Shown here in pieces: positions 1 through 64,000 of a stretch of 64,000 nucleotides of DNA. A program made the position numbers and the translations under genes. Under the pieces are notes generated by a model that saw only the letters and a program-made list of their open reading frames with translations, was not told the origin of the DNA and did no database searches. Numbering within the stretch: position 1 is the first letter of the stretch; each line of letters opens with the position of its first letter. This DNA is from an uncultured Rhodobacteraceae bacterium. Lineage in GTDB: Bacteria; Pseudomonadota; Alphaproteobacteria; Rhodobacterales; Rhodobacteraceae. Location of the stretch: positions 4,125 to 68,124 of the forward strand of contig CANNFQ010000018.1 of assembly GCA_947503925.1 (NCBI GenBank). The letters run 5' to 3'.

Positions 1-861
1 TCCGCCACGCAGCGCAATCTGGGGCTGGGCCTATGTACCAGTGATATTGTCTTCATGCTGGATGATGACAGTTTCATGTTCCCGGACTGTGCAGAGGAAA
101 TCCTGCGCGTCTACGCCGCCGATACGGGTAATCAGGTCGCGGCGGTCTGTGCCGGGCTGGTGGGTGAACTGCCCCCGATCAATGACAGCACCGCCACGGC
201 CTTGCCTGCCCGCAAACAATCCGGGCGGCGTCAAAGTTCATTGGCTTACAAGCTGCTGCACACGAAACTTGGGCTTTGGATCAACCGGAAAATCCTGTTG
301 CAGAACAAGGATGAGCTGTTCATCAAATATGATGAACCGCGCCATGTGCAGATCCCCGATCACCTGAACGCGCTGGAGATCATCCCGCAGAATTTCATGC
401 CGGGGTCAGCCATGACCGTGCGCCGTAAGGTGGCGCTGGATGAACCGTTTGACCCATCCCTGCGCTATTACGCGGCGTTTGAAGATCTGGATGTTGCCTA
501 TCGCTATGCCCGTCATGGGCTGGTGTTGCAGGCCTTGCCCGCCAAAATCCACCATTACGAGGCGCAGGGCGGCCGGGTGAAGCGCAAGAAGCTGGTGATT
601 TTCCAGATGCTGAACATGCTGATCTTTCTCAAACGCCATGCTGCCCGGCCCGAGGCGTTTTTATGGCGTTACCGGATCCTGATGCTGCGCCGCATGATCG
701 GGGAAGGGGCCAAGGATTTTTTGGCCCGCCGTTGGGATTTCCCGCAATTGCGGGGTGTGTTTGTGGTCATGCGGGAATGGCGCAAAGTGTGGAACACCGA
801 TCTGGACGCCCTTGATCAGTGGTATCCGGAATTCCAAAAACGCATTTTGGATGATCTTTGA
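1..861 (+). CDS. Glycosyltransferase family 2 (5'-truncated by window edge)
   Basis: Frame is open from base 1 (SATQRNLGLGLCTSDIVFMLDDDSF): RNxG plus DxD-type motif; later FEDLD motif typical of GT2. Confidence 0.8.
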   Translation, partial: SATQRNLGLGLCTSDIVFMLDDDSFMFPDCAEEILRVYAADTGNQVAAVCAGLVGELPPINDSTATALPARKQSGRRQSSLAYKLLHTKLGLWINRKILLQNKDELFIKYDEPRHVQIPDHLNALEIIPQNFMPGSAMTVRRKVALDEPFDPSLRYYAAFEDLDVAYRYARHGLVLQALPAKIHHYEAQGGRVKRKKLVIFQMLNMLIFLKRHAARPEAFLWRYRILMLRRMIGEGAKDFLARRWDFPQLRGVFVVMREWRKVWNTDLDALDQWYPEFQKRILDDL

Positions 862-1045
862 TCCCGTGTTTCAAACATAGGTTGTGCCCGGAAAGCCTAT
901 AGGAATCCTGCACAAATAAGATAGAATACCAGCTAATCTACATTCATCCGGTACCATGCCGGGCCGTTATTGTTTTGTATCCCAAAGCCCATGTTTATAC
1001 AAAAGTGGTCCGGGGTTTATGTAAGTTGTTTTGAGCAGGTCATCC

Positions 1046-1819
1046 ATGAAGTGGTATTCTTCAAGCAAAGATGAAACCATCGCAGTTAATGTGACATCGC
1101 AATCTGTTCTTCTGGGTGATCTTAAACAGCGCCTTGAGGCAGTGAAGGGATTCACGGTCGCCACGTTGAACCTGGATCACGTGGTCAAGCTGCGCCGTGC
1201 AGGTGCCTTTCGCGAGGCTTATGAACATCACAGCCACATCACTGCTGATGGCAATCCGATTGTCTGGTTGCTGCGGTTGGCAGGCCAGCAGGTCAGCCTT
1301 GTGCCGGGCTCCGAACTTGTCGAACCAGTGCTGGAAATTGCCGCGTCGATGGATGTGCCGGTTGCGTTTCTGGGGTCGACACCGGCCTCGCTTGAAAAAG
1401 CCAAGGCGACCCTGACTACCCGTTATCCGGGGCTGCGTGTTGTGGCCTGTATTGCGCCTGCCATGGGTTTTGATCCGGCCGGGCCGGCTGCGGATGAGGC
1501 GATAGCCCAGCTACAGCAAAGCGGGGCGCGGCTTGTGTTTCTTGCACTGGGCGCCCCAAAACAGGAGGTTTTTGCTGCAAGGGCACAAGAACAGCTGCCT
1601 CAGACCGGTTTTCTGTCGATCGGGGCGGGGCTGGATTTCATATCCGGCACCCAGACCCGCGCACCCAAACTGGCGCAACGGCTGGCCCTTGAATGGCTGT
1701 GGCGGCTGGTTAGTAGCCCGATGCGGCTGGCGCGCCGCTATGGCAGTTGCATCCTGATCCTGCCCGAACTGGTCTGGCGCGCCTTGCGCAGCCGTAGCAG
1801 CGGGGCTGTCTCACGGTGA
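1046..1819 (+). CDS. WecB/TagA/CpsF family glycosyltransferase (GT26)
   Basis: Motifs TLNLDH, ITADGNPI, VPGSEL, VFLALGAPKQE, IGAGLDF, LEWLWRL. ATG at 1046 preferred over TTG 1031. Confidence 0.9.
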   Translation: MKWYSSSKDETIAVNVTSQSVLLGDLKQRLEAVKGFTVATLNLDHVVKLRRAGAFREAYEHHSHITADGNPIVWLLRLAGQQVSLVPGSELVEPVLEIAASMDVPVAFLGSTPASLEKAKATLTTRYPGLRVVACIAPAMGFDPAGPAADEAIAQLQQSGARLVFLALGAPKQEVFAARAQEQLPQTGFLSIGAGLDFISGTQTRAPKLAQRLALEWLWRLVSSPMRLARRYGSCILILPELVWRALRSRSSGAVSR

Positions 1820-2910
1820 AGGAACAGGCCCATATTGCAGACCAGGTCCCCCATGAGCGGATGAAGTTTGTTGAAAACAAGGATCCTGATCTGGCCCGCG
1901 TCGCGGGCCTGCTGGAAACATGTGCCAGTGCCAATCAATGGGCCAATTTCGGGCCGCTTTATCACCGTCTGGCCGCAGATTACGCCGCCCATATGGGGCT
2001 TGGCCCCGGGCTGACCATCACCCCATGCGCGAATGCTGGCATCGGATTGGAGATGCTGGCACGGGCACTGACGGCAGAGGCGGATAAGCCCGCACTCCGC
2101 TGGGTTGGGTCGGCCTTCAGTTTTAAAAATCTGGGCCGGGGCTATTTCGCGGATATGCAATTTGTCGATTGCGATGCGCAGGGGGTTCTGGATATCGCTT
2201 TGCTTGAGGCGCTGCCGGTAGACAGTTTTGACGGTGTCATCGTCACCAACCCTTTTGGGCTGTTGCAGGATTTTGCCCCTTTCATTCGTTTTGCTGAAAA
2301 GACCGACAAAAAACTGATCATCGATAATGCCGCAGGTTTGGGGCAGGGGATTCCGCCCTGGCCCTGGCAGGTGTTCAGCCTGCATCACACCAAGCCTTAC
2401 GGCATGGGCGAGGGGGGGCTGGTCCTGTCGCCTGCTGCGGTTGCGGAACTGCTAGTCCTGATGATCAACTATGATGCGGTGCCGATCAAACCGGCCTATT
2501 GGCTGAATAACGGCAAGATTTCCGACCTGTCCTGCGCCTTTCATATCGCCCGGCTGCAACAGGTCGATCAGTGGAAAGGCGGGTATCTGGAACAGCGCGC
2601 ACGGATTGCGGGCCTGTTTGCCGGTTTCGGCGTGCAAAGCCTGCTGCCCGAAGCAGGGGCTGTGCCGGTCAATACATTGCCTGTCCTGATGGGTGGGCCG
2701 GTTGTGCCGGAACGCCTGCATGTGCCGCGTATCGTCGATATCACCCGCCAATATCAGCCGTTGGTGCCATTGCCGCAGGCGCAGGCGATCTATGACCAGA
2801 TTATCAATTTCCCGGTCCATCCTGAGCTGGCCCGATTGTCAGACGCCCAGATCAATGGCGATATTGAATTGTTGCTGGGCGCTGTCGCAGATCACAAATC
2901 TGCTGGCTGA
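1816..2910 (+). CDS. DegT/DnrJ/EryC1/StrS family PLP-dependent sugar aminotransferase
   Basis: NFGP start motif, IIDNAAG (PLP-binding Asp), FSLHHTKPYGMGEGG (PLP Lys), NGKISDL, C-terminal NFPVHPEL. Confidence 0.85.
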   Translation: MKEQAHIADQVPHERMKFVENKDPDLARVAGLLETCASANQWANFGPLYHRLAADYAAHMGLGPGLTITPCANAGIGLEMLARALTAEADKPALRWVGSAFSFKNLGRGYFADMQFVDCDAQGVLDIALLEALPVDSFDGVIVTNPFGLLQDFAPFIRFAEKTDKKLIIDNAAGLGQGIPPWPWQVFSLHHTKPYGMGEGGLVLSPAAVAELLVLMINYDAVPIKPAYWLNNGKISDLSCAFHIARLQQVDQWKGGYLEQRARIAGLFAGFGVQSLLPEAGAVPVNTLPVLMGGPVVPERLHVPRIVDITRQYQPLVPLPQAQAIYDQIINFPVHPELARLSDAQINGDIELLLGAVADHKSAG

Positions 2911-4112
2911 TGGGTGTGGCTACGCCAACCGGGCCTGAACTGGTCGCCCTGCCGCCCCTGAAGGCGGTGCGTGGTCCCAATGGCGGCGCAATCATGACCC
3001 AGAAATATATCGAGGGCATTCAGGAACTGGCCAAGACATGGCCCGGCCCGATCACCACCCTTGCGGGATTTCGCACCAGCATGACCACCGATATGGATCA
3101 TGTGGAAATCCATGGTGATCAGCCCGTCATCGCGGTTGAACAGCGCCCCGACAATATTGCCCAACTCAAAGAGCGGCTGTCAAAAGCCGCCGTGGTGATG
3201 ACCTTCCTGTCCCCGCTGGAGGCATATACCGGCCAGATTTGTCAGGAATTGGGGGTGCCGCTGGTCTATTCATCGGAATATGCCCCCGCGACAGAACGCC
3301 AGATCGTTGATGCCGAAACGCAGAACCCGTTATTGCGCCTGCGCCGCAAGATATGGATCTGGAATGCCACCCGCAAACGCCGCGCCATGGCGACCCAGGC
3401 TGTCGGGCTGCAATGCAGCGGCACCCCGGTCTACGAGGCCTATCGCGCCTATTGTGCAAAGAGCCTGTTGTTTTTTGACAACCGAGTGCGTCATGCTGAG
3501 GTTCTAGATGATGCGGCGATGGCCGCAAAATGTGCCGCGTTGCAGCAGGACCGTCCGCTCAGGCTGGTGTTTGGCGGGCGCCTGATTGCCATGAAAGGTG
3601 TGCTTGAACTGCCCAAGATCGCCACGGCGCTTGGCCAGCAGGGCACCCCTTACCAGATGGATATCTATGGCAGCGGACCTTTGGAAGACGCATTGCGCGC
3701 GCAGATCGATGCGGCGGGGCTGGGCGCACAGGTGCAAATGAAAGGCGCGCTGGATTTCCGTACCGGCTGGATCCCGGCCTTGAAGGAAAAGGCGGATCTG
3801 TTCATCTGCCCGCATCCGCAAGGCGACCCCTCCAGCACATATCCCGAAGTTATGTCATGCGGCGTGCCGATCGTTGGATACGATAATGAGGCCTTTCGTG
3901 GGGTGGTGGCGCAATCGCAAGGTGGGGTGCTGACCCCGATGAACCGGCCCGCGGCATTGGCCGAGGCAGTTGCCCGGCTTGATCAGGACCGGGCAGAGCT
4001 GGTGCGTCTGGCACAGAAAGCACGGGAATTTGCGCTGGAACATTCCTTTGAAAAGACATTTGCCCGCCGGGCCACCCATCTGATGGAGGCGGCCGAGATC
4101 GCGCAGGGCTGA
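2910..4112 (+). CDS. Glycosyltransferase family 4
   Basis: GT-B C-terminal domain: FGGRLIAMKG, DIYGSGP, EVMSCGVPIVG. Confidence 0.85.
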   Translation: MGVATPTGPELVALPPLKAVRGPNGGAIMTQKYIEGIQELAKTWPGPITTLAGFRTSMTTDMDHVEIHGDQPVIAVEQRPDNIAQLKERLSKAAVVMTFLSPLEAYTGQICQELGVPLVYSSEYAPATERQIVDAETQNPLLRLRRKIWIWNATRKRRAMATQAVGLQCSGTPVYEAYRAYCAKSLLFFDNRVRHAEVLDDAAMAAKCAALQQDRPLRLVFGGRLIAMKGVLELPKIATALGQQGTPYQMDIYGSGPLEDALRAQIDAAGLGAQVQMKGALDFRTGWIPALKEKADLFICPHPQGDPSSTYPEVMSCGVPIVGYDNEAFRGVVAQSQGGVLTPMNRPAALAEAVARLDQDRAELVRLAQKAREFALEHSFEKTFARRATHLMEAAEIAQG

Positions 4113-4114
4113 TC

Positions 4115-5722
4115 CTATTCGGGCATATATTGCAGCAATGTCGGTTCGATATTGCGGACTACATCCATCAGCCGCGCCTCTGCCGCGCTGTCGCTTTCAC
4201 CGGGGGCGATCAATGTGGTCAGCCGGACTATGCCGCCATCGGTGCGCCCGGTGCGCACCCCATCGACCATCAGCCACAGCTTTGCGCCAAAATCCCAGGC
4301 CACGCGCCGCCCCTTTTGTTCAAACCAGTAATAGACCATCATCCGAACCTCGCCTTTTTGAATGATGGCCCGGTTAAGGTTGAACGGCACTGCCTGATCA
4401 AGGGCCGGGCCGATATCGGACCGTTCCAGCCAGGCGATTTCCCATCCTGCCCCGGGTAGACAGATTTCCGGGCTATGGACGCCGCCCGCAGTTTGGTCGG
4501 CATACCAGGCCATGAAAAGACCTACAGACGGGTCATCACCACGGGCCAGGGTGACGTCGTGATAATCATCGGCTTTCAACGCCAGCAAGGTCTCCGGGTC
4601 CAGCCGGCGGGCGGGCCCTTGCTGTTGCCAGTCGCCGATCATGGCGGGATAGGCAATAAACGGGGTACGGGGCAGTTGCATCTCGGCCCGTTGCGGAATG
4701 GCTGTCCAGGCCAGCGTGGCCGCGATCAGAATGCCGGTTGCCGCCATCAGGGCGGTGGATGGCTGGATCAGCCGTAGCCGCAATGCCTGCTGGCCCAGCC
4801 CGTCGGTTTCAAGATCCAGCGCTTCGGTCAGGCGCATCTTTTGCCGCTGGAACCGCAACAACACCCAAGCCAGCGCAAACAGGATCACGATACAGGCGAT
4901 AAAGATCACCCAACCTTCAAAGAAATGAGTGAACCCTTCGAGCCAATCGACACCGTAATGCTGTGCCAGAACCCCGGCCACGGCGATCCGGACCGAATTC
5001 ATCAAAACGGTGATGGGTGCGGCAGAGATCAGCAGGATTGCCTTATGCCAGATCGGCCCTTTGTAAAGCACCGCAAAGATGTAGGAAAAGCTCAAGATAG
5101 GGAACAGGTAGCGTAGCCCGGAACAAGCCTCGGCCACATGCAGCTTCAGCACGCCAAGATCAATGATATTGCCTTCGAGGAAAACAGGCACCGCCAGCAG
5201 TCCCAGAAACCAAACCCCCAGTTCCGATGAGATCAGCTGCAACCCAGCCGACATCTTGTAATAAAGCGTATCGGGCAGGGGCAGCATATAGACCAGATGC
5301 AGCACAGGCGGCCAGAAATGCCGCCCCACCCGCCAGCCAAAACTGATTAGCAGCAGCCCACCAACCCAGATGATCAACGCATAGGCCACGATATCATCGA
5401 TATTGGCCAGCCGCCCCAGCGCACCCAAAAGCACTGCGGCAATGACCACAAACACCCCCGGCCAGCGGTCATCAACTTGTCCGGGAGTGGGCGGATATTC
5501 CTTGAGTTGGCGCAGGAACAACAGGGCAGACAGCACCGGGATCAGTGGCCCGTGGCTGTATTCAGGCAATTGCCAGGCTTTCAGAAGGGCCGCCAGCCCA
5601 TCCTGAAAGAAAAACCCGGCTGCCAGGATCGCCAGCACAAGCCAGAACATCCCCCATGTCAGAAAGGATGTGATCATCATGCGCAGCGGATGCAGGAATT
5701 GGGTTGTCACGGACTGGGACAT
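4115..5722 (-). CDS. xrtD: Exosortase D (VPLPA-CTERM-specific) fused to EpsI-like periplasmic domain
   Basis: EYSHGPLIP, VAEACSGLRY (catalytic Cys), NSVRIA (Arg), HFFEGW (His); multi-TM N-half; C-terminal HSPEICLPGAGW EpsI motif; VPLPA-CTERM gene in the same window. ATG 5722 chosen; ORF is open to 5752. Confidence 0.92.
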   Translation of the reverse strand: MSQSVTTQFLHPLRMMITSFLTWGMFWLVLAILAAGFFFQDGLAALLKAWQLPEYSHGPLIPVLSALLFLRQLKEYPPTPGQVDDRWPGVFVVIAAVLLGALGRLANIDDIVAYALIIWVGGLLLISFGWRVGRHFWPPVLHLVYMLPLPDTLYYKMSAGLQLISSELGVWFLGLLAVPVFLEGNIIDLGVLKLHVAEACSGLRYLFPILSFSYIFAVLYKGPIWHKAILLISAAPITVLMNSVRIAVAGVLAQHYGVDWLEGFTHFFEGWVIFIACIVILFALAWVLLRFQRQKMRLTEALDLETDGLGQQALRLRLIQPSTALMAATGILIAATLAWTAIPQRAEMQLPRTPFIAYPAMIGDWQQQGPARRLDPETLLALKADDYHDVTLARGDDPSVGLFMAWYADQTAGGVHSPEICLPGAGWEIAWLERSDIGPALDQAVPFNLNRAIIQKGEVRMMVYYWFEQKGRRVAWDFGAKLWLMVDGVRTGRTDGGIVRLTTLIAPGESDSAAEARLMDVVRNIEPTLLQYMPE

Positions 5723-5864
5723 GATAAAATGGCAACGCAGAAAAAGGAACAAACACGAAGGGTGATCTTAGGCGAATTTGCCCGCCAATACCATGAAAAG
5801 CGGTTTCACAAAAACGTTCTTTCGTCACGAGGGATGACAAGCTGCCAGATGTAAATCATAAGCG

Positions 5865-7202
5865 GTGCGGCTGCCTGCATATTATGACGAAAGCTTTCTT
5901 TTGACCGGTTCCATTCCAAAAGTTCTGATTATCGCCGAAGAGGCGAACCCCGAATGGGTCAGCGTGCCGTTGGTCGGTTGGTCACTGGCTTATGCCCTGC
6001 GCGATGTGGCGGATGTGCATATCGTCACCCAGATCCGCAACCGTGATGCGTTCCTGCGCGCGGGCCTGACCGAAGGGGATGATTTCACGGCGATTGATTC
6101 AGAAGCCATCGCCGCCCCGCTGCACCGGTTTTCAGCCGCTCTTGGCCTGGGCAGTGGCAAGGGCTGGACCCTCAACACCGCGATCATGTCGCTGACCTAT
6201 CCTTATTTTGAACGGCTGGTCTGGAAACGCTTTGGCACGGATATCAAGGCCGGGCGCTATGATCTGGTGCATCGGATCACCCCGCTGAGCCCGACGACAA
6301 ATTCAACGATTGCCGCCAAATGTGCCGCCGTTGATGTGCCTTTCATGATGGGCCCGCTCAATGGCGGGGTGCCATGGCCAAAAGGTTTTGATACCGAACG
6401 CCGCCGCGAACGCGAGTGGCTATCCTATATCCGCGGCGCCTATAAGCTGATGCCGGGACGCGGGCGCAGCCTTGCCGCATCCCGTGCCATCCTGGTTGGT
6501 TCGCGCCATACCGGCAGCGAAATTCCGCAAAAGCATCAGCACAAGCTGGTCTATATGCCTGAAAACGCAATTGACCTGTCGCGGTTCAACAAACGCGCGG
6601 GTCAGGATCTGACCCCGCCTTTGCGGGGTTGTTTCATTGGTCGCCTTGTCCCTTACAAAGGGCCCGACATGTTGCTGGAGGCCGCAACCCCGCTTTTGCG
6701 GGATGGCAGGCTGACCCTTGATATCATTGGCGATGGGCCGATGCGTAGCGATCTGGAAACCATGGTGGCGCAGGGTGATCTGGGCGGGGTCACGTTTCAC
6801 GGCAACCTGCCGCATGAACAGGTGCAGGATGTGGCGGTTCGGTCCAACCTCCTGACCTTTCCGTCGATCCGGGAATTTGGCGGCGGTGTTGTGCTGGAGG
6901 CGATGGCGCTGGGGGTAGTGCCACTGATTGTCGATTATGCCGGCCCGGGTGAGCTGGTGACATCCAACACCGGCTATAAAATCCCAATCGGGTCGCGGGA
7001 TGCCATTATCGCAGGGTTAGCGGATAAACTGGCAGAGATCGCCGCCGCACCCGAAGATTTGCCGGATATGGGCGCCCGCGCCCATGCCCGGGCCTATGAT
7101 TTATTCACCTGGCCTGTCAAAGCCCGTCAGGTGCGTGAAGTGTATGATGCCGTGCTGCATGGTAAGCCGGGTGCGTTGTCATCACTGCAATGGTTTTCTT
7201 AA
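5865..7202 (+). CDS. Glycosyltransferase family 4
   Basis: FIGRLVPYKG, DIIGDGP, SIREFGGGVVLEAMALG (EX7E). Start codon uncertain. Confidence 0.88.
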   Translation: MRLPAYYDESFLLTGSIPKVLIIAEEANPEWVSVPLVGWSLAYALRDVADVHIVTQIRNRDAFLRAGLTEGDDFTAIDSEAIAAPLHRFSAALGLGSGKGWTLNTAIMSLTYPYFERLVWKRFGTDIKAGRYDLVHRITPLSPTTNSTIAAKCAAVDVPFMMGPLNGGVPWPKGFDTERRREREWLSYIRGAYKLMPGRGRSLAASRAILVGSRHTGSEIPQKHQHKLVYMPENAIDLSRFNKRAGQDLTPPLRGCFIGRLVPYKGPDMLLEAATPLLRDGRLTLDIIGDGPMRSDLETMVAQGDLGGVTFHGNLPHEQVQDVAVRSNLLTFPSIREFGGGVVLEAMALGVVPLIVDYAGPGELVTSNTGYKIPIGSRDAIIAGLADKLAEIAAAPEDLPDMGARAHARAYDLFTWPVKARQVREVYDAVLHGKPGALSSLQWFS

Positions 7203-7215
7203 AGGGGTCCTTGTT

Positions 7216-8121
7216 ATGGATAGATCCGGTTATGTGCTGATTTCGCCTTGCCGCAATGAGGCTGATTATATGCGCCGCACATTGGACAGTGTGGCGGCCC
7301 AGACAGTGACGCCCGCCCTTTGGTTGATTGTCGATGACGGGTCCACTGATGCCACCCCGGATATCCTGCGTGAATACGCAGATAAGCATGACTGGATCAC
7401 GGTTGTCACCAAACCTGACCGGGGCCACCGGGCGGTTGGGCCCGGGGTTATTGATGCGTTCTATTTCGGTGTGGAACAGATCGATCTGGCCGCCTATGCC
7501 TATTCCTGCAAGTTTGACCTCGATCTGGAAATACCGCCGCGCTATTTCGAGATTCTGATCAGCCGGATGGAAGATGACCCAAGGCTGGGGACCTGTTCGG
7601 GCAAGCCTTATATCATGCGCAACGGGGCGCTTGTGTCCGAACGCCGGGGGGATGAGATGTCTGTGGGCATGACCAAGTTCTACCGCCGGGAATGTTTCGA
7701 TGACATTGGCGGTTATGTCCGCGAGGTCATGTGGGACGCGATTGATTGCCACAAGGCGCGCCAAAAGGGATGGATCGCGCGCAGTTGGGATGAACCTGAT
7801 CTGCGGTTTGAACATTTGCGGCCCATGGGGTCCAGCCAATCAGGCATCTATACCGGGCGCAGGCGGCACGGGTTTGGCCAGTATTTCATGGGCTCTGACC
7901 CGCTGTTTTTTCTGGCGACCAGCGTGTTTCGGATGACAGAGCCGCCTTATATCCTGGGCGGTCTTGCGACGATCCAGGGGTATTTGGGCGCCTGGCTGCG
8001 GCGGGACAGGCAATTGGATGATCCTGAACTGGTTCGTTTCATCCGTGCCTATCAGCGGCGCGCCCTGCGCAAGGGCAAGGCTGCGGCGATTGCAGAGCAG
8101 GAAGCCGCGCAAGCGCGCTAG
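7216..8121 (+). CDS. Glycosyltransferase family 2
   Basis: LISPCRNEA, IVDDGSTD, KFDLD motifs. ATG 7216 follows the upstream stop; the ORF-track extension from 7084 overlaps the previous gene. Confidence 0.9.
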   Translation: MDRSGYVLISPCRNEADYMRRTLDSVAAQTVTPALWLIVDDGSTDATPDILREYADKHDWITVVTKPDRGHRAVGPGVIDAFYFGVEQIDLAAYAYSCKFDLDLEIPPRYFEILISRMEDDPRLGTCSGKPYIMRNGALVSERRGDEMSVGMTKFYRRECFDDIGGYVREVMWDAIDCHKARQKGWIARSWDEPDLRFEHLRPMGSSQSGIYTGRRRHGFGQYFMGSDPLFFLATSVFRMTEPPYILGGLATIQGYLGAWLRRDRQLDDPELVRFIRAYQRRALRKGKAAAIAEQEAAQAR

Positions 8122-10397
8122 GGCTTTTCCCAGGCACCGCGTGATGGGTATTGCGGCCTGACCACCCCTTCGAAATCATCATAGGCGACAATTCCGGTGA
8201 CGGCGGCCCCCAAAGCTGCCGATCCGCCCAGCGGGGCATAAGAGGCGACAGCACTTGCCGGTGTAGCATAAGCCGTCTGCAAGCGGGTTTTGCCATCCTT
8301 ATATCCCGGCTCCCTGGGGGTGAAGAGAATACGGGTGTCCAAAGGCCCGTCCGTGGTGATCGGTGAGGGGATATTGGGCATATGGATCAGGTTATTGGCC
8401 GCCACCGCATCCGTGAACCCGGCAAGCTCAACCGCCAATGCCGGGACGCGGCTGAGATTGACAATCGTGTTGCTATAGATGCGCAGCGGGCCGTCGCGGT
8501 TTTGCGCATTCTCGCCTGACCTTGTGGCGTATCTGGCCCGGAACACCGCCCGGATATCATAGCCGGGATACATCGGGGTATCAGGCACGGTGGCGATATT
8601 GTTGCGGATCGTGATCCCGCTTTTGCCGGTGGCCAGAACATAGCGTGTGGCATGGCTGGCCAGCAGATAGGATTTTTCGACCAGCGCATTGACCGTCTTG
8701 TTCACAAATTGCCGCTCTGCCCCGAAGGTGATGACATTGTTGCCCCCTTCAAAGACGCAGGCCTGCACGCTGAGCCTGCCACCCCCGACTCCATCGGTGT
8801 CGAACCGCAGATTGGGTTGTTGCCCCCAGATGCCGTTACTTTCAAACCAGTCATTGCGCGAATACATCTCGGTGGCATGGATCAACACGCGCCCCGGTGC
8901 GGCGGCGCGATAGCCGCCATGGTTATTATGGCGGCGGGGTTTCTTGCGCGGGCCACCGGCATTGGCCAGCGGGTCCTGATAGATCGCTGATCCGGTGATC
9001 GCGGTTTCGCGCGGCTTGCCATCCAGAAACCCGTAACTGCCCCAGGCGGTGATCACCGTGTCATTGATAAATGTGCTGCGCAGCCCGTCATTGACGCCCC
9101 CGCCATTATAAATGCACTCATCCCCGAAATTGCGGACCACACACTGATCCAGCAGGAATTGCAGCGGCGGGTTGGCAAACATCGCAAAGCCGGTGAAGGG
9201 TGTGCCGGTCTCTGTGCGCGGGTCCCACGCCCCGACACAATCGATGCCCTGCCAGATGAAATCCTTGTCATTGCCATTGCCGCTGGTCTGCATATCATTC
9301 CAGAACAAGGACCCGGTAAAGCCGATCCGAGGGCGCTCTCCCGCCTCATCAGCGGCCAGAATATGCATCGATGGCTGTGGCCGGTTGGCATTGCCCCCGA
9401 AGCCAAACCCGGGTGAGGTAAAGCTTTGCCCCCGCCGCAGGATGATCCGTATCGGTATCTGGTCATTGCGGCGTTGATGCACGGCGCGCAGGGCGTCATT
9501 GGGCGATGTCACGACCGCCGCCTTGGGATAGGCGGCAAGGCCACGCCCGGTCTGATCAACCACGATGGTCTGATTGTCCCGCACAAAGGTGCGATCAGGG
9601 TCACCAACCGCGATATCCAGCGTGGCGATAGCCGCCTTGCCGGTTGCAGGCTCAACAATGGTGCAGGTCACCCGGTAGGGGCCGGGCTTACGATAGATAT
9701 GCGCGCCCATTGGGCCAAAGCCGACCCCCGCATCCTTATTGATCACCTGACTGGGTGCGCTGTAGGTATAGCTGTCGCCATAATCCCAATAATAATAAAG
9801 GTTGTGGAACTGCGGGTCATAGATCTTGCCCCGCTGTGGTCCGGGCGTGTCGAACCCATCCAGTTCGAGTTCAAAAAACAGCCCTTCTGGGGCAATCTGC
9901 AGCCGCGACCGGCGGGTGATCGTGATCTTTGCCGTGACACCCGGCGTTGGCACAACGGGCGCAACGACACGCAGGACCGGGCTGGAATAAAGCGCTGTTG
10001 ATGCACCGCCGCCATCCAGATGCGCAAGATGAAGGTAATAATCCCCATCCATTAGATCATCGATGACAAGGGGCGGTTGCGGTCCGCTGGCCGTGATGGT
10101 GGCCATGCCCCCAGCAAGTGCTGTCATGGCGGTTTCATCCAGACCGGCCAGCAGATACCCCATGGCGGGCGGTGTGGCGCTGTCTGTCAGGACAAAATGA
10201 ACGCGCCCCTGTGCCTGGCTTGCGGCATAGGTAAGGCTGATCCTGTCGTCAGTGATGGTGGTTGAAAACTGTGCAAGCGCAAGCCGCTGCCGATCAGCCG
10301 CGTACACAAGGCGCATCACATGATCGTTTCCCGCCGCAGATAACAGTGTCACAGTCACGCACTCTTGTTTTGGATCTGGCTGATTTTCCCGGGGCAC
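8118..10397 (-). CDS. PKD-domain / right-handed beta-helix protein, probably extracellular and carbohydrate-active
   Basis: PKD motif YYWDYGD...AHIYRKPGPYRVTCTI; repetitive Asn/Gly-rich beta-helix-like region; C-terminus DDFEGVVRP..PSRGAWE resembles the choice-of-anchor-Q ending. Start may be ATG 10316. Confidence 0.7.
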   Translation of the reverse strand: MPRENQPDPKQECVTVTLLSAAGNDHVMRLVYAADRQRLALAQFSTTITDDRISLTYAASQAQGRVHFVLTDSATPPAMGYLLAGLDETAMTALAGGMATITASGPQPPLVIDDLMDGDYYLHLAHLDGGGASTALYSSPVLRVVAPVVPTPGVTAKITITRRSRLQIAPEGLFFELELDGFDTPGPQRGKIYDPQFHNLYYYWDYGDSYTYSAPSQVINKDAGVGFGPMGAHIYRKPGPYRVTCTIVEPATGKAAIATLDIAVGDPDRTFVRDNQTIVVDQTGRGLAAYPKAAVVTSPNDALRAVHQRRNDQIPIRIILRRGQSFTSPGFGFGGNANRPQPSMHILAADEAGERPRIGFTGSLFWNDMQTSGNGNDKDFIWQGIDCVGAWDPRTETGTPFTGFAMFANPPLQFLLDQCVVRNFGDECIYNGGGVNDGLRSTFINDTVITAWGSYGFLDGKPRETAITGSAIYQDPLANAGGPRKKPRRHNNHGGYRAAAPGRVLIHATEMYSRNDWFESNGIWGQQPNLRFDTDGVGGGRLSVQACVFEGGNNVITFGAERQFVNKTVNALVEKSYLLASHATRYVLATGKSGITIRNNIATVPDTPMYPGYDIRAVFRARYATRSGENAQNRDGPLRIYSNTIVNLSRVPALAVELAGFTDAVAANNLIHMPNIPSPITTDGPLDTRILFTPREPGYKDGKTRLQTAYATPASAVASYAPLGGSAALGAAVTGIVAYDDFEGVVRPQYPSRGAWEKP

Positions 10398-10468
10398 GCG
10401 GTACAGGTACAGGGTTATCAGGCATATACTGCCTTTGGGATATCATTGGTGCCGCAGGCAGACAATCA

Positions 10469-10496
10469 TTGCCCCGCATGGGGCGACGCGGGGCAA
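10469..10496. other. Intergenic inverted repeat in divergent promoter region
   Basis: TTGCCCCGC-N10-GCGGGGCAA, perfect 9-bp arms. Confidence 0.5.
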
Positions 10497-10588
10497 GAAC
10501 TAGGATAGATGCAAGCAACAAGGGTGTTTATAACGCCAAAAGTGCCGCATCTATGTGTTGCGTAACAAGATGGAGACCACGCAGCGGA

Positions 10589-12010
10589 ATGTTTGCATCG
10601 GTTGTGCTTTATACATGGCCCGTTGTGGCGCTGACCTTCTTCAAGCGGCATACGCCAGCGATTGCGCTGATCCTGACGGTGCTTGTGGGGTATCTGATCC
10701 TGCCGGAAATCCCCGGTCTCGATCTGCCCATGTTACCCCCTCTGGACAAGACGTCGATCCCGGTCCTGATCTGTGCGGCCAGTCTCGTGCTGTTTCGGGC
10801 CAGAACCGGGGGGGGTGTGCAACGCGGCTGGTTGCCAAAACACTGGGTTGCAAAACTGCTTATCCTGTTGCTTTTCGCAGGTAGTATCCTGACAGCGGCG
10901 ACCAATACCGATGCCCTGATCTATGGTCCTACCTTCTTGCAGGCATTGCGTATCCGGGATGGGTTTTCCTTTGTCCTGATCACCTTCACCACGGTTTTGA
11001 CGTTGCTTCTGGGGCGCAAGCTGCTGGCCACGTCACAGCAGCAGAGCCAGCTTTTGACAGTGTTTGCGATTGCAGGCGGGCTTTATGCCTTTCTGGCACT
11101 TTACGAAATTCGTATGTCACCGCAGCTGAATGTAATGGTCTATAATTTCTTTCCCCATGAATGGCAGCAGCATGTGCGGGCAGGGGGGTTCCGGCCGATC
11201 GTGTTTCTGCATCACGGGCTTTGGCTGGCGATCTTTTTCTGCATGGCCATGCTGGCCGCATTCGGGGCATGGCGGTTGCGGGATCGCAAGAAACCCGCCT
11301 TGTATCTTTTTGCGGGGATCTGGATCCTGCTGACACTGGCCTTGTCGAACTCATTGGGTGGGTTTGTGATTGCGGTGCTGCTTTTGCCGACTGCCGTGTT
11401 TTTGAAACAACGCACCCAGCTTTTATGTGCCGCATTGGTGGCCGGTCTGGTGCTGACCTATCCGGCCTTGCGCGGTGCGGGCACGATCCCGGTGGAACGT
11501 ATCCATGAAACCGTGCTCCAGATTGATGAAAACCGGGCGGCATCGTTGAATTTTCGCCTGACAAACGAGGATCTGATCCTTGATAAAGCCTCAGAGCGAC
11601 CCTTGTTCGGTTGGGGCAGTTTCGGGCGCAATTTCGTGTTCGATGATGAAACAGGCGAGCCGCTGACCGTACCGGATGGTTATTGGATCCTCGTCATCAG
11701 CCGCGGCGGCTGGGTGCAATATATCGCTGAATTTGGCTTGCTCTGTTTTCCTATCCTGCTTTGTTTCTGGCATGCGCGGCGTTACCAGCTGGATATGCCA
11801 ACATCGGTTCTGGCCCTGGTGCTGGCGGCAAATCTGATTGATCTTTTGCCCAATGCGACCGCCACGCCCCTGACCTGGCTGATCGCGGGTGCACTATGGG
11901 GGCGTCTGGAATTAGGGCAGGAGGCGGCAGAGAATGCGGATCCCGATCAGCCCAATATCAAACCTGGGCGCGCACAGCTGCCCTATACCCGTTTTTCAAA
12001 CAGTTCATAA
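10589..12010 (+). CDS. O-antigen ligase / Wzy polymerase-like membrane protein
   Basis: Many TM segments; RAASLNFRLTNE...ERPLFGWG periplasmic-loop motif. ATG 10589 preferred over 10262. Confidence 0.75.
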   Translation: MFASVVLYTWPVVALTFFKRHTPAIALILTVLVGYLILPEIPGLDLPMLPPLDKTSIPVLICAASLVLFRARTGGGVQRGWLPKHWVAKLLILLLFAGSILTAATNTDALIYGPTFLQALRIRDGFSFVLITFTTVLTLLLGRKLLATSQQQSQLLTVFAIAGGLYAFLALYEIRMSPQLNVMVYNFFPHEWQQHVRAGGFRPIVFLHHGLWLAIFFCMAMLAAFGAWRLRDRKKPALYLFAGIWILLTLALSNSLGGFVIAVLLLPTAVFLKQRTQLLCAALVAGLVLTYPALRGAGTIPVERIHETVLQIDENRAASLNFRLTNEDLILDKASERPLFGWGSFGRNFVFDDETGEPLTVPDGYWILVISRGGWVQYIAEFGLLCFPILLCFWHARRYQLDMPTSVLALVLAANLIDLLPNATATPLTWLIAGALWGRLELGQEAAENADPDQPNIKPGRAQLPYTRFSNSS

Positions 12011-12039
12011 TCCACCACCCCGAAGGGACCGATATCACG

Positions 12040-13002
12040 ATGACATCAGAACAAATCGGGGTCGTTATCATCGGCCGGAATGAAGGTGAGCGCCTTGTGC
12101 GCTGCCTGGCATCGGTCTGCGCACAGGCGGCACATGTGGTCTATGTTGACAGTGGTTCAACCGATGGAAGTCAGGATGCGGCCCGGCAGGCGGGGGCGGA
12201 TCTGGTTGATCTTGATCTGACACAGCCCTTTACGGCGGCCCGTGCACGCAATGCGGGTCTGGCGCATTTGCGTGCGGCCCAGCCTGATCTGGCATATGTC
12301 CAGTTCATCGATGGTGATTGCGAATTGCAGCCCGGCTGGATTGCCACGGCCCATGAATTTCTAAGCACACGGCCAGAGGCAGCGGTGGCCTGCGGGCGCA
12401 GGCGCGAACGCTATCCAGAGGCGTCAGTGTATAACTACCTGGCCGACCTGGAATGGGATACGCCTGTGGGTCAGGCCAGTGATTGTGGGGGTGATGCGCT
12501 GATGCGCATCGCGGCCCTGACGCAGGTGGATGGCTATAACCCGGACCTGATCGCAGGCGAAGAACCGGAAATGTGTGTGCGCCTGCGTGCGGCAGGTTGG
12601 ACCATCTGGCGGCTGGATGCGGAAATGACCTGGCATGACGCGGCCATCACCCGGCTGGGGCAATGGTGGAAACGCAATAAACGGGCCGGGTTCGCCTATG
12701 CCGAAGGGGCCGCCATGCATGGTGGCCCGCCGGAATTTCACCGCAAACGCCAGACCCGGTCGGCACTGATCTGGGGGTTGATGATCCCGGGTATTGCGAT
12801 CCTTGGTACGCTGATCACACCATGGAGCCTGTGTTTGCTGCTGTTATGGCCCTTGCAGGTCTTGCGGCTGTCGCGGTCCAGCGGGGATTTGCGGCAGTCG
12901 TTTTTCCTGGTCTTAGGAAAACTGCCCGAAGCGCAAGGTGCGCTCAGCTATTGGTGGCAGCGCTGGCGCGGCAAGCGCGCCAGTCTGATTGAATATAAAT
13001 AA
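12040..13002 (+). CDS. Glycosyltransferase family 2
   Basis: VVIIGRNEG, YVDSGSTDGS, AARARNAG, QFIDGDC, GEEPE motifs. Confidence 0.9.
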   Translation: MTSEQIGVVIIGRNEGERLVRCLASVCAQAAHVVYVDSGSTDGSQDAARQAGADLVDLDLTQPFTAARARNAGLAHLRAAQPDLAYVQFIDGDCELQPGWIATAHEFLSTRPEAAVACGRRRERYPEASVYNYLADLEWDTPVGQASDCGGDALMRIAALTQVDGYNPDLIAGEEPEMCVRLRAAGWTIWRLDAEMTWHDAAITRLGQWWKRNKRAGFAYAEGAAMHGGPPEFHRKRQTRSALIWGLMIPGIAILGTLITPWSLCLLLLWPLQVLRLSRSSGDLRQSFFLVLGKLPEAQGALSYWWQRWRGKRASLIEYK

Positions 13003-13014
13003 CGGCTGCGGCAC

Positions 13015-13042
13015 CGTAAGATGGGTTTAAACCCATCTTACG
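13015..13042. repeat. Perfect 28-bp palindrome (REP-like / possible bidirectional terminator) between convergent genes
   Basis: CGTAAGATGGGTTTAAACCCATCTTACG is its own reverse complement and overlaps the sat-cysC stop codon. Confidence 0.75.
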
Positions 13043-14747
13043 CCTTGATCAGGCCGAGGCTTTCAAGTTTCAACAGCACCTGATGGGCGCAGTTATCAAC
13101 CGGCACGCTTTCGGTCTCGATGGAAAGTTCCGGGTTTTCAGGAACATCGTAAGGGTCTGAGATTCCGGTGAATTCCTTGATCTTGCCTTCACGCGCCAGC
13201 TTATAAAGCCCTTTGCGGTCGCGGCGTTCGCATTCCTCGATTGATGTCGCGACATGGACCTCGATAAAGGCGCCAAAGGCTTCGATATCTTCGCGCACGG
13301 CCCGCCGCGTGGTCGCATAAGGCGCAATCGGCGCACAGATCGCGATGCCGCCATTTTTGGTGATTTCACTGGCCACATAGCCGATCCGGCGGATGTTCAG
13401 ATCACGGTGTTCTTTCGAAAAGCCAAGCTCGGAGCTGAGGTTCTTGCGCACGATATCCCCGTCCAGCAAGGTCACCGGGCGACCACCCATTTCCATCAGC
13501 TTGACCATCAGCGCATTGGCGATGGTGGATTTGCCGGAGCCTGAAAAGCCGGTGAAGAACACGGTGAAGCCTTGTTCAGCCCGTGGCGGCCGGGTCTTGC
13601 GCAGCTCTTCCACGACAGCGGGGAAAGAGAACCATTCGGGGATTTCCAGCCCTTCGGCCAGACGGCGGCGCAGCTCTGTGCCCGAAATATTCAGGATCGT
13701 CACATCATCCTTGTCGTGGATCTCATCCGCCGGTTCATATTGGGCACGGTCCTGCACGTAGACCATGTGCTTAAAATCGACCATTTCGATGCCCATCTCG
13801 TCCTGATGTTCGCGGAACAGGTCCTGCGCATCATAGGCGCCGTAGAAATCCTCACCGGCAGAGTTCTTGCCGGGGCCAGCATGGTCGCGGCCGACGATGA
13901 AATGGGTGCAGCCGTGGTTCTTGCGGATCAGTCCGTGCCAGACCGCCTCGCGCGGGCCGGCCATACGCATCGCCAGGTTCAGCAATGACATGGTCGTCGT
14001 TGATGAGGGGTATTGATCCAGCACCGCCTCGTAACAGCGCACGCGGGTGAAGTGGTCAATATCGCCCGGTTTGGTCATGCCGACGATCGGATGGATCAGC
14101 AGGTTGGCCTGCGCCTCTTTCGCGGCGCGGAAGGTCAGTTCCTGATGGGCGCGGTGCAGCGGGTTGCGGGTCTGGAAGGCCACAACCTTGCGCCAGCCCA
14201 GTTTGCGGAAATAGGCGCGCAATTCATTGGGTGTGTCGCGCCGGGCGCGGAAATCATAATGAATGGGCTGCTGAATGCCGGTGACCGGCCCGCCCAGATA
14301 GACGCTGCCAGCATGGTTATGCAGATAGTTGACCGCCGGATGCGCACTGTCATCGGCACCAAAAACCTTTGCCGCTTCGAGCGCCTTGTTGGGCACCCAT
14401 TTATCGGTGACCGTCATGGTGGCAAGGATCACGCCTTCCTGATCGCGCAGGGCAATATCCTGGCCCAGCTCCACCTTGTCGGCAAAGCCTTCGCCCACAT
14501 CCAGCGTGATTGGCATCGGCCAGAGCGTGCCATCGGCCAGCCGCATCTTGTCAACAACACTGTCGTAATCGGCCTCGCTCAGAAACCCTTTGAGCGGGTT
14601 AAACCCGCCATTCATCAGCAGTTCCAGATCGCAGATTTGACGGGGTGTCAGATCATGAGACGTCAAATCCGCCGCCTCAAGCTTCAGCTTTTGCGCACTG
14701 TCATAAGACACATAGAGTTCGGGAATAGGGGCCAGATCCTGGGGCAT
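13038..14747 (-). CDS. sat: Bifunctional sulfate adenylyltransferase / adenylyl-sulfate kinase (Sat-CysC)
   Basis: VAFQTRNPLHRAH, HFIVGRDHAG, ISGTELR; APS kinase P-loop TGFSGSGKST, LLDGDIVR, DPKGLY-like DRKGLY. ATG 14747. Confidence 0.95.
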   Translation of the reverse strand: MPQDLAPIPELYVSYDSAQKLKLEAADLTSHDLTPRQICDLELLMNGGFNPLKGFLSEADYDSVVDKMRLADGTLWPMPITLDVGEGFADKVELGQDIALRDQEGVILATMTVTDKWVPNKALEAAKVFGADDSAHPAVNYLHNHAGSVYLGGPVTGIQQPIHYDFRARRDTPNELRAYFRKLGWRKVVAFQTRNPLHRAHQELTFRAAKEAQANLLIHPIVGMTKPGDIDHFTRVRCYEAVLDQYPSSTTTMSLLNLAMRMAGPREAVWHGLIRKNHGCTHFIVGRDHAGPGKNSAGEDFYGAYDAQDLFREHQDEMGIEMVDFKHMVYVQDRAQYEPADEIHDKDDVTILNISGTELRRRLAEGLEIPEWFSFPAVVEELRKTRPPRAEQGFTVFFTGFSGSGKSTIANALMVKLMEMGGRPVTLLDGDIVRKNLSSELGFSKEHRDLNIRRIGYVASEITKNGGIAICAPIAPYATTRRAVREDIEAFGAFIEVHVATSIEECERRDRKGLYKLAREGKIKEFTGISDPYDVPENPELSIETESVPVDNCAHQVLLKLESLGLIKA

Positions 14748-14778
14748 ATAATACACTCTTAAACAAATAGATTCGGGT

Positions 14779-14803
14779 TTGGCTGCGGGATAGCCGCAGC
14801 CAA
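14779..14803 (-). terminator. Stem-loop between lipoprotein gene and sat-cysC
   Basis: TTGGCTGCGG-GATAG-CCGCAGCCAA, perfect 10-bp stem; no clear U-tract, so it may be a stabiliser rather than a terminator. Confidence 0.45.
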
Positions 14804-14827
14804 GGTGCGATGTCTAGAGGCTGGGTT

Positions 14828-15517
14828 TTAGTTCTCGGATAAAACCACAGCGGCAGTGAGTTTTGTGCCATTGCTGCCACCGATGTCACCTCTGCCACCA
14901 CCATAAATGACGCTGCCGCTATCCGCGAAATCACCGGCAAAATCGATATCGACATCCCCCGCAAGGTCCGGGCCTGACAGCGTGCCGGTCAGGGATCCCG
15001 AAATGCCCAAGTCCTGGGTCAGATCATTGCCGGGGAAAAACTGTGCATCCAAGGCCAAGGTGCCGTCGCCCTGGTCTCTCCCACTGGCGATATGCACGAA
15101 ATCACGCCCGGTTCCGGCAATCGCATTGGTCCTGAAATCAGCTGTGGCTGTCATCACACCAAAGACACGATCGGCATCATTCCCACCCGGCACAAGTTCG
15201 ATACCGCCAATGTAATTTCGTTGTCCACTCGGCGGTGGAGAGGGAATGTCATCCCAAGGGGAAACCGGTTTGTCATCAAAAAGCGTGGTTGCAATAGGGC
15301 TGACTGCGCTGTCCCAGGCCTGCACATCACTCACCGATGGCGATCCGTTCACAGCGGCGATAAGTGCCGGGGATGCCACGCTGGAAATATCAGTCACGGA
15401 TCGGTCAACAACAGACCGGCCAGAATCCGAGCCGCCCGATGACAGACATCCGGCAAGCAGGCTTGCAAAACCGATACAGAGCGTTGTTTTCAAAAGGGGT
15501 GATCGGCTGATGGTCAT
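14828..15517 (-). CDS. Lipoprotein, transferrin-binding-protein-like beta-barrel
   Basis: Lipobox LLAG-C after a hydrophobic signal; Ser/Gly linker; alternating beta-strand pattern (TATADFRTNAIAG, FAGDFAD). Confidence 0.6.
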   Translation of the reverse strand: MTISRSPLLKTTLCIGFASLLAGCLSSGGSDSGRSVVDRSVTDISSVASPALIAAVNGSPSVSDVQAWDSAVSPIATTLFDDKPVSPWDDIPSPPPSGQRNYIGGIELVPGGNDADRVFGVMTATADFRTNAIAGTGRDFVHIASGRDQGDGTLALDAQFFPGNDLTQDLGISGSLTGTLSGPDLAGDVDIDFAGDFADSGSVIYGGGRGDIGGSNGTKLTAAVVLSEN

Positions 15518-15673
15518 GGTGCTGTCCTTGTCATTGTCCCACGGATGGGGCGGTGTTCAAGTTCTGTTTCCTGATGCCCGGCGGCTTGTCAACGTACAAA
15601 CAACAGTGCGGCGCTGATGCCCTTATTATGGCTATTCCTGCCCCAATACCCAGCAATTTCATGCCGATTGGCC

Positions 15674-16648
15674 CTATATTCCACAGAGCCGTAATTTGAT
15701 CCGCGCCAGCCGGTCATAGCGTCCGACACTGATCCGCGGCAGGGCCATGGCATCTGCATCATCATGGGCAAGACGGTCGTCCAGAATGGTGGCAGTCTGA
15801 AACCCGCATGTTTTCAGCATCGCACCCAGCGCCGCCGTGTGATTGCCATTTGGATAGGCGAAATGATCAACTGGCTGCCCTGTCCAGTCCTGCAGCAGTT
15901 TACGTGACCGCACGGCACTGTCCCGCGCCTGATCAAGGGACAATTGATCCAGCAATTCATGCCCATGACTATGCGCCCCGATGGTCACGCAAGGATGGGC
16001 GGCAAGGCCCTGCAACTGTGCCAATGTCATCGGTTGCAGCGGTGTGAACCCTGCCGCGCTGTCAGTCACCTGTGCGACGACAGCATCGGCAAGGGTATCA
16101 CGATCCTGCGTCGGGGCCTGTTTCAATGCCTCCAGCACCAGATTGATCTGCGCCCAACGCGCCTTGCCCCTCTCGGGCCCAATCTGCCAGGATCCGTGCC
16201 CGGCAAGGGTGATCTGCCGGGGTGTATCTTCCTGCAACGCATTCATCACCCGGTCAAACCAATAGGCTTTCCCGGTCTCAATCTGGGCTGTGGCCACATA
16301 GATCGTGACGGGCAGGTTTTCAGCCCTGATGAGCGGCAAAAGATGGGAATAGAGCCCGATTTCCCCATCATCAAAGGTGAGCGCCGCGCGCCGCCGTCCT
16401 CCCGTGGCTGGTGCCCGGGCGGCATCAAGTGACACGATATCATAGTGTTTCCGCAGCATTGAGATCTGCGCGCGAAAATCATCCACCCCCAGCGCCACCC
16501 AGGCATCCAGTGTTTCTGCCTGTGGTCGCAGCGTGTGATAGCACAGGATCGTGACCGGATTACCCCGCAAGGCCCGGGCATGCAGCGCGGCGTAAAGCGG
16601 CGGCGCTGTCAGGGCCCGCAAGGCCAATCCCTTGATGGCCCCGATCAT
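15674..16648 (-). CDS. Polysaccharide deacetylase (NodB/CE4 family)
   Basis: ILCYH, ALTFDDG, IGAHSHGH, HFAYPNG, LPRI motifs. Confidence 0.9.
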   Translation of the reverse strand: MIGAIKGLALRALTAPPLYAALHARALRGNPVTILCYHTLRPQAETLDAWVALGVDDFRAQISMLRKHYDIVSLDAARAPATGGRRRAALTFDDGEIGLYSHLLPLIRAENLPVTIYVATAQIETGKAYWFDRVMNALQEDTPRQITLAGHGSWQIGPERGKARWAQINLVLEALKQAPTQDRDTLADAVVAQVTDSAAGFTPLQPMTLAQLQGLAAHPCVTIGAHSHGHELLDQLSLDQARDSAVRSRKLLQDWTGQPVDHFAYPNGNHTAALGAMLKTCGFQTATILDDRLAHDDADAMALPRISVGRYDRLARIKLRLCGI

Positions 16649-17850
16649 GGCTGGTCTGCCGCGAAGATGGTTTTCAGCTTGCCGGCTTCTATTGCCGCAT
16701 CATGCCGATGGCGGACCCGTTCCAAACCTGCATGCCCAAGCTGGGCCACCTCTGCCTTTGGCGTTTGGGCAAGATCGGTCATCGCCGCCGCCAGTTCATC
16801 CACCAGCCCGGCAGGGACCAGCCAGCCTGTTTTGCCTTCCTGCACCAGTTCGGGGATGCCTGCGATATAGGTGGCAATGACGGGGCGGGCTTCGGCCATG
16901 GCTTCCATGATCACAACGGGCAGGCCTTCGGTGAAGCTGGGGTGGACAAGGGCGCTGGCGGCGCGGATTTCCTGTTTCACCTGATCGGAATTGATCCAGC
17001 CGGTGATGCGCACGGCATCGCCTAATCCCAATGCCTTGATCCGGGCCTCTAATTCATCCCGCATCGGGCCATCACCGGCCAGAACCAGCTTTGCATCCGG
17101 GTTATCCTTTGAAAAACCGACAAATGCCTCTAGCAGAACCAGATGGCCCTTCTCGGGGCTGAAACGCCCGATGCTGAGGAATGTCAGGGTATCGGGCAAA
17201 GGGGCCGGATCCCCGGCAAAGCTGTCAGGCGCCAGCCCGCAATGCACGGTGTTGATCCTGTCCCAGAGCGCGTGCGGTGTGTGATATTTCATCTGGGCGG
17301 CGATATAGGCGCAAGAGCCCACAGCCGCCTTGGCCATCCCCACCTTTTGCGGCAGAGCATGGTGTTTGGGGTCATCAAAAACTTCGGACCCATGCACGGT
17401 GAAGCTGTAATCGGGCCCGCCCAAGGCTTTGACCAACAAGGCAATCTCAGCCGAATTCGTACCGAAATGCGCATGCAGATGAGTGACCGGTTTGTCCCGC
17501 AGCCAGGACATGATGCAACAGGCATGGGCCAGATAGATCAGGTGATAGGGCCAGGGCCGTTCATTGTTTTTCGACAGCGCAAGCGCCTGTTTCATTGCCC
17601 GAAAAAACGGTCCCGGCTGGCGCAAGGCGTACCCGAGCGCACCGCGCAAAAGCGCACCCAGCCCGTCTTTCAGCGTGTGGCTGGTCTTGGCCAGTTCAGC
17701 GATATCCAGCGGGTCCACCAGCGTGCTGTCCCAGCCGCGCAGGGCAAAGCGTTCGACGGTGACGCCCTGCGCCTCAAGCGCATGAATTTCACGTCGGATG
17801 AACGTATGGCTGACGGCCGGATAATGATTGATGAGATAGGCAACATGCAT
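16645..17850 (-). CDS. Glycosyltransferase family 4 (WcaL-like)
   Basis: YPAVSHTFIRREI, HLHAHFG, SIGRFSPEKG, SFTEGLPVVIMEAMA. Confidence 0.9.
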   Translation of the reverse strand: MHVAYLINHYPAVSHTFIRREIHALEAQGVTVERFALRGWDSTLVDPLDIAELAKTSHTLKDGLGALLRGALGYALRQPGPFFRAMKQALALSKNNERPWPYHLIYLAHACCIMSWLRDKPVTHLHAHFGTNSAEIALLVKALGGPDYSFTVHGSEVFDDPKHHALPQKVGMAKAAVGSCAYIAAQMKYHTPHALWDRINTVHCGLAPDSFAGDPAPLPDTLTFLSIGRFSPEKGHLVLLEAFVGFSKDNPDAKLVLAGDGPMRDELEARIKALGLGDAVRITGWINSDQVKQEIRAASALVHPSFTEGLPVVIMEAMAEARPVIATYIAGIPELVQEGKTGWLVPAGLVDELAAAMTDLAQTPKAEVAQLGHAGLERVRHRHDAAIEAGKLKTIFAADQP

Positions 17851-17882
17851 GGCAATGGTCTTTGGATAACTATTTTAAAGGC

Positions 17883-17910
17883 GCGGGCCGTATCGGCATA
17901 TGCGGCCCGC
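17883..17910. other. Intergenic GC-rich stem-loop between wzx-like gene and GT4
   Basis: GCGGGCCG...CGGCCCGC, 8-bp perfect arms. Confidence 0.45.
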
Positions 17911-17924
17911 TTGGGCGGGTAATG

Positions 17925-19295
17925 TCAACCGGGGGCAAGCACCAAGAGCAGTTCAAATGCTGCCGGTGTCGTCCAGAGGATCAGGGCAGAAAAGGCCAGG
18001 GCGAGACTGAACAGGATCAGGTCCTGCCCGCCATACCAGCCGTGATAGGGCCGGATGTAATAGACCAGTAGCGGATAGATGATGATGTCGACAAGAAACG
18101 GCGCCAGCACGGCCCCGATGATCCCGAAATTGCTGATCAGGATCAGCAATAACCCCACTCGGATCACGGCGGAGACGATTGTAAACAAAGTGAAATCCCG
18201 CGAATTTCCGTTGGCCAGCAGGATCTGGTTATATCCCGCGATGATCAGCCTTGGCATGATCGCCAGGCTGAGCACCACAAGGATCGCACCGGCCCCATGA
18301 TAGCGGACATCATATAGAAACGCGATCAGAACCTCACCGATAGCCGCCGTGAATGCCGCCACAGACATGAAGCCCACCGCTAGCCCCAGCTTGGCCAGCC
18401 CGATCTGCCGCCGGTTCTGCGGATTGGCCCCCGGGGGCCGGTTGCGAAACAGCGGCAGCAGCACGCCCGAGACGATTTGCTGGTTCAGCGTGGCGGGCAC
18501 ATTGGCCAGGAAAAAGGCGATGGTGAACAGCGCAAGTGTTTCCAGTGAAACGAATTTCCCCAGGATCATCCGGTCACCCTGGGCCACGAAATAGCCCGCG
18601 ATTGTGGCAATGAAGATATATTTGCCGAAATGGAACAGCTCCCTGACCGCAGGCCAATCCCAGGCAAAGCTGTTCCGCTTGCCGGGAATGATGAAATGCG
18701 ACCCGATCGATTTCAGCGTGGCCCCGATCAGCGCGCCATAGACAAGCGCCCAGTAGCTTTCCAGATAATAGGCCAGAATGACCATGACGATCGCTGCGAT
18801 GAATTGTGAGGCAACGCCCAAAGTGACCTGCGGGCCCAGATAAAGATTGCGGTTCGCCTGGATCAGCCAGGTTGACCTGAAACCGTTGATCAGCAATGTC
18901 GCCCCGATCACCGGGATGATGGTGGCCATTTCCGGATAGCCGTAGAACTGTGCTGCGGGTATCGCCAAAATCCACGTCATCACCCATAAAAACAGGCCTC
19001 TGAGGATCTGGATGGTCCAGGCGGTATCAAGATATCGCCTCTCATCGCCGCGGTCGCTTTGGATGATTGCGGCGCGCATGCCGACATCAGAAAAATTCTC
19101 CAGCCCGGCCAGAACAACCTGTACCAGCGCCATCAGGCCAAAGGCCTCGGGGACCAGAAGGCGGGTCAGGATCAGGTTGGAGCCGAGCCGGATCACCTGG
19201 CTGCCGCCAAAGCCCATAAAGCTGATCAATGTGCCCCGGATGGCGCGGGCTTTCATGCCATCGCCGGTCAGAAGTGCTGAAATCTTTGCTTTCAT
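17925..19295 (-). CDS. Wzx-type oligosaccharide flippase
   Basis: LILTRLLVPEAFGLMA, FSDVG, WTIQILRG, DRMILGKF; about 12 TM segments. Confidence 0.88.
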   Translation of the reverse strand: MKAKISALLTGDGMKARAIRGTLISFMGFGGSQVIRLGSNLILTRLLVPEAFGLMALVQVVLAGLENFSDVGMRAAIIQSDRGDERRYLDTAWTIQILRGLFLWVMTWILAIPAAQFYGYPEMATIIPVIGATLLINGFRSTWLIQANRNLYLGPQVTLGVASQFIAAIVMVILAYYLESYWALVYGALIGATLKSIGSHFIIPGKRNSFAWDWPAVRELFHFGKYIFIATIAGYFVAQGDRMILGKFVSLETLALFTIAFFLANVPATLNQQIVSGVLLPLFRNRPPGANPQNRRQIGLAKLGLAVGFMSVAAFTAAIGEVLIAFLYDVRYHGAGAILVVLSLAIMPRLIIAGYNQILLANGNSRDFTLFTIVSAVIRVGLLLILISNFGIIGAVLAPFLVDIIIYPLLVYYIRPYHGWYGGQDLILFSLALAFSALILWTTPAAFELLLVLAPG

Positions 19296-19477
19296 TGGTA
19301 ACTAGAAAAACCTTTGATAAATGACGCCTCGCTTAAGCGATTTGGGTGCGCAAAGCGAGATCCAAAAACCGCCCACTATCGCTGGGGGTACGCAACGTTC
19401 GGTGGTGTTGCATACCCTCTGACAGGGCAGCGTGGCAGAATCATGTGTTAACACAGGCAAAACAGCGATTTTGCGCG

Positions 19478-19521
19478 GTCGGCAAAGCGTCGGCGATATG
19501 TCGGCAAAACGTCGGACCCCA
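19478..19521. repeat. Four phased GTCGG direct repeats with 11-bp period
   Basis: GTCGGcaaagc GTCGGcgatat GTCGGcaaaac GTCGGacccca in non-coding DNA upstream of the wzx-like gene. Confidence 0.65.
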
Positions 19522-19574
19522 GCGCACGGTGACCCCTGTTTAACGCAGCGTGCGGTGCAGGTATGAATGCAGCG

Positions 19575-19988
19575 TTAAGGTTTGGACGACGCTGGATATG
19601 CGATGGCATTGGCGTGTCTGCGCAGATGTGCTGCTGCATCTGCGCGGGTGATATGGCCCTGCCCAAGCGCAACCATCATGTCGGCGTGTTCATGACCCGG
19701 GGTGTTTTGCAGGGCGTAGCCGTTCAGTTCCAGAAAGATGACCGCAGTCATAAAAGCGGTGCGCTTGTTGCCGTCGACAAAAGGGTGGTTGCGCGCGATG
19801 GCTTCGGCATAGCCCGCCGCAAGCTGGAACCTGTCTGTTTCACCATAGGCATGCTGATTTTCCGGTCGCGCCAGTGCAGATAACAGCAGGGCATCGTCAC
19901 GCAACCCATGCGCGCCACCGCCTATGGCGATGACACCATGATGCAGCGCTTCGACTTCCACGCGGGAAACCCAATTGGGTGGGTTCAT
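19575..19988 (-). CDS. doc: Death-on-curing (Doc/Fic) type II toxin
   Basis: Doc signature HPFVDGNKRTAF; GLRDDALLLSALARP; 4-bp overlap with the upstream antitoxin. Confidence 0.93.
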   Translation of the reverse strand: MNPPNWVSRVEVEALHHGVIAIGGGAHGLRDDALLLSALARPENQHAYGETDRFQLAAGYAEAIARNHPFVDGNKRTAFMTAVIFLELNGYALQNTPGHEHADMMVALGQGHITRADAAAHLRRHANAIAYPASSKP

Positions 19989-20221
19989 CGCTGTGCAAGT
20001 TCCATGATCGTGTCATGGTGCTGTGCCAGATTACGTTTGATGCGCTCTTCCATCTCTGGCGTGACACCGGCCGCTGTGCCAGTCAAACGGCGATACTCAT
20101 CGGCTGACAACAGCACAAGACGGTCACGTTGATGGCTTGTGATGATCACCGGCTCATGCATTGCGGCATCGCTGAACGCGCCGATGTTGTTTTTGAATTC
20201 TGTTGCTGAAACGCGTGTCAT
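19985..20221 (-). CDS. phd: Phd/YefM family antitoxin
   Basis: 78 aa, VSATEFKNNIG...EPVIITSHQRDRLVLLSADEY; coupled to doc; RBS GAGAGGAG. Confidence 0.9.
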   Translation of the reverse strand: MTRVSATEFKNNIGAFSDAAMHEPVIITSHQRDRLVLLSADEYRRLTGTAAGVTPEMEERIKRNLAQHHDTIMELAQR

Positions 20222-20241
20222 GAGTCTCTCCTCTCTTGGAT

Positions 20242-20269
20242 ATTATGGCTAAAATGTCCATTTTGTCTA
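20242..20269 (-). promoter_or_regulatory. Putative sigma70 promoter and autoregulatory operator of phd-doc
   Basis: Minus strand TAGACA-N16-CATAAT with inverted repeat AAAATG-N2-CATTTT (20251-20264) between the two boxes. Confidence 0.55.
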
Positions 20270-20538
20270 TAACAAGGTCTCACATTGCAAGACTGAAAAC
20301 CTAGCGGGATCATCGCCAAAGAACCGAAGGGATGCAGCTGAGCCGCTCAATATAGCTCTGTGTGGGCCATGTCCGTTCTCCTTGCTTTCCAGCAAGATAG
20401 GGGAAAATTCGCAACCCAGTTTAGAATGTGCCGGCTACAAGTGCAGTTCCTGATAATGAAGATTATGTTAAATATATGCAAAGCGGTTACCTGTCCGCGC
20501 TATGTTGTTCTCGCATGATTTGCCATCCCGCTCTGCTG

Positions 20539-20554
20539 TGGCAGGCGGTTTGCG
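20539..20554 (+). promoter_or_regulatory. Sigma54-like -24/-12 sequence upstream of wzz/wzc operon
   Basis: TGGCAG-GCGGT-TTGCG, correct GG-N10-GC spacing; about 255 bp from the start codon. Confidence 0.3.
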
Positions 20555-20809
20555 AAAAAATTGCACAAACAACGGCTGAAAAACTGCCACATTCTCGTTA
20601 TATCACATAAGAGGGCGTTGCAGCGGTTCCCAAAAGCCTGTTTCAGGTTTACCGCAAGACGCTGTTGTTTTGAGGTTTACGAGTAATATGTGGCGCTGCT
20701 GAATTGTTGCGGTGTTGTTTTTTGAAGGTAAAAATTATAATGAAAACAGGTTTTTGCAAGGTCCCTATGGTCCTTGATCCGTGCGCTGCCAATCGGGAAG
20801 CCAAACATC

Positions 20810-22351
20810 ATGATCGCTGAATTACGGTTCTACCTCAGGCTTTTGCCCCGGCGATTGCCGGTGATGATCCTGCTGTTTCTGAGCGCGTCGCTGGCCGGTG
20901 GGATTATCGCGCAGCGCTTGCCGGCGGTTTATTCGACATCCGCCACGCTTTTGGTGGAATCCGCGCAGATCTCTGACGGTCAGCGTCGCCCGCAGGCCCA
21001 GTCCACTGCCGCCGAGCAGTTGCAGGTCATCCAGCAACAGCTTTTGACCCGCACCAACCTGATCGAGATCGCCAATGAGGTGCAGGTGTTCGAAGATCAG
21101 GCCAGCATGACCCCCGATCAAATTGTCCGCGCCATGCGCAGCGCCAGCAATATCCGCCTGACCATTGGCCGCGACCAGGCCACCCTGATGCGTCTGAATT
21201 TTTCGGCTGGTGATCCCGTCAAGGTCGCTGATGTCGTCAATCGCTATGTCGATATCGCCCTGGAAAGCAGTACCGCCGCCGCCACCAGCCAGGCCGAGGA
21301 CACCCGCGCCTTTTACGAGCAGGAAGTGCAGAAATATTCAGACGAGATTGATGCCCAAAGCAGCAAGATCGCCACATTCAAAAGCGCCAATGCCGATGCC
21401 CTGCCCGAGAATCTGGAATATAACCAGAACCGCCAATCCTTGTTGCAGGAACGGATTTCGCGTGCCGAGCGCGAGCTGGAAAGCATCGCCATCCAGCGCA
21501 ACAATATCATGCGCGTGTTTCAGGCCACCGGTTCTGTCACCACCCAGGGCCCCCCGCCCCTGACCCCCGAAGAGGCATTGCTGCAGCAACTGACTGGCGA
21601 GCTCAGCGTAGCGCGCAGCATCTATTCGGACAGCAATCCGCGTGTCCGCACCCTGCAGGCGCAGATCGACGCACTAGAAGAACGGATCGCCGCCGCCGCG
21701 GCTGCCGCACCCGACACCCCGGACAATGTCCCCACCGCCCAATCCACTGCCCTGGAAATCAGCCTGGCCGAGATTGACAGTCGCACCACCACCCTGAGCC
21801 AGGAAATCACCGATGCCCAGGAAGAGCTGCTCACCTTGCGCAGCAGCATCGAGCGCACCCCGGCCAATGGTATTGTCCTTGATGGGATGGACCGCGAGTT
21901 GGAGAATATCCAGAGCCTTTACAACGCCTCGGTTGGCCGTTTGGCGCAGGCCCAGACCAGCCTGAATATCGTGGCTGCCGCCAAGGGCGAAAGGGTCACC
22001 GTGCTGGAGGCCGCATCCGTCCCCACATCCCCGTCCAGCCCCAGCCGGCTGAAGATCGGCGCCTTGGGCATCGCTGCCGGGCTGGGCCTCGCAGGTGGTT
22101 TCTTTTTCCTGCTGGAGCTTCTGAACCAGACCGTCCGCCGCCCCACCGATATTGTCAAAAGCCTGGAGATCACGCCGCTGGCCACGATCCCCCGTATCGA
22201 GACGAAGTCCCAGAAACGCCTGCGCCGTGTGCTGCAGGTCGGTGCCTCGCTTGTTGTGCTGACATCTGTGCCTGCCGCCCTTTGGGCGATTGATACCTAT
22301 TTTATGCCGCTTGACCTTTTATACGAGAAAATCAAGGGCCGGCTGACCTGA
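20810..22351 (+). CDS. Polysaccharide chain-length determinant / co-polymerase (Wzz/GumC, Wzc N-part)
   Basis: N-terminal TM, LPAVYSTSATLLVE, long coiled-coil region, YSDSNPRV, VLEAASVP, C-terminal TM. ORF open from 20774. Confidence 0.88.
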   Translation: MIAELRFYLRLLPRRLPVMILLFLSASLAGGIIAQRLPAVYSTSATLLVESAQISDGQRRPQAQSTAAEQLQVIQQQLLTRTNLIEIANEVQVFEDQASMTPDQIVRAMRSASNIRLTIGRDQATLMRLNFSAGDPVKVADVVNRYVDIALESSTAAATSQAEDTRAFYEQEVQKYSDEIDAQSSKIATFKSANADALPENLEYNQNRQSLLQERISRAERELESIAIQRNNIMRVFQATGSVTTQGPPPLTPEEALLQQLTGELSVARSIYSDSNPRVRTLQAQIDALEERIAAAAAAAPDTPDNVPTAQSTALEISLAEIDSRTTTLSQEITDAQEELLTLRSSIERTPANGIVLDGMDRELENIQSLYNASVGRLAQAQTSLNIVAAAKGERVTVLEAASVPTSPSSPSRLKIGALGIAAGLGLAGGFFFLLELLNQTVRRPTDIVKSLEITPLATIPRIETKSQKRLRRVLQVGASLVVLTSVPAALWAIDTYFMPLDLLYEKIKGRLT

Positions 22352-22378
22352 GGTCGCCCGGTTCGGAGTTTATGATTT

Positions 22379-23305
22379 ATGGAAAAATTACAAAAAGCAC
22401 TGAGTGAGGCGCGTATCGCCCGGGCGGCGGCGACAGGTGGTCCACGCCCCATGCAAACGCCCCCTGCACAGGCCGCCGCCCCGCTGGAACTGCCTCCACA
22501 GACGCGCGCACCAGCACCGGGCCAGCCTGCCGCTCCGGCCCAGATCCAGGCCCGTGCCGCCCAGCCTGTCCGTCGTCCTGAAATGGCGGGGTTTCCCCCG
22601 ATCTGGTCAGAGTTGATCCCATATGAGCCGAACCCCGATCACCTGCAGAAACAGCGTATCCTGACGCTGGATGCCCAGCCGGTATCCAACCCGTTTGATG
22701 TGTTGCGCACCAAGATCTTTTTGCTGATGCAAAAGAATGGCTGGAAACGGCTGGCAATCACATCCCCCCACAAGGCCTGTGGCAAGACCACAACCGCCTG
22801 CAATCTGGCCGTTGGCCTGTCGCGCCAGCCCGAAAACCGCACCATGCTGTTTGATATGGATCTGCGCCGTCCTGGTATTGCCAAGGTCATGGGCCGTCAG
22901 CCGCTATATGGCATCAAATCGATGCTGACCGGCGAAGCGACCCCCGAAGATCAGATGTTCTGCCTGCGCGGCAATGTGGCCTTGTCGATGAACCGTGCTG
23001 CGGTGCCGGACAGCACCCAACTGCTGCTGGCCAAGCGCACGGCAAACATGTTCGACCGCATTCAGGAGGTGTTTGATCCGGACATGATGATCTTTGATCT
23101 GCCGCCGATGTTTGCTGCCGATGATGCCCGCGCATTTCTGTCAAATGTCGATTGCGCCATGATCGTCGCCCGCGCCTCGCATACCCGCACCAGCCAGCTG
23201 GATCAGTGTGAACGCGAGGTCGCACAGGCGACAAATGTTTTGGGTGTCGTCTTGAATAATTGCCGCTTTGTTGATCAAGAAGACCAGTATTACGAAGATT
23301 ATTGA
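22379..23305 (+). CDS. CpsD/CapB family BY-kinase (Wzc C-part)
   Basis: AITSPHKACGKTT Walker A, LFDMDLRRP, IFDLPP, VLGVVLN, Tyr-containing tail QYYEDY. Confidence 0.88.
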   Translation: MEKLQKALSEARIARAAATGGPRPMQTPPAQAAAPLELPPQTRAPAPGQPAAPAQIQARAAQPVRRPEMAGFPPIWSELIPYEPNPDHLQKQRILTLDAQPVSNPFDVLRTKIFLLMQKNGWKRLAITSPHKACGKTTTACNLAVGLSRQPENRTMLFDMDLRRPGIAKVMGRQPLYGIKSMLTGEATPEDQMFCLRGNVALSMNRAAVPDSTQLLLAKRTANMFDRIQEVFDPDMMIFDLPPMFAADDARAFLSNVDCAMIVARASHTRTSQLDQCEREVAQATNVLGVVLNNCRFVDQEDQYYEDY

Positions 23306-23337
23306 CCGATCCGCACGTTTCGCAAGGCAAGCCCATT

Positions 23338-24939
23338 ATGACACCGCAGGACGCAGAGCAGCATCATTGGGATGTCATCATCATTGGCGCCGGCATGGGT
23401 GGTGGGTTGGCGGGCCGCCGGTTGGCCGAAAAGAACCTGTCAGTGCTTTATGTCGAAAAAGGCCCTGCCGGGTATCGCAATGAACAGCAGCATCTGCGCA
23501 CCGATATCGCTGATCCGGTGGCCCGCCATGTTCATGGTGCCTGGCCGAAACCAATGGCTGCCAAGGTCGATGGTGCCGATTTGCAGTTCTTTGCCCCGAT
23601 CGGTTGCGGCGTGGGGGGCACATCGGTCTATTATGCTGGCGCGCTGGAACGCCCCGAACGTCATGACATCGAAGACCAGCCCGATCTGCCGCATCCCGTT
23701 GGCGGCTGGCCGATCACCTATGATGATCTGAAACCCTATTTCACCCTGGCCGAGGATTGGCTGCATATCAGCGGCACACAGGACCCGCTGACCCCGCAGG
23801 ACCCGACCGATCTGGCCCCACCGGTACCCATTGCCTCAGGCGAAGAGGCAATGATCGCCGATTTCCAAACCCAGGGCTTGCATCCTTACCGCCAGCATCT
23901 GGCGATCAGGAACCTGCCCGATTGCCAGTCCTGTCAAGGGCGCAAATGCCCGCGTAGCTGCAAGATGGATGGCCGATCCGGCGGGGTGGAACCAGCCTTG
24001 CAGACCGGCCATGCCAGCCTGCTGACCGATTGCGATGTCACAGAAATTCTGGATGACAATCTTGGGGTCACGGGGCTGCGTACCACAGCTGGCGGGGCAG
24101 AATATACGTTGCGGGCCAAGACTTATATTCTGGCCGCCGGTGCCCTGGGATCCCCCCGCCTGCTGCTGGCCTCGTCCCGCAGCAATCCAAAGGGCTGCGC
24201 CAATTCAAGCGATTGGGTGGGCCGTGGGCTGATGTTTCATGTCAATGAGCTCTTTGCCCTCTGGCCCCGGGCCAATCAGACATTCCCCGGTGCGTCCAAG
24301 GCGATATCGCTGCGCGACCTTTATACCTATAAAGGCGACCGGCTGGGCATGATCCAGTCCATGGGGGTCGAGGCATCATACCCCAACATCGCCCATTACC
24401 TTGCCGGGCTTTATGATCGGTCCTTTCTGCGCCGGTTCAGGGGGCTGCGCTATACCACCAATATTGTCGCCCTGATCGCATCGCGCATTCTGGGACAGGC
24501 CAAGGTCTTTGTCGGTATCCTTGAAGATCTGCCCTATCCTGAAAACCGGGTGATGCTGCATGAAAATGACCCGGATATATTGGCCATCGAATACCAGATT
24601 TCGCCGGAGCTGCGCGCCCGCCGCAACCTGTTCCGCCGCCGGATCAGGGCATTGTTTGCCAAAAACCGCACCATGCTTCTGGGCCAGAAGCTTGATCTGA
24701 ATTACGGCCATCCCAGTGGCACGCTACGCTTTGGCCATGACCCGAAAACATCTGTGCTGGATCGCGACTGCAAGACCCATGATCTGGATAATCTCTATGT
24801 GGCGGATGCGTCTTTCATGCCGACCTCGATGGGGGTGAACCCCAGCCTGACGATTGCGGCCAATGCCCTGCGCGTGGCTGATATCATCGCCGAAAGATTG
24901 CAAGCCCGCCCCGCGCGGGGGGAGAAACGACATGCGTGA
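23338..24939 (+). CDS. GMC family FAD oxidoreductase
   Basis: DVIIIGAGMGGG Rossmann motif, GCGVGGTS, CQSCQGRKC cluster, HPSGTLRFG, NLYVADASFMP, NPSLTI. ORF open from 23302. Confidence 0.9.
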   Translation: MTPQDAEQHHWDVIIIGAGMGGGLAGRRLAEKNLSVLYVEKGPAGYRNEQQHLRTDIADPVARHVHGAWPKPMAAKVDGADLQFFAPIGCGVGGTSVYYAGALERPERHDIEDQPDLPHPVGGWPITYDDLKPYFTLAEDWLHISGTQDPLTPQDPTDLAPPVPIASGEEAMIADFQTQGLHPYRQHLAIRNLPDCQSCQGRKCPRSCKMDGRSGGVEPALQTGHASLLTDCDVTEILDDNLGVTGLRTTAGGAEYTLRAKTYILAAGALGSPRLLLASSRSNPKGCANSSDWVGRGLMFHVNELFALWPRANQTFPGASKAISLRDLYTYKGDRLGMIQSMGVEASYPNIAHYLAGLYDRSFLRRFRGLRYTTNIVALIASRILGQAKVFVGILEDLPYPENRVMLHENDPDILAIEYQISPELRARRNLFRRRIRALFAKNRTMLLGQKLDLNYGHPSGTLRFGHDPKTSVLDRDCKTHDLDNLYVADASFMPTSMGVNPSLTIAANALRVADIIAERLQARPARGEKRHA

Positions 24940-25708
24940 TTTGACCACCCGGATCAGGCAAGGGGTTGCCGTTGTCACCGGGGCCAGTGACGGGCTGGGC
25001 AAAGCATTGGCGATGGGATTGCTGGCCGAAGGGTTGACAGTGGCCGGGATTGCACGCCGCGCCGATGCGTTGGAGGCCATGGCGGCCAATGCCCCGGCTG
25101 GCCAGTTTCACCCTATTACAGCAGATGTTGCTGATCCGGATGCTGTGCGTGCCGCATTTGCCAAGATCCGGCAGGATGCAGGCCCGGTCAGCATCCTGAT
25201 CAACAATGCCGCCGTTTTCCCGCATCGCGACATTCTGGAAGAAAGCGTCGAAAGCTTCATGCATACGGTGGCGGTCAATCTGGGCGGGCCGTTCGCCTGT
25301 GGCCGGGCCGCATTGGATGACATGATTGCACAAGGCTTTGGCCGGATCATCAATGTCGGATCATTTGCGGGCATCGCCCCGGCCCCTGCTGCGGCCGCCT
25401 ATTCCGTTTCCAAAGGGGCCGCGCGGGTCTTGAGCCGGGCATGGGTGGCCGAGCTTGATGAACGTTTTCCCGATATCGTCTTTAATGAATGGATGCCCGG
25501 CATCCTGAATACGAAAATGGGCCTGCCCGACGGGATCAGCCCCGAACTGGCGGCCGCGCGTGGTGTGCGGCTGGCGCTTTGGCATGATCGTGCCCTGAAT
25601 GGTGTTGTCTTTGATGGCGACCGGTCGATTATGCCCCCCATGGGCTGGAAACGAAAACTGCTGAACAAGGTTTTACGCCAAAGCCCGAAACCTTTCATAT
25701 TGGACTGA
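24932..25708 (+). CDS. Short-chain dehydrogenase/reductase
   Basis: VTGASDGLG, LINNAA, YSVSK (YxxxK). ATG overlaps the GMC stop. Confidence 0.9.
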   Translation: MRDLTTRIRQGVAVVTGASDGLGKALAMGLLAEGLTVAGIARRADALEAMAANAPAGQFHPITADVADPDAVRAAFAKIRQDAGPVSILINNAAVFPHRDILEESVESFMHTVAVNLGGPFACGRAALDDMIAQGFGRIINVGSFAGIAPAPAAAAYSVSKGAARVLSRAWVAELDERFPDIVFNEWMPGILNTKMGLPDGISPELAAARGVRLALWHDRALNGVVFDGDRSIMPPMGWKRKLLNKVLRQSPKPFILD

Positions 25709-25748
25709 CCCCCAGATTGGATTAACCCCAGACAAGAAAGAAACCCCA

Positions 25749-26897
25749 TTGCCGCGTTTATTGTTTTCCTTGCCCGCGTTTATTTTTCTGGGCCTTGTCG
25801 CAGTGGTGCTGGCCGGTGCGGCGCAAGATCTGGCCGCAGGCGGCAATAGCTGGAAACAGGGTGACTGGCTGATCAACAGCGATGACATCACCATCCGGCG
25901 CGGGCTGGTGGGCTCGGCCATTCTGGCACTGGCCCGGGTGAGCGCGCTGAACCCCATCCTGCTGACCGTGCTGATCCAATCGGCACTGGTGGTCCTGACC
26001 GCCGCCCTGACGGCCGTGGCGATCGTTCGGTCCCGGCATCATGTGTTGCTCTGGCTTTTGGTGCTTTGCCCCGGTTTCTTTGTCAGTTTCTGGGCCTTGG
26101 ATATCCAGGGCGGCCTGCGCAAGGAGCTGATTGTTTTTCTGGCTTTCGCGGTGCTTTTATTCGGGGCCAGCCGCCCGGATTTTGCAAAAATCTGGGCCTA
26201 TCTGTCGGCCATCCTCTTTGCCCTGGGCGTGTTGGGCCATGAGGGTAATGTGCTTTTTGCGCCGTTTTTCGGGCTTTGTTATATCCAGATCACCCGCCAG
26301 GCGCGCCTGACCCGTACCGATCTGGCCGCATTGGCGGGGATTATCGGCATTGCCTGTCTGACAGCGATCATGGCCGCAATTCTGTTTCGCAATGTGACAG
26401 ATCATATGGCTGTCTGTCGCCCGGTGCTGGCCGCAGGCGTTGATCCTGCATTTTGTGAAGGCGCGATCCAGGCGCTGGAAATCCCACTGACCGAATTCAT
26501 GCGGAACACTTTCTGGATGTTCTTTTCCCCCAAGATTTTATCCTTCGCCCTGCTTTTTGGCCTGACAATTGCCTTTGTCATCGCCATTGGCGGCATGTTG
26601 TTTGATCGCAAGCCATTCATCATCGCCTATGCGATCTCTGCCCTAGCCTTTGCCCCGCTTTATGCGGTGGCCGTGGATTGGGGCCGCTGGGTCAGTTTTC
26701 ACACCACTGCGGTGATTTTCACCATGCTGATCCTGCTGGCCACAGGCCATAAGGCCGCGAAAGCCCCGTGCGTACCCGCCCTGCCGGTCTATCTGGGGCT
26801 GTTGATCTATCCGCTGGTCTGGGGGTTTTCGCATTTTGTCGATGTGATCTGGGGGGGCATTGCCTGGAAAACCGTTCAGCATCTGGCGGGGCTATGA
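25749..26897 (+). CDS. Multi-pass membrane protein of unknown function (possible GT-C fold)
   Basis: About 10 TM segments; luminal motif WKQGDWLIN..RRGL after TM1; HEGN and VDWGRW motifs. Confidence 0.6.
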   Translation: MPRLLFSLPAFIFLGLVAVVLAGAAQDLAAGGNSWKQGDWLINSDDITIRRGLVGSAILALARVSALNPILLTVLIQSALVVLTAALTAVAIVRSRHHVLLWLLVLCPGFFVSFWALDIQGGLRKELIVFLAFAVLLFGASRPDFAKIWAYLSAILFALGVLGHEGNVLFAPFFGLCYIQITRQARLTRTDLAALAGIIGIACLTAIMAAILFRNVTDHMAVCRPVLAAGVDPAFCEGAIQALEIPLTEFMRNTFWMFFSPKILSFALLFGLTIAFVIAIGGMLFDRKPFIIAYAISALAFAPLYAVAVDWGRWVSFHTTAVIFTMLILLATGHKAAKAPCVPALPVYLGLLIYPLVWGFSHFVDVIWGGIAWKTVQHLAGL

Positions 26898-27111
26898 TGT
26901 TGGCGCTGCGCCAAAGGGGCATTTCGCACAGAAAAGATGCTGGTGAACGGCGCATAATGTCTTTAACTTGGGCACGCGCCATTACGGCGTGATGAGGGCC
27001 GCCATGTTTCCCTTGTTGTCCCCGACGCCTACCCCTTGGGTCATTGACATAATTTTGCCCGAGACCGCCGATATATTTTATACGTATTTTCAATGAGTGA
27101 TCTGATTTTTA

Positions 27112-30100
27112 ATGTCTTCTAACGCCCCACATCTCAACCCTGAGAACGATATCGCAATCGTTGGCATGGCTGCGCATTTGCCGGGTGCCGATACGATCGC
27201 AGATTACTGGCAAAACCTGCAGGCGGGGATTGAATCGATCCGCCAATACGGGCGCGAGGAACTGCTGGCCGCTGGCGAGGCCGCCCATCGGCTGAACCGT
27301 CCCGATTATGTCCCTGCCGCTGCCCCGCTGGACGGGTTTGAGCAGTTTGATGCGGAGTTTTTTGGTCTTTCGCCGAAAGAAGCTGCGATCATGGACCCCC
27401 AGCATCGTCGTTTTCTGGAAGTGTCCTGGGAAGCGCTGGAAAATGCAGGCCATATGCCCGAACATGCCAAAGGCCCCATTGGCGTTTATGCCGGTTGCGG
27501 CATGGGTAGCTATTTCTATTTCAATATCTGCTCGAACCCTGATCTTGTCGACAATGTCGGCATGTTCCTATTGCGCCATACCGGCAATGACAAGGATTTC
27601 CTGTCCACCCGGCTGAGCCATATTTTGGACCTCAAGGGTCCGTCGGTGAACCTGCAAACCGCCTGTTCCACCTCCCTTGTGGCTACCCATTATGCCTGTC
27701 AGGCGCTGATGACCGGCGAATGCGATACCGCCCTTGCCGGTGGCGTCACCATCGAGCTGCCGCAGGATCGCGGCTATATCTATAAGGAAGGCGAGGTGCT
27801 GTCGCCTGATGGCCATTGCCATGCCTTTGATCACCGCGCGCAAGGTACGGTCTTTGGATCAGGGGCCGGTGTGGTCGTGCTGCGCCGTCTGTCGGATGCG
27901 CTGGCAGATGGTGATCATATCTGGGCCGTGATCAAAGGATCAGCCATTAATAATGATGGGGCCGCCAAGGCAGGTTACCTCGCCCCGTCTGTCGATGGGC
28001 AAGCCGCCGCCATTGCCGAGGCGCAGGATCTGGCGGGCACCCCGGCGGATACGATCGATTACATTGAATGCCATGGCACTGGCACCTATCTGGGTGACCC
28101 GATTGAGGTCGCCGCCCTGACCGAGGCTTTCAATGAAACCACCGAAGATGTGGGGTTCTGCAAGCTGGGATCGGTAAAAACCAATATCGGTCATCTGGAC
28201 ACGGCTGCCGGTGTGGCGGGCCTGATCAAGACCGCCCTGTCGCTGCATCACAAGCAGATCCCGGCATCATTGGGCTATGAAAAACCAAACCCCGCGATTG
28301 ATTTCGAAACCTCGCCTTTCAAGGTCAATGATACCCTGTCGGATTGGGTATCGTATAAAGGCCCGCGCAGGGCCGGGGTGAACTCATTAGGCGTGGGCGG
28401 CACCAATGCCCATGTGGTTTTGCAGGAAGCCCCGCAGGCGGCAGCCTCTGAACAATCGGATTGGCCGTTTCAGATATTGACCGTGTCGGGCCGCACCAAA
28501 GGCGCGCTGGATGGTAATGCCAAACGGTTGGCGGCGCATCTGCGCGACAACCCGGGTCAGGATCTGGCGGATATCGCCTGGACCCTGCAACATGGCCGCC
28601 GCGCCTTTGAACGCCGCCGGGTGATTGTGGCCGAAACCCATGAAGATGCCGCCCGGCAATTGGAAGAAAACGACCCGCGCCGCGCCTTTACCCATCAGGT
28701 CGTTGGGGCCGATCCCGATTACGCCTTCATGTTCCCCGGTGGTGGGGCACAATATGCGGGCATGGCCCGTGATCTATACGAGACCGAGCCTGTTTTTGCC
28801 GAATGGATGGATCGCGGGCTGGAGATCCTGCAACCCAAGCTGGATTACGATATTCGCGCGCTCTGGCTGCCGGAACCGGATGCGGTGGCCGCCGCTGATG
28901 AGACGCTGAAACAGCCATCTGTCCAGCTGCCCCTTATCATGATCACCGAATATGCGCTGGCCCAGCTTTGGATGGCATGGGGTGTGCAGCCTGCCGCGCT
29001 GGTCGGCCATTCGATGGGGGAAAATACCGCCGCCTGCGTGGCTGGTGTGATGTCCTTTGAGGATTGCATCGGCCTTGTCCATCTGCGTGGGAAGCTTTTT
29101 GACACGGTCCCTGCGGGGGGCATGTTGTCGATTGCCCTGCCCGCCGATCAGCTGACCCCGCTATTGGGCGATGATCTGGATCTGGGGGCCGTCAATGCGC
29201 CCAGCTTAAGCGTTGCCACAGGCCCGCAAGACGCATTGGATAATCTGGAGGCCCGGCTGCGCGCCAAGGATATCGATTGCCAGCGTATTGCCATCGATAT
29301 TGCCGCCCATTCGCGCATGCTGGAACCGATCCTGCAAGATTTTGGCGATTATCTGCGGTCGATCCAGCTGCATGCGCCGCAAATCCCGTTCACGTCGAAC
29401 CGCAGCGGCACCTACATCACTGATGCAGAGGCGACAGACCCGGAATACTGGGTCGGGCATCTGCGCGGCACCGTGCATTTTGCCGATTGCCTGACAACGC
29501 TGGCTGAAAAAGAGGACCGGGTATTCATCGAAGTGGGCCCCGGCAAGGCGATGTCATCGCTGGCTGGCCAGCATGACAAGGTGAGTGCCAATCAGGTGAT
29601 TTCCAGCCTGCGCCACCCCAAGGATGATGTCGCCGATGACGCCTATTTCATGGCCATGCTGGGCCGTGTCTGGGCTGTGGGTGGCACATTTGACTGGGAC
29701 CAGATCTGGGGGGAGGCGCGCCGCCGTCGCGTCCCCCTGCCCACATATGCGTTCCAGCAATCCGCCTATTTCATCGCCCCCGGCAAGGCCCAGGCGGCGG
29801 ATGAAAACCAATGGCTGACCCGGTCTGATGATCCTGCCGCATGGGGTTACCGCCCCGCATGGTTACCACGCTATGCCGCCTGCGATGTGGATGTGACCGG
29901 CGATCTGTCCGAGGCCACCCCGCAGACATGGCTGATTTTCCTGGATGATGCAGGGCTATGTGAGGGTGTGGCGGATCGGTTGCGTTCCGCTGGCCACACC
30001 GTCGTCACCGTCACCCCCGGCGATACATTCGCCCGCGCGGATGACATGGCTTATGTCATCGCCCCGGAACGTGGGCGTGAAAGCTATGATACGCTGATTT

Positions 30101-33100
30101 CGGATCTCAATGCCCGTGATCTGGTGCCTGACCGGATCATCCATAGCTGGATGATCACCCGTGATGAAAGCTTCCGCCCCGGATCGAGCTTTTTCCACCG
30201 CGTGCAGGAACAGGGGTTTTACAGCCTGTTTTTCCTCGCTCAGGCGATTGGGGGTGAGGACCTGACAGGCGATATGCATCTTTGCGTGCTCAGTTCCGGG
30301 GCTGCACAGCGCAAGGATGAACCGCTGCCGCATCCCGAGAAATCCACGCTTGCAGGCCCTGCCCGGGTGATCCCGCGTGAATTTGCCAATCTGAGCGTTG
30401 CCACGCTTGATCTGGATATCCAGCTTGCCACCGGCAAACGCGCCAAGGGCATTGCCAATGCCGATCAGCTGATCGGGCATATCCTGGAGGATGCGCTGGC
30501 CGAGCCGGGCAATGGCACAGCACTGGTCCGTGACGGGAAGCGTTATGCGCTGAGTTATAAACCGGCCCCGCTGGATGTCTTGCCGGATGACAGCCCGCTT
30601 TTGCGTGATGATGGTGTCTATATGATCACGGGTGGTTTTGGCGGCATCGGCCTGACATTGGCCGAGGCCCTGATCACCCGCAACAAGGCCAAGGTGGCCC
30701 TGATGTCGCGTGGCGGTTTGCCGGAGCGTGACACATGGGATGATATTCTGGCCAATACTGCCCCAACCGCATCCGTTGTCCGCCGGATTGAAGCCGTGCG
30801 CCGGTTAGAGGTGTTGGGCGGCGAGGTGCTGACACTGGCCGCAGATGTGTCCAATGTGGAGGATATCCGTGAGGCAAGGGCAGCGATCGAGGCCCGTTTC
30901 GGCCCGGTCAACGGGGTGATCCATGCGGCAGGGCATATTGATGACGGCCCGATCATGGCCAAGGATGCCACCAGTATCGAGGATGTCTTTGCCCCCAAGA
31001 TCCACGGCACCCAGGTATTGGAAGATGTCTTTCCCGACGGGGCCCTCGACTGGCTGGTCTTGTTTTCATCAAGCTCCACCGCCACCGCGCCCATTGGTCA
31101 GGTCGATTATGTTGCCGCCAATGAATTCCTGAATGCCTATGCCAAATCCCGCAGTGCGGATAAAACCCGTGTGCTGGCGATCAACTGGGGTATCTGGGTC
31201 GATGTGGGCATGGCCGCTGACGCGATGGAGGCCCGGACCGGCCCGAAGGATCCATCCCCCGTCACTGATGCCGGCGTGCCAATGCTGGATCAGGCCACGT
31301 TTGATGCCAGCGGCAACCGCCAGTTCACCGCAACCTATCAGGTGGCGGATCGCTGGTTTCTGGATGATCACCGCACCAAAGCGGGTGACGCGCTGGTCCC
31401 CGGCACCGGTTATCTGGAAATGGCCGCCGAGGGTTTGCGCGCCAATGGCGAAAAATCCGCTTTTGAGATCAGGGATCTCTACTTCCTGCGCCCCTTGGCC
31501 GTGTCCGATACCGAAGCCCGCGAGATCAGGGTCACCATGCCGCGCAATCAGGCAGGCTATGATTTTGTCGTCGAAAGCGGCGCGCAGGGCGTGTTTGAAC
31601 AAAATGCCCAGGCCAGCCTGTCGCTGGTGCCTTTTGCCGTCCCTGATCCATTGGATATTGATGCCATCACCGCCCGCTGCGCCCCTGCGCGCGAGGCAGG
31701 TGAGCTGGGCTGGATCACCTCCCCCCAGGAGGCGCATCTGCATTTCGGCCCCCGCTGGCGGGTGCTGCAATCCACCGCTTATGGGAATGGTGAAGGCATC
31801 GCCCGCCTGACCCTGCCTGATATGGCCAAGGGTGACGGCAAGGCGGGTTATCTTTTGCATCCCGGATTGATGGATCTGGCGACCGGCTGGGCGATGAAGC
31901 TGATCGATGGTTATGAGGGGCGCCATCTTTGGGTGCCGGTATCGTACCGGTCAGTCAAAGTGCTGGGCGCGCTGCCATCCGAGATTATTAGCTGGGTCCG
32001 CAGCAGTGGCGAAAACCGCACCGGCAGTGAGATTGCCAATTTCGATGTGACCCTGGCGGCCCCGGATGGCACGGTGATTGTCGAAATCACCGGCTTTTCG
32101 ATCCGCCGGATGGAAGAGCTGACCAGCTTTGGCGCGCTGGAGACCCCCGAACCGGCGGTCACCGCACAGGATGAAACCGCGCGTCCCTTGTCGCCTGCCG
32201 AAGAACGGTTGCGCCATAACCTGTCGCAGGGCATCCGCGCTGATGAGGGGGCGGGTCTGTTCATGGCGGCACTGGCGGGTGATCATCGCCAGATCATCCT
32301 GTCATCGCTGGATCTCGACGGGCTGATTGCCCAGGCCGGGCAGACCGAGAGCGAGGATGGCGAAGACGGTCAGAAATTCGAGCGCCCGCAGCTGGACAGT
32401 GATTACGTGCCCCCCGACACCCCGATCGAGGAGCGGCTGGCCGGTTTCTGGCAGGACCTTTTGGGTGTCGATCAGGTGGGTGTCGAGGACAGTTTCTTTG
32501 ACTTAGGCGGGCATTCCCTGATTGCGGTGCGGCTTTTTGCGCAGATCCGCAAAGCCTATGATGTGGATTTCCCCATTTCGGTCCTGTTTGAGGCCCCGAC
32601 AATCCGCAAATGTGCAGCACTCATTGCCGAACGTGGCGTGTCGGATACCGGTGAAACCGACGCCCCGGCAGGCGATGCCCCCAAGGCGCCTGCCCGCCGT
32701 TTTACCCATCTGGTGCCGATGCATAGCGGCGAAGGTGGTCCGAAAACGCCGTTCTTCCTTGTCGCTGGCATGTTCGGCAATGTGCTGAACCTGCGCCATC
32801 TGGCGCATCTGGTGGGCAGTGACCGGCCATTTTACGGGCTGCAGGCCCGCGGGCTCTTTGGCGATGAAGACCCGCATCGCACGATTGAGGCCGCCGCCAC
32901 GGATTATATTGCCGAGATGCGGCAGGTGCAGCCCACCGGCCCTTATATGGTGGGTGGCTTTTCGGGGGGCGGCATCACCGCCTATGAGATTGCCCAGCAG
33001 TTAAAGGCAGCGGGCGAAGAGGTGTCTGCCGTGGTGATGCTCGATACCCCGCTGCCGGTGCGCCCGCCTGTCGACCGGGCCGACAATATCCGCATCAAGC

Positions 33101-33552
33101 TGATGGATCTGAAATCCGGCGGCCTGCCCTTTGTCATCAATTGGGTTGGGCGGCGGTTGGGCCGGGTGCTGGGCAAAGGTCAGGAAAGCGCCGAGGCTGT
33201 CGAGGAAGGCCCGCAATTCCATAATGAAGCGATCCAGGATGCGTTTCTGGAAAGTGTGGGTCAATATCAAGTCCAGCCCTGGGATGGGCCACTGGCCCTG
33301 TTCCGCCCGCCATTGGTTGCCAAATGGGTGGTTGGGGGCCGGATGGTCAGCGAATACCGCAATTATCTATATGATGATAATGACTGGACCCAATTCGCCC
33401 CGGAGATCACGGTGTTCGAGGTTCCCGGCGATCATGACAGCATGGTGCTGGAGCCCAATGTCCGGGTGCTGGCGGCCCGGGTCAAACGGGTGCTGGAACA
33501 ATCGGGCGGCCCGGCACAGGCCCCGGTTTATTTCAAGGATGCCGCCGAATAA
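27112..33552 (+). CDS. Type I polyketide synthase KS-AT-KR-DH-ACP-TE
   Basis: KS QTACSTS / ECHGTGT / NIGHLD; AT GHSMGE; KR TGGFGGIG...YVAAN; DH HRTKAGDALVP...LMD; ACP LGGHSL; TE GFSGG...GDHDSM. Confidence 0.95.
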   Translation: MSSNAPHLNPENDIAIVGMAAHLPGADTIADYWQNLQAGIESIRQYGREELLAAGEAAHRLNRPDYVPAAAPLDGFEQFDAEFFGLSPKEAAIMDPQHRRFLEVSWEALENAGHMPEHAKGPIGVYAGCGMGSYFYFNICSNPDLVDNVGMFLLRHTGNDKDFLSTRLSHILDLKGPSVNLQTACSTSLVATHYACQALMTGECDTALAGGVTIELPQDRGYIYKEGEVLSPDGHCHAFDHRAQGTVFGSGAGVVVLRRLSDALADGDHIWAVIKGSAINNDGAAKAGYLAPSVDGQAAAIAEAQDLAGTPADTIDYIECHGTGTYLGDPIEVAALTEAFNETTEDVGFCKLGSVKTNIGHLDTAAGVAGLIKTALSLHHKQIPASLGYEKPNPAIDFETSPFKVNDTLSDWVSYKGPRRAGVNSLGVGGTNAHVVLQEAPQAAASEQSDWPFQILTVSGRTKGALDGNAKRLAAHLRDNPGQDLADIAWTLQHGRRAFERRRVIVAETHEDAARQLEENDPRRAFTHQVVGADPDYAFMFPGGGAQYAGMARDLYETEPVFAEWMDRGLEILQPKLDYDIRALWLPEPDAVAAADETLKQPSVQLPLIMITEYALAQLWMAWGVQPAALVGHSMGENTAACVAGVMSFEDCIGLVHLRGKLFDTVPAGGMLSIALPADQLTPLLGDDLDLGAVNAPSLSVATGPQDALDNLEARLRAKDIDCQRIAIDIAAHSRMLEPILQDFGDYLRSIQLHAPQIPFTSNRSGTYITDAEATDPEYWVGHLRGTVHFADCLTTLAEKEDRVFIEVGPGKAMSSLAGQHDKVSANQVISSLRHPKDDVADDAYFMAMLGRVWAVGGTFDWDQIWGEARRRRVPLPTYAFQQSAYFIAPGKAQAADENQWLTRSDDPAAWGYRPAWLPRYAACDVDVTGDLSEATPQTWLIFLDDAGLCEGVADRLRSAGHTVVTVTPGDTFARADDMAYVIAPERGRESYDTLISDLNARDLVPDRIIHSWMITRDESFRPGSSFFHRVQEQGFYSLFFLAQAIGGEDLTGDMHLCVLSSGAAQRKDEPLPHPEKSTLAGPARVIPREFANLSVATLDLDIQLATGKRAKGIANADQLIGHILEDALAEPGNGTALVRDGKRYALSYKPAPLDVLPDDSPLLRDDGVYMITGGFGGIGLTLAEALITRNKAKVALMSRGGLPERDTWDDILANTAPTASVVRRIEAVRRLEVLGGEVLTLAADVSNVEDIREARAAIEARFGPVNGVIHAAGHIDDGPIMAKDATSIEDVFAPKIHGTQVLEDVFPDGALDWLVLFSSSSTATAPIGQVDYVAANEFLNAYAKSRSADKTRVLAINWGIWVDVGMAADAMEARTGPKDPSPVTDAGVPMLDQATFDASGNRQFTATYQVADRWFLDDHRTKAGDALVPGTGYLEMAAEGLRANGEKSAFEIRDLYFLRPLAVSDTEAREIRVTMPRNQAGYDFVVESGAQGVFEQNAQASLSLVPFAVPDPLDIDAITARCAPAREAGELGWITSPQEAHLHFGPRWRVLQSTAYGNGEGIARLTLPDMAKGDGKAGYLLHPGLMDLATGWAMKLIDGYEGRHLWVPVSYRSVKVLGALPSEIISWVRSSGENRTGSEIANFDVTLAAPDGTVIVEITGFSIRRMEELTSFGALETPEPAVTAQDETARPLSPAEERLRHNLSQGIRADEGAGLFMAALAGDHRQIILSSLDLDGLIAQAGQTESEDGEDGQKFERPQLDSDYVPPDTPIEERLAGFWQDLLGVDQVGVEDSFFDLGGHSLIAVRLFAQIRKAYDVDFPISVLFEAPTIRKCAALIAERGVSDTGETDAPAGDAPKAPARRFTHLVPMHSGEGGPKTPFFLVAGMFGNVLNLRHLAHLVGSDRPFYGLQARGLFGDEDPHRTIEAAATDYIAEMRQVQPTGPYMVGGFSGGGITAYEIAQQLKAAGEEVSAVVMLDTPLPVRPPVDRADNIRIKLMDLKSGGLPFVINWVGRRLGRVLGKGQESAEAVEEGPQFHNEAIQDAFLESVGQYQVQPWDGPLALFRPPLVAKWVVGGRMVSEYRNYLYDDNDWTQFAPEITVFEVPGDHDSMVLEPNVRVLAARVKRVLEQSGGPAQAPVYFKDAAE

Positions 33553-33594
33553 CGCATGTTCACGCGCCGGTCTGTTCCGGCGCATAGAAGGGTA

Positions 33595-34578
33595 ATGATG
33601 TCCGATCCCACGGTATTGACGATTGTTCTGAACTATAAGACCGCCCAGATGACGCTGGAGGCGGCCGCCGCCGCCCGTGTGGCCATGCAGGACCTGCAAG
33701 GTGAAATTGTCATTGTCGATAACGACAGCCAGGACGGGTCCTTTGACACGATGCGTGCCCATGTTGCCGCCGAAGGCTGGGACCGGGTCCGGGTCATCCA
33801 GTCAGGTGTCAATGGCGGTTACGGTGCGGGCAATAATGTGGGGATCAAGGCAGGCCTGTCGGATGGCAGCCGTCCTGATTTTGTCTATATCCTGAATTCC
33901 GATGCTTTCCCTGCGCCCGATGCCATCAAGGTGCTTTACGATTACCTGCAGGCCCATCCGCAGGTTGGTTTTGCAGGCAGCTATATTCACGGCGATGATG
34001 GTGGCCAGCACACAACCACGTTTCGCTTTCCATCGCTGTTCAGTGAAATCGAAGGGGCCATTAATTTTGGCCCTGTCACCCGGTTGTTGAAATCCTACCG
34101 AGTCCCTGTCGAAGGTGTTGATGCGACCCGCCCTGTTGACTGGCTGGCCGGGGCCAGCGTGATGATGCGTCAGGATGTGCTGGACCAGATTGGTCTGTTT
34201 GATGAAACCTTCTTTCTTTATTTCGAGGAAACCGATCTGTGCCGTCGTGCCCGCAAGGCGGGTCACGAGATCGTCTATGTCCGCGAAAGCGAGGTCATGC
34301 ATCTGGGATCGGTCTCAACCGGCATGAAGGATTGGTCCAAGGTCCCCGGTTACTGGTTTGATTCCCGGTTTCACTATTTCACCAAGAACCATGGCCGGTT
34401 TTATACCGGTTTTGCCACGCTGATGCATCTGATCTGCGGCAGCCTGAACTGGCTGCGCTGCAAACTGACAGGCCGCAAAATTGGCACGGCGCCCGGGTTT
34501 CTGCGTGATCTGGCCCGCCATGATCTATCCGCCCTTTTGACTGCCAAATCCCCCCCGACCGCCAAAATCGGAGAATAA
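33595..34578 (+). CDS. Glycosyltransferase family 2
   Basis: IVLNYK, IVDNDSQD, NGGYGAGNN, ILNSDA, WLAGAS, FFLYFEETD. ORF open from 33556. Confidence 0.9.
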   Translation: MMSDPTVLTIVLNYKTAQMTLEAAAAARVAMQDLQGEIVIVDNDSQDGSFDTMRAHVAAEGWDRVRVIQSGVNGGYGAGNNVGIKAGLSDGSRPDFVYILNSDAFPAPDAIKVLYDYLQAHPQVGFAGSYIHGDDGGQHTTTFRFPSLFSEIEGAINFGPVTRLLKSYRVPVEGVDATRPVDWLAGASVMMRQDVLDQIGLFDETFFLYFEETDLCRRARKAGHEIVYVRESEVMHLGSVSTGMKDWSKVPGYWFDSRFHYFTKNHGRFYTGFATLMHLICGSLNWLRCKLTGRKIGTAPGFLRDLARHDLSALLTAKSPPTAKIGE

Positions 34579-34582
34579 CACC

Positions 34583-37500
34583 ATGTCCCAGTTCAGCGCT
34601 GTCATTATCGGTAATGAATCCCTAGCCATCCAATGCGCCGAGATGCTGCGCGAGGGCGGGCATGATCTGCAGGCCGTCATCACCCGCAACCCCGATATTC
34701 AAAGCTGGGCGGATGCCGCCGGGATCACCAGTTATACAGCCGATGCAGATCTGACCGAAGCCCTGTCCGGGCATCGTTTTGACTGGCTTTTATCCATCGC
34801 CAATCTCGACATGATCCCCGATGCCGTGCTGGCCCTGCCTGCGCGCGGTGCGGTGAATTTTCATGATGGCCCCCTGCCCCGCTATGCCGGGCTGAATGCC
34901 CCGGTCTGGGCCTTGCTGGGGGGCGAGGTCGAATATGGCATCAGCTGGCATATGATCAGCGGTGGCGTGGATGAAGGTGCGCTGCTGGCCCAGCAATTCT
35001 TTGACATCGCCCCTGATGAAACCACGCTGACCCTGAACACCAAATGCTATGGCGCGGCTATCGAGAGTTTCCCCACGGTCATGGGTAAGCTGGCGCAGGC
35101 GGACCCTGTCCTGACCGCACAGGATCTGTCGCAGCGCAGCTATTTTGCCAAAAATGACCGCCCCGCAGCAGCAGGCCGCCTCGATTTCACCAAGACCGCC
35201 CGCAATATCACCACGCTGGTGCGCGCGCTGGATCATGGCACTTATTGGAACCCGCTGACCTGCCCGAAATTTGAAGCTGGCGGCAAGGTCTGGCTGGTCA
35301 GCAGCGCCATGGCCGGTCATGCCGCCGCTGACAGCCCTGCGGGCACCGTACTGGCGGTCGAGGATGACAGCCTGACTGTGGCCAGTGCCACGGCCCCGGT
35401 GACCTTGGGCGGGTTGCGCGATGCCACGGGGGCCCCGGTATCTGCCAGCGCGATTGCCGCTGTTGGCGATACGCTGCCCTCCCCCGATGCGGATATGGCT
35501 GCCGCGCTGACGGCCGCCTTAAAAGCCACGCTGAAATCCGAACCGCAATGGCGCGCCCGGCTAGAGCGGATGACCCCGGCCAGCCTGCCACTGATTGATC
35601 TGGCGGCGGAGGCCGGAGAGGTCACCAAGACGCCTTTGGCCGGTGATCCTGGTGATCTGCGCCGCGCCATGGCCGCATTGGCCCTTGGCCTGAATGAAAA
35701 TGCCGATGTCACATTGGCCTTGCATCTGGGTGATGCGCATCCCGGTTATCTGAACAGCTGGGGTCCGGTCAGCGCGGCGGATTTGGATGACAGTATCGCC
35801 AATGCACAGGCGCTTGGCCCTTTTGCCGCTGACCTGATCGCCCGCACCCCCGGTCTCGACCGGCCTGTCACCCCGGCCCTTGGCCTGTCGGATGCGACCC
35901 ATATCACAGGCACCGCCCTGACATTGGGTGGTCAGACGCTCTTTGCCGATACCGGCAAGATCACCCCTGATGCTGTGACCCTGATGGCGGACCGGTTGGC
36001 ACATATGGCCGCGCAGATCGCCAAAGGTGACGTCCCAACCCTGTTGACGGAGGCCGAGCGCCAGAAGGTGCTGTTTGACTGGAACGCCACAAAGGTGGAT
36101 TTCCCGGAAAGCCAATGCATCCATCAGGCGTTCGAGGCGCAGGTGGCCCGCACCCCCGATGCCGAGGCCCTGTCATTTGAAGGCGAAAGCCTGACCTATG
36201 CCCAGCTGAATGCGCGCGCCAATGAAATGGCCCATATCCTGATGGGGATGGGTGTTGGCCCGGATGCGATTGTCGGCCTGCATCTGCCCCGGTCCAGCGC
36301 GCTTTTGATCGCAGCCCTTGCCATTATGAAGGCGGGCGGGGCCTATCTGCCGATGGACCCGGCTTATCCGGCGGACAGGACAGCCCTTTATATCAGCGAT
36401 TCAAAGACGCAGATCATCGTCACCGATACAGCCTTGGCTGCCGCATTACCTGATACGGATGCCAAGGTGCTGGCGGCGGATGATCTGCCCGATGCCCCGT
36501 CATCGGACAATCCCGACAGTGCCGTCACCAGCGCCAATCTGGCCTACATGATCTATACATCCGGATCGACCGGACGCCCCAAAGGGGTGATGGTTGAACA
36601 TCGCAATGTGGCGAATTTCTTTACCGGGATGGATGCGCGCATCGCCCATGACCCTGCGGGTGTCTGGATGGCAGTGACCAGCCTGTCCTTTGATATTTCG
36701 GTGCTGGAGCTGTTCTGGACCTTGGCGCGGGGGTTCAAGCTGGTGATCAGCGGCGATGAAAGCCGTGCGCTTGTGGCCGGTGACAGCACGGCCAGCACAG
36801 GCGCGATGGATTTCAGCCTCTATTACTGGGGCAATGATGATGGGGTGGGGCGTGATAAATACCGCACCTTGCTGGAAGGCGCGCAATTTGGCGACAAACA
36901 CGGGTTCTGTGCGGTCTGGACGCCGGAGCGGCATTTCCACGCCTTTGGCGGCCCCTATCCCAACCCATCCGTGACAGGGGCGGCGGTGGCGGCGGTGACC
37001 AAGAACCTTGCCGTGCGCGCAGGCTCCTGCGTCGCCCCCCTGCACCATACCGCACGCATTGCCGAGGAATGGGCGGTGATCGACAATATCACCAATGGCA
37101 AGACAGGCCTGGCGATTGCGTCAGGCTGGCAGCCGGATGATTTCATCCTGCGCCCCGAAAATACGCCGCCCAAGAACAAACCGGCGATGTTTGAACAGAT
37201 CCGCGATCTGCGCAAACTCTGGTCGGGTGAAAAGGTCGCTTTCCCCCGTGCGGATGGGGAAATGCATGAGGTGCTGACCCAGCCGCGCCCGGTTTCCAAG
37301 AAACTGAATGTCTGGGTGACCACAGCGGGCAATCCCGAAACCTGGAAAGAAGCGGGCCGTAATGGTTGTAACGTGCTGACCCATCTTCTGGGGCAAAGCG
37401 TGGATGAGGTGGGCGAGAAGATCACCCTTTATCACGCTGCCCTGCGCGAAGCGGGCCATGATCCGGCGGATTTCACCGTCACGCTGATGCTGCATTCTTT

Positions 37501-39229
37501 CCTGGCAGAGACCCGCGATCAGGCGCGCGAGATTGCCCGTGAACCGATGAAGGATTACCTGCGCTCTGCCGCCGGGCTGATCAAGCAATATGCCTGGGCC
37601 TTCCCCGCTTTCAAGAAGCCGCAAGGGGTCGAAAACCCGATGCAGCTGGATCTGGGGTCGCTGGAAGAGGAAGAGCTGGAAGGCATCCTCGATTTCGCAT
37701 TCGAGCGTTATTTCAACGATAGCGGCCTTTTTGGCACGGTTGAGGATGCAATGGCGCGTGTCGCGCAGGTCAAGGAAATCGGCGTGACCGAAATTGCCTG
37801 TCTCATTGATTACGGCATCGATGTGGATCATGTCATGGAGGGCCTCAAGCCGCTGGCCGAGGTGGTCAAACAGGCCAATGCAGATACCGGGCTGGCCGAT
37901 GATGACTATTCCATTGCCGCCCAGATTGCCCGCCACAAGGTCACCCATCTGCAATGCACCCCGTCCATGGTGCAGATGCTGGTGATGAATGATGAGGCAC
38001 GTGCCGCCTTGGCCGGACTGGATCATATGATGGTCGGGGGTGAGGCATTGCCTGGTGCGCTGGCTGATGAGTTGCGTGAGTTGACCGGGGGCCATGTGGA
38101 AAACATGTATGGCCCGACCGAAACCACGATCTGGTCCACCACCCAGACCGCCACAGCCGGTCAGGGGGCCATTCCCATCGGCACCCCGATTACCAATACG
38201 CAAGTCTATGTGCTGGATGATGACCTGCAGCCCGTCCCCGTGGGTGTGCCCGGCACGCTTTATATTGGTGGTGCTGGCGTCACCCGTGGCTATTTCGAAC
38301 GCCCCGATCTGACAGAAGAACGGTTTATTCCTGATCCGTTCCATGCAGATGGGGGACGGATGTATAATACCGGCGATCTGGTGCGCTGGCGTCCCGATGG
38401 TGCCCTTGATTTCCTTGGCCGGGCCGATTTTCAGGTCAAGCTGCGCGGCTACCGGGTCGAGCTGGGCGAGATCGAAGCGGTGATTGATGAATTTGCAGGC
38501 GTCCAGCAATCGGTTGTTGTTGCCCGTGAAGACACGCCCGGTGTGGTCCAGCTTGTGGGCTATCTGCTGGGCGATGCGGGTATCGATCAGGCCGCCTTGC
38601 GCGCCCATATGCTGGAAAGGCTGCCCGATTACATGGTGCCGCGCCATTTTGTACCGCTGGATGCTTTCCCCCTGACCCCCAACAAGAAGGTGGATCGCAA
38701 GGCTCTGCCTGCCCCGCAGATCGGGCAAGCTGCTGTCACCGCCCCGAAACCGGCCCCTGCGGCGGATGCGCCTGCCCCCACGGTAACGCCTGCGGCCAAT
38801 ATGGGATCCGCCGCCGAGATTACGGCGGCGATCAGTGCCATCTGGTCGCGTATCCTTGGCGTCCCACAGATCAGCCCGAAAGACAGTTTCTTTGATCTGG
38901 GCGGGCATTCATTGCTGGCGGTGCAGGCGCATCGCGAGATCCGCAAGGATCTGGGTGTCGCCAAATTGTCGATCACCGATATCTTCCGCGCGCCCACGCT
39001 TGAGGCGCTGAGCACCATCGTCGCCAAGAAGACTGGCGGCGGGGTTGCCCCTGCGCCGCGCCCTGCGGCACCCACGGCTCCGACTACACCCACGGCCCCC
39101 GCACCCTCTGGCCCGGCAGAACCGGCCCCGGCGGCTGCCGCATCGGCAGAGCCTGCCCCCGGCGGCAATGCCCGCAGTGACGCCATGGCGCGCCGCCGTG
39201 AAATGCGGGCGCGTCGGCAAAACCGGTGA
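34583..39229 (+). CDS. NRPS-like protein: formyltransferase - adenylation domain interrupted by luciferase-like monooxygenase - PCP
   Basis: F: NFHDGPLPRYAG, GVDEG. A: YMIYTSGSTGRPKG, SFDIS, NMYGPTE, MYNTGD, QVKLRGYRVELGEIE, NKKVDRK. LLM insert: WTPERHFHAFGGPYPNPS (about 36806-37875). PCP: LGGHSL. Confidence 0.95.
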   Translation: MSQFSAVIIGNESLAIQCAEMLREGGHDLQAVITRNPDIQSWADAAGITSYTADADLTEALSGHRFDWLLSIANLDMIPDAVLALPARGAVNFHDGPLPRYAGLNAPVWALLGGEVEYGISWHMISGGVDEGALLAQQFFDIAPDETTLTLNTKCYGAAIESFPTVMGKLAQADPVLTAQDLSQRSYFAKNDRPAAAGRLDFTKTARNITTLVRALDHGTYWNPLTCPKFEAGGKVWLVSSAMAGHAAADSPAGTVLAVEDDSLTVASATAPVTLGGLRDATGAPVSASAIAAVGDTLPSPDADMAAALTAALKATLKSEPQWRARLERMTPASLPLIDLAAEAGEVTKTPLAGDPGDLRRAMAALALGLNENADVTLALHLGDAHPGYLNSWGPVSAADLDDSIANAQALGPFAADLIARTPGLDRPVTPALGLSDATHITGTALTLGGQTLFADTGKITPDAVTLMADRLAHMAAQIAKGDVPTLLTEAERQKVLFDWNATKVDFPESQCIHQAFEAQVARTPDAEALSFEGESLTYAQLNARANEMAHILMGMGVGPDAIVGLHLPRSSALLIAALAIMKAGGAYLPMDPAYPADRTALYISDSKTQIIVTDTALAAALPDTDAKVLAADDLPDAPSSDNPDSAVTSANLAYMIYTSGSTGRPKGVMVEHRNVANFFTGMDARIAHDPAGVWMAVTSLSFDISVLELFWTLARGFKLVISGDESRALVAGDSTASTGAMDFSLYYWGNDDGVGRDKYRTLLEGAQFGDKHGFCAVWTPERHFHAFGGPYPNPSVTGAAVAAVTKNLAVRAGSCVAPLHHTARIAEEWAVIDNITNGKTGLAIASGWQPDDFILRPENTPPKNKPAMFEQIRDLRKLWSGEKVAFPRADGEMHEVLTQPRPVSKKLNVWVTTAGNPETWKEAGRNGCNVLTHLLGQSVDEVGEKITLYHAALREAGHDPADFTVTLMLHSFLAETRDQAREIAREPMKDYLRSAAGLIKQYAWAFPAFKKPQGVENPMQLDLGSLEEEELEGILDFAFERYFNDSGLFGTVEDAMARVAQVKEIGVTEIACLIDYGIDVDHVMEGLKPLAEVVKQANADTGLADDDYSIAAQIARHKVTHLQCTPSMVQMLVMNDEARAALAGLDHMMVGGEALPGALADELRELTGGHVENMYGPTETTIWSTTQTATAGQGAIPIGTPITNTQVYVLDDDLQPVPVGVPGTLYIGGAGVTRGYFERPDLTEERFIPDPFHADGGRMYNTGDLVRWRPDGALDFLGRADFQVKLRGYRVELGEIEAVIDEFAGVQQSVVVAREDTPGVVQLVGYLLGDAGIDQAALRAHMLERLPDYMVPRHFVPLDAFPLTPNKKVDRKALPAPQIGQAAVTAPKPAPAADAPAPTVTPAANMGSAAEITAAISAIWSRILGVPQISPKDSFFDLGGHSLLAVQAHREIRKDLGVAKLSITDIFRAPTLEALSTIVAKKTGGGVAPAPRPAAPTAPTTPTAPAPSGPAEPAPAAAASAEPAPGGNARSDAMARRREMRARRQNR

Positions 39230-39864
39230 GCCATGATGCGCTTGCTGGGGCCCTGCGCGCTTTGCTGGGCCCTGCTGTCGGGATTGGAGTCACCGATCCG
39301 GCGGATGCGATTGATGATCTGTGGGAGGTCGAAAACCCTGCCATGGCCCGGGCGATCCCCAAACGCCGATACGAGTTTGCCGCTGGCAGGCGCGCGGCCC
39401 GCGCGGCCATGGCCGTCCTTGGCCTGCCGCCTGCCGCGATCCGCCAAGGTTCTGACCGGGCGCCGGTCTGGCCTGCCGGGCTGACAGGGTCGATTGCCCA
39501 TTGTGAGACGGTTTGCATCGCAGCCGCCAGCCCGCACCACCGCAGCATCGGGATTGATATCGAACCGGCGGATGATTTGCCCGCAGATTTGATCACGATC
39601 ATCTGCACCGATGCGGAACAGGCATGGTTGCCCCAAACCGGGCGCGGGCGCGTGGCCAAACAGATATTCAGCGCCAAGGAGGCTGTCTATAAGGCCCAAT
39701 ACCCGCTGACCGGGCGGATCATCGGGTTTGATGACCTGGATTTATCGCCTGCGGGGGATGGGTGCCTTGCCATTACATTCACCGATCCCGCAATGCCTGC
39801 CGCATTACAATCTGTCACCTTCACCGAGGTGGAAAATATGATCATTTCCGCTTGCAAATGCTGA
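39226..39864 (+). CDS. 4'-phosphopantetheinyl transferase (EntD-like)
   Basis: KRRYEFAAGR, PVWPAGLTGSIAH, IGIDIE, FSAKEAVYKA. Confidence 0.92.
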   Translation: MSHDALAGALRALLGPAVGIGVTDPADAIDDLWEVENPAMARAIPKRRYEFAAGRRAARAAMAVLGLPPAAIRQGSDRAPVWPAGLTGSIAHCETVCIAAASPHHRSIGIDIEPADDLPADLITIICTDAEQAWLPQTGRGRVAKQIFSAKEAVYKAQYPLTGRIIGFDDLDLSPAGDGCLAITFTDPAMPAALQSVTFTEVENMIISACKC

Positions 39865-39935
39865 ACGCCCTACTGGATTTTCACCCGCCCGCATTTACGT
39901 AACGCCATATATTATTGTTCTGATAGGTCCTGATC

Positions 39936-40877
39936 ATGTTGCAGCGTCTGAAGCTTATTTACATCGCCCCGATTGTGCTGGTGCTTGGCGCCTTCGGGAT
40001 CTGGACGCGTTTTGCTGTTCCTGCCCCGCTGGATGCGGAGCGCACGGATGCGCTTTATACCAATCCGGCCCCTGCCCCGGCAGGTTCGATGAAAGTGCTA
40101 CATCTGGGCCATAGCCTTGTCGGCTATGATGTGCCCGCAATGCTGACGCAACTGGCCGAGGAGGGCCATGATTATCACAGCCAGCTTGGCTGGGGGACAT
40201 TTCTGAAAGCCCATTGGGACGAGGACCACCCGCGCAAGGGCTTTGCGGAATCCAATGTGCATCCGCAATTCCGCGACGGGCATGAGGCGCTGGCATCGGG
40301 GGATTACGATGCCGTTGTGCTGACCGAGGCCGTCGAGATCCGGGATTCCATCAAATATATGGAAAGCCCCAAGATGCTGCATAACCTGACCGACAAGGCC
40401 CGGGCAAACCGGCCTGATGTGCGTGTCTATTTCTATGAAACCTGGCATCCGCTGAATGATCCCGAAGGCTGGCTGACCCGGATCGATCGCGATCTGGAAA
40501 AATACTGGGAAACCGAAATTCTGCGCCGGGCGCTGAATTACGAAAAAGACCCGCAGCCGGTCTATATGATCCCTGGCGGCCAGGTCATGGCCCGCCTGAC
40601 CCGCCATATCGAGGAAAGCGGCGGGGTTGGCCCGCTCAACACCCGCGAAGATCTGTTTTCAGATGATATCCATTTCAATGATTACGGCGCCTATCTGATG
40701 GCACTGACCCATTATGCGGTGCTGTACCAACGCTCCCCCGTTGGGCTGCCCCATGCGTTGCGCAAGGCTGATGGCACCCCCGCCGATGATCCCGGTCCCG
40801 AGGCCGCACAGCTGATGCAAGAGATCGTCTGGCAGGTTGTCACGGGCTATCCCAAGACCGGTGTACCGCAAAATTGA
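39936..40877 (+). CDS. Membrane-anchored SGNH/GDSL-like hydrolase or acyltransferase
   Basis: N-terminal TM; LHLGHSL (block I Ser), FYETW, DDIHFN (block V Asp-His). Confidence 0.65.
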   Translation: MLQRLKLIYIAPIVLVLGAFGIWTRFAVPAPLDAERTDALYTNPAPAPAGSMKVLHLGHSLVGYDVPAMLTQLAEEGHDYHSQLGWGTFLKAHWDEDHPRKGFAESNVHPQFRDGHEALASGDYDAVVLTEAVEIRDSIKYMESPKMLHNLTDKARANRPDVRVYFYETWHPLNDPEGWLTRIDRDLEKYWETEILRRALNYEKDPQPVYMIPGGQVMARLTRHIEESGGVGPLNTREDLFSDDIHFNDYGAYLMALTHYAVLYQRSPVGLPHALRKADGTPADDPGPEAAQLMQEIVWQVVTGYPKTGVPQN

Positions 40878-41458
40878 GGCGATTCGAGACCGCTGTAGAA
40901 CAAGGCGTAGTTGTCCGCATCTTGTTGCGGTAACGGCACGCCCGATCTTTGTTCTCTATCCCTACACAATGTGGGTCGAGTCGTGTGGACCGTTTCCGGG
41001 AGCCGACAACTTTTCCGATAGAAGCTGCGGCATGCACAGCCTCACCTTGCGTCATGGGCAAAATCTTGCCCATTCGCGAGCGAGTTATCGCTAACTTTGT
41101 CAACGCTCTTAAAACAAAAAATCCCATATTTTTTAGGGAAATTCAAATGATTAGGCCTGTATAAATTTCTATGAGCGCCTTTTCACCGACACAATTCAGC
41201 CATATCGGTTGCAAGCTTTTGACCCCAGATGTTCCTTGTTGCCAATTCTGCTAACTAATCCGTATCAAACAGGTGCGATATGTCGAAACTTTCCTTACCC
41301 GGGAACCAACCCAACCGGAAATCACCACCATAAACGAAGGCTAAAGACAGATCGGCCAAAAGGGACCATGGCCGTGCGCGTGCTCACACCAGTTAGATCA
41401 AAACCAATCGGGACTTCTCTTTCTACCTCACTCACCCACTCACAAACGAACATAAGGT

Positions 41459-44400
41459 TTGGCTCACATGTCCTCTAGCGACAGAAACCTCTCAGCTCTC
41501 CTCGCCGCTGGCCTTGACCGTAATACGGCCTCCAAGGGGCCTGCATTTGATATCACCACGCCGGGCTTTGCAGCGAAATTCTTTGCGCTGGACGGTATGG
41601 TTTCGTCACTTGATGAGATCGATTTCTCGGCTGATCCTGATGCAACAGCAATCGTCAATGACATCGATTACCGGGGTGATGGCTCTTTCTGGCTTGGCGG
41701 TCCGGCCGATATGTTCGCCGCACAGTATGAAGGCACATTGACGGTGGAGACGGCGGGCGAATACCGCTTCAATCTGAATTCCGATGATGGGTCATCCCTG
41801 TCAATCGGTGGCAATGAAGTCATCGACAATGATGGTTTACATGCTGCGATGACCGAAACGGCAACGATCTATCTGGAGGCTGGCACACACCGGATTGATC
41901 TGCGCTATTTCGAGGCCCGTGGTGGACAGACGCTGCAACTGGACTGGGCCGGGCCCGACACCAATGGCGCGATGACACGCTTGGATGGTGACCATGTCAC
42001 CCATGAGATTGACCAGTTCATCATCGCCAACCAATCCTACAAGGCCCGCAGACGCGACAGTTTTGATTTTGAATGGACCGGCGGCAAGGGCGACGCATCC
42101 AAACCTACGACGCCGGAACCAACACCTGATCCGGAGCCAACACCTGATCCGGAGCCAACACCCGATCCGGAACCAACGCCTGATCCGGAGCCAACACCCG
42201 ATCCGGAACCAACGCCTGATCCAGAGCCAACACCTGATCCAGAGCCAACGCCTGATCCAGAGCCAACGCCTGATCCAGAGCCAACGCCTGATCCAGAGCC
42301 AACGCCTGATCCGGAGCCAACGCCTGATCCGGAACCAACGCCTGATCCGGAACCAACGCCTGATCCGGAACCAACGCCTGATCCGGAACCAACGCCTGAT
42401 CCGGAGCCAACGCCCACACCAACCCCGCCAACCGGCGAAGATCAGGGCGGCGATTCCAGCGGTGGCGGCACCGGGGAAGAGGTGCCAACCAGTTCCGGCT
42501 CTTATTCGGTGGCAGGTGGCCGGGTCACAACCCTGGCCGTTGATAACCTAGACAGCGTCGCGAATATCCGCATCATCAATGGCCCCGATCACGGGACCCT
42601 GACAGTGAACCCGGATAATACGATGGCACTTGTGCTGAGCATGGAGCATGAGTTCAACGGTGCGCTCGATATCAGCTATGAGGTGACCTATAACGACGGG
42701 TCAGCCCGGATCTTCAATGACGATATCCAGGTCGCACGCACGACCCAGGATAAAGGCTGGGGTGACGGTACGTTCTACATGCTGGAAACCGATGCCAGCG
42801 ATGATGTGATCGTCGAAACCGGTGATAACCACCGCAAGGTGTTCATTTCCGGCGATGATGATGCGCTGAGCCTGGCCGATATCGCGGCCCTGGAAGGCAT
42901 TTCCGTCGGTCAGATCGACCGCAGATGGATGAGCGAGCATCAGGAATATGGTGCCACCGAGGGCATGGCCCTGGATGCCCAGGCCGGTATGATGATGTGG
43001 TATGCCATCACTGGTGTTGGCACCGATCCGTCATCGCATTGGCTGATGTTCGAACGCGGCTATGAATATAATAACCTTGGCCGTGTCATCGACAGTGGCA
43101 CATTGGGTGAAGATCCGCTGCACCCGATCCATATTACCGCTTATGGTGAAGGCGACCGGCCGACCATTAACTCGACCATCACCACGACACAGGTTGATAG
43201 CCAGAACATCGTCTTTTCCGATCTGGAACTGACGGCTGGCTTCTCATCCTTAGGTGGTGAGAACATGTTGATGCATAACATGGATATCAGCAACAATTCC
43301 GCTGAGGCCCATACCGGGATGGGGCTGAATGTCGTCCGGGTTGACGGCTTTACGCTGCATAATTCCTCTGTCACGGATACATACCGTCCGGATCAGGCAG
43401 GCAGCACATGGGGTGTGCATCACACATCTGGCGCGCATATCGCCGAAAATGATGGCGTTCTGATCGAAGGCACATTGTTTGACCGCAACGGTTTTGCCGA
43501 AGACTGGCGCACTGATGCCTCCACCGCGGGCGGCCAGGCGCCGACGCAATTTGTCCATAACATCTATGTGCAGGACAATGTGGATGACTTCACCCTGCGC
43601 GACAGCATCCTGATGCAAGGTGGTTCAATCGGGGCCAAGATCCGCACCGGTGGTTTCCTTGAAGACAATGTCATCATCGAGGCCAATGTTGCTGCCTCCT
43701 TGCTGGGTGGTGTGCCATCTGACCAGAATGGCATCCGGACCGGGAATTTCACCCTTGCCACGGATAACGTGATCACATCCGCCGGACACCGGCAGCGTGA
43801 TGACCAGTCTAACGGGGCGCTTTCACGCGGGATCGACAATGCGGGGATGGATACTGTTCTGCTGGACAATATCATCGCCCATCTGGCCGACCCGAATAAT
43901 GCCGCTGAACAGGCTGAAAAGACGACGATCAGCGAGTCGCAGAACAACTTCCTTGATACGCCCTATTTCGACGATACCACTGTCTTTAACTGGGATAATG
44001 ACAAGAATGTCGAAGGTCTTGATCAGAATATTCTGAACGCCACCACGATCCAGATCTTTACCCAGCAGCTCTTGGGTAATGCGAATGCGACCATTGCTGA
44101 TCTGGCTGATTTCCTGCGCGCCCAGGCCTTTGGCGAGCTGGACACAGTGGTTGATGCCGATCTGATCATTGCTTTCTTCCAGGCCGGGTTTGGCCTGTCA
44201 GTCGATGCCCGCCTGACGGCGGAAACCCTGCGCTTTGTCCCCAATGATCTGGGCGACGGGATCCGCTGGGATAACCGCCTGAACTGGAGCACCGAAGACC
44301 TGCCCGGCACGATCAACGGCGATTCCGTTGATCTGGGCGGCAACTGGATCAATTACGGTGGCACCAACACGCTGAACAATCTCGATTTCGGCTCTGGCGG

Positions 44401-45145
44401 GACATTGAATGTCACCCATGGCCGCCTGAATGTCGAAGGGCAGACGATGGCTGGGGCCGATGGTGCAACGCTGAATATCAGCGATGCCGGGCAGATCTGG
44501 GTTGATGGCTATACCGACAGCGACATGCTGGATGTGAATGTTGATGGCGGCCGCTTTGCCAATACCGGGCTGTATCACGGTGCAACCGATATGAATGTCA
44601 CCGATGGTCAGGCGATCTTGGCCACGGGCGGGGCTGATTTCATCCTGCGGGCCGGCAGCACGCTGGAAGTGACCGGCGATGACGGCAAAACTGGCTTTGA
44701 CGGCGACAATGGCGGCACTGCCGTCTTGTTGCTGGATGACGATTCCACATTGCGCTTTGACGTGGAGGACGGTGAGCTTGGTATCATTTCGGAGTTCCGC
44801 TCTGGTGCCTTTGGTGACGGCCCGAATGTCCAATCCGGTGTCAATCTGGGTGACAGCACGCTGGAGCTGGACCTGTCCGGCCGCGGCAGCACGATCACCT
44901 CTGACGTGTTAATCGAAGTGGATGATCTGATTGGCCAGTTTGCGGATATCGACGTGACAGGCCTTGCCAGCAACCGCAATGCCGAAGTGGTCATCGATTA
45001 TAATACCGATACGGTCACCCTGAATGTTACTGCCGGGTCCGGCCAAAGCACGATCCGCACCGTTGGTGACGAAGAAAATGCCCGTTCCAATGGTGATCTT
45101 TGGAATGCCCTGAATGACGGGCATGGGGTCTTTGATCTGGGGTAA
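41459..45145 (+). CDS. Large secreted-type protein: PA14 - (PEPTPD)n linker - Ig/cadherin-like - beta-helix
   Basis: PA14 motif YRFNLNSDDGS..IDNDGLH..YFEARGG; Pro/Thr linker; GPDHGTLTVNPDNT cadherin-like repeat; HNIY-containing beta-helix. Start may be ATG 41468. Confidence 0.8.
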   Translation: MAHMSSSDRNLSALLAAGLDRNTASKGPAFDITTPGFAAKFFALDGMVSSLDEIDFSADPDATAIVNDIDYRGDGSFWLGGPADMFAAQYEGTLTVETAGEYRFNLNSDDGSSLSIGGNEVIDNDGLHAAMTETATIYLEAGTHRIDLRYFEARGGQTLQLDWAGPDTNGAMTRLDGDHVTHEIDQFIIANQSYKARRRDSFDFEWTGGKGDASKPTTPEPTPDPEPTPDPEPTPDPEPTPDPEPTPDPEPTPDPEPTPDPEPTPDPEPTPDPEPTPDPEPTPDPEPTPDPEPTPDPEPTPDPEPTPDPEPTPDPEPTPTPTPPTGEDQGGDSSGGGTGEEVPTSSGSYSVAGGRVTTLAVDNLDSVANIRIINGPDHGTLTVNPDNTMALVLSMEHEFNGALDISYEVTYNDGSARIFNDDIQVARTTQDKGWGDGTFYMLETDASDDVIVETGDNHRKVFISGDDDALSLADIAALEGISVGQIDRRWMSEHQEYGATEGMALDAQAGMMMWYAITGVGTDPSSHWLMFERGYEYNNLGRVIDSGTLGEDPLHPIHITAYGEGDRPTINSTITTTQVDSQNIVFSDLELTAGFSSLGGENMLMHNMDISNNSAEAHTGMGLNVVRVDGFTLHNSSVTDTYRPDQAGSTWGVHHTSGAHIAENDGVLIEGTLFDRNGFAEDWRTDASTAGGQAPTQFVHNIYVQDNVDDFTLRDSILMQGGSIGAKIRTGGFLEDNVIIEANVAASLLGGVPSDQNGIRTGNFTLATDNVITSAGHRQRDDQSNGALSRGIDNAGMDTVLLDNIIAHLADPNNAAEQAEKTTISESQNNFLDTPYFDDTTVFNWDNDKNVEGLDQNILNATTIQIFTQQLLGNANATIADLADFLRAQAFGELDTVVDADLIIAFFQAGFGLSVDARLTAETLRFVPNDLGDGIRWDNRLNWSTEDLPGTINGDSVDLGGNWINYGGTNTLNNLDFGSGGTLNVTHGRLNVEGQTMAGADGATLNISDAGQIWVDGYTDSDMLDVNVDGGRFANTGLYHGATDMNVTDGQAILATGGADFILRAGSTLEVTGDDGKTGFDGDNGGTAVLLLDDDSTLRFDVEDGELGIISEFRSGAFGDGPNVQSGVNLGDSTLELDLSGRGSTITSDVLIEVDDLIGQFADIDVTGLASNRNAEVVIDYNTDTVTLNVTAGSGQSTIRTVGDEENARSNGDLWNALNDGHGVFDLG
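42113..42412 (+). repeat. In-frame 18-bp tandem repeat, 16 full units plus a partial 17th (PEPTPD)
   Basis: Units CC[G/A]GA[A/G]CCAAC[A/G]CC[T/C]GAT counted directly. Confidence 0.97.
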
Positions 45146-45172
45146 CCCACGCGACCGGTTCGCCAAAACAGG

Positions 45173-45201
45173 GACTCGCCTTTTCAGGCGGGTCTTTTTT
45201 T
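45173..45201 (+). terminator. Rho-independent terminator
   Basis: GACTCGCCT-TTTC-AGGCGGGTC stem followed by a T7 run, just downstream of the PA14 gene stop. Confidence 0.85.
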
Positions 45202-45330
45202 GGTGTGCCCGCGCCATGTTCTGAAAATACCAATCACCTTGGACCGTGCCCGACATGCGGCTATACATGCGCCCAGATGTACAGGATAGCCCTGCCAGAT
45301 ATCGCCATACCATTGTTTTAAGTAGGTTTT

Positions 45331-46506
45331 ATGTCCAGATTGTTGATGATCGCCCCTGCACCCGTCAGACAGATTGGCGATGGCAAGGTCCGCCTTGACG
45401 TCAAATTCGTAGCTGGCATGGCCTTTCAGGCGGCGCAATGGGATGGCCCCGTCACATGCTTGTTGCGTAATACCGATCACGACATTCCCTTTGGTGATGA
45501 TTATGTCATGGCCGATTTACCGTTTGATTTGCAGATTGTGCCGGCAGGCCAGCCGATCACTGTTGATATGCTGCAGGCTGGCGATGTCATCGCCGCATCG
45601 GCCGATATGCATGATGCGTTGCATCTGGGCGATCCTGCCGCCCGTCCGGCAGGCACAAGTATCATCTATGCCATCGAATATGATCTTGAGACCCGCCTGA
45701 CCGTGCTGCGGCTGCAGCGGCACAAGAATATCCTGCGCAAACTCCGATCTGCCCTATGGCTTTACCAGCAGGAACGCCGCCGCAAGGCCGCGTTTCGGGC
45801 CGCAGATGCAATACAGGCCAATGGCTATCCCGCCCAACAGGCCTATGCCCATCTGGCCAAGGATACGCTTTTATATCTTGATGGCCGGATGTCGGGCGAC
45901 ATGATGGCAACCCCGGAACAACAGGCCGCCCGGGCCGCCCATCAGCAAACCGGCAAGCCAGTCAGGCTGGTCCATTCGGGACGCCTGGAGCCGATGAAAG
46001 GTGCGCAGGACCTGATCCCCACCGCGACTGCATTGCACAAGGCCGGGGTGAATTTCACCCTCGATATCTTTGGTGCTGGCAGCCTGTCTGATGATATCAA
46101 GGCCGGTGCCGATGCCGCCGGCCTGCAAGGCCAGATCACATTGCATGGGGCGGTTGCTTTCGAAACTGCACTGGTCCCTTTCATTACGGAGAATGCCGAT
46201 CTTTTCCTGTCCTGCCACAGGCAATCGGACCCGTCCTGCACCTATCTGGAAACCATGGGCTGCGGCGTGCCGACAATTGGCTACAACAACAGGATGTGGG
46301 CTGCCCTGTCAGAGAAATCCAAAGCGGGCTGGGCTGTCCCACTGGGGCAGACCAATGCGCTGGCCAGCGAAATTGCCGCATTGGATCAGGACCGTGACAG
46401 GCTGATCGCGGCATCCGATGCCGCACTGACCTTTGCCCGGGCGCATGATTTTGAAAGCGAGTTCAACAAGCGTATGGCGCATTTTTCACGGTTTGCGGGT
46501 CAGTGA
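45331..46506 (+). CDS. Glycosyltransferase family 4 (paralog of 2910..4112)
   Basis: HSGRLEPMKG, DIFGAG, QSDPSCTYLETMGCGVP. Confidence 0.85.
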   Translation: MSRLLMIAPAPVRQIGDGKVRLDVKFVAGMAFQAAQWDGPVTCLLRNTDHDIPFGDDYVMADLPFDLQIVPAGQPITVDMLQAGDVIAASADMHDALHLGDPAARPAGTSIIYAIEYDLETRLTVLRLQRHKNILRKLRSALWLYQQERRRKAAFRAADAIQANGYPAQQAYAHLAKDTLLYLDGRMSGDMMATPEQQAARAAHQQTGKPVRLVHSGRLEPMKGAQDLIPTATALHKAGVNFTLDIFGAGSLSDDIKAGADAAGLQGQITLHGAVAFETALVPFITENADLFLSCHRQSDPSCTYLETMGCGVPTIGYNNRMWAALSEKSKAGWAVPLGQTNALASEIAALDQDRDRLIAASDAALTFARAHDFESEFNKRMAHFSRFAGQ

Positions 46507-46654
46507 TCGGCAATAGTGGCACCCAAAATCTGAGGCGCGTTTTCCCGCACCGCCTAAAAGACACAGGCGACCAAAACCACAATGATCCCCGGCGTCTCTG
46601 TTTACATTGTGCAGGCGGTTCGCTAACGAGAAGATGTTAAAAAGTGTGAGTGTT

Positions 46655-47383
46655 ATGAAAAAATTTCTTCTTTTGTCTCTTTTGGCCTGTTTTACAGTAT
46701 TTTCGGCCGGTATCGCCTCTGCTGCGACAATCAATATCTACCAATCATCAGGTACCAAGATACGGTCATCGGCCGGTGTCGGCGAAAGCACGGCCACCGA
46801 AGGGCGTCATCTGGCTGGCTCTCTTGTGACGGTGACTTATGCTGATGGCACCACCGAAGATCTGGTCTGGCGCCGCGTTGGTCGCTATTCGCTTGGCGGC
46901 GCCTATGGCAATGACATCACAATTTCGCAAAGCGGTGGCCCGATGGTCATCGATGCCCTGAAAACCGTCAGCGCAATCTATATCGACCTGGCCCCGTCCA
47001 AGACGATTTTCGATATCATCGATACCCGGGGTAATCCCGATCCGACTGCCAGCACACCATCGACAAGCTTTGGCACCCCGTTTTCCATCGAACGTGGCGG
47101 TGAAGGTTTGGTCGGGCAGATTGATGTGACATATTCCGGCATCGTCAATATTGCCGGGCATGCCGCTGTTGGTGATATCTACACCCGTATGTTGGTTGAT
47201 TTTTCCGGTCTGACCAGCGGTGGTTTCCTGGGACGCATGCGCATTGAAGGTGATACGGATTCACTGGCCGATAATGCCGTCATGTCTGTTGTCCCCCTGC
47301 CTGCTGGTCTGCCCCTGCTGATCGCGGGTCTGGCCATGTTCGGGTTCATGCGCACCCGCCGCAAGGCAGCCGCGATTGCCTGA
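46655..47383 (+). CDS. VPLPA-CTERM sorting-domain protein (exosortase D substrate)
   Basis: Signal peptide MKKFLLLSLLACFTVFSAGIASA; C-terminus SVVPLPAGLPLLIAGLAMFGFMRTRRK (VPLPA + TM + basic tail). Confidence 0.95.
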   Translation: MKKFLLLSLLACFTVFSAGIASAATINIYQSSGTKIRSSAGVGESTATEGRHLAGSLVTVTYADGTTEDLVWRRVGRYSLGGAYGNDITISQSGGPMVIDALKTVSAIYIDLAPSKTIFDIIDTRGNPDPTASTPSTSFGTPFSIERGGEGLVGQIDVTYSGIVNIAGHAAVGDIYTRMLVDFSGLTSGGFLGRMRIEGDTDSLADNAVMSVVPLPAGLPLLIAGLAMFGFMRTRRKAAAIA

Positions 47384-47570
47384 TTTTATAGCACATGTGA
47401 TGTGCCATTTTTCATTTCGCCAAACATCATAATTTCTTTGATATAAAACCTTTTTTCTGTCGCAAAATGCGACTAGCCATAACCGGATTTTGTTGCGGCC
47501 ACCTCAAGGCCCATTCTGTCGTTTTAGGATATCGTCGCAACGTATTGCTTATTGATCAAGGATCACGCTC

Positions 47571-49523
47571 ATGTGCGGTATCACAGGATATCTATGGTAC
47601 CCCGGTCATGCACCAGGCGAAGACGCGACGGCGCAGCTAACGGCGATGATGACGGCCATTGGTCATCGTGGCCCGGACAGCCAGGGCCAGTGGCTGGATA
47701 CCGATGCCGGCGTCGCCCTAGGCCATTTGCGTCTGGCGATTGTTGATCTGACCCCTGCGGGTCATCAACCGATGATCTCTGCCTCCGAACGCTATCAGAT
47801 CGTCTATAATGGTGAGATTTATAACCATCAGACCTTACGCGCCGAGATCGAGGCCACTGGCAAAGCCCCAAATTGGCGCGGCCATTCAGACACTGAAACC
47901 CTTTTGGCGGGGGTCGATATCTGGGGGCTGGAAGACACGATTGCCCGTGTGCAGGGCATGTTTGCCATCGCCTTGTGGGACCGTCAGGATCGTACCCTGA
48001 CGCTGCTTCGTGACCGTCTGGGGGAAAAGCCGCTTTATTACGGTTGGCAGGGGCAAGGCCGCGATGCGGTGTTCCTGTTCGGCTCCGAGCTGAAAGCGTT
48101 TCACGTCCATCCCCATTTTACCCCCGAAATCCGCCGCGATGCGCTGGTCCCCATGCTGCGCCATGGCCATGTTCCCGAAGATCTGGTGATCTATGACGGG
48201 CTGATGAAACTGCGCCCCGGTGAGATGGCTGTCGTCTCTCTTGATCAGCCAAACCCGCAGCGCCGGTTCTACTGGGATGGCGGCGCTGTTGCCGCGCAAC
48301 CGCGTGGTCCGGCCCCGGATGATGCAACAGCCATCGCCCAGTTGGATGATCTGCTGCTGGATGCGGTTGGCCAGCAGATGATGTCTGATGTCCCGCTTGG
48401 CGCGTTTTTATCCGGTGGCATCGACAGTTCGGTGATTGTCGGGCTGATGCAGCATCTGTCGGATACGCCTGTGCATACATTTTCCATCGGGTTTCACGAG
48501 GCCCGCTATAACGAGGCGGTTTTTGCCAAGGATGTCGCGGATCATCTGGGCACCCATCACACGGAATTATATCTCGGCGATACCGATCTGCGCGATGTGA
48601 TCCCGGAACTGCCGCAGATCTATGACGAACCTTTTGCCGATAGTTCACAAATCCCGACCTATCTGGTGGCAAAAATGGCCCGCAAACATGTCACTGTGGC
48701 CCTGTCAGGGGATGGCGGGGATGAGCTGTTTTGCGGCTATGACCGGTATCGCCAAGGCGCCAAGCTGATGAAGGCCATGCGCCCGGTCCCGCACCCTTTG
48801 CGCAAACTGGGCGCGGGCGTGCTGCAATCCATCCCGGCCCCGTTCCTGAACCGTGTGATGGAGCCGTTCCGCGCCACCCCGCAGGGCAAGGAACCCAATG
48901 GCCAGCGCCTGCACCGTCTGGCGACCTATGCAGGCAGCCGTGACCTGGAGGCGCTGCATCACACGCTGGTCTCCTGGTGGCGTGACGCGGAAAGTGCTGT
49001 GATCGGTGCGGCCTCTCCGCCCAGCATATTGGCCGATCATCTGCCCCCGCGCGGCGATCTGGGTGATATGGAACGTATGATGCAGCTGGATATGCTGGCC
49101 TATATGCCCGATGACATCCTGTGCAAGGTGGACCGGGCCACGATGGCTGTTGCGCTTGAAAGCCGCGCGCCCTTGCTGGATCATCGTGTTGCAGAGTTTA
49201 TCTGGGGGCTGCCGCCCACATTCAAACATCGCGATGGCAAGTCGAAATGGCTGCTGCGTCAGGTTTTGTATAAATATGTCCCTGCGGAACTGATCGAGCG
49301 CCCCAAGATGGGGTTTGAGGTCCCGATTGGTCTGTGGCTACGCGGCGGGCTACGTGACTGGGCCGAAGAGCTGCTCGCCCCGAATCGTTTGCAAAACGAA
49401 GGTTTTCTGGACCCAAAGATCGTTTCGCGCATGTGGCGCGAACATATCGCCGAAAGCCATAATTGGGGCCAACCTTTGTGGAATATACTGATGTTCCAGG
49501 CTTGGCTGGAGCGTTACAAATGA
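47571..49523 (+). CDS. asnB: Asparagine synthase (glutamine-hydrolysing)-like amidotransferase
   Basis: MCGITG (Ntn Cys), HRGPD, VYNGEIYNH, RDRLGEKPLYY, LSGGIDSS, SGDGGDELF, RPKMGF. Confidence 0.93.
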   Translation: MCGITGYLWYPGHAPGEDATAQLTAMMTAIGHRGPDSQGQWLDTDAGVALGHLRLAIVDLTPAGHQPMISASERYQIVYNGEIYNHQTLRAEIEATGKAPNWRGHSDTETLLAGVDIWGLEDTIARVQGMFAIALWDRQDRTLTLLRDRLGEKPLYYGWQGQGRDAVFLFGSELKAFHVHPHFTPEIRRDALVPMLRHGHVPEDLVIYDGLMKLRPGEMAVVSLDQPNPQRRFYWDGGAVAAQPRGPAPDDATAIAQLDDLLLDAVGQQMMSDVPLGAFLSGGIDSSVIVGLMQHLSDTPVHTFSIGFHEARYNEAVFAKDVADHLGTHHTELYLGDTDLRDVIPELPQIYDEPFADSSQIPTYLVAKMARKHVTVALSGDGGDELFCGYDRYRQGAKLMKAMRPVPHPLRKLGAGVLQSIPAPFLNRVMEPFRATPQGKEPNGQRLHRLATYAGSRDLEALHHTLVSWWRDAESAVIGAASPPSILADHLPPRGDLGDMERMMQLDMLAYMPDDILCKVDRATMAVALESRAPLLDHRVAEFIWGLPPTFKHRDGKSKWLLRQVLYKYVPAELIERPKMGFEVPIGLWLRGGLRDWAEELLAPNRLQNEGFLDPKIVSRMWREHIAESHNWGQPLWNILMFQAWLERYK

Positions 49524-49563
49524 TCCCCTATTTGCCCGGCACGGCTGTTACCGGATAGACATC

Positions 49564-51135
49564 ATGCCCCGTTTTTCTGACCGAAGCTTTTTCATCATGC
49601 TTGTTGCGACGCTTGTCTTTGCGACGCTCTACCGGCTTTACCCGCTTGTTGTGGGGGAACCGGCGCTGGCACAGGCCTTCATGACCGAAGACGGTTATCT
49701 GATGCTGACCATTGCCCGCAACATGGCCATTGGGTTGGGCATGTCGGTGTCTGACGGTACGATTGCCAGCAATGGTGTGCAACCGATGGCAACGTTCCTT
49801 TTTGCCGGTTCTTATCTGGTGACCGGTGGTGACAAGGTTGCGGGGCTCTGGGGTGTGCAGCTGACCGGGGCAATCATCGCTGTGATCGGGATTTTCACGG
49901 TCCGCGCCCTGGCCCGGGTGTTGCTGGCCCCGCAGGATGCTACCCCAATCTGGCCATGGCTGGTGGCCACGATGTGGTTTGTCAGCCCCCTGCTACTGCT
50001 GCATACGATGAACGGGCTGGAAACCGGGCTTTATACCGTGATGGTCACCCTAAGCCTGGTGGTCTTTGCCCGGCTTTTGCACAAGGGGGATACGGCTGGA
50101 CTGGCGGATCGCATGCTGTTGGGGGCCGCTTGCGGGGTTGCCTTTCTGGCCCGCAATGATGCGGTGTTCCTGATCGGGGCGATCGGGCTGGTCTGGCTGT
50201 TTCATACCTTGGTCATCCGCCGCCGCCCGCTGGGTGCCGTGATTGCCGAACTGATCCCCCCTGCCCTGCTTGTGGCGCTGATCGCATCGCCCTGGCTGAT
50301 CAATAACTACGTGAATTTCGGATCCATCGTGCCAGTCAGCGGCACCGCGCAATCGCTGAGCGGCGGTTTGGCCAGGAATGCCGATATCCTGCCCGCTGTC
50401 CTGTTTGAATATGTCTTTCCGATGCTGCCTGTGCCGGTGCGGCTGCAATATGCCCCGGCCTTCATGATCTGCGCCAGTATCGTTATCCTGATCATTCTGG
50501 CTAGTTTTGTCCTGCAGGTCTGGCGCCGTGGCGGCACCGCCCGCCATGTGATGATGGCCTATATGATCTTTGCCCTGCTGATGTGCCTTTATTACGGGTT
50601 CTATTTCGGCGCAGGCTGGTTTTTGAGCCGCTATCTGTCCCCCCTTGCCCCGCTGTTGATCACTGCCACCCTGTCTGTCGCCCTGTCACTGGTGCGCTGG
50701 CTGATCCCGGCCCGGGCCACGGGTGCCATCTATACGCTGGGCCTGTTGAGCGTGGTACTTTGCATTGCCCTGCTCGGCCGCTACCTGCTGCCCGGCACCA
50801 AGGAACAGGGCCATTTTCAGGTAGTGGACTGGGTGACGGAGAACGTGCCCGCTGAAACATGGGTCGGGGCGGTCCAGACCGGCACGCTGGGCTATTGGCA
50901 TGACAGGACCATCAATCTGGATGGCAAGGTCAACCCAGCCGCCTTGCAAGCACAGCTGACCGAAGGCGATGTGCTGAATTATGTGCTGCAAAGCCCGATC
51001 ACCTATCTGGCCGATTGGGAAGGCATTGCCTATTGGGTCACAACGGCCAACCGGGGCAACACGGCATTTAGCGACAGCTTTGCCGTTGTGGTCCATGACG
51101 TGCCCGGCAATCTTGCCGTGCTGAAACGCCAGTGA
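49564..51135 (+). CDS. GT-C membrane glycosyltransferase (AftB/ArnT-like)
   Basis: TEDGYLMLTIARNMAIGLG..NGVQP loop after TM1, NGLET, LARND; about 12 TM segments and a periplasmic C-domain (NLDGKVN). Confidence 0.72.
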   Translation: MPRFSDRSFFIMLVATLVFATLYRLYPLVVGEPALAQAFMTEDGYLMLTIARNMAIGLGMSVSDGTIASNGVQPMATFLFAGSYLVTGGDKVAGLWGVQLTGAIIAVIGIFTVRALARVLLAPQDATPIWPWLVATMWFVSPLLLLHTMNGLETGLYTVMVTLSLVVFARLLHKGDTAGLADRMLLGAACGVAFLARNDAVFLIGAIGLVWLFHTLVIRRRPLGAVIAELIPPALLVALIASPWLINNYVNFGSIVPVSGTAQSLSGGLARNADILPAVLFEYVFPMLPVPVRLQYAPAFMICASIVILIILASFVLQVWRRGGTARHVMMAYMIFALLMCLYYGFYFGAGWFLSRYLSPLAPLLITATLSVALSLVRWLIPARATGAIYTLGLLSVVLCIALLGRYLLPGTKEQGHFQVVDWVTENVPAETWVGAVQTGTLGYWHDRTINLDGKVNPAALQAQLTEGDVLNYVLQSPITYLADWEGIAYWVTTANRGNTAFSDSFAVVVHDVPGNLAVLKRQ

Positions 51136-51151
51136 CGCGGGAAAGGGTCTG

Positions 51152-52042
51152 ATGATGGAACTGAGCGCATCTGACTATGCAGCCGCCCGCGCACATCTGC
51201 TGGGCGAGGATGCAACAGTGCTGATCCGGTTCATGGCCCATCAAAGCGTGGGCAGCAAAGACGCGGAATTTTCCGATACGGTGGCGGAACTGGCGCAAAA
51301 TCTTGGCTGGATTGACCCTGATACCGGCCTGCGCACCACATTGGGTATCCTGATCAGTGATTCCTGCCGCGAATATCTGTTCTGGAAAGAACGCGACCAG
51401 CGCCTGCCTTTTGAAGACGCCCTGCCGCATCTGGTCCGGACCACGTTTCAGGGCAAATATATCGCTGAAATCGGCGCGGGCATGGGGGTGAACCTGATGT
51501 CACTGGCAGGCACCGCAGACCAGCTTTGCGGGGTTGAACCGGTCGTGGCCTATGCCCAGATGGGCCAGATTTTCCGTGACCGCGAAGGTACCACGGATAT
51601 CGATATCAAGACCGGCGGCGCCGAAGATCTGCCCTTTGCCGATCAGGAGCTTGATCTGGTCTTATGCGTATCAGCGCATCAGTATTTCGATATCCACCCT
51701 GCCTTGGCCGAGATCGCCCGCGTGACCAAACCCGGGGGAGAGCTGATCATTATCGGCAATACGCTGGGCCATTACAGCTGGGATTTTGGCAAACAGGTGA
51801 TCCGCAGCCGGGGCCGTGGGCTAAAAAGCTATGTCATGACATTGGTTAATACGCTCAGCTATCAACTGCTGGGGCGGCGGGTGCTGGTCAATCGCAGCGG
51901 GTTTTCAACGGCAAGACCGATCTATCCTGCAGCCGCCGCCATGACCCGCTGGTTACATGCGACAGGCTTTGAAACCCTTGTCGCCCCACAGCGCGCCGAA
52001 AATGAAACCTGTTTTTATGTCCGCCGCAAAGAGGATCACTGA
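51152..52042 (+). CDS. Class I SAM-dependent methyltransferase
   Basis: IAEIGAGMG, GVEP, AEDLPFADQELDLV, EIARVTKPGG. Confidence 0.88.
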   Translation: MMELSASDYAAARAHLLGEDATVLIRFMAHQSVGSKDAEFSDTVAELAQNLGWIDPDTGLRTTLGILISDSCREYLFWKERDQRLPFEDALPHLVRTTFQGKYIAEIGAGMGVNLMSLAGTADQLCGVEPVVAYAQMGQIFRDREGTTDIDIKTGGAEDLPFADQELDLVLCVSAHQYFDIHPALAEIARVTKPGGELIIIGNTLGHYSWDFGKQVIRSRGRGLKSYVMTLVNTLSYQLLGRRVLVNRSGFSTARPIYPAAAAMTRWLHATGFETLVAPQRAENETCFYVRRKEDH

Positions 52043-52172
52043 GATGCCCCGACGCAGGGCACTGCCTTTTGACAACAGTTGCCGCATGCCTGCCCAAAAC
52101 CCATGAGAAAACATGGCGATCACTTCCGCTGACGAGTAAGATGTATTTTGCGTATTTAGGAATTTAGCCACG

Positions 52173-53612
52173 ATGGATATTACCCATTTGAAAGGTCAGC
52201 GCATTCTGGCCGTTGATCTGGATGGAACGCTGCTGCGGTCAGATATGCTGTTTGAAAGCTTCTGGTCGGCCACCAGCCGCGATTGGCGTGTGCCTGTGCA
52301 GGCAGGCCTTGCCCTGTCAAAAGGGCGTGCCGCGCTGAAACGCAGCCTGTCGGCCAAGATGAATGTCGATGTCACCACCCTGCCCTATGATGCACAGGTG
52401 ATCGCCTATATCGAAGCATGGCGCGCGGATGGTGGGGCTGCCATTCTGGTGACCGCATCCGATGACAGCATTGCCCGGGACATCGCCGCCCATCTGGATA
52501 TTTTTGATGCCGTGCAAGGCTCTGACGGGACAAGAAACCTCAAATCGGCCGAAAAAGCCGCCTTTCTGACCGACCATTTCGGCAAAGCCGGCTATGCCTA
52601 TATGGGCGATGCCGAAGCCGACCTGCCGGTCTGGGAAAACGCCCAAAAGGCGGTGACCGTCAATCTTAAGGACCCGTTGCGCCAAACGGTTGATAAGTTG
52701 GGGGTTGAGGTCGAGCATCTGGACACTGCCCGGACCGGGCTGCGCGATTACCTCAAGGCGATCCGGGTGCATCAATGGCTGAAAAACCTGCTGGTATTCC
52801 TGCCGATGTTTGCCGCCCACCAGCTTGACATGGTGACAATCACCCAAAGCCTGCTGGCTTTCGTGATCTTTTCAATGGTGGCATCAAGCATCTATGTGCT
52901 GAATGATCTACTGGATCTGCGCGCAGACCGCGCGCATCCGCGCAAATGCAAACGCCCCTTTGCCGCAGGTACGATCCCGATTGCCCATGCCACCTATATG
53001 ATTGCCGGGTTGATGGGCGCGGGGTTGATCCTGTCGTTGTTCCTGGGCTGGTATTTCCTGCTGGTCATGTTGCTTTATTTTGTTGCGACAACGGCTTATT
53101 CGCTTTGGCTGAAACGCAAGGCAATTGTCGATATTGGCACGCTGGCCGGGCTTTACACGATCCGCATCGTCGCAGGGGCGGTGGCCACCAGCATCCCCCT
53201 GTCGATGTGGCTTTTGGCATTTTCGGTCTTTTTCTTCTTCTCGCTGGCCACGGTGAAGCGGCAGGCAGAGCTGACGGATGGTGCCGCAAGGGGCAAGCTG
53301 AAAGCATCCGGTCGCGGTTATCTGGTGGATGATCTGCCAGTGCTGGTCATGATGGCCGTCGCCTCGGGCTATGTGTCCATTCTGGTGCTGGCGCTTTATA
53401 TCCAGTCGCCTTTCGTCTCAAAACTATATGGCACGCCCAAGGTGCTGGGGGTGATCTGTGGTGTGCTGCTTTACTGGGTATCGCGGGTGATCCTGCTGGC
53501 CCATCGCGGCCAGATGCATGACGATCCGGTTGTGTTTGCCGCAAGGGATCGCACCAGCCAGATTTGCGCGCTGGTGATCATCGCTGTGGCCTTTGGCGGG
53601 GCCTTCCTGTGA
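52173..53612 (+). CDS. HAD phosphatase - UbiA fusion: putative polyprenyl-phosphate phosphoribosyltransferase (DPPR synthase, Rv3806c/NoeC-like)
   Basis: N-terminal LAVDLDGT (HAD); R.HQWLKNLLVF, YVLNDLLD...DRAHPRKCKRPFAAG, KRQAE, DDPV motifs. Confidence 0.88.
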   Translation: MDITHLKGQRILAVDLDGTLLRSDMLFESFWSATSRDWRVPVQAGLALSKGRAALKRSLSAKMNVDVTTLPYDAQVIAYIEAWRADGGAAILVTASDDSIARDIAAHLDIFDAVQGSDGTRNLKSAEKAAFLTDHFGKAGYAYMGDAEADLPVWENAQKAVTVNLKDPLRQTVDKLGVEVEHLDTARTGLRDYLKAIRVHQWLKNLLVFLPMFAAHQLDMVTITQSLLAFVIFSMVASSIYVLNDLLDLRADRAHPRKCKRPFAAGTIPIAHATYMIAGLMGAGLILSLFLGWYFLLVMLLYFVATTAYSLWLKRKAIVDIGTLAGLYTIRIVAGAVATSIPLSMWLLAFSVFFFFSLATVKRQAELTDGAARGKLKASGRGYLVDDLPVLVMMAVASGYVSILVLALYIQSPFVSKLYGTPKVLGVICGVLLYWVSRVILLAHRGQMHDDPVVFAARDRTSQICALVIIAVAFGGAFL

Positions 53613-54031
53613 GCGGGCTGCGCATCGCCATTCTGTATGCGCTATTTGCTGTTGTGGCGACGGTGATCAATCTGGGGATACAGCGGGTTGTGCTGTCGTG
53701 GAATAATGATTTTCTAGGTTTTGCCCTTGCTGTTTTCTGCGGCACGCTGGCCGGGCTGGTGGTGAAATATGTGCTTGATAAGCGCTGGATCTTTGCTGAT
53801 GCCAGTACGGGCATCAAAGCCCATGGGCAGAAATTCACCCTTTATACGATCATGGGCCTTGTCACGACGGCGATCTTCTGGGGCACAGAAACCGCGTTCT
53901 GGCTGATCTGGAAGACGGATATAATGCGCGAGCTGGGTGCCGTGCTGGGCCTGTCTGTCGGCTATGTGGTCAAATATTTCCTCGACCGCCGCTTTGTCTT
54001 TCAACCCCATAAAGAGGCAGCCCTGTCATGA
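53609..54031 (+). CDS. GtrA family small membrane protein (lipid-sugar flippase candidate)
   Basis: 4 TM segments, KYVLDKRWIF / KYFLDRRFVF; GTG overlaps the upstream stop. Confidence 0.88.
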   Translation: MSGLRIAILYALFAVVATVINLGIQRVVLSWNNDFLGFALAVFCGTLAGLVVKYVLDKRWIFADASTGIKAHGQKFTLYTIMGLVTTAIFWGTETAFWLIWKTDIMRELGAVLGLSVGYVVKYFLDRRFVFQPHKEAALS

Positions 54032-55353
54032 CGGATCTGTCCGGTTGGGGTGGCTTTCCCAAACATCCTGCAACGCTCGCCTGCCCGGTCACGCAGGCCG
54101 ATCTGGCCCGCGCCATTGCCGATGGGGCCGTGATTGCCCGGGGCAATGGCCGCGCCTATGGCGACAGTGCCATCGGGCTGCGCAAAACCGTGCAGATGCA
54201 CGGGCTGAACCACATGATCAGCTTTGATCGACAAAACGGGTTTCTGGTGGCCGAGGCCGGTGTGCTGCTGCGCGATGTGATCACCGCGTTTCTGCCCCAT
54301 GGCTGGTTTCCCCCTGTCACCCCGGGCACGAAATTTGTCACTTTAGGCGGGATGATTGCCGCTGATGTGCATGGCAAGAACCACCACAAGGATGGCAGCT
54401 TCCGCAATTTCGTCGATTGGCTGGACGTGATGGATGCAAGCGGTGTGGTGCATCATTGCAGCCGGACCCAGAATGCCCAGCTGTTTGAATGGAGTATTGG
54501 CGGGATGGGGCTGACCGGGGTGATCCTGCGCGCAGGTATCCGGCTGCGCCCGGTGCCATCAGCCTGGATCCGGCAGACATCCCAGGCCTTGCCCAATCTT
54601 GATGCGGTGATTACGGCCTTTGAAGGGGCGGATGCCGCCACCTATTCGGTGGCCTGGATTGACTGTGTCAGCCGGGGTGCATCACTCGGCCGGTCGATCC
54701 TGATGTTGGGCGAACATGCGACCCCGGATGAGCTATCTGATGATGCGGCCCGTTATCCATTTGAAATTCCTGATAAAACGAAACGTACTGTGCCCTTTGC
54801 GATGCCTTTCAGCCTGCTGAACAGCCTGTCGGTCAGAGCGTTTAACGGGCTTTATTACTGGAATGGTCGGCGCAAGGCCGGGGTCAGCTTTGTCGATTAC
54901 GACACGTATTTCTATCCGCTGGATGCCATTCTGGGTTGGAACAAGATCTATGGCAGGCGCGGGTTCATGCAGTTCCAATGTGTCCTGCCGCTTGAGACCG
55001 CGCGCGAAGGATTGCGCGCCTTGCTGAAGACCACATCATTGGCTGGTGCGGGATCATTTCTGGCGGTGCTGAAACGGTTCGGGCCGCAGGACAGTGCCTT
55101 TTCCTTTCCGATGCTGGGCTACACATTGGCGCTGGATTTTCCGGCAACCCCGGGGATGATCGCGCTGATGCGCAAGCTGGACCAGATCACGCTGGATCAT
55201 CAGGGCCGGTTCTATCTGGCCAAGGATAGCCGCATGGCCCCGGACACGCTGCATGCATCGGACCCGCGCACAGCACAGTTCAAACAGATGCGTCAGGAAT
55301 TCGGTGCAACCGATGCTTTTCAATCAAAACAATCCGAAAGGCTCTTTCTATGA
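54028..55353 (+). CDS. dprE1: FAD-linked decaprenylphosphoryl-ribose 2'-oxidase-like protein
   Basis: ARGNGRAYGD, VTPGTKFVTLGGMIAADVHGKNHH, GGMGLTGVI, QFQ, FYLAKDSR. Confidence 0.88.
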   Translation: MTDLSGWGGFPKHPATLACPVTQADLARAIADGAVIARGNGRAYGDSAIGLRKTVQMHGLNHMISFDRQNGFLVAEAGVLLRDVITAFLPHGWFPPVTPGTKFVTLGGMIAADVHGKNHHKDGSFRNFVDWLDVMDASGVVHHCSRTQNAQLFEWSIGGMGLTGVILRAGIRLRPVPSAWIRQTSQALPNLDAVITAFEGADAATYSVAWIDCVSRGASLGRSILMLGEHATPDELSDDAARYPFEIPDKTKRTVPFAMPFSLLNSLSVRAFNGLYYWNGRRKAGVSFVDYDTYFYPLDAILGWNKIYGRRGFMQFQCVLPLETAREGLRALLKTTSLAGAGSFLAVLKRFGPQDSAFSFPMLGYTLALDFPATPGMIALMRKLDQITLDHQGRFYLAKDSRMAPDTLHASDPRTAQFKQMRQEFGATDAFQSKQSERLFL

Positions 55354-56087
55354 GCAAGGGAACCATGCTGCTTTTGGGCGCAAAATCCGACATTGGCCGC
55401 GCTGTTGCACATCGCTTTGCCGCCGCGGGGTATGATATTCAACTGGCCGCGCGTAACGCCGCGGCGCTGGAGGCCACAAAAACCGATCTGGCATTGCGGC
55501 ACAATATTGCGGTGAGCGTCCATGATTTTAATGTGTTGCAGACCGACACCCATGCCGGGTTTGTTGATGCCCTGCCCGCCCTGCCCGATATCGTGGTCTG
55601 TGCCATTGGGCTGATGGGCGACCAGATCGCAAATGAACAGGATTTTGATGCTGCCACCCGGGTGATGCGCAGCACCTATGAAGGGCCAGCGCATATTCTG
55701 GGCCTTCTGGCCAATCGCTTTGATGCGCGCGGGTCCGGGCAGATCGTGGGGATCAGTTCGGTTGCGGGCAATCGCGGCCGAGCCAAGAATTACGTCTATG
55801 GATCGGCCAAGGCCGGGTTTACCGCCTATCTGTCAGGCCTGCGCAACCGAATGGCCAAACGCGGCATTCACGTGCTGACCGTGCTGCCCGGCTTTGTGAA
55901 CACCCAGATGACAGCAGGCATGGACCTGCCGGAAAAACTGACGGCTGAACCCGAAGAGGTGGCGACAGCCGTGTTCAACGGGCTGCGCAAGGGGCGTAAT
56001 ATCATCTATGTGCGCCCCATCTGGTTTGTGATCATGACCATCATCGGGTCGATCCCGGAACGCATTTTCAAGAAGATGAATATCTGA
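55350..56087 (+). CDS. dprE2: Decaprenylphosphoryl-2-keto-pentose reductase-like SDR
   Basis: LGAKSDIG, SSVAGNRGRAKNYVYGSAKAG, PGFVNTQMT; coupled to the dprE1-like gene. Confidence 0.85.
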   Translation: MSKGTMLLLGAKSDIGRAVAHRFAAAGYDIQLAARNAAALEATKTDLALRHNIAVSVHDFNVLQTDTHAGFVDALPALPDIVVCAIGLMGDQIANEQDFDAATRVMRSTYEGPAHILGLLANRFDARGSGQIVGISSVAGNRGRAKNYVYGSAKAGFTAYLSGLRNRMAKRGIHVLTVLPGFVNTQMTAGMDLPEKLTAEPEEVATAVFNGLRKGRNIIYVRPIWFVIMTIIGSIPERIFKKMNI

Positions 56088-56103
56088 CAGGGCAGCCCCG
56101 TCA
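56083..56103 (+). terminator. Possible stem-loop at the end of the DPA operon
   Basis: CTGAC-AGGGC-A-GCCC-C-GTCAG imperfect hairpin spanning the stop codon; no U-tract. Confidence 0.3.
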
Positions 56104-56304
56104 GAACACGCCACCCAGCAGGAAATTGGGGTGCGCAAAGATAGGTCTATGCAACAATGCCTGTCTGTCTGATCACACCTGGTGGCAGGCCCGTTCGGCT
56201 GGGGCCTCACCGCGATCAGGGCGACTTACATTGACAATATCGCACGACCATCAGAAGATAGCTGCATAGATTAGAAAAATTTTTATTCGTTCATAGAGTG
56301 ACCT

Positions 56305-57858
56305 ATGTTGCATCAGTCATCAGGTTTTCACCTGCTTATATCGATATGTGTTACCCTTATCGGGGTATTCCTTACAAAGCTGATACTGGACCCTTCAACA
56401 GGGTTTGATGACGCCAATATCACCATGAACTTTGCCCAGAACATCGCCAATGGCGCTGGCTATGTGTACTATATCGGTGGTGAACGGGTTGAAGGCTCAT
56501 CATCAGCCCTTTGGACCCTGATCAACACGGTCGCGTTCCTATTTTTTGATCATATTGAAAGCCCATTATCCGCTCTGGGCCTGATCATCTGTATCGCCAC
56601 GATTTATATCGCTATCCAGATCACGCATTTGCTTTTGGTGGCAGGCGGGAAAGGCGACGGCCCAGCATGGTTAACAGGTGCTGCGTTTCTATTCTTTCCG
56701 TCCTATTTTGCCTATATGGTCTGGAGCTTGATGGATATGGGCCTGTTCATCCTGCTTTCGCTGACAATGTTTTACTGCCTCATGCGGCTGATAAAGGCCG
56801 GCCCGTCCCGGTTTTATGGCGTAACTTTCATTGTTTGCGCGGCATTGCTGAGTGCAGCACGCCCTGAAGGTGTTGCTGTCGCTGTTGGGATGAGCGCCCT
56901 TTTGTGGATTGGCCTTCGCATCATTGATCAGCAAAAAATCTCTGGCGTGGCGATTGCCGGGCTTGTTGCCGCCCTTGGCATGATCGCCGTTCTGACACTC
57001 ATCCGGCTCTGGTATTTTGGGCAACCGGTCCCCAATACATTCTACGCCAAAGTATCGACAAGCTATGCCAGCCAGCTGATAGCGGGAATGAAATATTCAA
57101 TCCGCTATCTTTATGATCCCATGAACCTGGGGATGATCGCCCTGTTTTTCATCGCAATCGCCGTGATGACACGTATAAAAATCGTCATTGTGTTCTGGCT
57201 GATCGCATTGTGTTGCTGTGCGGGGGTGTTCGGCATTTATTCGGCCCTTGGTGGTGACCACTTCGGGTCTTTCCGGTTTTATCAGGTGCTGACGCCACTC
57301 TTGCTTCCTTGGGCTGTTGCGGCTGCCATTGTCCTGGGGACAACATCCTCAAAACATGCAGACGGATGGCAAAAAAGCATGCGTATACTGGCAAGCGCCA
57401 TTCTGCTTGTCGCTGCCTGGGGACAGTTCACCCAAACCAAAGGCGGCATTGCTATTGATTTTCGCATCGCCGAAGCAGGCCGATTGTCCGGAGAGGTCTT
57501 GAATGATTTTGAGCCCGCGCCATCACTTGGCATTCTTGCCGCCGGCGGCATTGCGATGACATATGAGGGCGCGATTTTTGATCTGCTTGGGCTCAACTGG
57601 GTGGAAATGGCCCATAGTAACCGGTCCGCCATGCGCGTCAAAAATAACAGCGGCTTCAGTCAGGACGTCTTTTTTAACAACCCCCCAGATTTGATCCTCC
57701 CGGAAATTCGCGACTGCGGCTTACCTCCAATGGATTATCAATGGGTTATGGATGAAGTCATCGCGTCGGATACTTTCCAACAGCTTTATCGTTACGATTG
57801 CTACCGTGGGGTGGCTTTCTTCATCAAGAGGGATATTCCTCTGCCCGCTGCATCATGA
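56305..57858 (+). CDS. AftB-like arabinofuranosyltransferase (GT-C)
   Basis: DDANITMNFAQNIANGAGYVYYIGGERVEGSSSALW matches the AftB-type DD..I....N...G.G....GERVE...S..W loop; ARPEG, GDHF, DLLGL. Confidence 0.78.
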   Translation: MLHQSSGFHLLISICVTLIGVFLTKLILDPSTGFDDANITMNFAQNIANGAGYVYYIGGERVEGSSSALWTLINTVAFLFFDHIESPLSALGLIICIATIYIAIQITHLLLVAGGKGDGPAWLTGAAFLFFPSYFAYMVWSLMDMGLFILLSLTMFYCLMRLIKAGPSRFYGVTFIVCAALLSAARPEGVAVAVGMSALLWIGLRIIDQQKISGVAIAGLVAALGMIAVLTLIRLWYFGQPVPNTFYAKVSTSYASQLIAGMKYSIRYLYDPMNLGMIALFFIAIAVMTRIKIVIVFWLIALCCCAGVFGIYSALGGDHFGSFRFYQVLTPLLLPWAVAAAIVLGTTSSKHADGWQKSMRILASAILLVAAWGQFTQTKGGIAIDFRIAEAGRLSGEVLNDFEPAPSLGILAAGGIAMTYEGAIFDLLGLNWVEMAHSNRSAMRVKNNSGFSQDVFFNNPPDLILPEIRDCGLPPMDYQWVMDEVIASDTFQQLYRYDCYRGVAFFIKRDIPLPAAS

Positions 57859-57864
57859 TGATAT

Positions 57865-58698
57865 TTATGCGGGTCGTGCGACATAGTTGAAACTGGTGAA
57901 GTCATCCGGATCATCCAGTTCAAAATGGTTGACCTGTATCTGATTGCCATCATCATCGACACAAAACACCCGATAGCCGTGTTCTGAAAGGATGTCCCAG
58001 ATTTCCTGTGCAACCTGCCTTTGATGGGTGCAGGTATCTTCGGGCAGAAAGTCGTGATCATCGCCAGTAAAATTGGGCATAACTTCAAAGAAAAGAATGG
58101 GTTGGGCGTTTTTTAAGGTCTTTTGCAATCCCTCCAATACGCTGAGTTCAGCCCCTTCGACATCGATCTTGATAATACCGGGGTTGGTGCATCCAAGTTC
58201 TTGCAATACCGCATCGCCCGCACGCATCTGCACGTAATTGATATTGCTATATGCGCGCCCTTGAACATTTCCGATCAAAGACCCCATTTCGTCGAAAGCA
58301 CCGTTCGAATAGAATTTCACGAGCCTGTCGTCGTCAGACAGTGCGAGCGGCAAAACATGAAAATCCTTGATATCGTTGTCTTTCAGGAAGGTGCCGATCA
58401 GGTGGCAACAGGCATGTTGTGGCTCAAAGCCGAAATACGTCCGGTTTGGATCGACCCCAAGCACCTTGAGCATGGTTTGACCAATATTTGCACCTATATC
58501 GATGAAAGCCCCCGGGCGTTCATCGAGTGCCTCAGCTATCAGCGCATTTATTGCCTCTTCATGATGGACAGTTTGCATCCCGAGGCGATTGGCAAAGTAG
58601 CCTCTGATCTTATACTGGTTCTTGCCTATTTGTAGCGTATGCCCAAGCTGATAACGCAGCAGCGGTAAATGGTAAGACAGCCTTTGAAAAAACGGCAT
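57865..58698 (-). CDS. FkbM family methyltransferase
   Basis: FIDIGANIG, GFEP, IKIDVEGAELSVLEG. Confidence 0.9.
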   Translation of the reverse strand: MPFFQRLSYHLPLLRYQLGHTLQIGKNQYKIRGYFANRLGMQTVHHEEAINALIAEALDERPGAFIDIGANIGQTMLKVLGVDPNRTYFGFEPQHACCHLIGTFLKDNDIKDFHVLPLALSDDDRLVKFYSNGAFDEMGSLIGNVQGRAYSNINYVQMRAGDAVLQELGCTNPGIIKIDVEGAELSVLEGLQKTLKNAQPILFFEVMPNFTGDDHDFLPEDTCTHQRQVAQEIWDILSEHGYRVFCVDDDGNQIQVNHFELDDPDDFTSFNYVARPA

Positions 58699-58844
58699 AA
58701 AAACACCTTGAACGAATTATTTCTCGGTTGCGTCGATCTTGTCACCGGCATCCTTGAATACTGCTGTTCAACGTAGCGTTATTGTATGATTTCGTCGAGC
58801 CACATGATTTTAGGGCCAGTGCCACCTTGCCCAGGCCCGGTCGG

Positions 58845-59735
58845 TCACGTGCCTGATGTCTGATCTGGCCCCTTGGGCGCGTCAGCCTTATCTTCGATCT
58901 TCTGTTCCGGTGTGAAATAGGCACCGTCCCGCAAGACGGCTTCGACATGTTCGACGCCCACGATCTCGCGTTCGCTGATGGACGCATAAAGCATACAGAT
59001 ATCACAAAGCTGGTTGACCAGCCGGGGAATGCCGCCGGTAATCTCATGTACCCTGTCCGACGCCGCCCGACTGAACATATGCGCGCTGCCCCCTGCCCTT
59101 TCGAGCCGGTGGATGATATAGGAATAGACCGTTTTCTGATCCATATGGGACAGATGAAAACTGGATGCGATCCGCTGGGCGAATTGTTTCATGTCGGGCC
59201 TGCGGATGATATCGCGCAGCTCTGGTTGCCCGATCAGCAGCAATTGCAGCAATTCATCCTTGTTGGCATTGATATTGGTCAGGGTCCGCAGCTCTTCCAG
59301 CGCCTTGCGCGGCATGTTCTGTGCTTCATCAAAGATCATCAGCACATGGCGCCCTGCGGCATATTCATTGATCAGGAATTGCTGAAACACCTCAAACCGG
59401 TCGACGTAATCGGCATCCTTATCAACCGGGATTTCCAACGCCATCATCACCCAGCGCAAGAGATCGCCCCTGCCTTCATGCATGTTCGACACCAGGCCGA
59501 CTGTCACCGTTTCATCAAGGTTATGCAGCAGATATTGCAAGAGCGTGGTCTTGCCTGCCCCGACCTCTCCGGTGATCAGGGTAATCGGCGCCCGTGTTGC
59601 CACCCCGTATTCAAGCATCGTGTAGGCGCGTTTGTGATCATTGGTCCAATAAAGGAAATCCGGATCCGGCAGGAGCGAAAACGGACGCTCGCTCAGGCAA
59701 AAGAACTCTGTGTAAAGGTTGAGGCTTGCTGACAT
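58845..59735 (-). CDS. ExeA/GspA-like AAA ATPase (exosortase-system-associated type)
   Basis: YTEFFCLSERPFSLLPDP, ITGEVGAGKTT, IFDEAQ, LIGQPEL, GGIPRLVNQLCD; no peptidoglycan-binding tail. Confidence 0.88.
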   Translation of the reverse strand: MSASLNLYTEFFCLSERPFSLLPDPDFLYWTNDHKRAYTMLEYGVATRAPITLITGEVGAGKTTLLQYLLHNLDETVTVGLVSNMHEGRGDLLRWVMMALEIPVDKDADYVDRFEVFQQFLINEYAAGRHVLMIFDEAQNMPRKALEELRTLTNINANKDELLQLLLIGQPELRDIIRRPDMKQFAQRIASSFHLSHMDQKTVYSYIIHRLERAGGSAHMFSRAASDRVHEITGGIPRLVNQLCDICMLYASISEREIVGVEHVEAVLRDGAYFTPEQKIEDKADAPKGPDQTSGT

Positions 59736-59915
59736 TCGACAGTTCTTTGAACACTATTGCTGCTATTGGGGCCACCACCACCATGTGCTGTTACCGGAAG
59801 TTATTGTATATGACAAAGAAATTGTCGCATCACCACGTCGCGCACCCCCCTAGAGGTGTTTTGACGTGACAGCTCAGGCATGCATCGTTAATTGGCATTG
59901 AAGTGATCATGATTA

Positions 59916-60497
59916 GTGAATTTACACGTGCATATTGAACAGACAGCCTTAGAGGGTGTTTTCATCCTCACGCCGCAGCGTTTTGGTGATATCCGCGGAT
60001 TTTTCAGTGAAAGTTGGAACCGTCAGCGGATGGCAGATGCCGGGCTTGATTACGACTGGGTGCAGGACAACCATTCCCTGTCAGCCCAGGCGGGCACTGT
60101 GCGCGGCCTGCATTGCCAGGCCCCGCCCCATGCCCAAGACAAGCTGGTCCGCTGTGGCCGTGGCGCGCTGTTCGATGTGGCCGTCGATATCCGCAAGGGA
60201 TCCCCCAGTTATGGCCAATGGGTCGGCGTTGATCTGACATTTGAAAATGGTCGCCAGTTATTGGTGCCTGCGGGGTTTCTGCATGGCTTTGTCACCCGCG
60301 CGCCCGATACCGAGATCATCTATAAATGTTCCGATAATTACGCCCCCGATTGCGACCGTGCCGTGCGCTTTGACAGCCCCGAGATCGGGATCGACTGGGG
60401 GTTGGATGCCCCCGCCATCCTGTCCGACAAGGATCGCAACGCCCCAACCCTGGCCCAGTTCGACAGCCCCTTTACCTATGAAGGCCCAATCGCATGA
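59916..60497 (+). CDS. rfbC: dTDP-4-dehydrorhamnose 3,5-epimerase
   Basis: [35 protein letters not shown]. Confidence 0.95.
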
Positions 60498-61537
60498 AAC
60501 TGCTTGTCACCGGGGGGGCAGGCTTTATCGGCTCTGCCGTGGTCCGTCTGGCGGTAGCCCGGGGGCATCATGTTATCAATCTGGACGCGCTGACCTATGC
60601 TGCCTGTCTGGACAATGTCGCTCCTGTTGCCGACAGCCCGCTTTATGATTTCGTGCAGGCCGATATCCGCGACCGCCCTGCCCTGGATGCCGCCTTTGCC
60701 GCCCATCAGCCCGATGCGGTGATGCATCTGGCCGCGGAATCCCATGTGGACAGGTCCATTGACGGCCCCGGCAATTTCATCGCCACCAATATCACCGGCA
60801 CTTACAACATGCTGGAAGCCGCGCGCAGCTATTGGGTGCAGGCGGGTAAGCCCGATACATTCCGGTTTCATCATATTTCCACGGATGAGGTGTTTGGCAG
60901 CCTTGGCCCCACCGGCCAGTTTTCCGAAGATACCCCCTATGATCCGCGCAGCCCCTATTCCGCCTCCAAAGCATCTAGCGATCATCTGGTGCGGGCCTGG
61001 GCGGAAACCTATGGCCTGCCTGTGGTCCTGACCAATTGTTCGAATAATTATGGCCCTTACCATTTTCCCGAAAAGCTGATCCCGGTGGTGATCCTGAATG
61101 CGCTAGCGGGCAAGCCGCTGCCGATCTATGGCGACGGGTCCAACATCCGCGACTGGCTTTATGTCGAAGATCACGCCGATGCCCTGCTTCTGGTCCTCCA
61201 AAAAGGCCAGTTGGGCCGGTCTTACAATATCGGCGGCGAAAACGAGCGGAGCAATCTGGAACTGGTGCAGACCCTCTGCGCCATTCTTGATGAGCTGCGT
61301 CCTAAGGCGCATGGGAATTATGCTGATCAGATCACCTTTGTCACCGATCGCCCCGGCCATGATGCCCGCTATGCCATTAACCCATCCCGGATGCGCGATG
61401 AGCTGGGCTGGCGCCCGTCGGTCACCGTGGAGGAAGGGCTGCGCCTGACGGTGCAATGGTATCTGGACAATGAAAAATGGTGGCGCGCCTTGCAGCAACG
61501 TCATGGGGTGGGTGAACGGCTTGGAGTCGGGTCGTGA
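60494..61537 (+). CDS. rfbB: dTDP-glucose 4,6-dehydratase
   Basis: [53 protein letters not shown]. Confidence 0.97.
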
Positions 61538-62400
61538 AGGCACTGGTCTTTGGCACCACGGGCCAGTTGGCCAGGGAACTGGCCCGCAGGGCTGGCCCCG
61601 ATATCACACTGGATATGCGCGGGCACGATCAGGCTGATTTCACCGACCCGGCAGCTTGTGCCGCCATCGTGGCCGCAAGTGATGCTGAAGTGGTGATCAA
61701 TGCTGTGGCCTATACCGCCGTGGACAAGGCCGAGGAAGAAGAACCGCTGGCCACCCTGATCAACGCCACCACCCCCACGGCCATTGCCCATGCCGCAGCG
61801 GCCCGTAGCCTGCCATTTGTGCATGTTTCGACCGATTATGTGTTTGATGGGTCCGGGGGCCAGCCATGGGGTCCAGAGGCGCCCACAGCGCCGCTGGGGG
61901 CCTATGGGCGCAGCAAACGGGCCGGAGAGATGGGGATCACCACTACAAATGGCCCTTATGTCATTTTGCGCACATCCTGGGTGGTATCGACCCATGGCAG
62001 GAACTTCGTTAAAACAATGCGCCAATTGGGCCAGACCCGCGATCAACTGACCATTGTCGCTGATCAGATCGGCGGGCCGACCCCGGCGGCGGCGCTGGCG
62101 GATGCCTGTCTGGCGGCTGCAACAGGGCTGCTGGCTGATCCGGGCAAGACTGGGATTTATCATCTGGCGGGGCACCCTGATGTCAGCTGGGCCGATTTCG
62201 CACGCGAAATTTTTGCACAAAGCGGGATCAGTTGCACGGTGACGGATATCCCGTCCAGCGATTATCCGACCCCGGCCGCGCGGCCTTTGAATTCCCGGTT
62301 GGATTGTGCTGCATTCGAACAGGCTTTTGGCCTGCCCCGCCCCGATTGGCGGGATGGTTTGCGCGATATTCTGAACGATCTGGAAAAGGGGGTGTCATGA
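61534..62400 (+). CDS. rfbD: dTDP-4-dehydrorhamnose reductase
   Basis: [53 protein letters not shown]. Confidence 0.96.
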
Positions 62401-63263
62401 CAACCCGCAAAGGCATCATTCTGGCTGGCGGCTCCGGCACCCGGCTTTACCCGATCACATTGGGTGTCTCGAAACAGCTTTTGCCGATCTATGACAAGCC
62501 GATGATCTATTACCCGCTGACCGCCCTGATGCTGGCAGGTATCCGCGAGATTGCCGTGATCACCACGCCACAGGATCAGGACCAGTTCCGGCGGATGCTG
62601 GGCGATGGATCGCAATTTGGCATATCCCTGACCTATATCACACAGCCATCCCCCGATGGGTTGGCCCAGGCCTTTATCCTGGCAGAGGATTTCCTGGCAG
62701 GCGCGCCATCGGCACTGGTGCTGGGTGATAACATCTTTTTCGGGCATGGGCTGCCCGAACTGATGTCAGCGGCAGATGCGCAAAAGACCGGTGCCACCGT
62801 CTTTGGCTATCAGGTGGTGGATCCTGAACGCTATGGCGTGGTGGATTTTGACGAAAGTGGCACAGTGCGCGGGATCATCGAAAAGCCGGATGTGCCGCCC
62901 TCAAACCATGCAGTCACCGGGCTTTACTTTGTCGATGGCACCGCCCCACAAAAATCGCGCGCGGTCCAGCCCTCCGCCCGGGGGGAGCTGGAAATCACCT
63001 CCCTGCTGGAGATGTATCTGGCCGAAGGCAGCCTGACCGTGCAGCGTATGGGCCGTGGCTATGCCTGGCTCGATACCGGCACGCATGCCAGCCTGCTGGA
63101 TGCGGGGAATTTCGTGCGTACTATCGAGGAACGGCAAGGTCAGCAGATCGGCAGCCCCGAAGAGGTGGCCTTCTACTTAGGCTGGATCAGCCGCGATGAC
63201 CTGTCCCGCGAGGCGCAGAAATACGCCAAAAACGCCTATGGCACCTATCTGGACAAGCTGTGA
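62397..63263 (+). CDS. rfbA: Glucose-1-phosphate thymidylyltransferase
   Basis: [59 protein letters not shown]. Confidence 0.97.
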
Positions 63264-63299
63264 CATGAGGGAATGCGCGATGCGATTACGGGGGCTGCC

Positions 63300-64000
63300 A
63301 TGCGTGTCTTACTAACCGGCGGGGCGGGCTATATTGGCAGCCACACGCTGTTGCAGCTGTTGCAAAAAGAAAACGAAACGCTGGTCTTTGATAATTTCTC
63401 CAACAGCTCGCCCGAGGCGCTGCGCCGGGTCAAGCAATTGGCGAACCGGGATTTTGCGATTTGCGATGGTGACATCCGTGATACCGATGGGCTGGATGCC
63501 GCATTCAAGGAATTCCGCCCTGATGCGGTGATCCATTTCGCTGGGTTGAAGGCGGTGGGCGAGTCAAATGAAAAGCCGCTGGATTACTATGGCCAGAATG
63601 TTTCCGGCACGATCGCATTGCTGGGGGCCATGCAGCGCCATGGCTGTGCGCGGATCGTCTTTTCATCCTCGGCCACGGTTTATGGCGAAGCCAAATACCT
63701 GCCCTATGATGAAGACCATCCTTTGCAGCCCACCAACCCCTATGGGCGCACCAAATATTTTATTGAAGAGATCATCCGCGACTGGGCCACATCCTGGCCC
63801 GAGGCCAGCGCGGTACTGCTGCGCTATTTCAACCCGGTTGGGGCCCATCCATCGGGCCGGATCGGTGAAGACCCGCAGGCCATTCCCAACAACCTTGTGC
63901 CCTACATATCGCAGGTGGCCGTGGGTCGGCTTGCCCAGCTGAGCGTCTATGGCGATGATTACGACACTCGCGACGGCACCGGCGAACGCGACTATGTGCA
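63300..64000 (+). CDS. galE: UDP-glucose 4-epimerase (3'-truncated by window edge)
   Basis: atg at 63300: MRVLLTGGAGYIGSHT, IHFAGLKAVGES, FSSSATVYG, PYGRTK, LRYFNPVGAHPSG, PNNLVPY, DGTGERDY. Confidence 0.95.
   Translation, partial: MRVLLTGGAGYIGSHTLLQLLQKENETLVFDNFSNSSPEALRRVKQLANRDFAICDGDIRDTDGLDAAFKEFRPDAVIHFAGLKAVGESNEKPLDYYGQNVSGTIALLGAMQRHGCARIVFSSSATVYGEAKYLPYDEDHPLQPTNPYGRTKYFIEEIIRDWATSWPEASAVLLRYFNPVGAHPSGRIGEDPQAIPNNLVPYISQVAVGRLAQLSVYGDDYDTRDGTGERDYV

Follow-up and report, generated by a model that had tools for sequence, protein, structure and literature searches.

A surface-sugar gene island of a marine Roseobacter-group bacterium assembled from known, separately mobile modules

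Gene content of the window

We analyzed a 64-kb stretch of DNA (the window) from a marine Roseobacter-group (Roseobacteraceae) bacterium. Every gene class listed in a first-pass annotation, from Wzx to Sat/CysC, is present, the GT-C proteins by fold and profile comparison and the others by HMM searches; gene identities, folds, synteny and co-occurrence statistics are reported below as observed. The backbone genes would constitute a Wzx/Wzy-type heteropolysaccharide pathway. Around Wzx, a Wzy-like protein and a Wzz-like co-polymerase whose tyrosine kinase is encoded separately, it would combine about ten glycosyltransferases, a sugar aminotransferase and an ExeA-like ATPase, drawing on dTDP-rhamnose and UDP-galactose as precursors.

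1..861, +, GT-A/GT2-like glycosyltransferase, DDD motif (5' end cut by window edge; frame open from base 1)
1031..1819, +, WecB/TagA/CpsF (GT26) glycosyltransferase (TIGR00696, 125 bits vs cutoff 69)
1816..2910, +, DegT/DnrJ-type sugar aminotransferase-like protein (PF01041, 45.8 bits)
2910..4112, +, GT4 glycosyltransferase
5865..7202, +, EpsH-like GT4 glycosyltransferase (NF041879, 491 bits, under cutoff 800)
7084..8121, +, GT2 glycosyltransferase (PF00535, 60.9 bits)
10262..12010, +, Wzy/O-antigen-ligase-like polytopic membrane protein (Wzy_C, 28.8 bits, slightly below cutoff 31.7)
11896..13002, +, GT2 glycosyltransferase
16645..17850, -, EpsE-like GT4 glycosyltransferase (NF041876, 208 bits)
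17925..19295, -, Wzx-type MOP flippase (full-length matches to MOP flippase models; 9 predicted TM segments)
20774..22351, +, Wzz-like polysaccharide co-polymerase/chain-length determinant (TIGR03007, 171.7 bits, full length, under cutoff 278)
22379..23305, +, bacterial tyrosine autokinase, Wzc kinase part (TIGR01007 and TIGR03018 matches)
45331..46506, +, GT4 glycosyltransferase
59916..63263, +, rmlC-rmlB-rmlD-rmlA dTDP-L-rhamnose operon (4/4 genes above equivalog cutoffs)
63273..64000, +, galE (TIGR01179, 301 bits; 3' end cut by window edge)

The first glycosyltransferase shares 32% identity with one on a plasmid of Ruegeria sp. SCSIO 43209, and the Wzy-like protein has 10 predicted TM segments. 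The rml operon, which together with galE (59.9-64 kb) lies beyond the first-pass list, resembles that of roseobacter biofilm plasmids.

The genes of the exosortase module are listed next, together with that of a 759-aa protein.

4115..5752, -, exosortase XrtD with fused EpsI-like C-terminal domain (TIGR04152, 631.6 bits vs cutoff 400)
8118..10397, -, 759-aa protein with a weak PKD-like stretch (sub-threshold PKD matches only)
46607..47383, +, VPLPA-CTERM protein, predicted XrtD substrate (TIGR03370, 29.6 bits vs 25.35)
47571..49523, +, AsnB-like glutamine amidotransferase (TIGR01536, 469.8 bits vs 267; TIGR03108, 548 vs 817)
58845..59735, -, ExeA-like AAA ATPase (TIGR03015, 263 bits vs 324.5; AAA_22)

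XrtD has 7 predicted TM segments, and its EpsI-like domain matched TIGR02914 (127 bits vs 42.8). It would sort the sole VPLPA-CTERM protein encoded in the window, whose C-terminal tail is VVPLPAGLPLLIAGLAMFGFMRTRRK. The AsnB-like and ExeA-like proteins are similar to the amidotransferase and ATPase of the XrtA/PEP-CTERM system, and XrtD/VPLPA-CTERM combined with Wzz, kinase, ExeA and AsnB corresponds to an XrtA-like EPS system. On the SCSIO plasmid, a 35% homologue of the 759-aa protein is annotated as a PKD-domain protein and adjoins both asnB and xrtD.

A third gene set forms a module for decaprenyl-phosphate-arabinose (DPA)-like pentofuranose supply, accompanied by two GT-C-type candidates.

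49564..51135, +, GT-C-type membrane glycosyltransferase candidate 1 (9 predicted TM segments)
52173..53612, +, HAD phosphatase fused to a UbiA-family polyprenyl-phosphate phosphoribosyltransferase (PRK08238, 618 bits vs 351; Pfam HAD and UbiA)
53564..54031, +, GtrA-family small membrane protein, candidate flippase for lipid-linked pentose (NF037976, 170.5 bits vs 50)
54028..55353, +, DprE1-like FAD oxidase (NF053785, 392.6 bits, full length, under equivalog cutoff 500)
55350..56087, +, DprE2-like SDR reductase (NF053786, 189.6 bits vs 250; PRK07102, 343 vs 267)
56305..57858, +, GT-C-fold glycosyltransferase candidate 2, in a low-GC islet (AlphaFold pLDDT 91.9)

With its DprE1/E2 pair, the module matches the periplasmic system for pentofuranose of the "three-component" type (Kelly et al. 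2024, PMC11127046). The HAD-UbiA protein would make polyprenyl-P-ribose, DprE1/E2 would epimerize it to the arabinose form, GtrA would flip the lipid-linked pentose, and the GT-C enzymes would attach D-Araf side chains after polymerization. Neither GT-C protein matched a Pfam or NCBIfam family. The two were related to each other by hhalign (probability 94%, E 9.5e-8), and some homologues of candidate 1 are named RgtA/ArnT-like by their sources. The best PDB match of the candidate 2 model was the mycobacterial arabinofuranosyltransferase AftB (9dlf/9dlh; E 6e-8, TM 0.61-0.64), suggesting that candidate 2 is likely an arabinofuranosyltransferase.

Additional genes would provide tailoring by methyl, deacetyl, amido and possibly sulfate functions, or encode other proteins.

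13038..14756, -, bifunctional sulfate adenylyltransferase/APS kinase (Sat/CysC), PAPS supply (NF004040, 1032 bits vs 669)
14828..15517, -, predicted lipoprotein, LAGC lipobox (no family match)
15674..16648, -, polysaccharide deacetylase (PF01522, 63.9 bits)
23302..24939, +, GMC-family FAD sugar dehydrogenase-like protein (Pfam GMC N- and C-terminal domains)
24854..25708, +, SDR oxidoreductase paired with the GMC enzyme
25749..26897, +, 11-TM membrane protein (no family match)
41459..45145, +, 1228-aa PA14-domain protein with a beta-helix-like C-terminal part (PA14, 69 bits)
51152..52042, +, class I SAM methyltransferase (PF08241, 55 bits)
57865..58698, -, FkbM-family methyltransferase, in the low-GC islet (TIGR01444, 88.5 bits vs 37.7; GC 0.50)

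Neither Wza nor a priming sugar transferase was found in the 64-kb window, as the first-pass annotation had stated. No sulfotransferase to consume PAPS was found there either, leaving a link between Sat/CysC and sulfation unsupported in cis; with these components missing, the pathway is incomplete as seen. The SAM methyltransferase and GT-C candidate 1 are kept as a pair in SCSIO 43209 and Litoreibacter. The GMC/SDR/11-TM trio (23.3-26.9 kb), the PA14 protein (41459-45145) and an SGNH protein (39936-40877) also lie beyond the first-pass list. Among solved structures, the GMC protein is closest to subunits of FAD-dependent glucose and fructose dehydrogenases. The 11-TM protein shows no similarity to the Wzy-like protein of the window. 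The PA14 protein contains a linker of 17 PEPTPD units, matched by a tandem repeat at 42113-42414, and its sequence carries neither a signal peptide nor a CTERM tag.

The PKS/NRPS cassette and its genomic neighborhood

At the center of our comparison was the conserved, long-orphan roseobacter PKS-GT-NRPS-PPTase cluster of Martens 2007, to which the cassette in the window corresponds.

27112..33552, +, single-module type I PKS, KS-AT-KR-DH-carrier-TE (Pfam domains)
33556..34578, +, soluble GT2 glycosyltransferase within the cassette (PF13641, PF00535)
34583..39229, +, NRPS loading module: formyltransferase, A domain split by an FMN monooxygenase, carrier (Pfam, TIGR04020)
39226..39864, +, 4'-phosphopantetheinyl transferase (PPTase)
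39936..40877, +, membrane-anchored SGNH/GDSL-fold carbohydrate esterase- or acyltransferase-like protein (AlphaFold pLDDT 92.2)

The PKS retains its active-site residues and motifs (C184, H320, H361, GHSMG, GGHS, GFSGG). The best solved relative of the NRPS is LgrA (F-A-T), and its MOx part matched PuwE (6ket). The glycine-like specificity code of the A domain, assigned from mapped motifs and comparison with known codes rather than by a predictor, is near-invariant: the three variants seen, in 9 of 81 loci, deviate at position 299 alone. The SGNH protein, with invariant residues S60, D243 and H246, matched CE2/CE3 esterases, the OafB SGNH domain and PatB in Foldseek. The GT2 gene separates the PKS gene from the NRPS gene in 78/83 cassette loci, and the SGNH gene follows that of the PPTase in 35 loci.

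We surveyed 80 species-level cassette loci with 10 kb flanks available, 74 of which were usable (at least 5 kb of flank beyond the cassette). A homologue of Wzx, Wzy, Wzz, kinase, ExeA or WecB lay beside the cassette in 67/74 loci, Hydrogenophaga included; counting glycosyltransferases as well, the number rose to 73/74, and the remaining locus carried DPA genes. Immediately upstream of the PKS, 30 loci had Wzx and 14 had ExeA. WecB/TagA/CpsF homologues flanked the cassette in 26 loci, homologues of the Wzy-like protein and of the GT2 at 11896..13002 occurred in 21 and 36 loci, respectively, and the GMC and SDR pair adjoined the cassette in 17-18. Embedding in glycan loci was also seen in Aminobacter and in Paracoccus plasmids.

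Boundaries within the window and distribution of the modules

The first-pass annotation had described the genes as interleaved with no mobile-element boundary, which did not hold. A Phd/Doc pair and an IS30 end remnant (19.6-20.5 kb) are placed between wzx and wzz, and a low-GC islet occupies 56.1-58.9 kb (GC 0.50 vs ~0.59 elsewhere in the window).

19575-19988, -, Doc toxin (TIGR01550, 70.7 bits vs 38.65)
19985-20221, -, Phd/YefM antitoxin (PF02604, 45.8 bits)
about 20355..20468, no strand assigned, IS30-family element end remnant, ~114 nt (84.7% identity to Paracoccus seriniphilus)

The remnant matches the 5' end of an IS30 transposase gene in P. seriniphilus and the region preceding that gene. 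Furthermore, the close relative isolate 2-530A-G has only 27108-39238 in common with the window (89.9% nucleotide identity) and its flanks differ, so that the cassette behaves as a recombination unit.

Among the 24 Rhodobacterales xrtD plasmids found in PLSDB, xrtD shared a replicon with UbiA in 5, with the cassette in 3 (4 with an Aliiroseovarius variant), with Sat/CysC in 4, and with both the cassette and UbiA in 2; none carried all four markers. Sat/CysC copies 83-90% identical were present on 10 plasmids of Rhodobacterales, among them each of the four Roseobacter plasmids with xrtD. xrtD, the cassette and the DPA genes co-occurred on two Ruegeria replicons, one of 89 kb in SCSIO 43209 and one of 787 kb in R. 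conchae, but xrtD lay within 10 kb of the cassette in only 2/80 loci, as did UbiA, counts that underestimate wider linkage because only 10 kb of flank was covered. The 89-kb RepA/ParAB plasmid of SCSIO 43209 consists almost wholly of these surface-glycan genes. Gene order is scrambled between genomes, and both Ruegeria replicons carry the gene set of the window in another arrangement.

A mosaic of surface-glycan modules

The proposal that all modules serve one decorated coat survives in that all have cell-surface glycan functions, but the modules also occur independently and unlinked. In Rhizobium leguminosarum, UbiA-GtrA-DprE1-DprE2 and two 518-aa proteins stand alone, with no EPS genes nearby; in Paracoccus yeei, xrtD is surrounded by metal-resistance genes; and in Haematobacter massiliensis, xrtD and the UbiA gene are on separate plasmids. 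Because modules are found alone or otherwise combined, and no searched plasmid carries all four markers, the island is a mosaic rather than one obligate system. Linkage of the modules may reflect only the joint transfer of plasmid cargo, not shared function. The module set is mix-and-match, although all of it converges on the cell-surface glycan layer.

Taken together, the stretch is a genuine surface-sugar gene island assembled from known, separately mobile modules, each type already described: the Martens cluster, the three-component pentofuranose system, the rml biofilm plasmids and XrtA-like EPS loci. Overall, it is probably best explained as a mosaic island of surface-polysaccharide genes, like those found on the EPS or "biofilm" plasmids and chromids of roseobacters, in which add-on modules would have gathered on a Wzx/Wzy-type backbone. 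We infer the chemistry of each module and the polymer that it targets.

For the cassette, glycine would be loaded and then formylated and/or alpha-hydroxylated, the PKS would extend this unit by at least one malonyl unit, and the TE or SGNH enzymes would transfer the product to a repeat-unit sugar; the cassette may thus be a glycan-tailoring assembly line. The new result is that this orphan roseobacter PKS/NRPS cluster is almost always housed within sugar-polymer loci. Since nearly every occurrence of the cassette lies within a Wzx/Wzy-type locus, the acylation idea raised in the first-pass annotation, in which an assembly line decorates a glycan, is a reasonable reading.

Gene content and nearest relatives of the locus

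About 44 genes occupy the 64-kb window, and HMM searches recovered all of the gene classes that the first-pass annotation, a reading of the sequence alone, had named. The features with which the following analyses are concerned are, in window positions:

4115-5752, minus strand: XrtD, an exosortase with a fused EpsI domain
19575-20468: Phd/YefM-Doc toxin-antitoxin pair and a stretch of about 114 nt that matches an IS30-family element end, in the divergent wzx/wzz junction
20774-23305: Wzz-like co-polymerase and separate tyrosine kinase
23302-26897: GMC oxidoreductase and SDR, which with an 11-TM protein precede the PKS directly
27112-40877: cassette of type I PKS (2146 aa), GT2 glycosyltransferase, NRPS (1548 aa), PPTase and, after the PPTase, a membrane-anchored SGNH-fold protein
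41459-45145: PA14 protein (1228 aa)
46607-47383: VPLPA-CTERM protein
49564-51135: GT-C candidate 1
54-56 kb: DprE1-like and DprE2-like proteins
56305-57858: GT-C candidate 2
58845-59735: ExeA-like ATPase
right end of the window: rmlCBDA and galE

A Wzx flippase, HAD-UbiA and GtrA proteins, two methyltransferases, an AsnB-like amidotransferase, a polysaccharide deacetylase and a bifunctional Sat/CysC were also detected by the HMM searches. The first-pass annotation had not listed rmlCBDA and galE, the GMC, SDR and 11-TM proteins, the SGNH-fold protein, the PA14 protein, or about ten glycosyltransferases and a DegT-like aminotransferase. The glycosyltransferase at the left edge is truncated by the window boundary.

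XrtD matched TIGR04152 with 631.6 bits (cutoff 400) and the exosortase signature TIGR04178 with 69.2 bits (cutoff 23). The protein at 46607-47383, with the C-terminal tail VVPLPAGLPLLIAGLAMFGFMRTRRK, matched TIGR03370 with 29.6 bits (cutoff 25.35); it is the only VPLPA-CTERM protein in the window and is predicted to be the sole in-cis substrate of XrtD. Of the assembly machinery, Wzx, the Wzz-like protein and the kinase were identified, and Wzy was represented by a protein with 10 TM segments whose match fell just short of the threshold (28.8 bits against 31.7). The 11-TM protein was considered as a second Wzy and set aside, as it is unlike the Wzy-like protein and matched no family. Searches by tblastn with Ruegeria and Roseobacter homologues gave no match for Wza or a priming sugar transferase in the window, bearing out the absence noted in the first pass; these genes may lie outside. 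The window likewise held no sulfotransferase, TPR, RepA or ParA, the family matches of its proteins included no ABC transporter, and tRNA and Rfam scans of it found no tRNA gene or Rfam match.

The PA14 gene contains an 18-nt tandem repeat (16.8 copies, 42113-42414) that encodes a linker of 17 PEPTPD units; its product has a beta-helix-like region and neither a signal peptide nor a CTERM tag. Thr/Pro-rich linkers of this kind are often O-glycosylated. A megablast match to staphylococcal SdrG had raised the possibility of a Ser-Asp repeat adhesin with a dedicated GT4, which was rejected because the repeat is PEPTPD and the DNA match is of low complexity. The GMC and SDR proteins were considered as the DprE1/E2 meant in the first pass and set aside, as the actual homologues lie at 54-56 kb; the GMC protein resembles FAD sugar dehydrogenases. 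This pair adjoins the cassette in 17-18 loci, usually beside a polytopic membrane protein, and by analogy with DprE1/E2 it could form a sugar epimerase pair that acts by oxidation and reduction.

The genomes closest to the window are those of uncultured Rhodobacteraceae isolates (about 90% nucleotide identity), followed by Litoreibacter, Yoonia and Loktanella; contigs of relatives continue past the ends of the window. A 12.6-kb marine metagenome contig was 99.7% identical to the window, and the sequence was found in marine, plastisphere and algal metagenome runs.

The XrtD/VPLPA-CTERM subfamily and the XrtA/PEP-CTERM (EpsH) EPS loci are described by the TIGRFAMs families of Haft. Like XrtA/PEP-CTERM loci, the window combines an exosortase carrying an EpsI domain with a CTERM substrate, a chain-length determinant, a tyrosine kinase, an ExeA-like ATPase, an AsnB-like amidotransferase, a deacetylase and a GT4. 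The best NCBIfam matches of the Wzz, kinase, ExeA and AsnB proteins were XrtA-system models, all below their cutoffs; the window proteins are therefore paralogous, XrtD-type counterparts. In place of the PKS/NRPS cassette, XrtA loci carry a subcluster of acyl-CoA ligase, ACP and hydrolase genes.

The nearest equivalents of the whole gene set are two Ruegeria replicons, the 89-kb plasmid unnamed5 of Ruegeria sp. SCSIO 43209 (NZ_CP065364) and the 787-kb replicon of R. conchae M340 (NZ_CP081104), with 50-84% protein identity. Both share with the window the PA14 protein, PKS-GT2-NRPS, PPTase, VPLPA-CTERM protein, UbiA-GtrA-DprE1-DprE2, GT4-deacetylase, GT-C with methyltransferase, flippase, Wzy-like protein, AsnB, xrtD, kinase-Wzz-ExeA, rmlABCD, a WecB glycosyltransferase and galE. 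The SCSIO 43209 plasmid consists almost wholly of this set in extensively rearranged order, and the order in R. conchae, where UbiA lies about 29 kb from the cassette, is likewise rearranged. Unlike the window, both replicons encode a priming sugar transferase and a Wza-like exporter, and the SCSIO 43209 plasmid has RepA/ParAB; conversely, both lack Sat/CysC and the GMC-SDR-11TM arrangement of the window. The presence of rmlCBDA among polysaccharide genes, a hallmark of roseobacter biofilm plasmids, also recalls the RepA-I biofilm plasmids of Michael et al. 2016, on which rmlCBDA and more than 20 polysaccharide genes form a transferable block that accumulates individual gene sets (PMC5030684). 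The core of those plasmids includes an ABC capsule exporter, with exosortase, PKS-NRPS and arabinose genes unmentioned (PMC5030684), whereas an ABC exporter and replication genes are both missing from the window.

Probable arabinofuranose module and GT-C enzymes

The probable arabinofuranose (DPA) module of the window comprises the HAD-UbiA, GtrA, DprE1-like, DprE2-like and GT-C genes. The HAD and UbiA domains are parts of one protein (PRK08238, 618 bits against 351), and the GtrA-family protein (NF037976, 170.5 bits) belongs to an operon that contains no MATE protein. The alignments to the DprE1 and DprE2 models were full length at 392.6 bits (cutoff 500) and 189.6 bits (cutoff 250), below the NCBIfam equivalog cutoffs; the window proteins probably perform the same chemistry as the mycobacterial ones on a different, perhaps undecaprenyl, carrier.

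Neither GT-C candidate had a sequence match in Pfam, NCBIfam or the PDB. We modelled candidate 2 with AlphaFold from a 50-sequence alignment (pLDDT 91.9), and the best solved match of the model was the mycobacterial arabinofuranosyltransferase AftB (E 6e-8, TM 0.61-0.64), followed by STT3, AftA, ArnT, PglB and EmbA/B. Candidate 1 is related to candidate 2 at the profile level (hhalign probability 94%, E 9.5e-8). The earlier description of these proteins as GT-C enzymes therefore holds, through the fold match of one and the profile relation of the other.

Kelly et al. 2024 described a "three-component" periplasmic pathway for pentofuranose side chains, in which DprE1/E2 homologues specify Araf (PMC11127046). 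As in those systems, the mycobacterial DPA pathway and P. aeruginosa TfpW, the window combines a HAD phosphatase and a polyprenyl-phosphoribose synthase of the UbiA type in one fused protein, beside which it has epimerases of the DprE1/E2 type, a small candidate flippase and a GT-C transferase that among solved structures matches AftB best. It differs in that the HAD domain is N-terminal, and its flippase candidate is of the GtrA family, as in mycobacteria, whereas the Citrobacter prototype uses a MATE protein. The transferase of that prototype is a GT-C enzyme of family GT136; of the two paralogues in the window, candidate 2 has the GT-C fold and candidate 1 is related to it. Judged from these homologies, the module most likely acts after polymerisation, by attaching side chains of D-Araf in the periplasm, and the presence of two GT-C paralogues and an adjacent methyltransferase suggests more than one acceptor or linkage. 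The locus offers a marine alphaproteobacterial example, with two GT-C paralogues, of these recently defined side-chain systems.

The module also exists away from EPS genes. Plasmid pSK02 of R. leguminosarum carries at 36.7-44.1 kb a six-gene operon of UbiA, GtrA, DprE1, DprE2 and two 518-aa proteins, without EPS neighbours. The two hypothetical proteins are of GT-C size, and the layout is that of the DPA and GT-C genes in the window; the GT-C proteins of the window had no tblastn match to them at E 1e-8.

Module co-occurrence and rearrangement

To survey replicons, we searched four markers (xrtD, the NRPS of the cassette, UbiA and Sat/CysC) by tblastn against 72,556 plasmids. xrtD was found on 24 Rhodobacterales plasmids, the full-length NRPS on 17 replicons including some from Hyphomicrobiales, the HAD-UbiA gene on 84 replicons including those of Rhizobium and Azospirillum, and Sat/CysC on 10 Rhodobacterales plasmids. 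The two Ruegeria replicons carried xrtD, the cassette and UbiA together. Partial sets were common: xrtD with UbiA (two Rhodovulum plasmids and Jannaschia CCS1), xrtD with the cassette (a Tateyamaria omphalii plasmid) and xrtD with Sat/CysC (all four Roseobacter plasmids). In Haematobacter massiliensis, xrtD and UbiA were on separate plasmids, and in Paracoccus yeei xrtD lay among metal-resistance genes. None of the 72,556 plasmids carried all four markers.

Sat/CysC is a recurrent cargo of xrtD plasmids; it could serve sulfation, though the window contains no sulfotransferase. Two EPS plasmids with the UbiA module, from Rhodovulum sp. MB263 and Leisingera sp. NJS204, encode sulfotransferases. 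The sulfotransferase partner of the window Sat/CysC may lie outside the window.

The first-pass annotation had reported no mobile-element boundary within the locus, which is contradicted by the Phd/Doc pair, the IS30-end remnant and a low-GC islet. The first two look like a plasmid-addiction module and a recombination scar within the glycan island. The islet, at 56.1-58.85 kb, has a GC content of 0.50 against about 0.59 elsewhere and contains GT-C candidate 2 and an FkbM methyltransferase; it was probably acquired more recently than the adjacent UbiA-DprE2 operon. ExeA lies 36 kb from Wzz and the kinase in the window, and because the three are adjacent in R. conchae, SCSIO 43209, R. denitrificans, Primorskyibacter and Tateyamaria, a rearrangement is implied. 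Inverting about 20.5-58.8 kb would recover the canonical ExeA-Wzz-kinase order. Such an inversion, of 38 kb from the IS30 remnant to the junction of FkbM and ExeA, is suggested by gene order only, for neither junction has inverted or other repeats to mark it. A scan for promoters and terminators at the junction did not exceed shuffled expectation.

These data bear on whether the window encodes one system or several. We consider that it is better described as a mix-and-match set of glycan modules, each of a known kind, that tend to collect on the same replicons. A somewhat doubtful alternative is that two or more glycans, for example an O-antigen-like one and an EPS or capsule, are encoded side by side, with a left arm (1-19.3 kb; xrtD, wzx, the wzy-like gene and glycosyltransferases) and a right arm (20.8-64 kb; wzz, kinase, cassette, DPA and rml genes) joined by recombination at the toxin-antitoxin/IS junction. 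The arms do diverge from a 1.5-kb junction that contains Phd/Doc and the IS30 remnant, the displaced ExeA points to rearrangement, and about ten glycosyltransferases exceed the usual need of one repeat unit. However, the left arm holds the only Wzx and the one clear Wzy-like gene, and the right arm the chain-length and kinase genes, so neither arm is self-sufficient, and the inferred inversion has no flanking repeats.

We regard as unlikely the reading put forward in the first pass, in which all modules co-function in a single capsule or glycoprotein coat bearing acyl, D-Araf, methyl, amide and sulfate groups, with XrtD anchoring the glycoprotein. It is partly supported: 64 kb contain all the modules, a single strand carries most of 20.8-57.9 kb, and the two Ruegeria replicons again unite XrtD, the cassette and the DPA module, one of them a plasmid made up almost wholly of these genes. 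In addition, xrtD lies within 10 kb of the cassette in Tateyamaria and Primorskyibacter, and Sat/CysC recurs on the Roseobacter xrtD plasmids. On the other hand, unlinked modules in other genomes had been named at the outset as the observation that would speak against a single system, and the modules do occur independently and in every partial combination, as on the separate plasmids of H. massiliensis, which weakens the claim. No searched plasmid unites the four markers, gene order is scrambled, the toxin-antitoxin pair with its IS remnant and the low-GC islet interrupt the locus, a close relative has different flanks around its cassette, and a sulfotransferase is missing from the window. The observation of the first pass was therefore largely right, and its integration of the modules into one system only partly so.

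The PKS/NRPS cassette in surface-glycan loci

A search with the NRPS against one genome per GTDB species yielded 503 relatives. The best 80 loci were analysed with 10-kb flanks, and 45 window proteins were searched against them by tblastn; flanks were usable, with at least 5 kb outside the cassette, in 74 of the 80. PKS, GT2, NRPS and PPTase genes were collinear in 75-82 of 83 loci, with a glycosyltransferase inside the cassette in 78 of 83 and an SGNH gene following it in 35 loci. Among these best 80 of 503 relatives, a homologue of Wzx, Wzy, Wzz, the kinase, ExeA or WecB flanked the cassette in 67 of the 74 usable loci; one of these or a glycosyltransferase did so in 73, and the remaining locus held DPA genes and a PA14 protein. 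The gene directly upstream of the PKS was Wzx in 30 loci and ExeA in 14, whereas xrtD and UbiA lay within 10 kb of the cassette in only 2 genome loci each.

The association extends across taxa. About 20 of the best 80 loci belong to Hydrogenophaga (Betaproteobacteria), at 57-58% full-length identity, and these indicate transfer between classes together with the glycan-locus context. Cassettes of Aminobacter (Hyphomicrobiales) and of Paracoccus plasmids are likewise embedded in glycan genes. The isolate 2-530A-G has only 27108-39238 in common with the window (89.9% nucleotide identity; PKS and NRPS 95% identical), between unrelated flanks, and the cassette has therefore been exchanged as a unit between different glycan loci.

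Several further observations concern individual cassettes. Fifteen Hydrogenophaga loci and one of Burkholderiaceae have a complete cassette with ExeA and WecB directly upstream. Between the window and 2-530A-G, the GT2 is far more diverged (76% amino acid identity) than the PKS and NRPS (95%), which may reflect replacement of the GT2 allele or diversifying change in this glycosyltransferase. A plasmid of Aliiroseovarius sp. M344 (128.5-148.5 kb) encodes a diverged F-A(MOx)-T NRPS (40% identity) followed by a 3083-aa NRPS/PKS; this NRPS adjoins a VPLPA-CTERM protein and xrtD amid nos/nir denitrification genes, not glycan genes.

The domain structure of the cassette proteins allows a chemistry to be proposed. 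The NRPS is a loading module with a formyltransferase, an A domain into which an FMN monooxygenase is inserted between motifs A4 and A5, and a carrier. Among solved structures the F-A-T module of LgrA is its closest relative, and the monooxygenase part matches PuwE. Motif mapping gave the A-domain specificity code D-I-L-x-M-G-M-I-W-K, which hardly varies (9 of 81 loci have one of three variants, all confined to position 299) and which we take to be nearest to the published glycine codes. The domains of the PKS run KS-AT-KR-DH-carrier-TE; its catalytic residues are intact, it lacks a loading domain, and it presumably takes a glycine-derived starter from the NRPS carrier. The cassette would then make a small glycyl-derived acyl group, C2-extended and formylated and/or hydroxylated, which would be passed on to one of the sugars in the repeat unit; an iterative PKS would instead give a longer chain that could serve as an anchor. 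The internal GT2 is soluble. The fifth-gene product has an N-terminally anchored SGNH fold with invariant Ser, Asp and His, and is similar to carbohydrate esterases and to the SGNH domains that O-acyltransferases of O-antigen and peptidoglycan have in the periplasm.

The same four genes in the same order make up the conserved roseobacter hybrid cluster of Martens et al. 2007, as it is cited in PMC4337385, PMC5014874 and PMC4062626. This cluster was present in 28 of 57 Roseobacter-group genomes (PMC4337385), and its product was still unreported in 2015, 2016 and 2023 (PMC4337385, PMC5014874, PMC10584327). These papers treat it as a free-standing secondary-metabolite cluster, whereas here it sits inside Wzx/Wzy polysaccharide loci; the literature searched contained no mention of such an association. 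In the present comparison it also reaches Hyphomicrobiales and Hydrogenophaga, has a glycine-like A-domain code and often includes a fifth gene (SGNH). By context only, it may be likened to WcbR of the Burkholderia wcb cluster and RkpA of the Sinorhizobium rkp cluster, mono-modular type I PKSs encoded within capsule clusters (PMC3908369). As presented in that source, however, those clusters make ABC-transporter-type (KPS) capsules, and neither an F-A(MOx)-T NRPS nor an internal GT2 is reported for them.

We tentatively propose that the cassette is a glycan-tailoring assembly line rather than a secondary-metabolite cluster, one that puts a glycine-derived, formylated and/or hydroxylated, polyketide-extended acyl group, or a lipid anchor, on a Wzx/Wzy-made surface polysaccharide and that is portable across Rhodobacterales, Hyphomicrobiales and Hydrogenophaga. 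That it instead makes a small diffusible metabolite (a signal, antibiotic or siderophore-like compound) and is mere accessory cargo among glycan genes would agree with its treatment as a bioactive-compound cluster (PMC4337385, PMC5014874, PMC10584327), with a TE domain that could release a free acid and with its movement as a unit, but appears improbable given the glycan genes beside it in 74 of 74 usable loci of Rhodobacterales and Hydrogenophaga and again in Aminobacter and on Paracoccus plasmids, the frequent Wzx or ExeA directly upstream on the same strand, the internal glycosyltransferase, the membrane-anchored protein of carbohydrate-esterase/acyltransferase fold that often follows, and the lack in the window of a transporter or regulator typical of metabolite clusters.

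The main value of the locus is that it leads to a testable inference, that of a glycan-tailoring role for the orphan PKS/NRPS cluster of roseobacters. These bacteria are major colonisers of surfaces and algae and depend for attachment on plasmid-borne polysaccharide genes, and this locus shows decoration modules shuffled among EPS plasmids. If the cassette decorates or anchors a surface glycan, the question of what the cluster makes, open for nearly twenty years, becomes directly testable, with the polysaccharide fraction and not organic extracts as the place to look. Genome-mining tallies of "novel bioactive BGCs" in Rhodobacteraceae would then need re-reading, and an NRPS/PKS-made substituent would join the repertoire of bacterial glycan modifications.

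What the first reader, a model, noticed from the sequence alone, without database searches (positions are those of the whole stretch)
34583..39030. Formyltransferase plus MOx-interrupted glycine A domain in a single loading module
Seen: F domain with the Asn-His-Asp triad; a luciferase-like monooxygenase of about 355 aa inserted between A4 (FDIS) and A5 (NMYGPTE); manually read pocket code D-I-L-Q-M-G-M-I-W-K, close to the glycine code DILQLGMIWK. Known: F-A-T initiation occurs in LgrA; A(MOx) domains in MtaG/MelG act on Gly at the end of a line, where alpha-hydroxylation gives a terminal amide. Having both on a starter module is unusual: MOx could hydroxylate formyl-Gly (a labile carbinolamide yielding formamide plus glyoxylyl-PCP) or act later in the pathway. 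No flavin reductase is seen nearby.
Basis: partly seen in the sequence, partly recalled or inferred. Interest (0 to 1): 0.75.

Follow-up and report, generated by a model that had tools for sequence, protein, structure and literature searches.

The report
Formyl-glycine hydroxylating NRPS starter module
This gene encodes a one-module peptide synthetase that loads glycine and carries both a formyltransferase and a built-in flavin monooxygenase; it is a typical copy of a four-gene synthetase cluster common in marine Roseobacter-group bacteria, whose product is still unknown and which usually sits inside polysaccharide-synthesis loci.

Summary
ORF 34583-39229 (+), 1548 aa, reads: formyltransferase (Asn92/His94/Asp130), adenylation domain split between A4 (FDIS) and A5 (NMYGPTE) by a 350-aa luciferase-like monooxygenase (LLM, TIGR04020), then PCP. 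The specificity code is DILQMGMIWK, a glycine type.

The architecture is not rare. At least 595 species genomes encode relatives. Of the best 150 library representatives (clusters at 50% identity), 92 carry F plus the LLM-split A domain. The module lies in the conserved operon PKS-GT2-NRPS-PPTase, described in Roseobacter genomes (28 of 57) with no known product.

Three points go beyond the finding.
- The 200-aa "linker" between F and A is the C-terminal lobe of a condensation domain whose catalytic half was replaced by F.
- Every LLM-split A domain examined, in starter and elongation modules, has the glycine code.
- In 51 of 62 long loci the cassette lies within 10 kb of exopolysaccharide genes.

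Most likely mechanism (inferred): F makes N-formyl-Gly-S-PCP, the minimal N-acyl-glycine; the LLM hydroxylates its alpha-carbon; the KS-AT-KR-DH-carrier-TE synthase adds one malonyl unit. The product may decorate a polysaccharide. No biochemical test of such a module was found.

The parts
34583..39229 (+). Whole NRPS gene (1548 aa): F, C-lobe remnant, A(LLM), PCP, tail
   Evidence: ORF list; Pfam and NCBIfam scans. Best database relatives are 95% identical, with the same six Pfam domains.
34583..35458 (+). Formyltransferase domain, residues 1-292, both subdomains; triad N92 (nt 34856), H94, D130 (nt 34970)
   Evidence: Pfam PF00551 and PF02911. PDB sequence hits: WbkC E 8e-16, ArnA 1.6e-13, Fmt 2.7e-13, LgrA F only 1e-3. 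The AF2 model has pLDDT 90.8 and an Fmt/ArnA fold with TMt about 0.8. Triad present in 197/198 sequences.
35468..36040 (+). Remnant of a condensation domain (C-terminal lobe only, no HHxxxDG), residues 296-486
   Evidence: No Pfam hit even at E 10. AF2 pLDDT 93.5. All 50 best PDB fold matches belong to the NRPS condensation family, TMq up to 0.69. A family HMM of this segment hits 250 C domains; in the best canonical hits it starts about 45-65 aa after their HHxxxDG motif.
36041..36802 (+). Adenylation domain, N-terminal part (motifs A1-A4; FDIS at 36689-36700)
   Evidence: Pfam AMP-binding 517-726; motif positions.
36812..37864 (+). Luciferase-like FMN-dependent monooxygenase domain inserted in the A4-A5 loop, residues 744-1094
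   Evidence: TIGR04020, 470 bits against cutoff 244. PDB 6KET (PuwE) E 2e-94, 45% identity over 336 aligned residues. It contributes much of the protein's list of invariant residues.
37889..38707 (+). Adenylation domain, C-terminal part (A5 NMYGPTE at 38102-38122, through A10 with K1369)
38828..39016 (+). PCP domain, residues 1416-1478; phosphopantetheine Ser1443 in GGHSL (nt 38900-38914)
   Evidence: Pfam PP-binding E 1e-13; Ser present in 197/198 sequences.
39038..39226 (+). Pro/Ala-rich tail ending in a conserved basic helix, DAMARRREMRARR (nt 39179-39217); function unknown, possibly docking
   Evidence: R1538, R1542 and R1545 are invariant in the alignment; motif position.
27112..33552 (+). 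Partner type I PKS: KS-AT-KR-DH-carrier-TE (2146 aa)
   Evidence: Pfam. KS C184/H321/H361, AT GHSMG, KR Y1333, DH H1420, carrier GGHS1801L, TE GFS1950GG. Present in 61 of 62 long related loci.
33556..34578 (+). Soluble family-2 glycosyltransferase, 4 nt after the PKS stop and 4 nt before the NRPS start
   Evidence: Pfam; no hydrophobic segment; present in 58/62 loci.
39226..39864 (+). Sfp/EntD-type phosphopantetheinyl transferase; its start overlaps the NRPS stop by 4 nt
   Evidence: Pfam 4PPT_N and ACPS; NCBIfam; junction sequence; present in 54/62 loci.
39936..40877 (+). Exported SGNH-like protein (weak DUF4886 match; GHS60 and DDIH246 motifs; N-terminal signal anchor), a frequent fifth gene
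   Evidence: Pfam E 2.4e-4, below cutoff; sequence and hydropathy; present in 23/62 loci.

Best explanation
The gene encodes the starter module of a two-protein NRPS-PKS line, in the operon PKS-GT2-NRPS-PPTase. Proposed steps follow.
1. The A domain activates glycine and loads it on Ser1443 of the PCP.
2. The N-terminal formyltransferase uses N10-formyl-tetrahydrofolate to make N-formyl-glycyl-S-PCP.
3. The FMN-dependent luciferase-like monooxygenase in the A4-A5 loop, supplied with FMNH2 by a flavin reductase encoded elsewhere, hydroxylates the glycine alpha-carbon. The product is an N-formyl carbinolamide.
4. The KS of the neighbouring PKS takes this unit, adds one malonyl unit, the chain is reduced and dehydrated, and the TE releases it.

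The logic is evolutionary. The module descends from a C-A(LLM)-T glycine elongation module of the MtaG type. The catalytic half of its C domain was swapped for a formyltransferase, so formyl stands in for the upstream peptidyl group as the N-acyl group the monooxygenase needs.

Shown: the domain architecture, active-site conservation, the glycine code, the C-lobe remnant and the operon. Inferred: every chemical step, their order and the fate of the carbinolamide. I slightly favour retention, as in solanimycin B. Because the cassette sits in Wzx-type polysaccharide loci across orders, the product is probably attached to, or primes, a surface or secreted polysaccharide rather than being a free antibiotic. 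This last step is the least certain.
For: Architecture.

Conservation: the NHD triad, the PCP serine and a Gly-type code DILQxGxxWK are each kept in 197 of 198 sequences spanning many clusters at 50% identity. All three activities are therefore under selection together.

Glycine: the spliced A-PCP matches the Gly module of LgrA best, at 370 bits.

Monooxygenase: the LLM domain is 45% identical to the PuwE Ox domain. That domain is assigned the 2-hydroxylation of a carrier-bound acyl chain (PMC4219810). MtaG and MelG carry an LLM at the same A4-A5 site and hydroxylate N-acyl-glycine (PMC11411415, PMC10204066).

General rule: all 35 LLM-split A domains found in representatives longer than 1,700 aa carry a glycine-type code (33 fit DILQxGxxWK; one has DIVQ and one DILTSG). 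All 24 without an N-terminal F, and one with, show HHxxxDG in the 600 aa scanned upstream, except two of the former.

C-lobe remnant: the F-A spacer is a C domain lacking its N-lobe and HHxxxDG.

Downstream steps: the KS has intact Cys-His-His, and KR, DH and TE motifs are present. Gene junctions are 4 nt apart or overlap.

Polysaccharide link: 51 of 62 long loci hold a polysaccharide marker within 10 kb. Annotated contexts in Ruegeria, Aminobacter and Agrobacterium agree. The window itself is a polysaccharide island.
Against: No biochemical data were found for any member. The F domain resembles sugar N-formyltransferases (E 8e-16) far more than the LgrA F domain (E 1e-3), so its substrate is inferred only from the fusion. 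An A domain could load glyoxylate directly, but equally nothing shows that the formyl or hydroxyl group survives into a product. The PKS could act iteratively. The polysaccharide link rests on neighbourhood alone, without a computed random-locus control. In two Sandaracinaceae loci no PKS lies within the flank. The paper that first described the cluster (Martens et al., Microb Ecol 2007) could not be read, so its own proposal is unknown to me.
Confidence: 0.55

Rival explanations
1. Masked glyoxylate starter. N-formyl-alpha-hydroxyglycyl-S-PCP collapses to formamide plus glyoxylyl-S-PCP. The PKS then extends the 2-oxoacetyl unit to a 4-oxobut-2-enoyl type product. F and LLM together act as an oxidative deaminase.
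For: In MtaG/MelG the carbinolamide made by the same kind of A4-A5 LLM is cleaved, leaving glyoxylyl-S-PCP (PMC11411415, PMC10204066). The window's A(LLM) unit is homologous over its whole length to those of elongation modules.
Against: This route spends a formyl-THF only to discard it. In solanimycin B, alpha-hydroxyglycine persists through further extension (PMC10204066). No lyase-like domain is conserved in the cassette.
Confidence: 0.22
2. The LLM does not act on the glycyl-PCP. It hydroxylates a later intermediate held on the PKS carrier, alpha to that thioester, as the PuwE Ox domain does.
For: The closest solved relative is the PuwE Ox domain of a PKS module (PMC4219810). The PKS carrier is PCP-like, with GGHSL.
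Against: The LLM sits inside the A domain of its own module. Every LLM-split A domain examined is glycine-specific, which is unexplained if the target were not glycine. The known A4-A5 cases act on the module's own glycine (PMC10204066).
Confidence: 0.1
3. The F domain is a sugar N-formyltransferase working with the adjacent GT2 and the polysaccharide genes on an amino-sugar nucleotide. It is merely fused to the NRPS, and glycine is loaded and used unformylated.
For: The best sequence hits of the F domain are WbkC, ArnA and FdtF/QdtF-type sugar formyltransferases. A GT2 gene lies immediately upstream, and polysaccharide genes surround the cassette.
Against: The conserved cassette has no aminotransferase to make an amino sugar. 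F replaces precisely the catalytic half of a C domain and keeps the lobe that contacts A, which is the position of the N-acylating activity. A free alpha-hydroxyglycine amine would lose ammonia at once, so the LLM needs an N-acyl substrate (established carbinolamine chemistry).
Confidence: 0.07
4. The cassette makes a free, diffusible secondary metabolite (antibiotic, signal or siderophore). Its position next to polysaccharide genes is only a shared genomic island.
For: This is the usual assumption in Roseobacter genome-mining papers (PMC4337385, PMC9769649, PMC10584327). 11 of 62 long loci show none of the six window-derived markers used (GT4 x2, Wzx, chain-length determinant, Tyr kinase, deacetylase) within 10 kb.
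Against: The association recurs in different gene orders and in three orders of Alphaproteobacteria. The cassette has no transporter gene of its own. A GT2 and often an exported SGNH-like protein are part of it.
Confidence: 0.35

Closest known systems
Conserved Roseobacter-group NRPS/PKS/glycosyltransferase/PPTase cluster (attributed to Martens et al.; described in PMC4337385)
   Same: It has the same four genes in the same order. The NRPS is 59-75% identical to those of Loktanella, Yoonia, Ruegeria, Tateyamaria, Sulfitobacter, Thalassovita and Salipiger. NCBI gives these proteins the same name, 'MupA/Atu3671 family FMN-dependent luciferase-like monooxygenase'.
   Different: Nothing essential differs; this is another copy. 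The papers I could read give no product or mechanism and do not mention the C-lobe remnant or the polysaccharide context.
LgrA initiation module F-A-T (linear gramicidin)
   Same: An N-terminal formyltransferase with an Asn-His-Asp triad precedes A and PCP and starts the line. The likely chemistry is formylation of the aminoacyl-S-PCP.
   Different: The F domains are barely related in sequence (E 1e-3, against 1e-13 to 1e-16 for ArnA, Fmt and WbkC). Here F keeps the full two-subdomain Fmt/ArnA fold and is followed by a 190-aa C-lobe remnant. In LgrA the A domain begins near residue 200. The substrate is Gly rather than Val, the A domain is split by an LLM, and the next module is a PKS. This is probably an independent fusion.
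MtaG/MelG terminal modules C-A(MOx)-T-TE (myxothiazol, melithiazol)
   Same: An LLM-type monooxygenase is inserted between A4 and A5 of a glycine-specific A domain. Alpha-hydroxylation of N-acyl-glycyl-S-PCP is the proposed chemistry (PMC11411415, PMC10204066).
   Different: Those modules are last in the line, with a full C domain and their own TE, and the carbinolamide is cleaved to give a terminal amide. Here the module is first, the C domain is truncated and replaced by F, there is no TE in the protein, and a PKS follows. I could not obtain MtaG or MelG sequences to measure identity.
SolF module 4 of solanimycin (glycine A domain with a flavin monooxygenase)
   Same: It is a glycine module with a built-in monooxygenase. 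Its alpha-hydroxyglycine is retained and extended further, which shows that collapse is not obligatory (PMC10204066).
   Different: In SolF the monooxygenase is inserted between A8 and A9, not A4 and A5. It is an elongation module with a normal C domain (PMC10204066, PMC9765074).
PuwE Ox domain (puwainaphycin PKS/NRPS; PDB 6KET)
   Same: It is the closest solved structure to the LLM domain (E 2e-94, 45% identity). It is assigned hydroxylation alpha to a carrier-bound thioester (PMC4219810).
   Different: It is a separate domain between a PKS and an NRPS module, not an insertion in an A domain. Its substrate is a 3-amino fatty acyl chain.

Membership tests
Conserved Roseobacter NRPS/PKS cluster | Four adjacent genes: NRPS, type I PKS, glycosyltransferase, PPTase (PMC4337385) | tested here: met
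   PKS 27112-33552, GT2 33556-34578, NRPS 34583-39229, PPTase 39226-39864, all on the + strand, with junctions of 4 nt or overlapping.
Conserved Roseobacter NRPS/PKS cluster | Orthology and synteny with the cluster in Roseobacter-group genomes | tested here: met
   Full-length relatives at 59-95% identity. In 62 long loci: PKS 61, GT2 58, PPTase 54.
TIGR04020 (MupA/Atu3671 natural-product LLM domain) | Score above NCBI's curated cutoff | tested here: met
   470.1 bits against cutoff 244.45, model positions 1-340 of 341.
MtaG/MelG-type A(MOx) module | LLM inserted between A4 and A5 of the A domain | tested here: met
   FDIS 703-706, LLM 744-1094, NMYGPTE 1174-1180. The spliced A domain aligns without a break.
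MtaG/MelG-type A(MOx) module | Glycine specificity code | tested here: met
   DILQMGMIWK. 197 of 198 sequences fit DILQxGxxWK. Best PDB match is the Gly module of LgrA.
MtaG/MelG-type A(MOx) module | Terminal position: complete C domain upstream and TE downstream in the same protein | tested here: not met
   No HHxxxDG and only the C-terminal lobe of a C domain. No TE in this protein; the TE is on the PKS.
MtaG/MelG-type A(MOx) module | Alpha-hydroxylation followed by release of a terminal amide | not testable with these tools
   This needs enzymology or product analysis.
LgrA-type F-A-T initiation module | N-terminal formyltransferase with Asn-His-Asp triad, followed by A and PCP, with no catalytic C domain | tested here: met
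   N92/H94/D130; domain order.
LgrA-type F-A-T initiation module | F domain of the LgrA lineage, fused directly to the A domain | tested here: not met
   LgrA F E 1e-3 against ArnA, Fmt and WbkC at 1e-13 to 1e-16. A 190-aa C-lobe remnant lies between F and A.
LgrA-type F-A-T initiation module | Formylation of aminoacyl-S-PCP with N10-formyl-THF | not testable with these tools
   Inferred only from the fusion and from conservation of the triad.

The most novel reading that the evidence does not exclude
The cassette is not an antibiotic line. It is an assembly line dedicated to polysaccharide chemistry. It builds a small unit primed by N-formyl-(alpha-hydroxy)glycine and extended by one malonate. 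The TE, the GT2 and the exported SGNH-like protein then attach this unit to, or use it to prime, a Wzx/Wzy-type exopolysaccharide in Roseobacter-group and other Alphaproteobacteria. The F/C-lobe chimera would be a natural example of converting an elongation module into a starter by swapping half a condensation domain for a formyltransferase.
Probability: 0.3. Interest if true: 0.75.

Novelty: new member of a known kind. Interest (0 to 1): 0.45.

Why it matters
Roseobacter-group bacteria are among the most abundant surface colonisers and algal partners in coastal seas. This is their most widely shared NRPS/PKS cluster, found in 28 of 57 genomes in one survey (PMC4337385). Papers from 2015, 2022 and 2023 still report no product.

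The analysis gives a concrete, testable chemical hypothesis: formyl as the minimal N-acyl group that enables glycine alpha-hydroxylation. It also gives an evolutionary route (half a C domain replaced by a formyltransferase) that could be of use to people who engineer NRPS starter modules. And it points experimenters towards the exopolysaccharide fraction rather than culture extracts.

As a scan finding it is a correct reading of a known, common gene family, not a discovery of a new one.

Tried and rejected
- The original description of the cluster (Martens et al. 2007, PubMed 17351813) and the fabrubactin paper (PMC7882191) are not held. I could not check what was proposed there, or whether Atu3671/FbnE is a stand-alone LLM.
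- Ten literature searches found no paper that characterises the product.
- Pfam on the F-A spacer gave nothing, even at E 10. Only structure prediction and a family HMM identified it.
- The fold search with the 520-aa model was dominated by the F domain and said nothing about the spacer.
- The promoter and terminator scan of 25600-41600 gave no more sites than shuffles.
- PDB sequence searches were uninformative for the GT2, for the SGNH-like protein and for ORF 25749-26897.
- The sequencing-run search found only DNA metagenomes (marine, algae, plastisphere) and no RNA, so expression was not tested.
- A degenerate or relic module was considered and rejected, because all active-site residues are conserved.
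- A link to the Agrobacterium fabrubactin siderophore cluster was considered. The Agrobacterium sp. AGB01 locus instead shows the same PKS/PPTase cassette among glycosyltransferase and flippase genes.

Full report
OBSERVATION

The ORF at 34583-39229 on the + strand encodes 1548 aa. Pfam finds these domains:
- Formyl_trans_N, residues 52-165
- Formyl_trans_C, 197-292
- AMP-binding in two separated stretches, E 2.3e-86
- Bac_luciferase, 753-1069, E 1.1e-40
- AMP-binding_C, 1296-1369
- PP-binding, 1416-1478

NCBIfam places residues 744-1094 in TIGR04020, the MupA/Atu3671 natural-product luciferase-like monooxygenase (LLM) domain, at 470 bits against a cutoff of 244.

The formyltransferase triad is N92/H94/D130. 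FDIS (A4) is at 703-706 and NMYGPTE (A5) at 1174-1180. When the LLM is cut out, the A-PCP aligns from end to end with the glycine module of LgrA at 370 bits, and the only gap is at the splice point.

HOW COMMON IT IS

A protein search returned more than 2000 relatives. Of the 120 best, 119 carry both the formyltransferase (PF00551) and luciferase (PF00296) domains; 106 carry all six Pfam domains, and P0103 is a partial protein without the F domain. Where named they come from Loktanella, Yoonia, Ruegeria, Tateyamaria, Sulfitobacter, Thalassovita, Salipiger and Nioella. NCBI calls them 'MupA/Atu3671 family FMN-dependent luciferase-like monooxygenase'.

Most are Rhodobacterales. Others are Hydrogenophaga, a betaproteobacterial MAG, Devosia, Bosea, Agrobacterium, Erythrobacter, Sandaracinus and a Phycisphaeraceae MAG.

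In a library clustered at 50% identity, 92 of the best 150 representatives have F plus the LLM-split A domain. The plasmid collection adds Aminobacter, Shinella, Neorhizobium, Rhizobium, Methylobacterium and Paracoccus.

GENE CONTEXT

The gene lies in a tight operon:
- PKS, 27112-33552
- family-2 glycosyltransferase (GT2), 33556-34578
- NRPS, 34583-39229
- Sfp-type PPTase, 39226-39864

The junctions are 4 nt apart or overlap. In 62 related loci of at least 20 kb, the PKS is present in 61, the GT2 in 58 and the PPTase in 54.

[quoted passage not shown] Papers from 2022 and 2023 still call it uncharacterised and without a MIBiG match (PMC9769649, PMC10584327). I could not read the original description.

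THE F-A SPACER IS HALF A CONDENSATION DOMAIN

Residues 293-516 have no Pfam match, even at E 10. AlphaFold2 folds residues 296-500 with pLDDT 93.5. All 50 best PDB fold matches are NRPS condensation-family domains, including the Txo1/Txo2 C-A didomains, McyB, the LgrA C domain and the teicoplanin X domain, with TM-scores up to 0.69.

An HMM built from this segment across the family hits 250 C domains in 55 multimodular synthetases. In the best canonical hits the match begins about 45-65 residues after the HHxxxDG motif (seen nearby in 194 of 250) and ends at the A domain. The window segment has no such motif.

The formyltransferase has therefore replaced the N-terminal lobe and catalytic motif of a C domain. 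The lobe that packs against the A domain was kept.

The F part itself has the full two-subdomain Fmt/ArnA fold. In sequence it is much closer to WbkC, ArnA and Fmt (E 1e-13 to 1e-16) than to the LgrA F domain (E 1e-3). LgrA has no such spacer, because its A domain starts near residue 200. The module works like LgrA's but is not of its lineage.

THE LLM-SPLIT A DOMAIN IS A GLYCINE UNIT EVERYWHERE

Among 198 aligned sequences of 1450-1700 aa (the window protein plus 197 relatives), 197 fit DILQxGxxWK, 197 keep the NHD triad and 197 keep the PCP serine.

In representatives longer than 1,700 aa, all 35 LLM-split A domains have a glycine-type code (33 fit DILQxGxxWK). Of the 24 without an N-terminal F, 22 show HHxxxDG in the 600 aa scanned upstream.

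The LLM domain is 45% identical to the PuwE Ox domain, PDB 6KET. That domain is assigned the 2-hydroxylation of a carrier-bound acyl chain (PMC4219810).

MtaG and MelG (C-A-MOX-A-T-TE) carry the monooxygenase at the same A4-A5 site. They hydroxylate the alpha-carbon of N-acyl-glycine, after which the carbinolamide is cleaved to a terminal amide (PMC11411415, PMC10204066). In solanimycin B, a glycine module with a flavin monooxygenase makes an alpha-hydroxyglycine that is retained while the chain is extended further (PMC10204066).

MECHANISM

Putting this together, the most economical reading is that formyl replaces the upstream peptidyl group. F makes N-formyl-Gly-S-PCP, which is the minimal N-acyl-glycine. 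The LLM then hydroxylates its alpha-carbon. A free alpha-hydroxyglycine amine would lose ammonia at once, so N-acylation must come first; that rests on established carbinolamine chemistry, not on a test here.

The PKS has what it needs for one extension:
- KS with C184/H321/H361
- AT with GHSMG
- KR with Y1333
- DH with H1420
- a PCP-like carrier with GGHSL
- TE with GFSGG

These support one malonyl extension, reduction, dehydration and release. Whether the carbinolamide is kept or collapses to formamide plus a glyoxylyl unit cannot be decided from sequence. I give retention a slight edge, because collapse would waste the formyl group. All chemical steps are inferred.

POLYSACCHARIDE CONTEXT

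The window from about 13 to 51 kb is a polysaccharide island. In order it holds:
- PAPS synthase, polysaccharide deacetylase, GT4 and a Wzx-type flippase
- chain-length determinant, tyrosine autokinase, GMC oxidoreductase and SDR
- a polytopic membrane protein
- the NRPS-PKS cassette
- an exported SGNH-like protein
- a PA14-domain protein, a second GT4 and an asparagine synthase

In 51 of 62 long related loci, at least one such marker lies within 10 kb. The flippase and a GT4 are each present in 37, and the tyrosine kinase in 32. The flippase lies upstream of the NRPS in 23 of these loci and downstream in 14.

Deposited annotation agrees:
- Ruegeria conchae: exosortase XrtD, rfbABCD, a sugar transferase directly before the PKS, GMC plus SDR, GT4 and a flippase.
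- Aminobacter pUSP1: glycosyltransferases, an O-antigen-ligase-family protein, an export protein and a flippase.
- Agrobacterium sp. AGB01: GT4, flippase and GT2 genes.

No random-locus control was computed. Still, I judge a link that persists across three orders and several gene orders unlikely to be chance. I therefore think the product is tied to a surface or secreted polysaccharide. This is the least secure part of the account.

VERDICT

The object is an ordinary member of a very common gene family that is already annotated and already noted in the literature. What remains open is the chemistry, and this analysis makes that question sharper.

Noticed in passing
window 39038-39226 (motif at 39179-39217): After the PCP comes a Pro/Ala-rich stretch, and then a basic helix, DAMARRREMRARR, with R1538, R1542 and R1545 invariant across the family. 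The PKS has only about 12 residues before its KS, so no classical N-terminal docking partner is visible. The function is unknown.
   Followed up: partly
window 13038-26897 and 39936-51135: The NRPS-PKS cassette is embedded in a large polysaccharide locus. It holds a bifunctional ATP sulfurylase/APS kinase (13038-14756, -), which hints at a sulfated polymer. It also holds a deacetylase, GT4, a Wzx flippase, a chain-length determinant, a Tyr autokinase, a GMC oxidoreductase plus SDR, a second GT4 and an AsnB-like amidotransferase.
   Followed up: partly
window 39936-40877 (+): This 313-aa protein has an N-terminal signal anchor and SGNH-like motifs (LGHS60L, DDIH246). It matches DUF4886 only weakly. 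It follows the PPTase in 23 of 62 related loci and may be a periplasmic esterase or acyltransferase acting on a polysaccharide.
   Followed up: partly
window 27112-33552 (+): The PKS has the unusual domain order KS-AT-KR-DH-carrier-TE. Its carrier has the PCP-type GGHSL motif instead of GxDS. Its AT has IAAHS where HAFH or YASH is usual, so the extender unit was not assigned.
   Followed up: partly
window 34883-34891 (residues 101-103): In the formyltransferase loop that reads YRG or WRG in WbkC (alignment) and, from memory, in ArnA and Fmt, this family has YAG. A102 is invariant in 17 sequences and at least 90% conserved in 48. Any consequence for folate or substrate binding is unknown.
   Followed up: no
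window 25749-26897 (+): A 382-aa polytopic membrane protein lies directly upstream of the PKS. It matches nothing in Pfam, NCBIfam or the PDB and is not found next to the cassette in the other 80 loci. It may be a Wzy-like polymerase or an acyltransferase.
   Followed up: partly
window 41459-45145 (+): A 1228-aa protein has an N-terminal PA14 domain and no other Pfam match. It lies just downstream of the cassette. A relative is present at 56% identity in the Litoreibacter locus L003.
   Followed up: no
proteins P0125, P0144, P0236 and P0246 (representative library): The F plus C-lobe-remnant start also heads multimodular synthetases of 3000-6000 aa. In P0125 the LLM-split glycine A domain sits in a later module with a normal C domain. 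F-C* and A(LLM) are therefore separable building blocks.
   Followed up: partly
L058 and L075 (Sandaracinaceae MAGs): These myxobacterial relatives of the NRPS (51-55% identical) have a PPTase nearby but no PKS or GT2 within the available flank. A Ser/Thr protein kinase gene lies next to the one in L058. They may feed a different partner.
   Followed up: partly

Follow-up and report, generated by a model that had tools for sequence, protein, structure and literature searches.

The window analysed here comprises 64,000 nt of DNA from an uncultured Rhodobacteraceae bacterium (GCA_947503925.1, contig CANNFQ010000018.1, positions 4,125 to 68,124 of the forward strand), and all feature coordinates are positions in this window. 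It contains a translationally coupled four-gene operon (52173-56087) for a HAD-UbiA fusion protein, a GtrA-family protein and homologues of DprE1 and DprE2, as well as two genes for GT-C proteins, GT-C1 and GT-C2. An earlier, sequence-only reading had placed these genes correctly, and its domain assignments as HAD-UbiA, GtrA, DprE1-like, DprE2-like and GT-C were confirmed. The predicted D-arabinofuranose (D-Araf) genes sit inside an exosortase (XrtD/VPLPA-CTERM) exopolysaccharide (EPS) locus, as had also been proposed, with XrtD and the VPLPA-CTERM protein both scoring above the NCBIfam cut-offs. Other genes of the locus, which is also PKS-containing, encode Wzx, a Wzy-like protein, a chain-length determinant, a tyrosine kinase and RmlCBDA. 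Literature searches returned no report on XrtD biology, and scans for promoters and terminators gave background levels. A search for public sequencing runs brought up DNA metagenomes only.

Table 1. Features of the locus, with coordinates in the 64,000-nt window.
Feature	Coordinates	Strand	Evidence
XrtD exosortase	4115..5752	-	TIGR04152, 631.6 bits (cut-off 400)
VPLPA-CTERM protein	46607..47383		TIGR03370, 29.6 bits (cut-off 25.35)
GT-C1, 523-aa GT-C fold glycosyltransferase, ArnT-like, candidate pentofuranosyltransferase	49564..51135	+	AF2/Foldseek, synteny
Class I SAM methyltransferase (Methyltransf_11), partner of GT-C1	51152..52042	+	Pfam, 1.1e-14
Predicted fused HAD phosphoribose phosphatase (N-terminal) and UbiA polyprenyl-phosphate phosphoribosyltransferase (C-terminal)	52173..53612	+	Domain and PDB matches
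GtrA-family small membrane protein, putative lipid-linked pentose flippase	53609..54031	+	NF037976, 170 bits
DprE1 homologue, predicted FAD-dependent polyprenyl-P-ribose 2'-oxidase	54028..55353	+	PDB DprE1 matches
DprE2 homologue, predicted SDR 2'-keto reductase	55350..56087	+	NCBIfam matches and motifs
Inverted repeat, 10-bp stem, across the DprE2 stop codon	56083..56105		Just before left edge of cassette (56127)
Strain-variable cassette (GT-C2 and FkbM)	56127..58813		blastn collinearity breaks; GC 0.48-0.52
GT-C2, 517-aa AftB-like GT-C arabinofuranosyltransferase candidate	56305..57858	+	Family profile, AF2 model, residue mapping, synteny
FkbM-family methyltransferase, in low-GC cassette with GT-C2	57865..58698	-	Pfam/NCBIfam, GC, collinearity

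The predicted four-gene donor operon

The GtrA reading frame as called mechanically spans 53564-54031 and begins with TTG 53564. Its true start is most likely GTG 53609, since the gene of a close relative is called there, with a product of 140 aa and the same 4-nt overlap. With the start placed at this GTG, 4-nt overlaps occur at every junction of the operon (GTGA, ATGA, ATGA), the GtrA gene overlapping both of its neighbours and the DprE2 gene adjoining the dprE1 homologue through an ATGA. The operon has a GC content of 0.56-0.61. It had been described as an overlapping operon flanked by the two GT-C genes, and the overlaps among its four genes are real, but the Methyltransf_11 gene stands between GT-C1 and the operon, and a gap with a hairpin precedes GT-C2.

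All expected catalytic motifs were found in the four operon proteins. The HAD-UbiA protein matches NCBIfam PRK08238 over its full length (618 bits, cut-off 351). Its HAD part (Pfam HAD, 4e-7, residues 14-153) has the loop-I catalytic Asp in DLDGT (residues 15-19), its UbiA part (Pfam UbiA, 6.7e-22) has the NDxxDxxxD loop as NDLLDLRADR (residues 243-252), and its best PDB match is the DPPR synthase Rv3806c (8j8j, 4.4e-30). For the DprE1 homologue, a VAO-type FAD oxidase by similarity, the nine best PDB matches are all DprE1 (1.8e-76 to 3.1e-71, the best covering residues 22-439), and the next family, cytokinin dehydrogenase, follows at 5.9e-11. HGKNHH and AKDSR are retained, and the position of Cys387 is occupied by Ala. 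The DprE2 homologue, of classical SDR type, exceeds the cut-off of NCBIfam PRK07102 (343 bits) and displays a Gly-rich NAD(P) motif (GAKSDIG, residues 10-16) and the YxxxK motif (YGSAK, residues 150-154). Against the NCBIfam DprE1 and DprE2 models, which were built on actinobacterial sequences, the two proteins score 392.6 bits (cut-off 500) and, over full length, 189.6 bits (cut-off 250), and therefore they are referred to as homologues and not as curated equivalogs.

HMM and PDB matches for the four genes, together with the intact motifs, agree with the earlier proposal of a complete donor pathway, and the operon is predicted to make polyprenyl-phosphate-D-arabinofuranose by way of PRPP, polyprenyl-P-Ribf and polyprenyl-P-Araf. 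The earlier suggestion that the fused HAD domain takes over the role of a separate phosphatase is supported; biochemical work has demonstrated it for a homologous HAD-UbiA fusion, ORF15 of Citrobacter youngae, which synthesizes polyprenyl-P-Ribf (PMC11127046).

Two GT-C proteins and a strain-variable cassette

For GT-C2, the single sequence had no match in the PDB, and Pfam and NCBIfam searches gave nothing useful; for GT-C1 there was no Pfam match, and NCBIfam and single-sequence PDB searches gave nothing useful. Family profiles and structure prediction were therefore required for both. The GT-C2 family profile has a single PDB match, AftB (9dlf, 1.9e-15), over the transmembrane domain, and the AF2 model of GT-C2 (pLDDT 89.8) adopts a GT-C fold whose best Foldseek match is again AftB (4.8e-7). 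The two proteins share 16% identity, and the C-terminal domain of GT-C2 is shorter. Key residues of GT-C2 are DD (35-36), ERVE (60-63), RPE (186-188), PNT (243-245) and R324. In AftB, D62 of the DD motif, at the tip of the first periplasmic helix, is catalytic and T91, E172, R221, T274 and R372 contact the donor (PMC12041299). These six residues correspond to D36, S/T66, D/E144, R186, T245 and R324 of GT-C2, and each position is invariant or conservatively replaced among 40 GT-C2 homologues. D35-D36, which align to AftB D61-D62, are invariant in 40 of 40.

The AF2 model of GT-C1 (pLDDT 82) likewise adopts a GT-C fold, and an ED motif is found at residues 42-43. Its best Foldseek match is ArnT (5f15, E 1.4e-6), with AftB ranking fourth. 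The GT-C1 family profile gave nothing significant against the PDB, a ribonuclease H-related protein (E 1.4) being matched by chance, and the sole link found between GT-C1 and the AftB-like side is an hhalign probability of 95% to the GT-C2 family. Of the two AftB-like transferases proposed earlier, GT-C2 thus retains this description by profile, fold and residues, whereas GT-C1, with no AftB sequence match and ArnT as its best fold, does not.

GT-C2 lies outside the overlapping operon, separated from DprE2 by a 217-nt gap and a hairpin with a 10-bp stem, with a GC content of 0.49-0.52 that is below the operon's 0.56-0.61. On these features GT-C2 stands transcriptionally apart from the operon and is compositionally foreign, which weighs against the system proposed below. 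In a relative that is ~90% identical in nucleotides, the place of the cassette is taken by 1.1 kb of DNA with a gene for a membrane protein of 384 aa, and close relatives still have an AftB-like gene at another site of this locus. By sequence comparison, GT-C2 and FkbM appear to form a swappable decoration cassette that differs among close strains. A test of whether the replacement membrane protein (382-384 aa) is another GT-C gave an hhalign probability of 1.2% and no PDB or Pfam match.

Linkage of both GT-C families to the donor genes

Among 80 loci with a GT-C2 homologue, 24 carry HAD-UbiA within 10 kb; all four donor genes are present in 13 of these 24, and 10 have the identical five-gene order. 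In 21 of 80 metagenome loci, GT-C1 homologues adjoin HAD-UbiA, DprE1/2 or both, including arrays in the order HADUbiA-GtrA-DprE1-DprE2-GTC1. In a survey of 72,556 plasmids, where a UbiA gene was found on only 84 (E 1e-30), such a gene is present on all plasmids that carry GT-C2 homologues (4/4) or GT-C1 homologues (5/5; 9/9 together). The flanking proteins had been called GT-C enzymes, and both the folds and this repeated linkage bear this out. As a point against the proposed system, no donor cassette lies within 10 kb of the homologues closest to GT-C2 (57-72% identity); for the relatives at 57-59%, nucleotide comparison with a relative suggests that it is probably on the same replicon at a distance of ~40 kb.

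The two GT-Cs might use different donors, GT-C2 taking polyprenyl-P-Araf and GT-C1, as part of a conserved PKS/EPS core, taking polyprenyl-P-Ribf or an unrelated polyprenyl-P-sugar. Apart from the ArnT-like fold and missing AftB sequence match of GT-C1, its lack of an element equivalent to ERVE/T91 is consistent with such a division, as are homologues accompanied by HAD-UbiA alone (Jannaschia CCS1 and locus L103). The pair of GT-C1 and methyltransferase, which is kept in loci L003, L004, L015, L088 and L091-L096, also occurs in loci of Litoreibacter and R. arenilitoris (L003, L004) where none of the cassette genes lies within 10 kb. In the window and close relatives, however, this pair stands immediately upstream of the operon, GT-C1 homologues directly follow DprE2 in five-gene arrays (L098, L099, L106) and adjoin DprE1/DprE2 on one cyanobacterial plasmid and on over 10 further contigs, and the characterised GT136 enzyme takes either pentose donor. 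Separate donors are considered less likely than use of the same lipid-linked D-Araf by both GT-Cs. A stricter version, suggested by Litoreibacter and R. arenilitoris, in which GT-C1 is a PKS/EPS core gene unrelated to the donor cassette, was overturned by the plasmid and metagenome linkage.

Since both GT-C families also pair with HAD-UbiA in loci lacking DprE1/2 (Jannaschia, L043, L046, L103), the GT-C families alone do not dictate Araf. Such epimerase-free loci, together with the scores of the DprE1 and DprE2 homologues under the equivalog cut-offs, would fit a pair that does not make Araf and a sugar that is ribofuranose or another pentose. The DprE1 match is nonetheless full length and retains the active-site motifs, DprE1/E2 homologues track with Araf-containing glycans, and the gene order is that of the genetically validated D-Araf cluster of Pseudomonas aeruginosa, in which PsPA7_6246-6249 (PPPRS-GtrA-DprE1-DprE2) is needed for D-Araf pilin glycosylation (bioRxiv 10.1101/2020.04.19.049825). 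A sugar other than Araf is considered very improbable.

A predicted periplasmic D-arabinofuranosylation system

We read the locus, with a probability of about 0.75, as a three-component pentofuranose system, extended by an epimerase, for D-arabinofuranosylation in the periplasm. Gene order, overlaps, motifs, folds, homology to characterised enzymes and recurrent linkage are direct observations; each chemical step is inferred, as are lipid carrier, acceptor and linkages. The HAD domain of the fused protein would take off the 5-phosphate, DprE1 (FAD) would oxidise C2' and DprE2 (NAD(P)H) would then reduce it, giving polyprenyl-P-beta-D-Araf. GtrA would flip the sugar on its lipid carrier to the periplasmic side. 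There, the ArnT-like GT-C1 and the AftB-like GT-C2 would pass D-Araf on to the glycan that the surrounding locus, a rhamnose-containing Wzx/Wzy exopolysaccharide locus of XrtD type, produces. A division of labour, in which GT-C1 primes the exopolysaccharide backbone and GT-C2, with AftB's nucleophile and donor site retained, then adds a retaining beta-linked D-Araf cap, giving a short side chain, with swapping of the AftB-like cassette acting as a serotype switch on a biofilm-type plasmid of ~71 kb, is conceivable and rather unlikely. To our knowledge, AftB of the Mycobacteriales is the only enzyme from which such a linkage has been described to date.

The likeliest acceptor on this analysis would be a polysaccharide. 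A protein, be it a VPLPA-CTERM protein sorted by the exosortase or some other surface protein, might be modified instead, in the manner of pilin by TfpW, which is a precedent for protein-borne Araf. XrtD and a VPLPA-CTERM protein are encoded in the same locus, and on a plasmid of Ruegeria SCSIO 43209 the gene directly upstream of the cassette encodes a VPLPA-CTERM protein. Yet for both GT-C families, most homologues linked to the cassette have no VPLPA-CTERM gene in their locus, including loci of phyla other than Pseudomonadota, beyond which the GT-C2 family extends; the window encodes full Wzx/Wzy polysaccharide machinery; the described three-component systems all modify glycans; and no TPR or other TfpW-like protein-recognition domain was seen. 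A protein acceptor is considered quite improbable, and the earlier suggestion of an exosortase-sorted protein found no support. Nor is the acceptor class new, as had been supposed, because periplasmic pentofuranosylation of polysaccharides was published in 2024 by Kelly et al., DprE1/E2 homologues being present in the cases that use Araf (PMC11127046).

The polysaccharide-modifying system proposed here belongs to this published type. Like the systems of Kelly et al., some of which have several GT-Cs (PMC11127046), it has a UbiA PPPRS with an N-terminal HAD phosphoribose phosphatase domain, encoded in a glycan locus together with a GT-C and a small putative flippase (MATE or SMR/GtrA type in such systems), and an optional epimerase module that sets the pentose. 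Systems of this type transfer the pentofuranose from its polyprenyl-P carrier to a glycan that has already been polymerised. The C. youngae O1/O2 clusters comprise ORF15-ORF14-ORF12 with or without the epimerase ORF13 (PMC11127046). They differ in a MATE flippase, where the present locus has a GtrA type; their transferase is the founding GT136 enzyme, the present GT-Cs matched AftB (GT-C2) and ArnT (GT-C1), and the host here is a marine member of the Rhodobacteraceae with an XrtD/PKS-containing EPS locus. The gene order PPPRS, GtrA-like, DprE1, DprE2 is shared with the P. aeruginosa Pa5196/PA7 cluster (PsPA7_6245-6249), in which the phosphatase is a separate Rv3807c-type gene and the acceptor is pilin. 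TfpW is a GT-C transferase of 646 aa with an essential DD motif and a large C-terminal domain (bioRxiv 10.1101/2020.04.19.049825), and is Emb-like, not AftB-like as is GT-C2.

Every step has a homologous enzyme in the mycobacterial pathway (Rv3806c, Rv3807c, DprE1, DprE2, Rv3789), and GT-C2 retains the catalytic Asp and, conservatively substituted in part, the five donor-contacting positions of AftB (GT89; 9dlf/9dlh), while it is ~150 residues shorter and its C-terminal domain differs. AftB is a retaining enzyme that transfers Araf in beta-(1->2) linkage to an Araf acceptor. Unlike in mycobacteria, the lipid is probably undecaprenyl and not decaprenyl, the benzothiazinone-target Cys of DprE1 is Ala, and the acceptor would not be arabinogalactan or LAM. 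GT-C1 shares its fold with ArnT, the undecaprenyl-P-L-Ara4N transferase, and is predicted likewise to use a polyprenyl-monophosphate pentose-type donor, but sequence similarity is not detectable, arn genes are absent, and GT-C1 is linked to the PPPRS/DprE cassette.

Because the concept is already published, the gain is one of scope and enzyme diversity and not of principle. Two uncharacterised GT-C families, one a distant relative of AftB and the other without family assignment, are named as candidate pentofuranosyltransferases. The cultured strains Ruegeria sp. SCSIO 43209, Jannaschia sp. CCS1 and Leisingera sp. NJS204 are available for tests and may serve as non-pathogenic models of AftB-type chemistry. 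No mention of D-Araf in roseobacter glycans came up in the literature searched, which counts against the proposed system. D-arabinofuranose, best known from the mycobacterial cell wall, is predicted here on the surface polysaccharides of these abundant marine bacteria.

A four-gene operon for a predicted arabinofuranose donor

All open reading frames called in the sequence-only reading were recovered at exactly the same positions, and its overlapping four-gene operon is upheld, as 4-nt overlaps at all three junctions indicate that the genes for the HAD-UbiA fusion, the GtrA-family protein and the DprE1 and DprE2 homologues form one translationally coupled operon. In the case of gtrA, a GTG is the likely start because it overlaps the upstream stop codon and because the gene call of one relative begins there. 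The HAD-UbiA protein gives an end-to-end match to NCBIfam PRK08238 (618 bits, cut-off 351), and its closest solved structure is the decaprenyl-phosphate phosphoribosyltransferase from M. tuberculosis (8j8j, 4.4e-30). It retains an intact loop-I motif in the HAD domain (DLDGT, residues 15-19) and an intact UbiA motif (NDLLDLRADR, residues 243-252). For the DprE1 homologue the top nine PDB matches were all DprE1 (1.8e-76 to 3.1e-71), the next family following at 5.9e-11, and the motifs HGKNHH and AKDSR are kept. Benzothiazinones bind covalently to Cys387 of mycobacterial DprE1, and at this position the homologue has Ala (GYTLALDFP). It is very likely that the assignment of these genes to a D-arabinofuranose (D-Araf) donor pathway, with polyprenyl-phosphate-D-Araf as predicted product, is correct. 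Both glycosyltransferase genes described as flanking the operon (GT-C1 and GT-C2) are present, but a Methyltransf_11 gene lies between GT-C1 and the operon and GT-C2 is set apart by a hairpin and a 217-nt gap.

Features of the donor operon and its surroundings (window coordinates)
Feature	Position	Strand	Remarks
XrtD	4115-5752	-	631 bits
Bifunctional sulfate adenylyltransferase/APS kinase	13038-14756	-	1032 bits; within EPS locus
GMC-family FAD oxidoreductase, then SDR	23302-25708
Polytopic membrane protein	25749-26897		382 aa
PKS block	27112-39864		type I PKS (KS-AT-KR-DH-ACP-TE), GT2, 1548-aa protein, then phosphopantetheinyl transferase
1228-aa protein	41459-45145		sole recognisable domain N-terminal PA14; 94% conserved in close relative
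GT-C1	49564-51135
Methyltransf_11 gene	51152-52042
HAD-UbiA fusion	52173-53612		479 aa; HAD domain N-terminal, UbiA domain C-terminal
GtrA-family protein	53564-54031		170 bits; likely start GTG 53609
DprE1 homologue	54028-55353		PDB matches
DprE2 homologue, SDR	55350-56087		full-length match to DprE2 model; motifs GAKSDIG, YGSAK
Hairpin	56083-56105
GT-C2	56305-57858

Two membrane glycosyltransferases and their linkage to the cassette

Neither GT-C1 nor GT-C2 has a Pfam match. Homologues of GT-C2 come chiefly from marine Rhodobacterales and several carry the JGI label arabinofuranosyltransferase. When a family profile built from 40 homologues was compared with the whole PDB, a single molecule was matched, mycobacterial AftB (9dlf, 1.9e-15), and a Foldseek search with the AlphaFold model (pLDDT 89.8) placed AftB at the top, followed by AftA, OST subunits and ArnT. 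In the AftB structure, D62 is the catalytic nucleophile and T91, E172, R221, T274 and R372 contact the donor analogue (PMC12041299). By HMM alignment these six residues correspond to D36, S66, D144, R186, T245 and R324 of GT-C2, positions that are all invariant or conservatively substituted among the 40 sequences. GT-C2 is only distantly related to AftB (16% identity) and its C-terminal domain is shorter; the conserved residues together with the fold match indicate that its fold, active site and donor site are those of an AftB-like enzyme. AftB-like genes of this family also occur in Pontiella/Kiritimatiellales, Planctomycetota, Anaerolineales and Polyangiaceae MAGs (retrieved loci L039, L056, L062-L069, L075-L083), mostly without the cassette inside 10 kb.

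GT-C1 belongs to a well-conserved Rhodobacterales family (50-77% identity between members) whose profile matched nothing significantly in the PDB, and its model (pLDDT 82) is closest in fold to ArnT, with AftB in fourth place. A profile-profile comparison links the two GT-C families with 95% probability; in this alignment the Asp, the acidic residue and both Arg positions are kept in GT-C1, but the ERVE element is not. The fold and alignment evidence characterizes GT-C1 as a GT-C enzyme that is not specifically AftB-like, and so the proposal of two AftB-like transferases holds for GT-C2 but not for GT-C1.

Linkage to the cassette was analyzed in 10-kb neighbourhoods and on plasmids. A scan with GT-C2 over genomes, one for each species, yielded 349 homologous loci, 80 of which were retrieved. 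HAD-UbiA lies inside 10 kb in 24 of these 80, and 13 of the 24 have all four cassette genes; the exact order HADUbiA-GtrA-DprE1-DprE2-GTC2 was found in 10 of these 13, from Ruegeria, Yoonia, Shimia, Loktanella and several MAGs, and farther examples come from Steroidobacteraceae, Planctomycetota and Opitutia MAGs. In Litoreibacter and R. arenilitoris, GT-C1 and its methyltransferase lie within a PKS/EPS locus and the cassette is absent inside 10 kb, which would fit a GT-C1 that is independent of the cassette; this reading was rejected because metagenome and plasmid loci show linkage. Cassette genes adjoin GT-C1 in 21 of 80 metagenome loci, with HADUbiA-GtrA-DprE1-DprE2-GTC1 arrays at L098, L099 and L106, and with HAD-UbiA directly followed by GT-C1, or GT-C1 by DprE1-DprE2, in others. 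HAD-UbiA is encoded on 84 of 72,556 plasmids, including all four with a GT-C2 homologue and 4/5 with a GT-C1 homologue; on Jannaschia CCS1 p1 the latter and HAD-UbiA are side by side, and on the remaining one of the five, a plasmid of the cyanobacterium Kovacikia, a divergent UbiA-DprE1-DprE2 set lies beside the GT-C1 homologue. These counts show both GT-C families to be recurrent partners of the synthase, and both enzymes plausibly use the operon product.

Members of the GT-C families accompanied by HAD-UbiA (with or without GtrA) and lacking DprE1/2 were found at L043, L046 and L103 and in Jannaschia and Leisingera, suggesting that the choice of pentose is set by the epimerase rather than by the GT-C family, which is consistent with the donor promiscuity reported for a GT136 enzyme (PMC11127046). 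In Litoreibacter ascidiaceicola (L086 10001-13229), HAD-UbiA and GtrA without DprE1/2 precede a GFO/IDH/MocA oxidoreductase; they share a contig with the GT-C1/PKS locus and may form a ribofuranose (Ribf) system or one with a different epimer.

Strain variation, replicon and EPS locus

Relatives with about 90% nucleotide identity align collinearly with the window save at two places. Instead of window 56127-58813, which encodes GT-C2 and an FkbM methyltransferase (GC 0.48-0.52 versus 0.56-0.61 in the operon), they have a 1.1-kb segment with the gene for a 384-aa membrane protein. They also have an extra AftB-like gene, 57-59% identical to GT-C2, which is inserted between two convergent genes (L006 9874-11530); in the window this site, between positions 8114 and 8119, is empty. 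In a third relative a 72% identical copy lies with the PKS block on one side and the rml genes on the other. The displaced and replaced copies indicate that the locus of this lineage retains an AftB-like gene yet moves and exchanges it, as expected of a cassette that diversifies a surface glycan. The 382-aa membrane protein at 25749-26897 belongs to a family of 1135 representative clusters with a conserved GNxWKQGDWLIN...VRRG motif and had no match in Pfam, NCBIfam or PDB. In a close relative, a paralogue (L085 13929-15083(-)) comes straight after DprE2 and fills the slot of GT-C2 and FkbM; no relationship to GT-C emerged from hhalign (1.2%).

From two 71,594-bp contigs, non-overlapping in their retrieved parts, and the window's own 71,224-bp contig, we infer that the two segments of relatives lie on one replicon. 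The size of these contigs, the different linearisation of the two from relatives and a ParB gene 3' of the rml operon in a relative (L085 20612-21440) argue that the window is probably a piece of a roughly 71-kb plasmid. This presumed plasmid resembles the roseobacter rhamnose-operon biofilm plasmids.

By its gene content the window is an XrtD/VPLPA-CTERM exopolysaccharide locus. Besides XrtD and a VPLPA-CTERM protein it encodes Wzx and a Wzy-like protein, a chain-length determinant and a tyrosine kinase, as well as several GT2 and GT4 enzymes, a deacetylase and an asparagine-synthase-type amidotransferase; rmlCBDA and a PAPS-synthesis gene are also present, and so are a type I PKS and an NRPS-like block that includes a phosphopantetheinyl transferase. 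Comparable loci were found on roseobacter plasmids, with plasmid unnamed5 of Ruegeria sp. SCSIO 43209 as a carrier in a cultured strain; rhamnose-operon plasmids of this kind are known to determine biofilm formation (PMC5030684). The 1548-aa protein of the PKS block combines formyltransferase, AMP-binding, luciferase-like monooxygenase and PP-binding domains. Litoreibacter and Ruegeria (L003, L004, L088) have this block conserved beside the same EPS genes, and it may produce an acylated sugar or glycolipid. Sulfotransferases occur on related plasmids, and with the sulfate adenylyltransferase/APS kinase in the locus its glycan is probably sulfated. The GMC oxidoreductase and SDR may form another oxidase/reductase pair with a sugar as substrate; on a plasmid of Leisingera sp. 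NJS204 a GMC oxidoreductase directly follows the GT-C2 homologue.

Related systems and the probable acceptor

The HAD-UbiA protein has the same architecture as ORF15 from C. youngae, which makes polyprenyl-P-Ribf (Kelly et al. 2024, PMC11127046). Three-component systems consist of such a synthase, a MATE or SMR flippase and a GT-C, and add pentofuranose side chains post-polymerisation; DprE1/E2 homologues accompany the Araf-containing glycans of Stenotrophomonas and Rathayibacter, and uncharacterised systems, some with several GT-Cs, occur in Rhizobium, Burkholderia, Xanthomonas and Bacillus (PMC11127046). The gene order of the operon is that of P. aeruginosa PsPA7_6246-6249, which are needed for D-Araf on pilin (bioRxiv 10.1101/2020.04.19.049825). 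By these matches the locus belongs to an already described type of system. Judged by analogy, the acceptor would most likely be a polysaccharide; no support was found for the exosortase-sorted protein that had also been proposed. In the literature searched, D-Araf was nowhere reported from roseobacter glycans. New here, in marine bacteria, are two families of GT-C partners, of which one is related to AftB.
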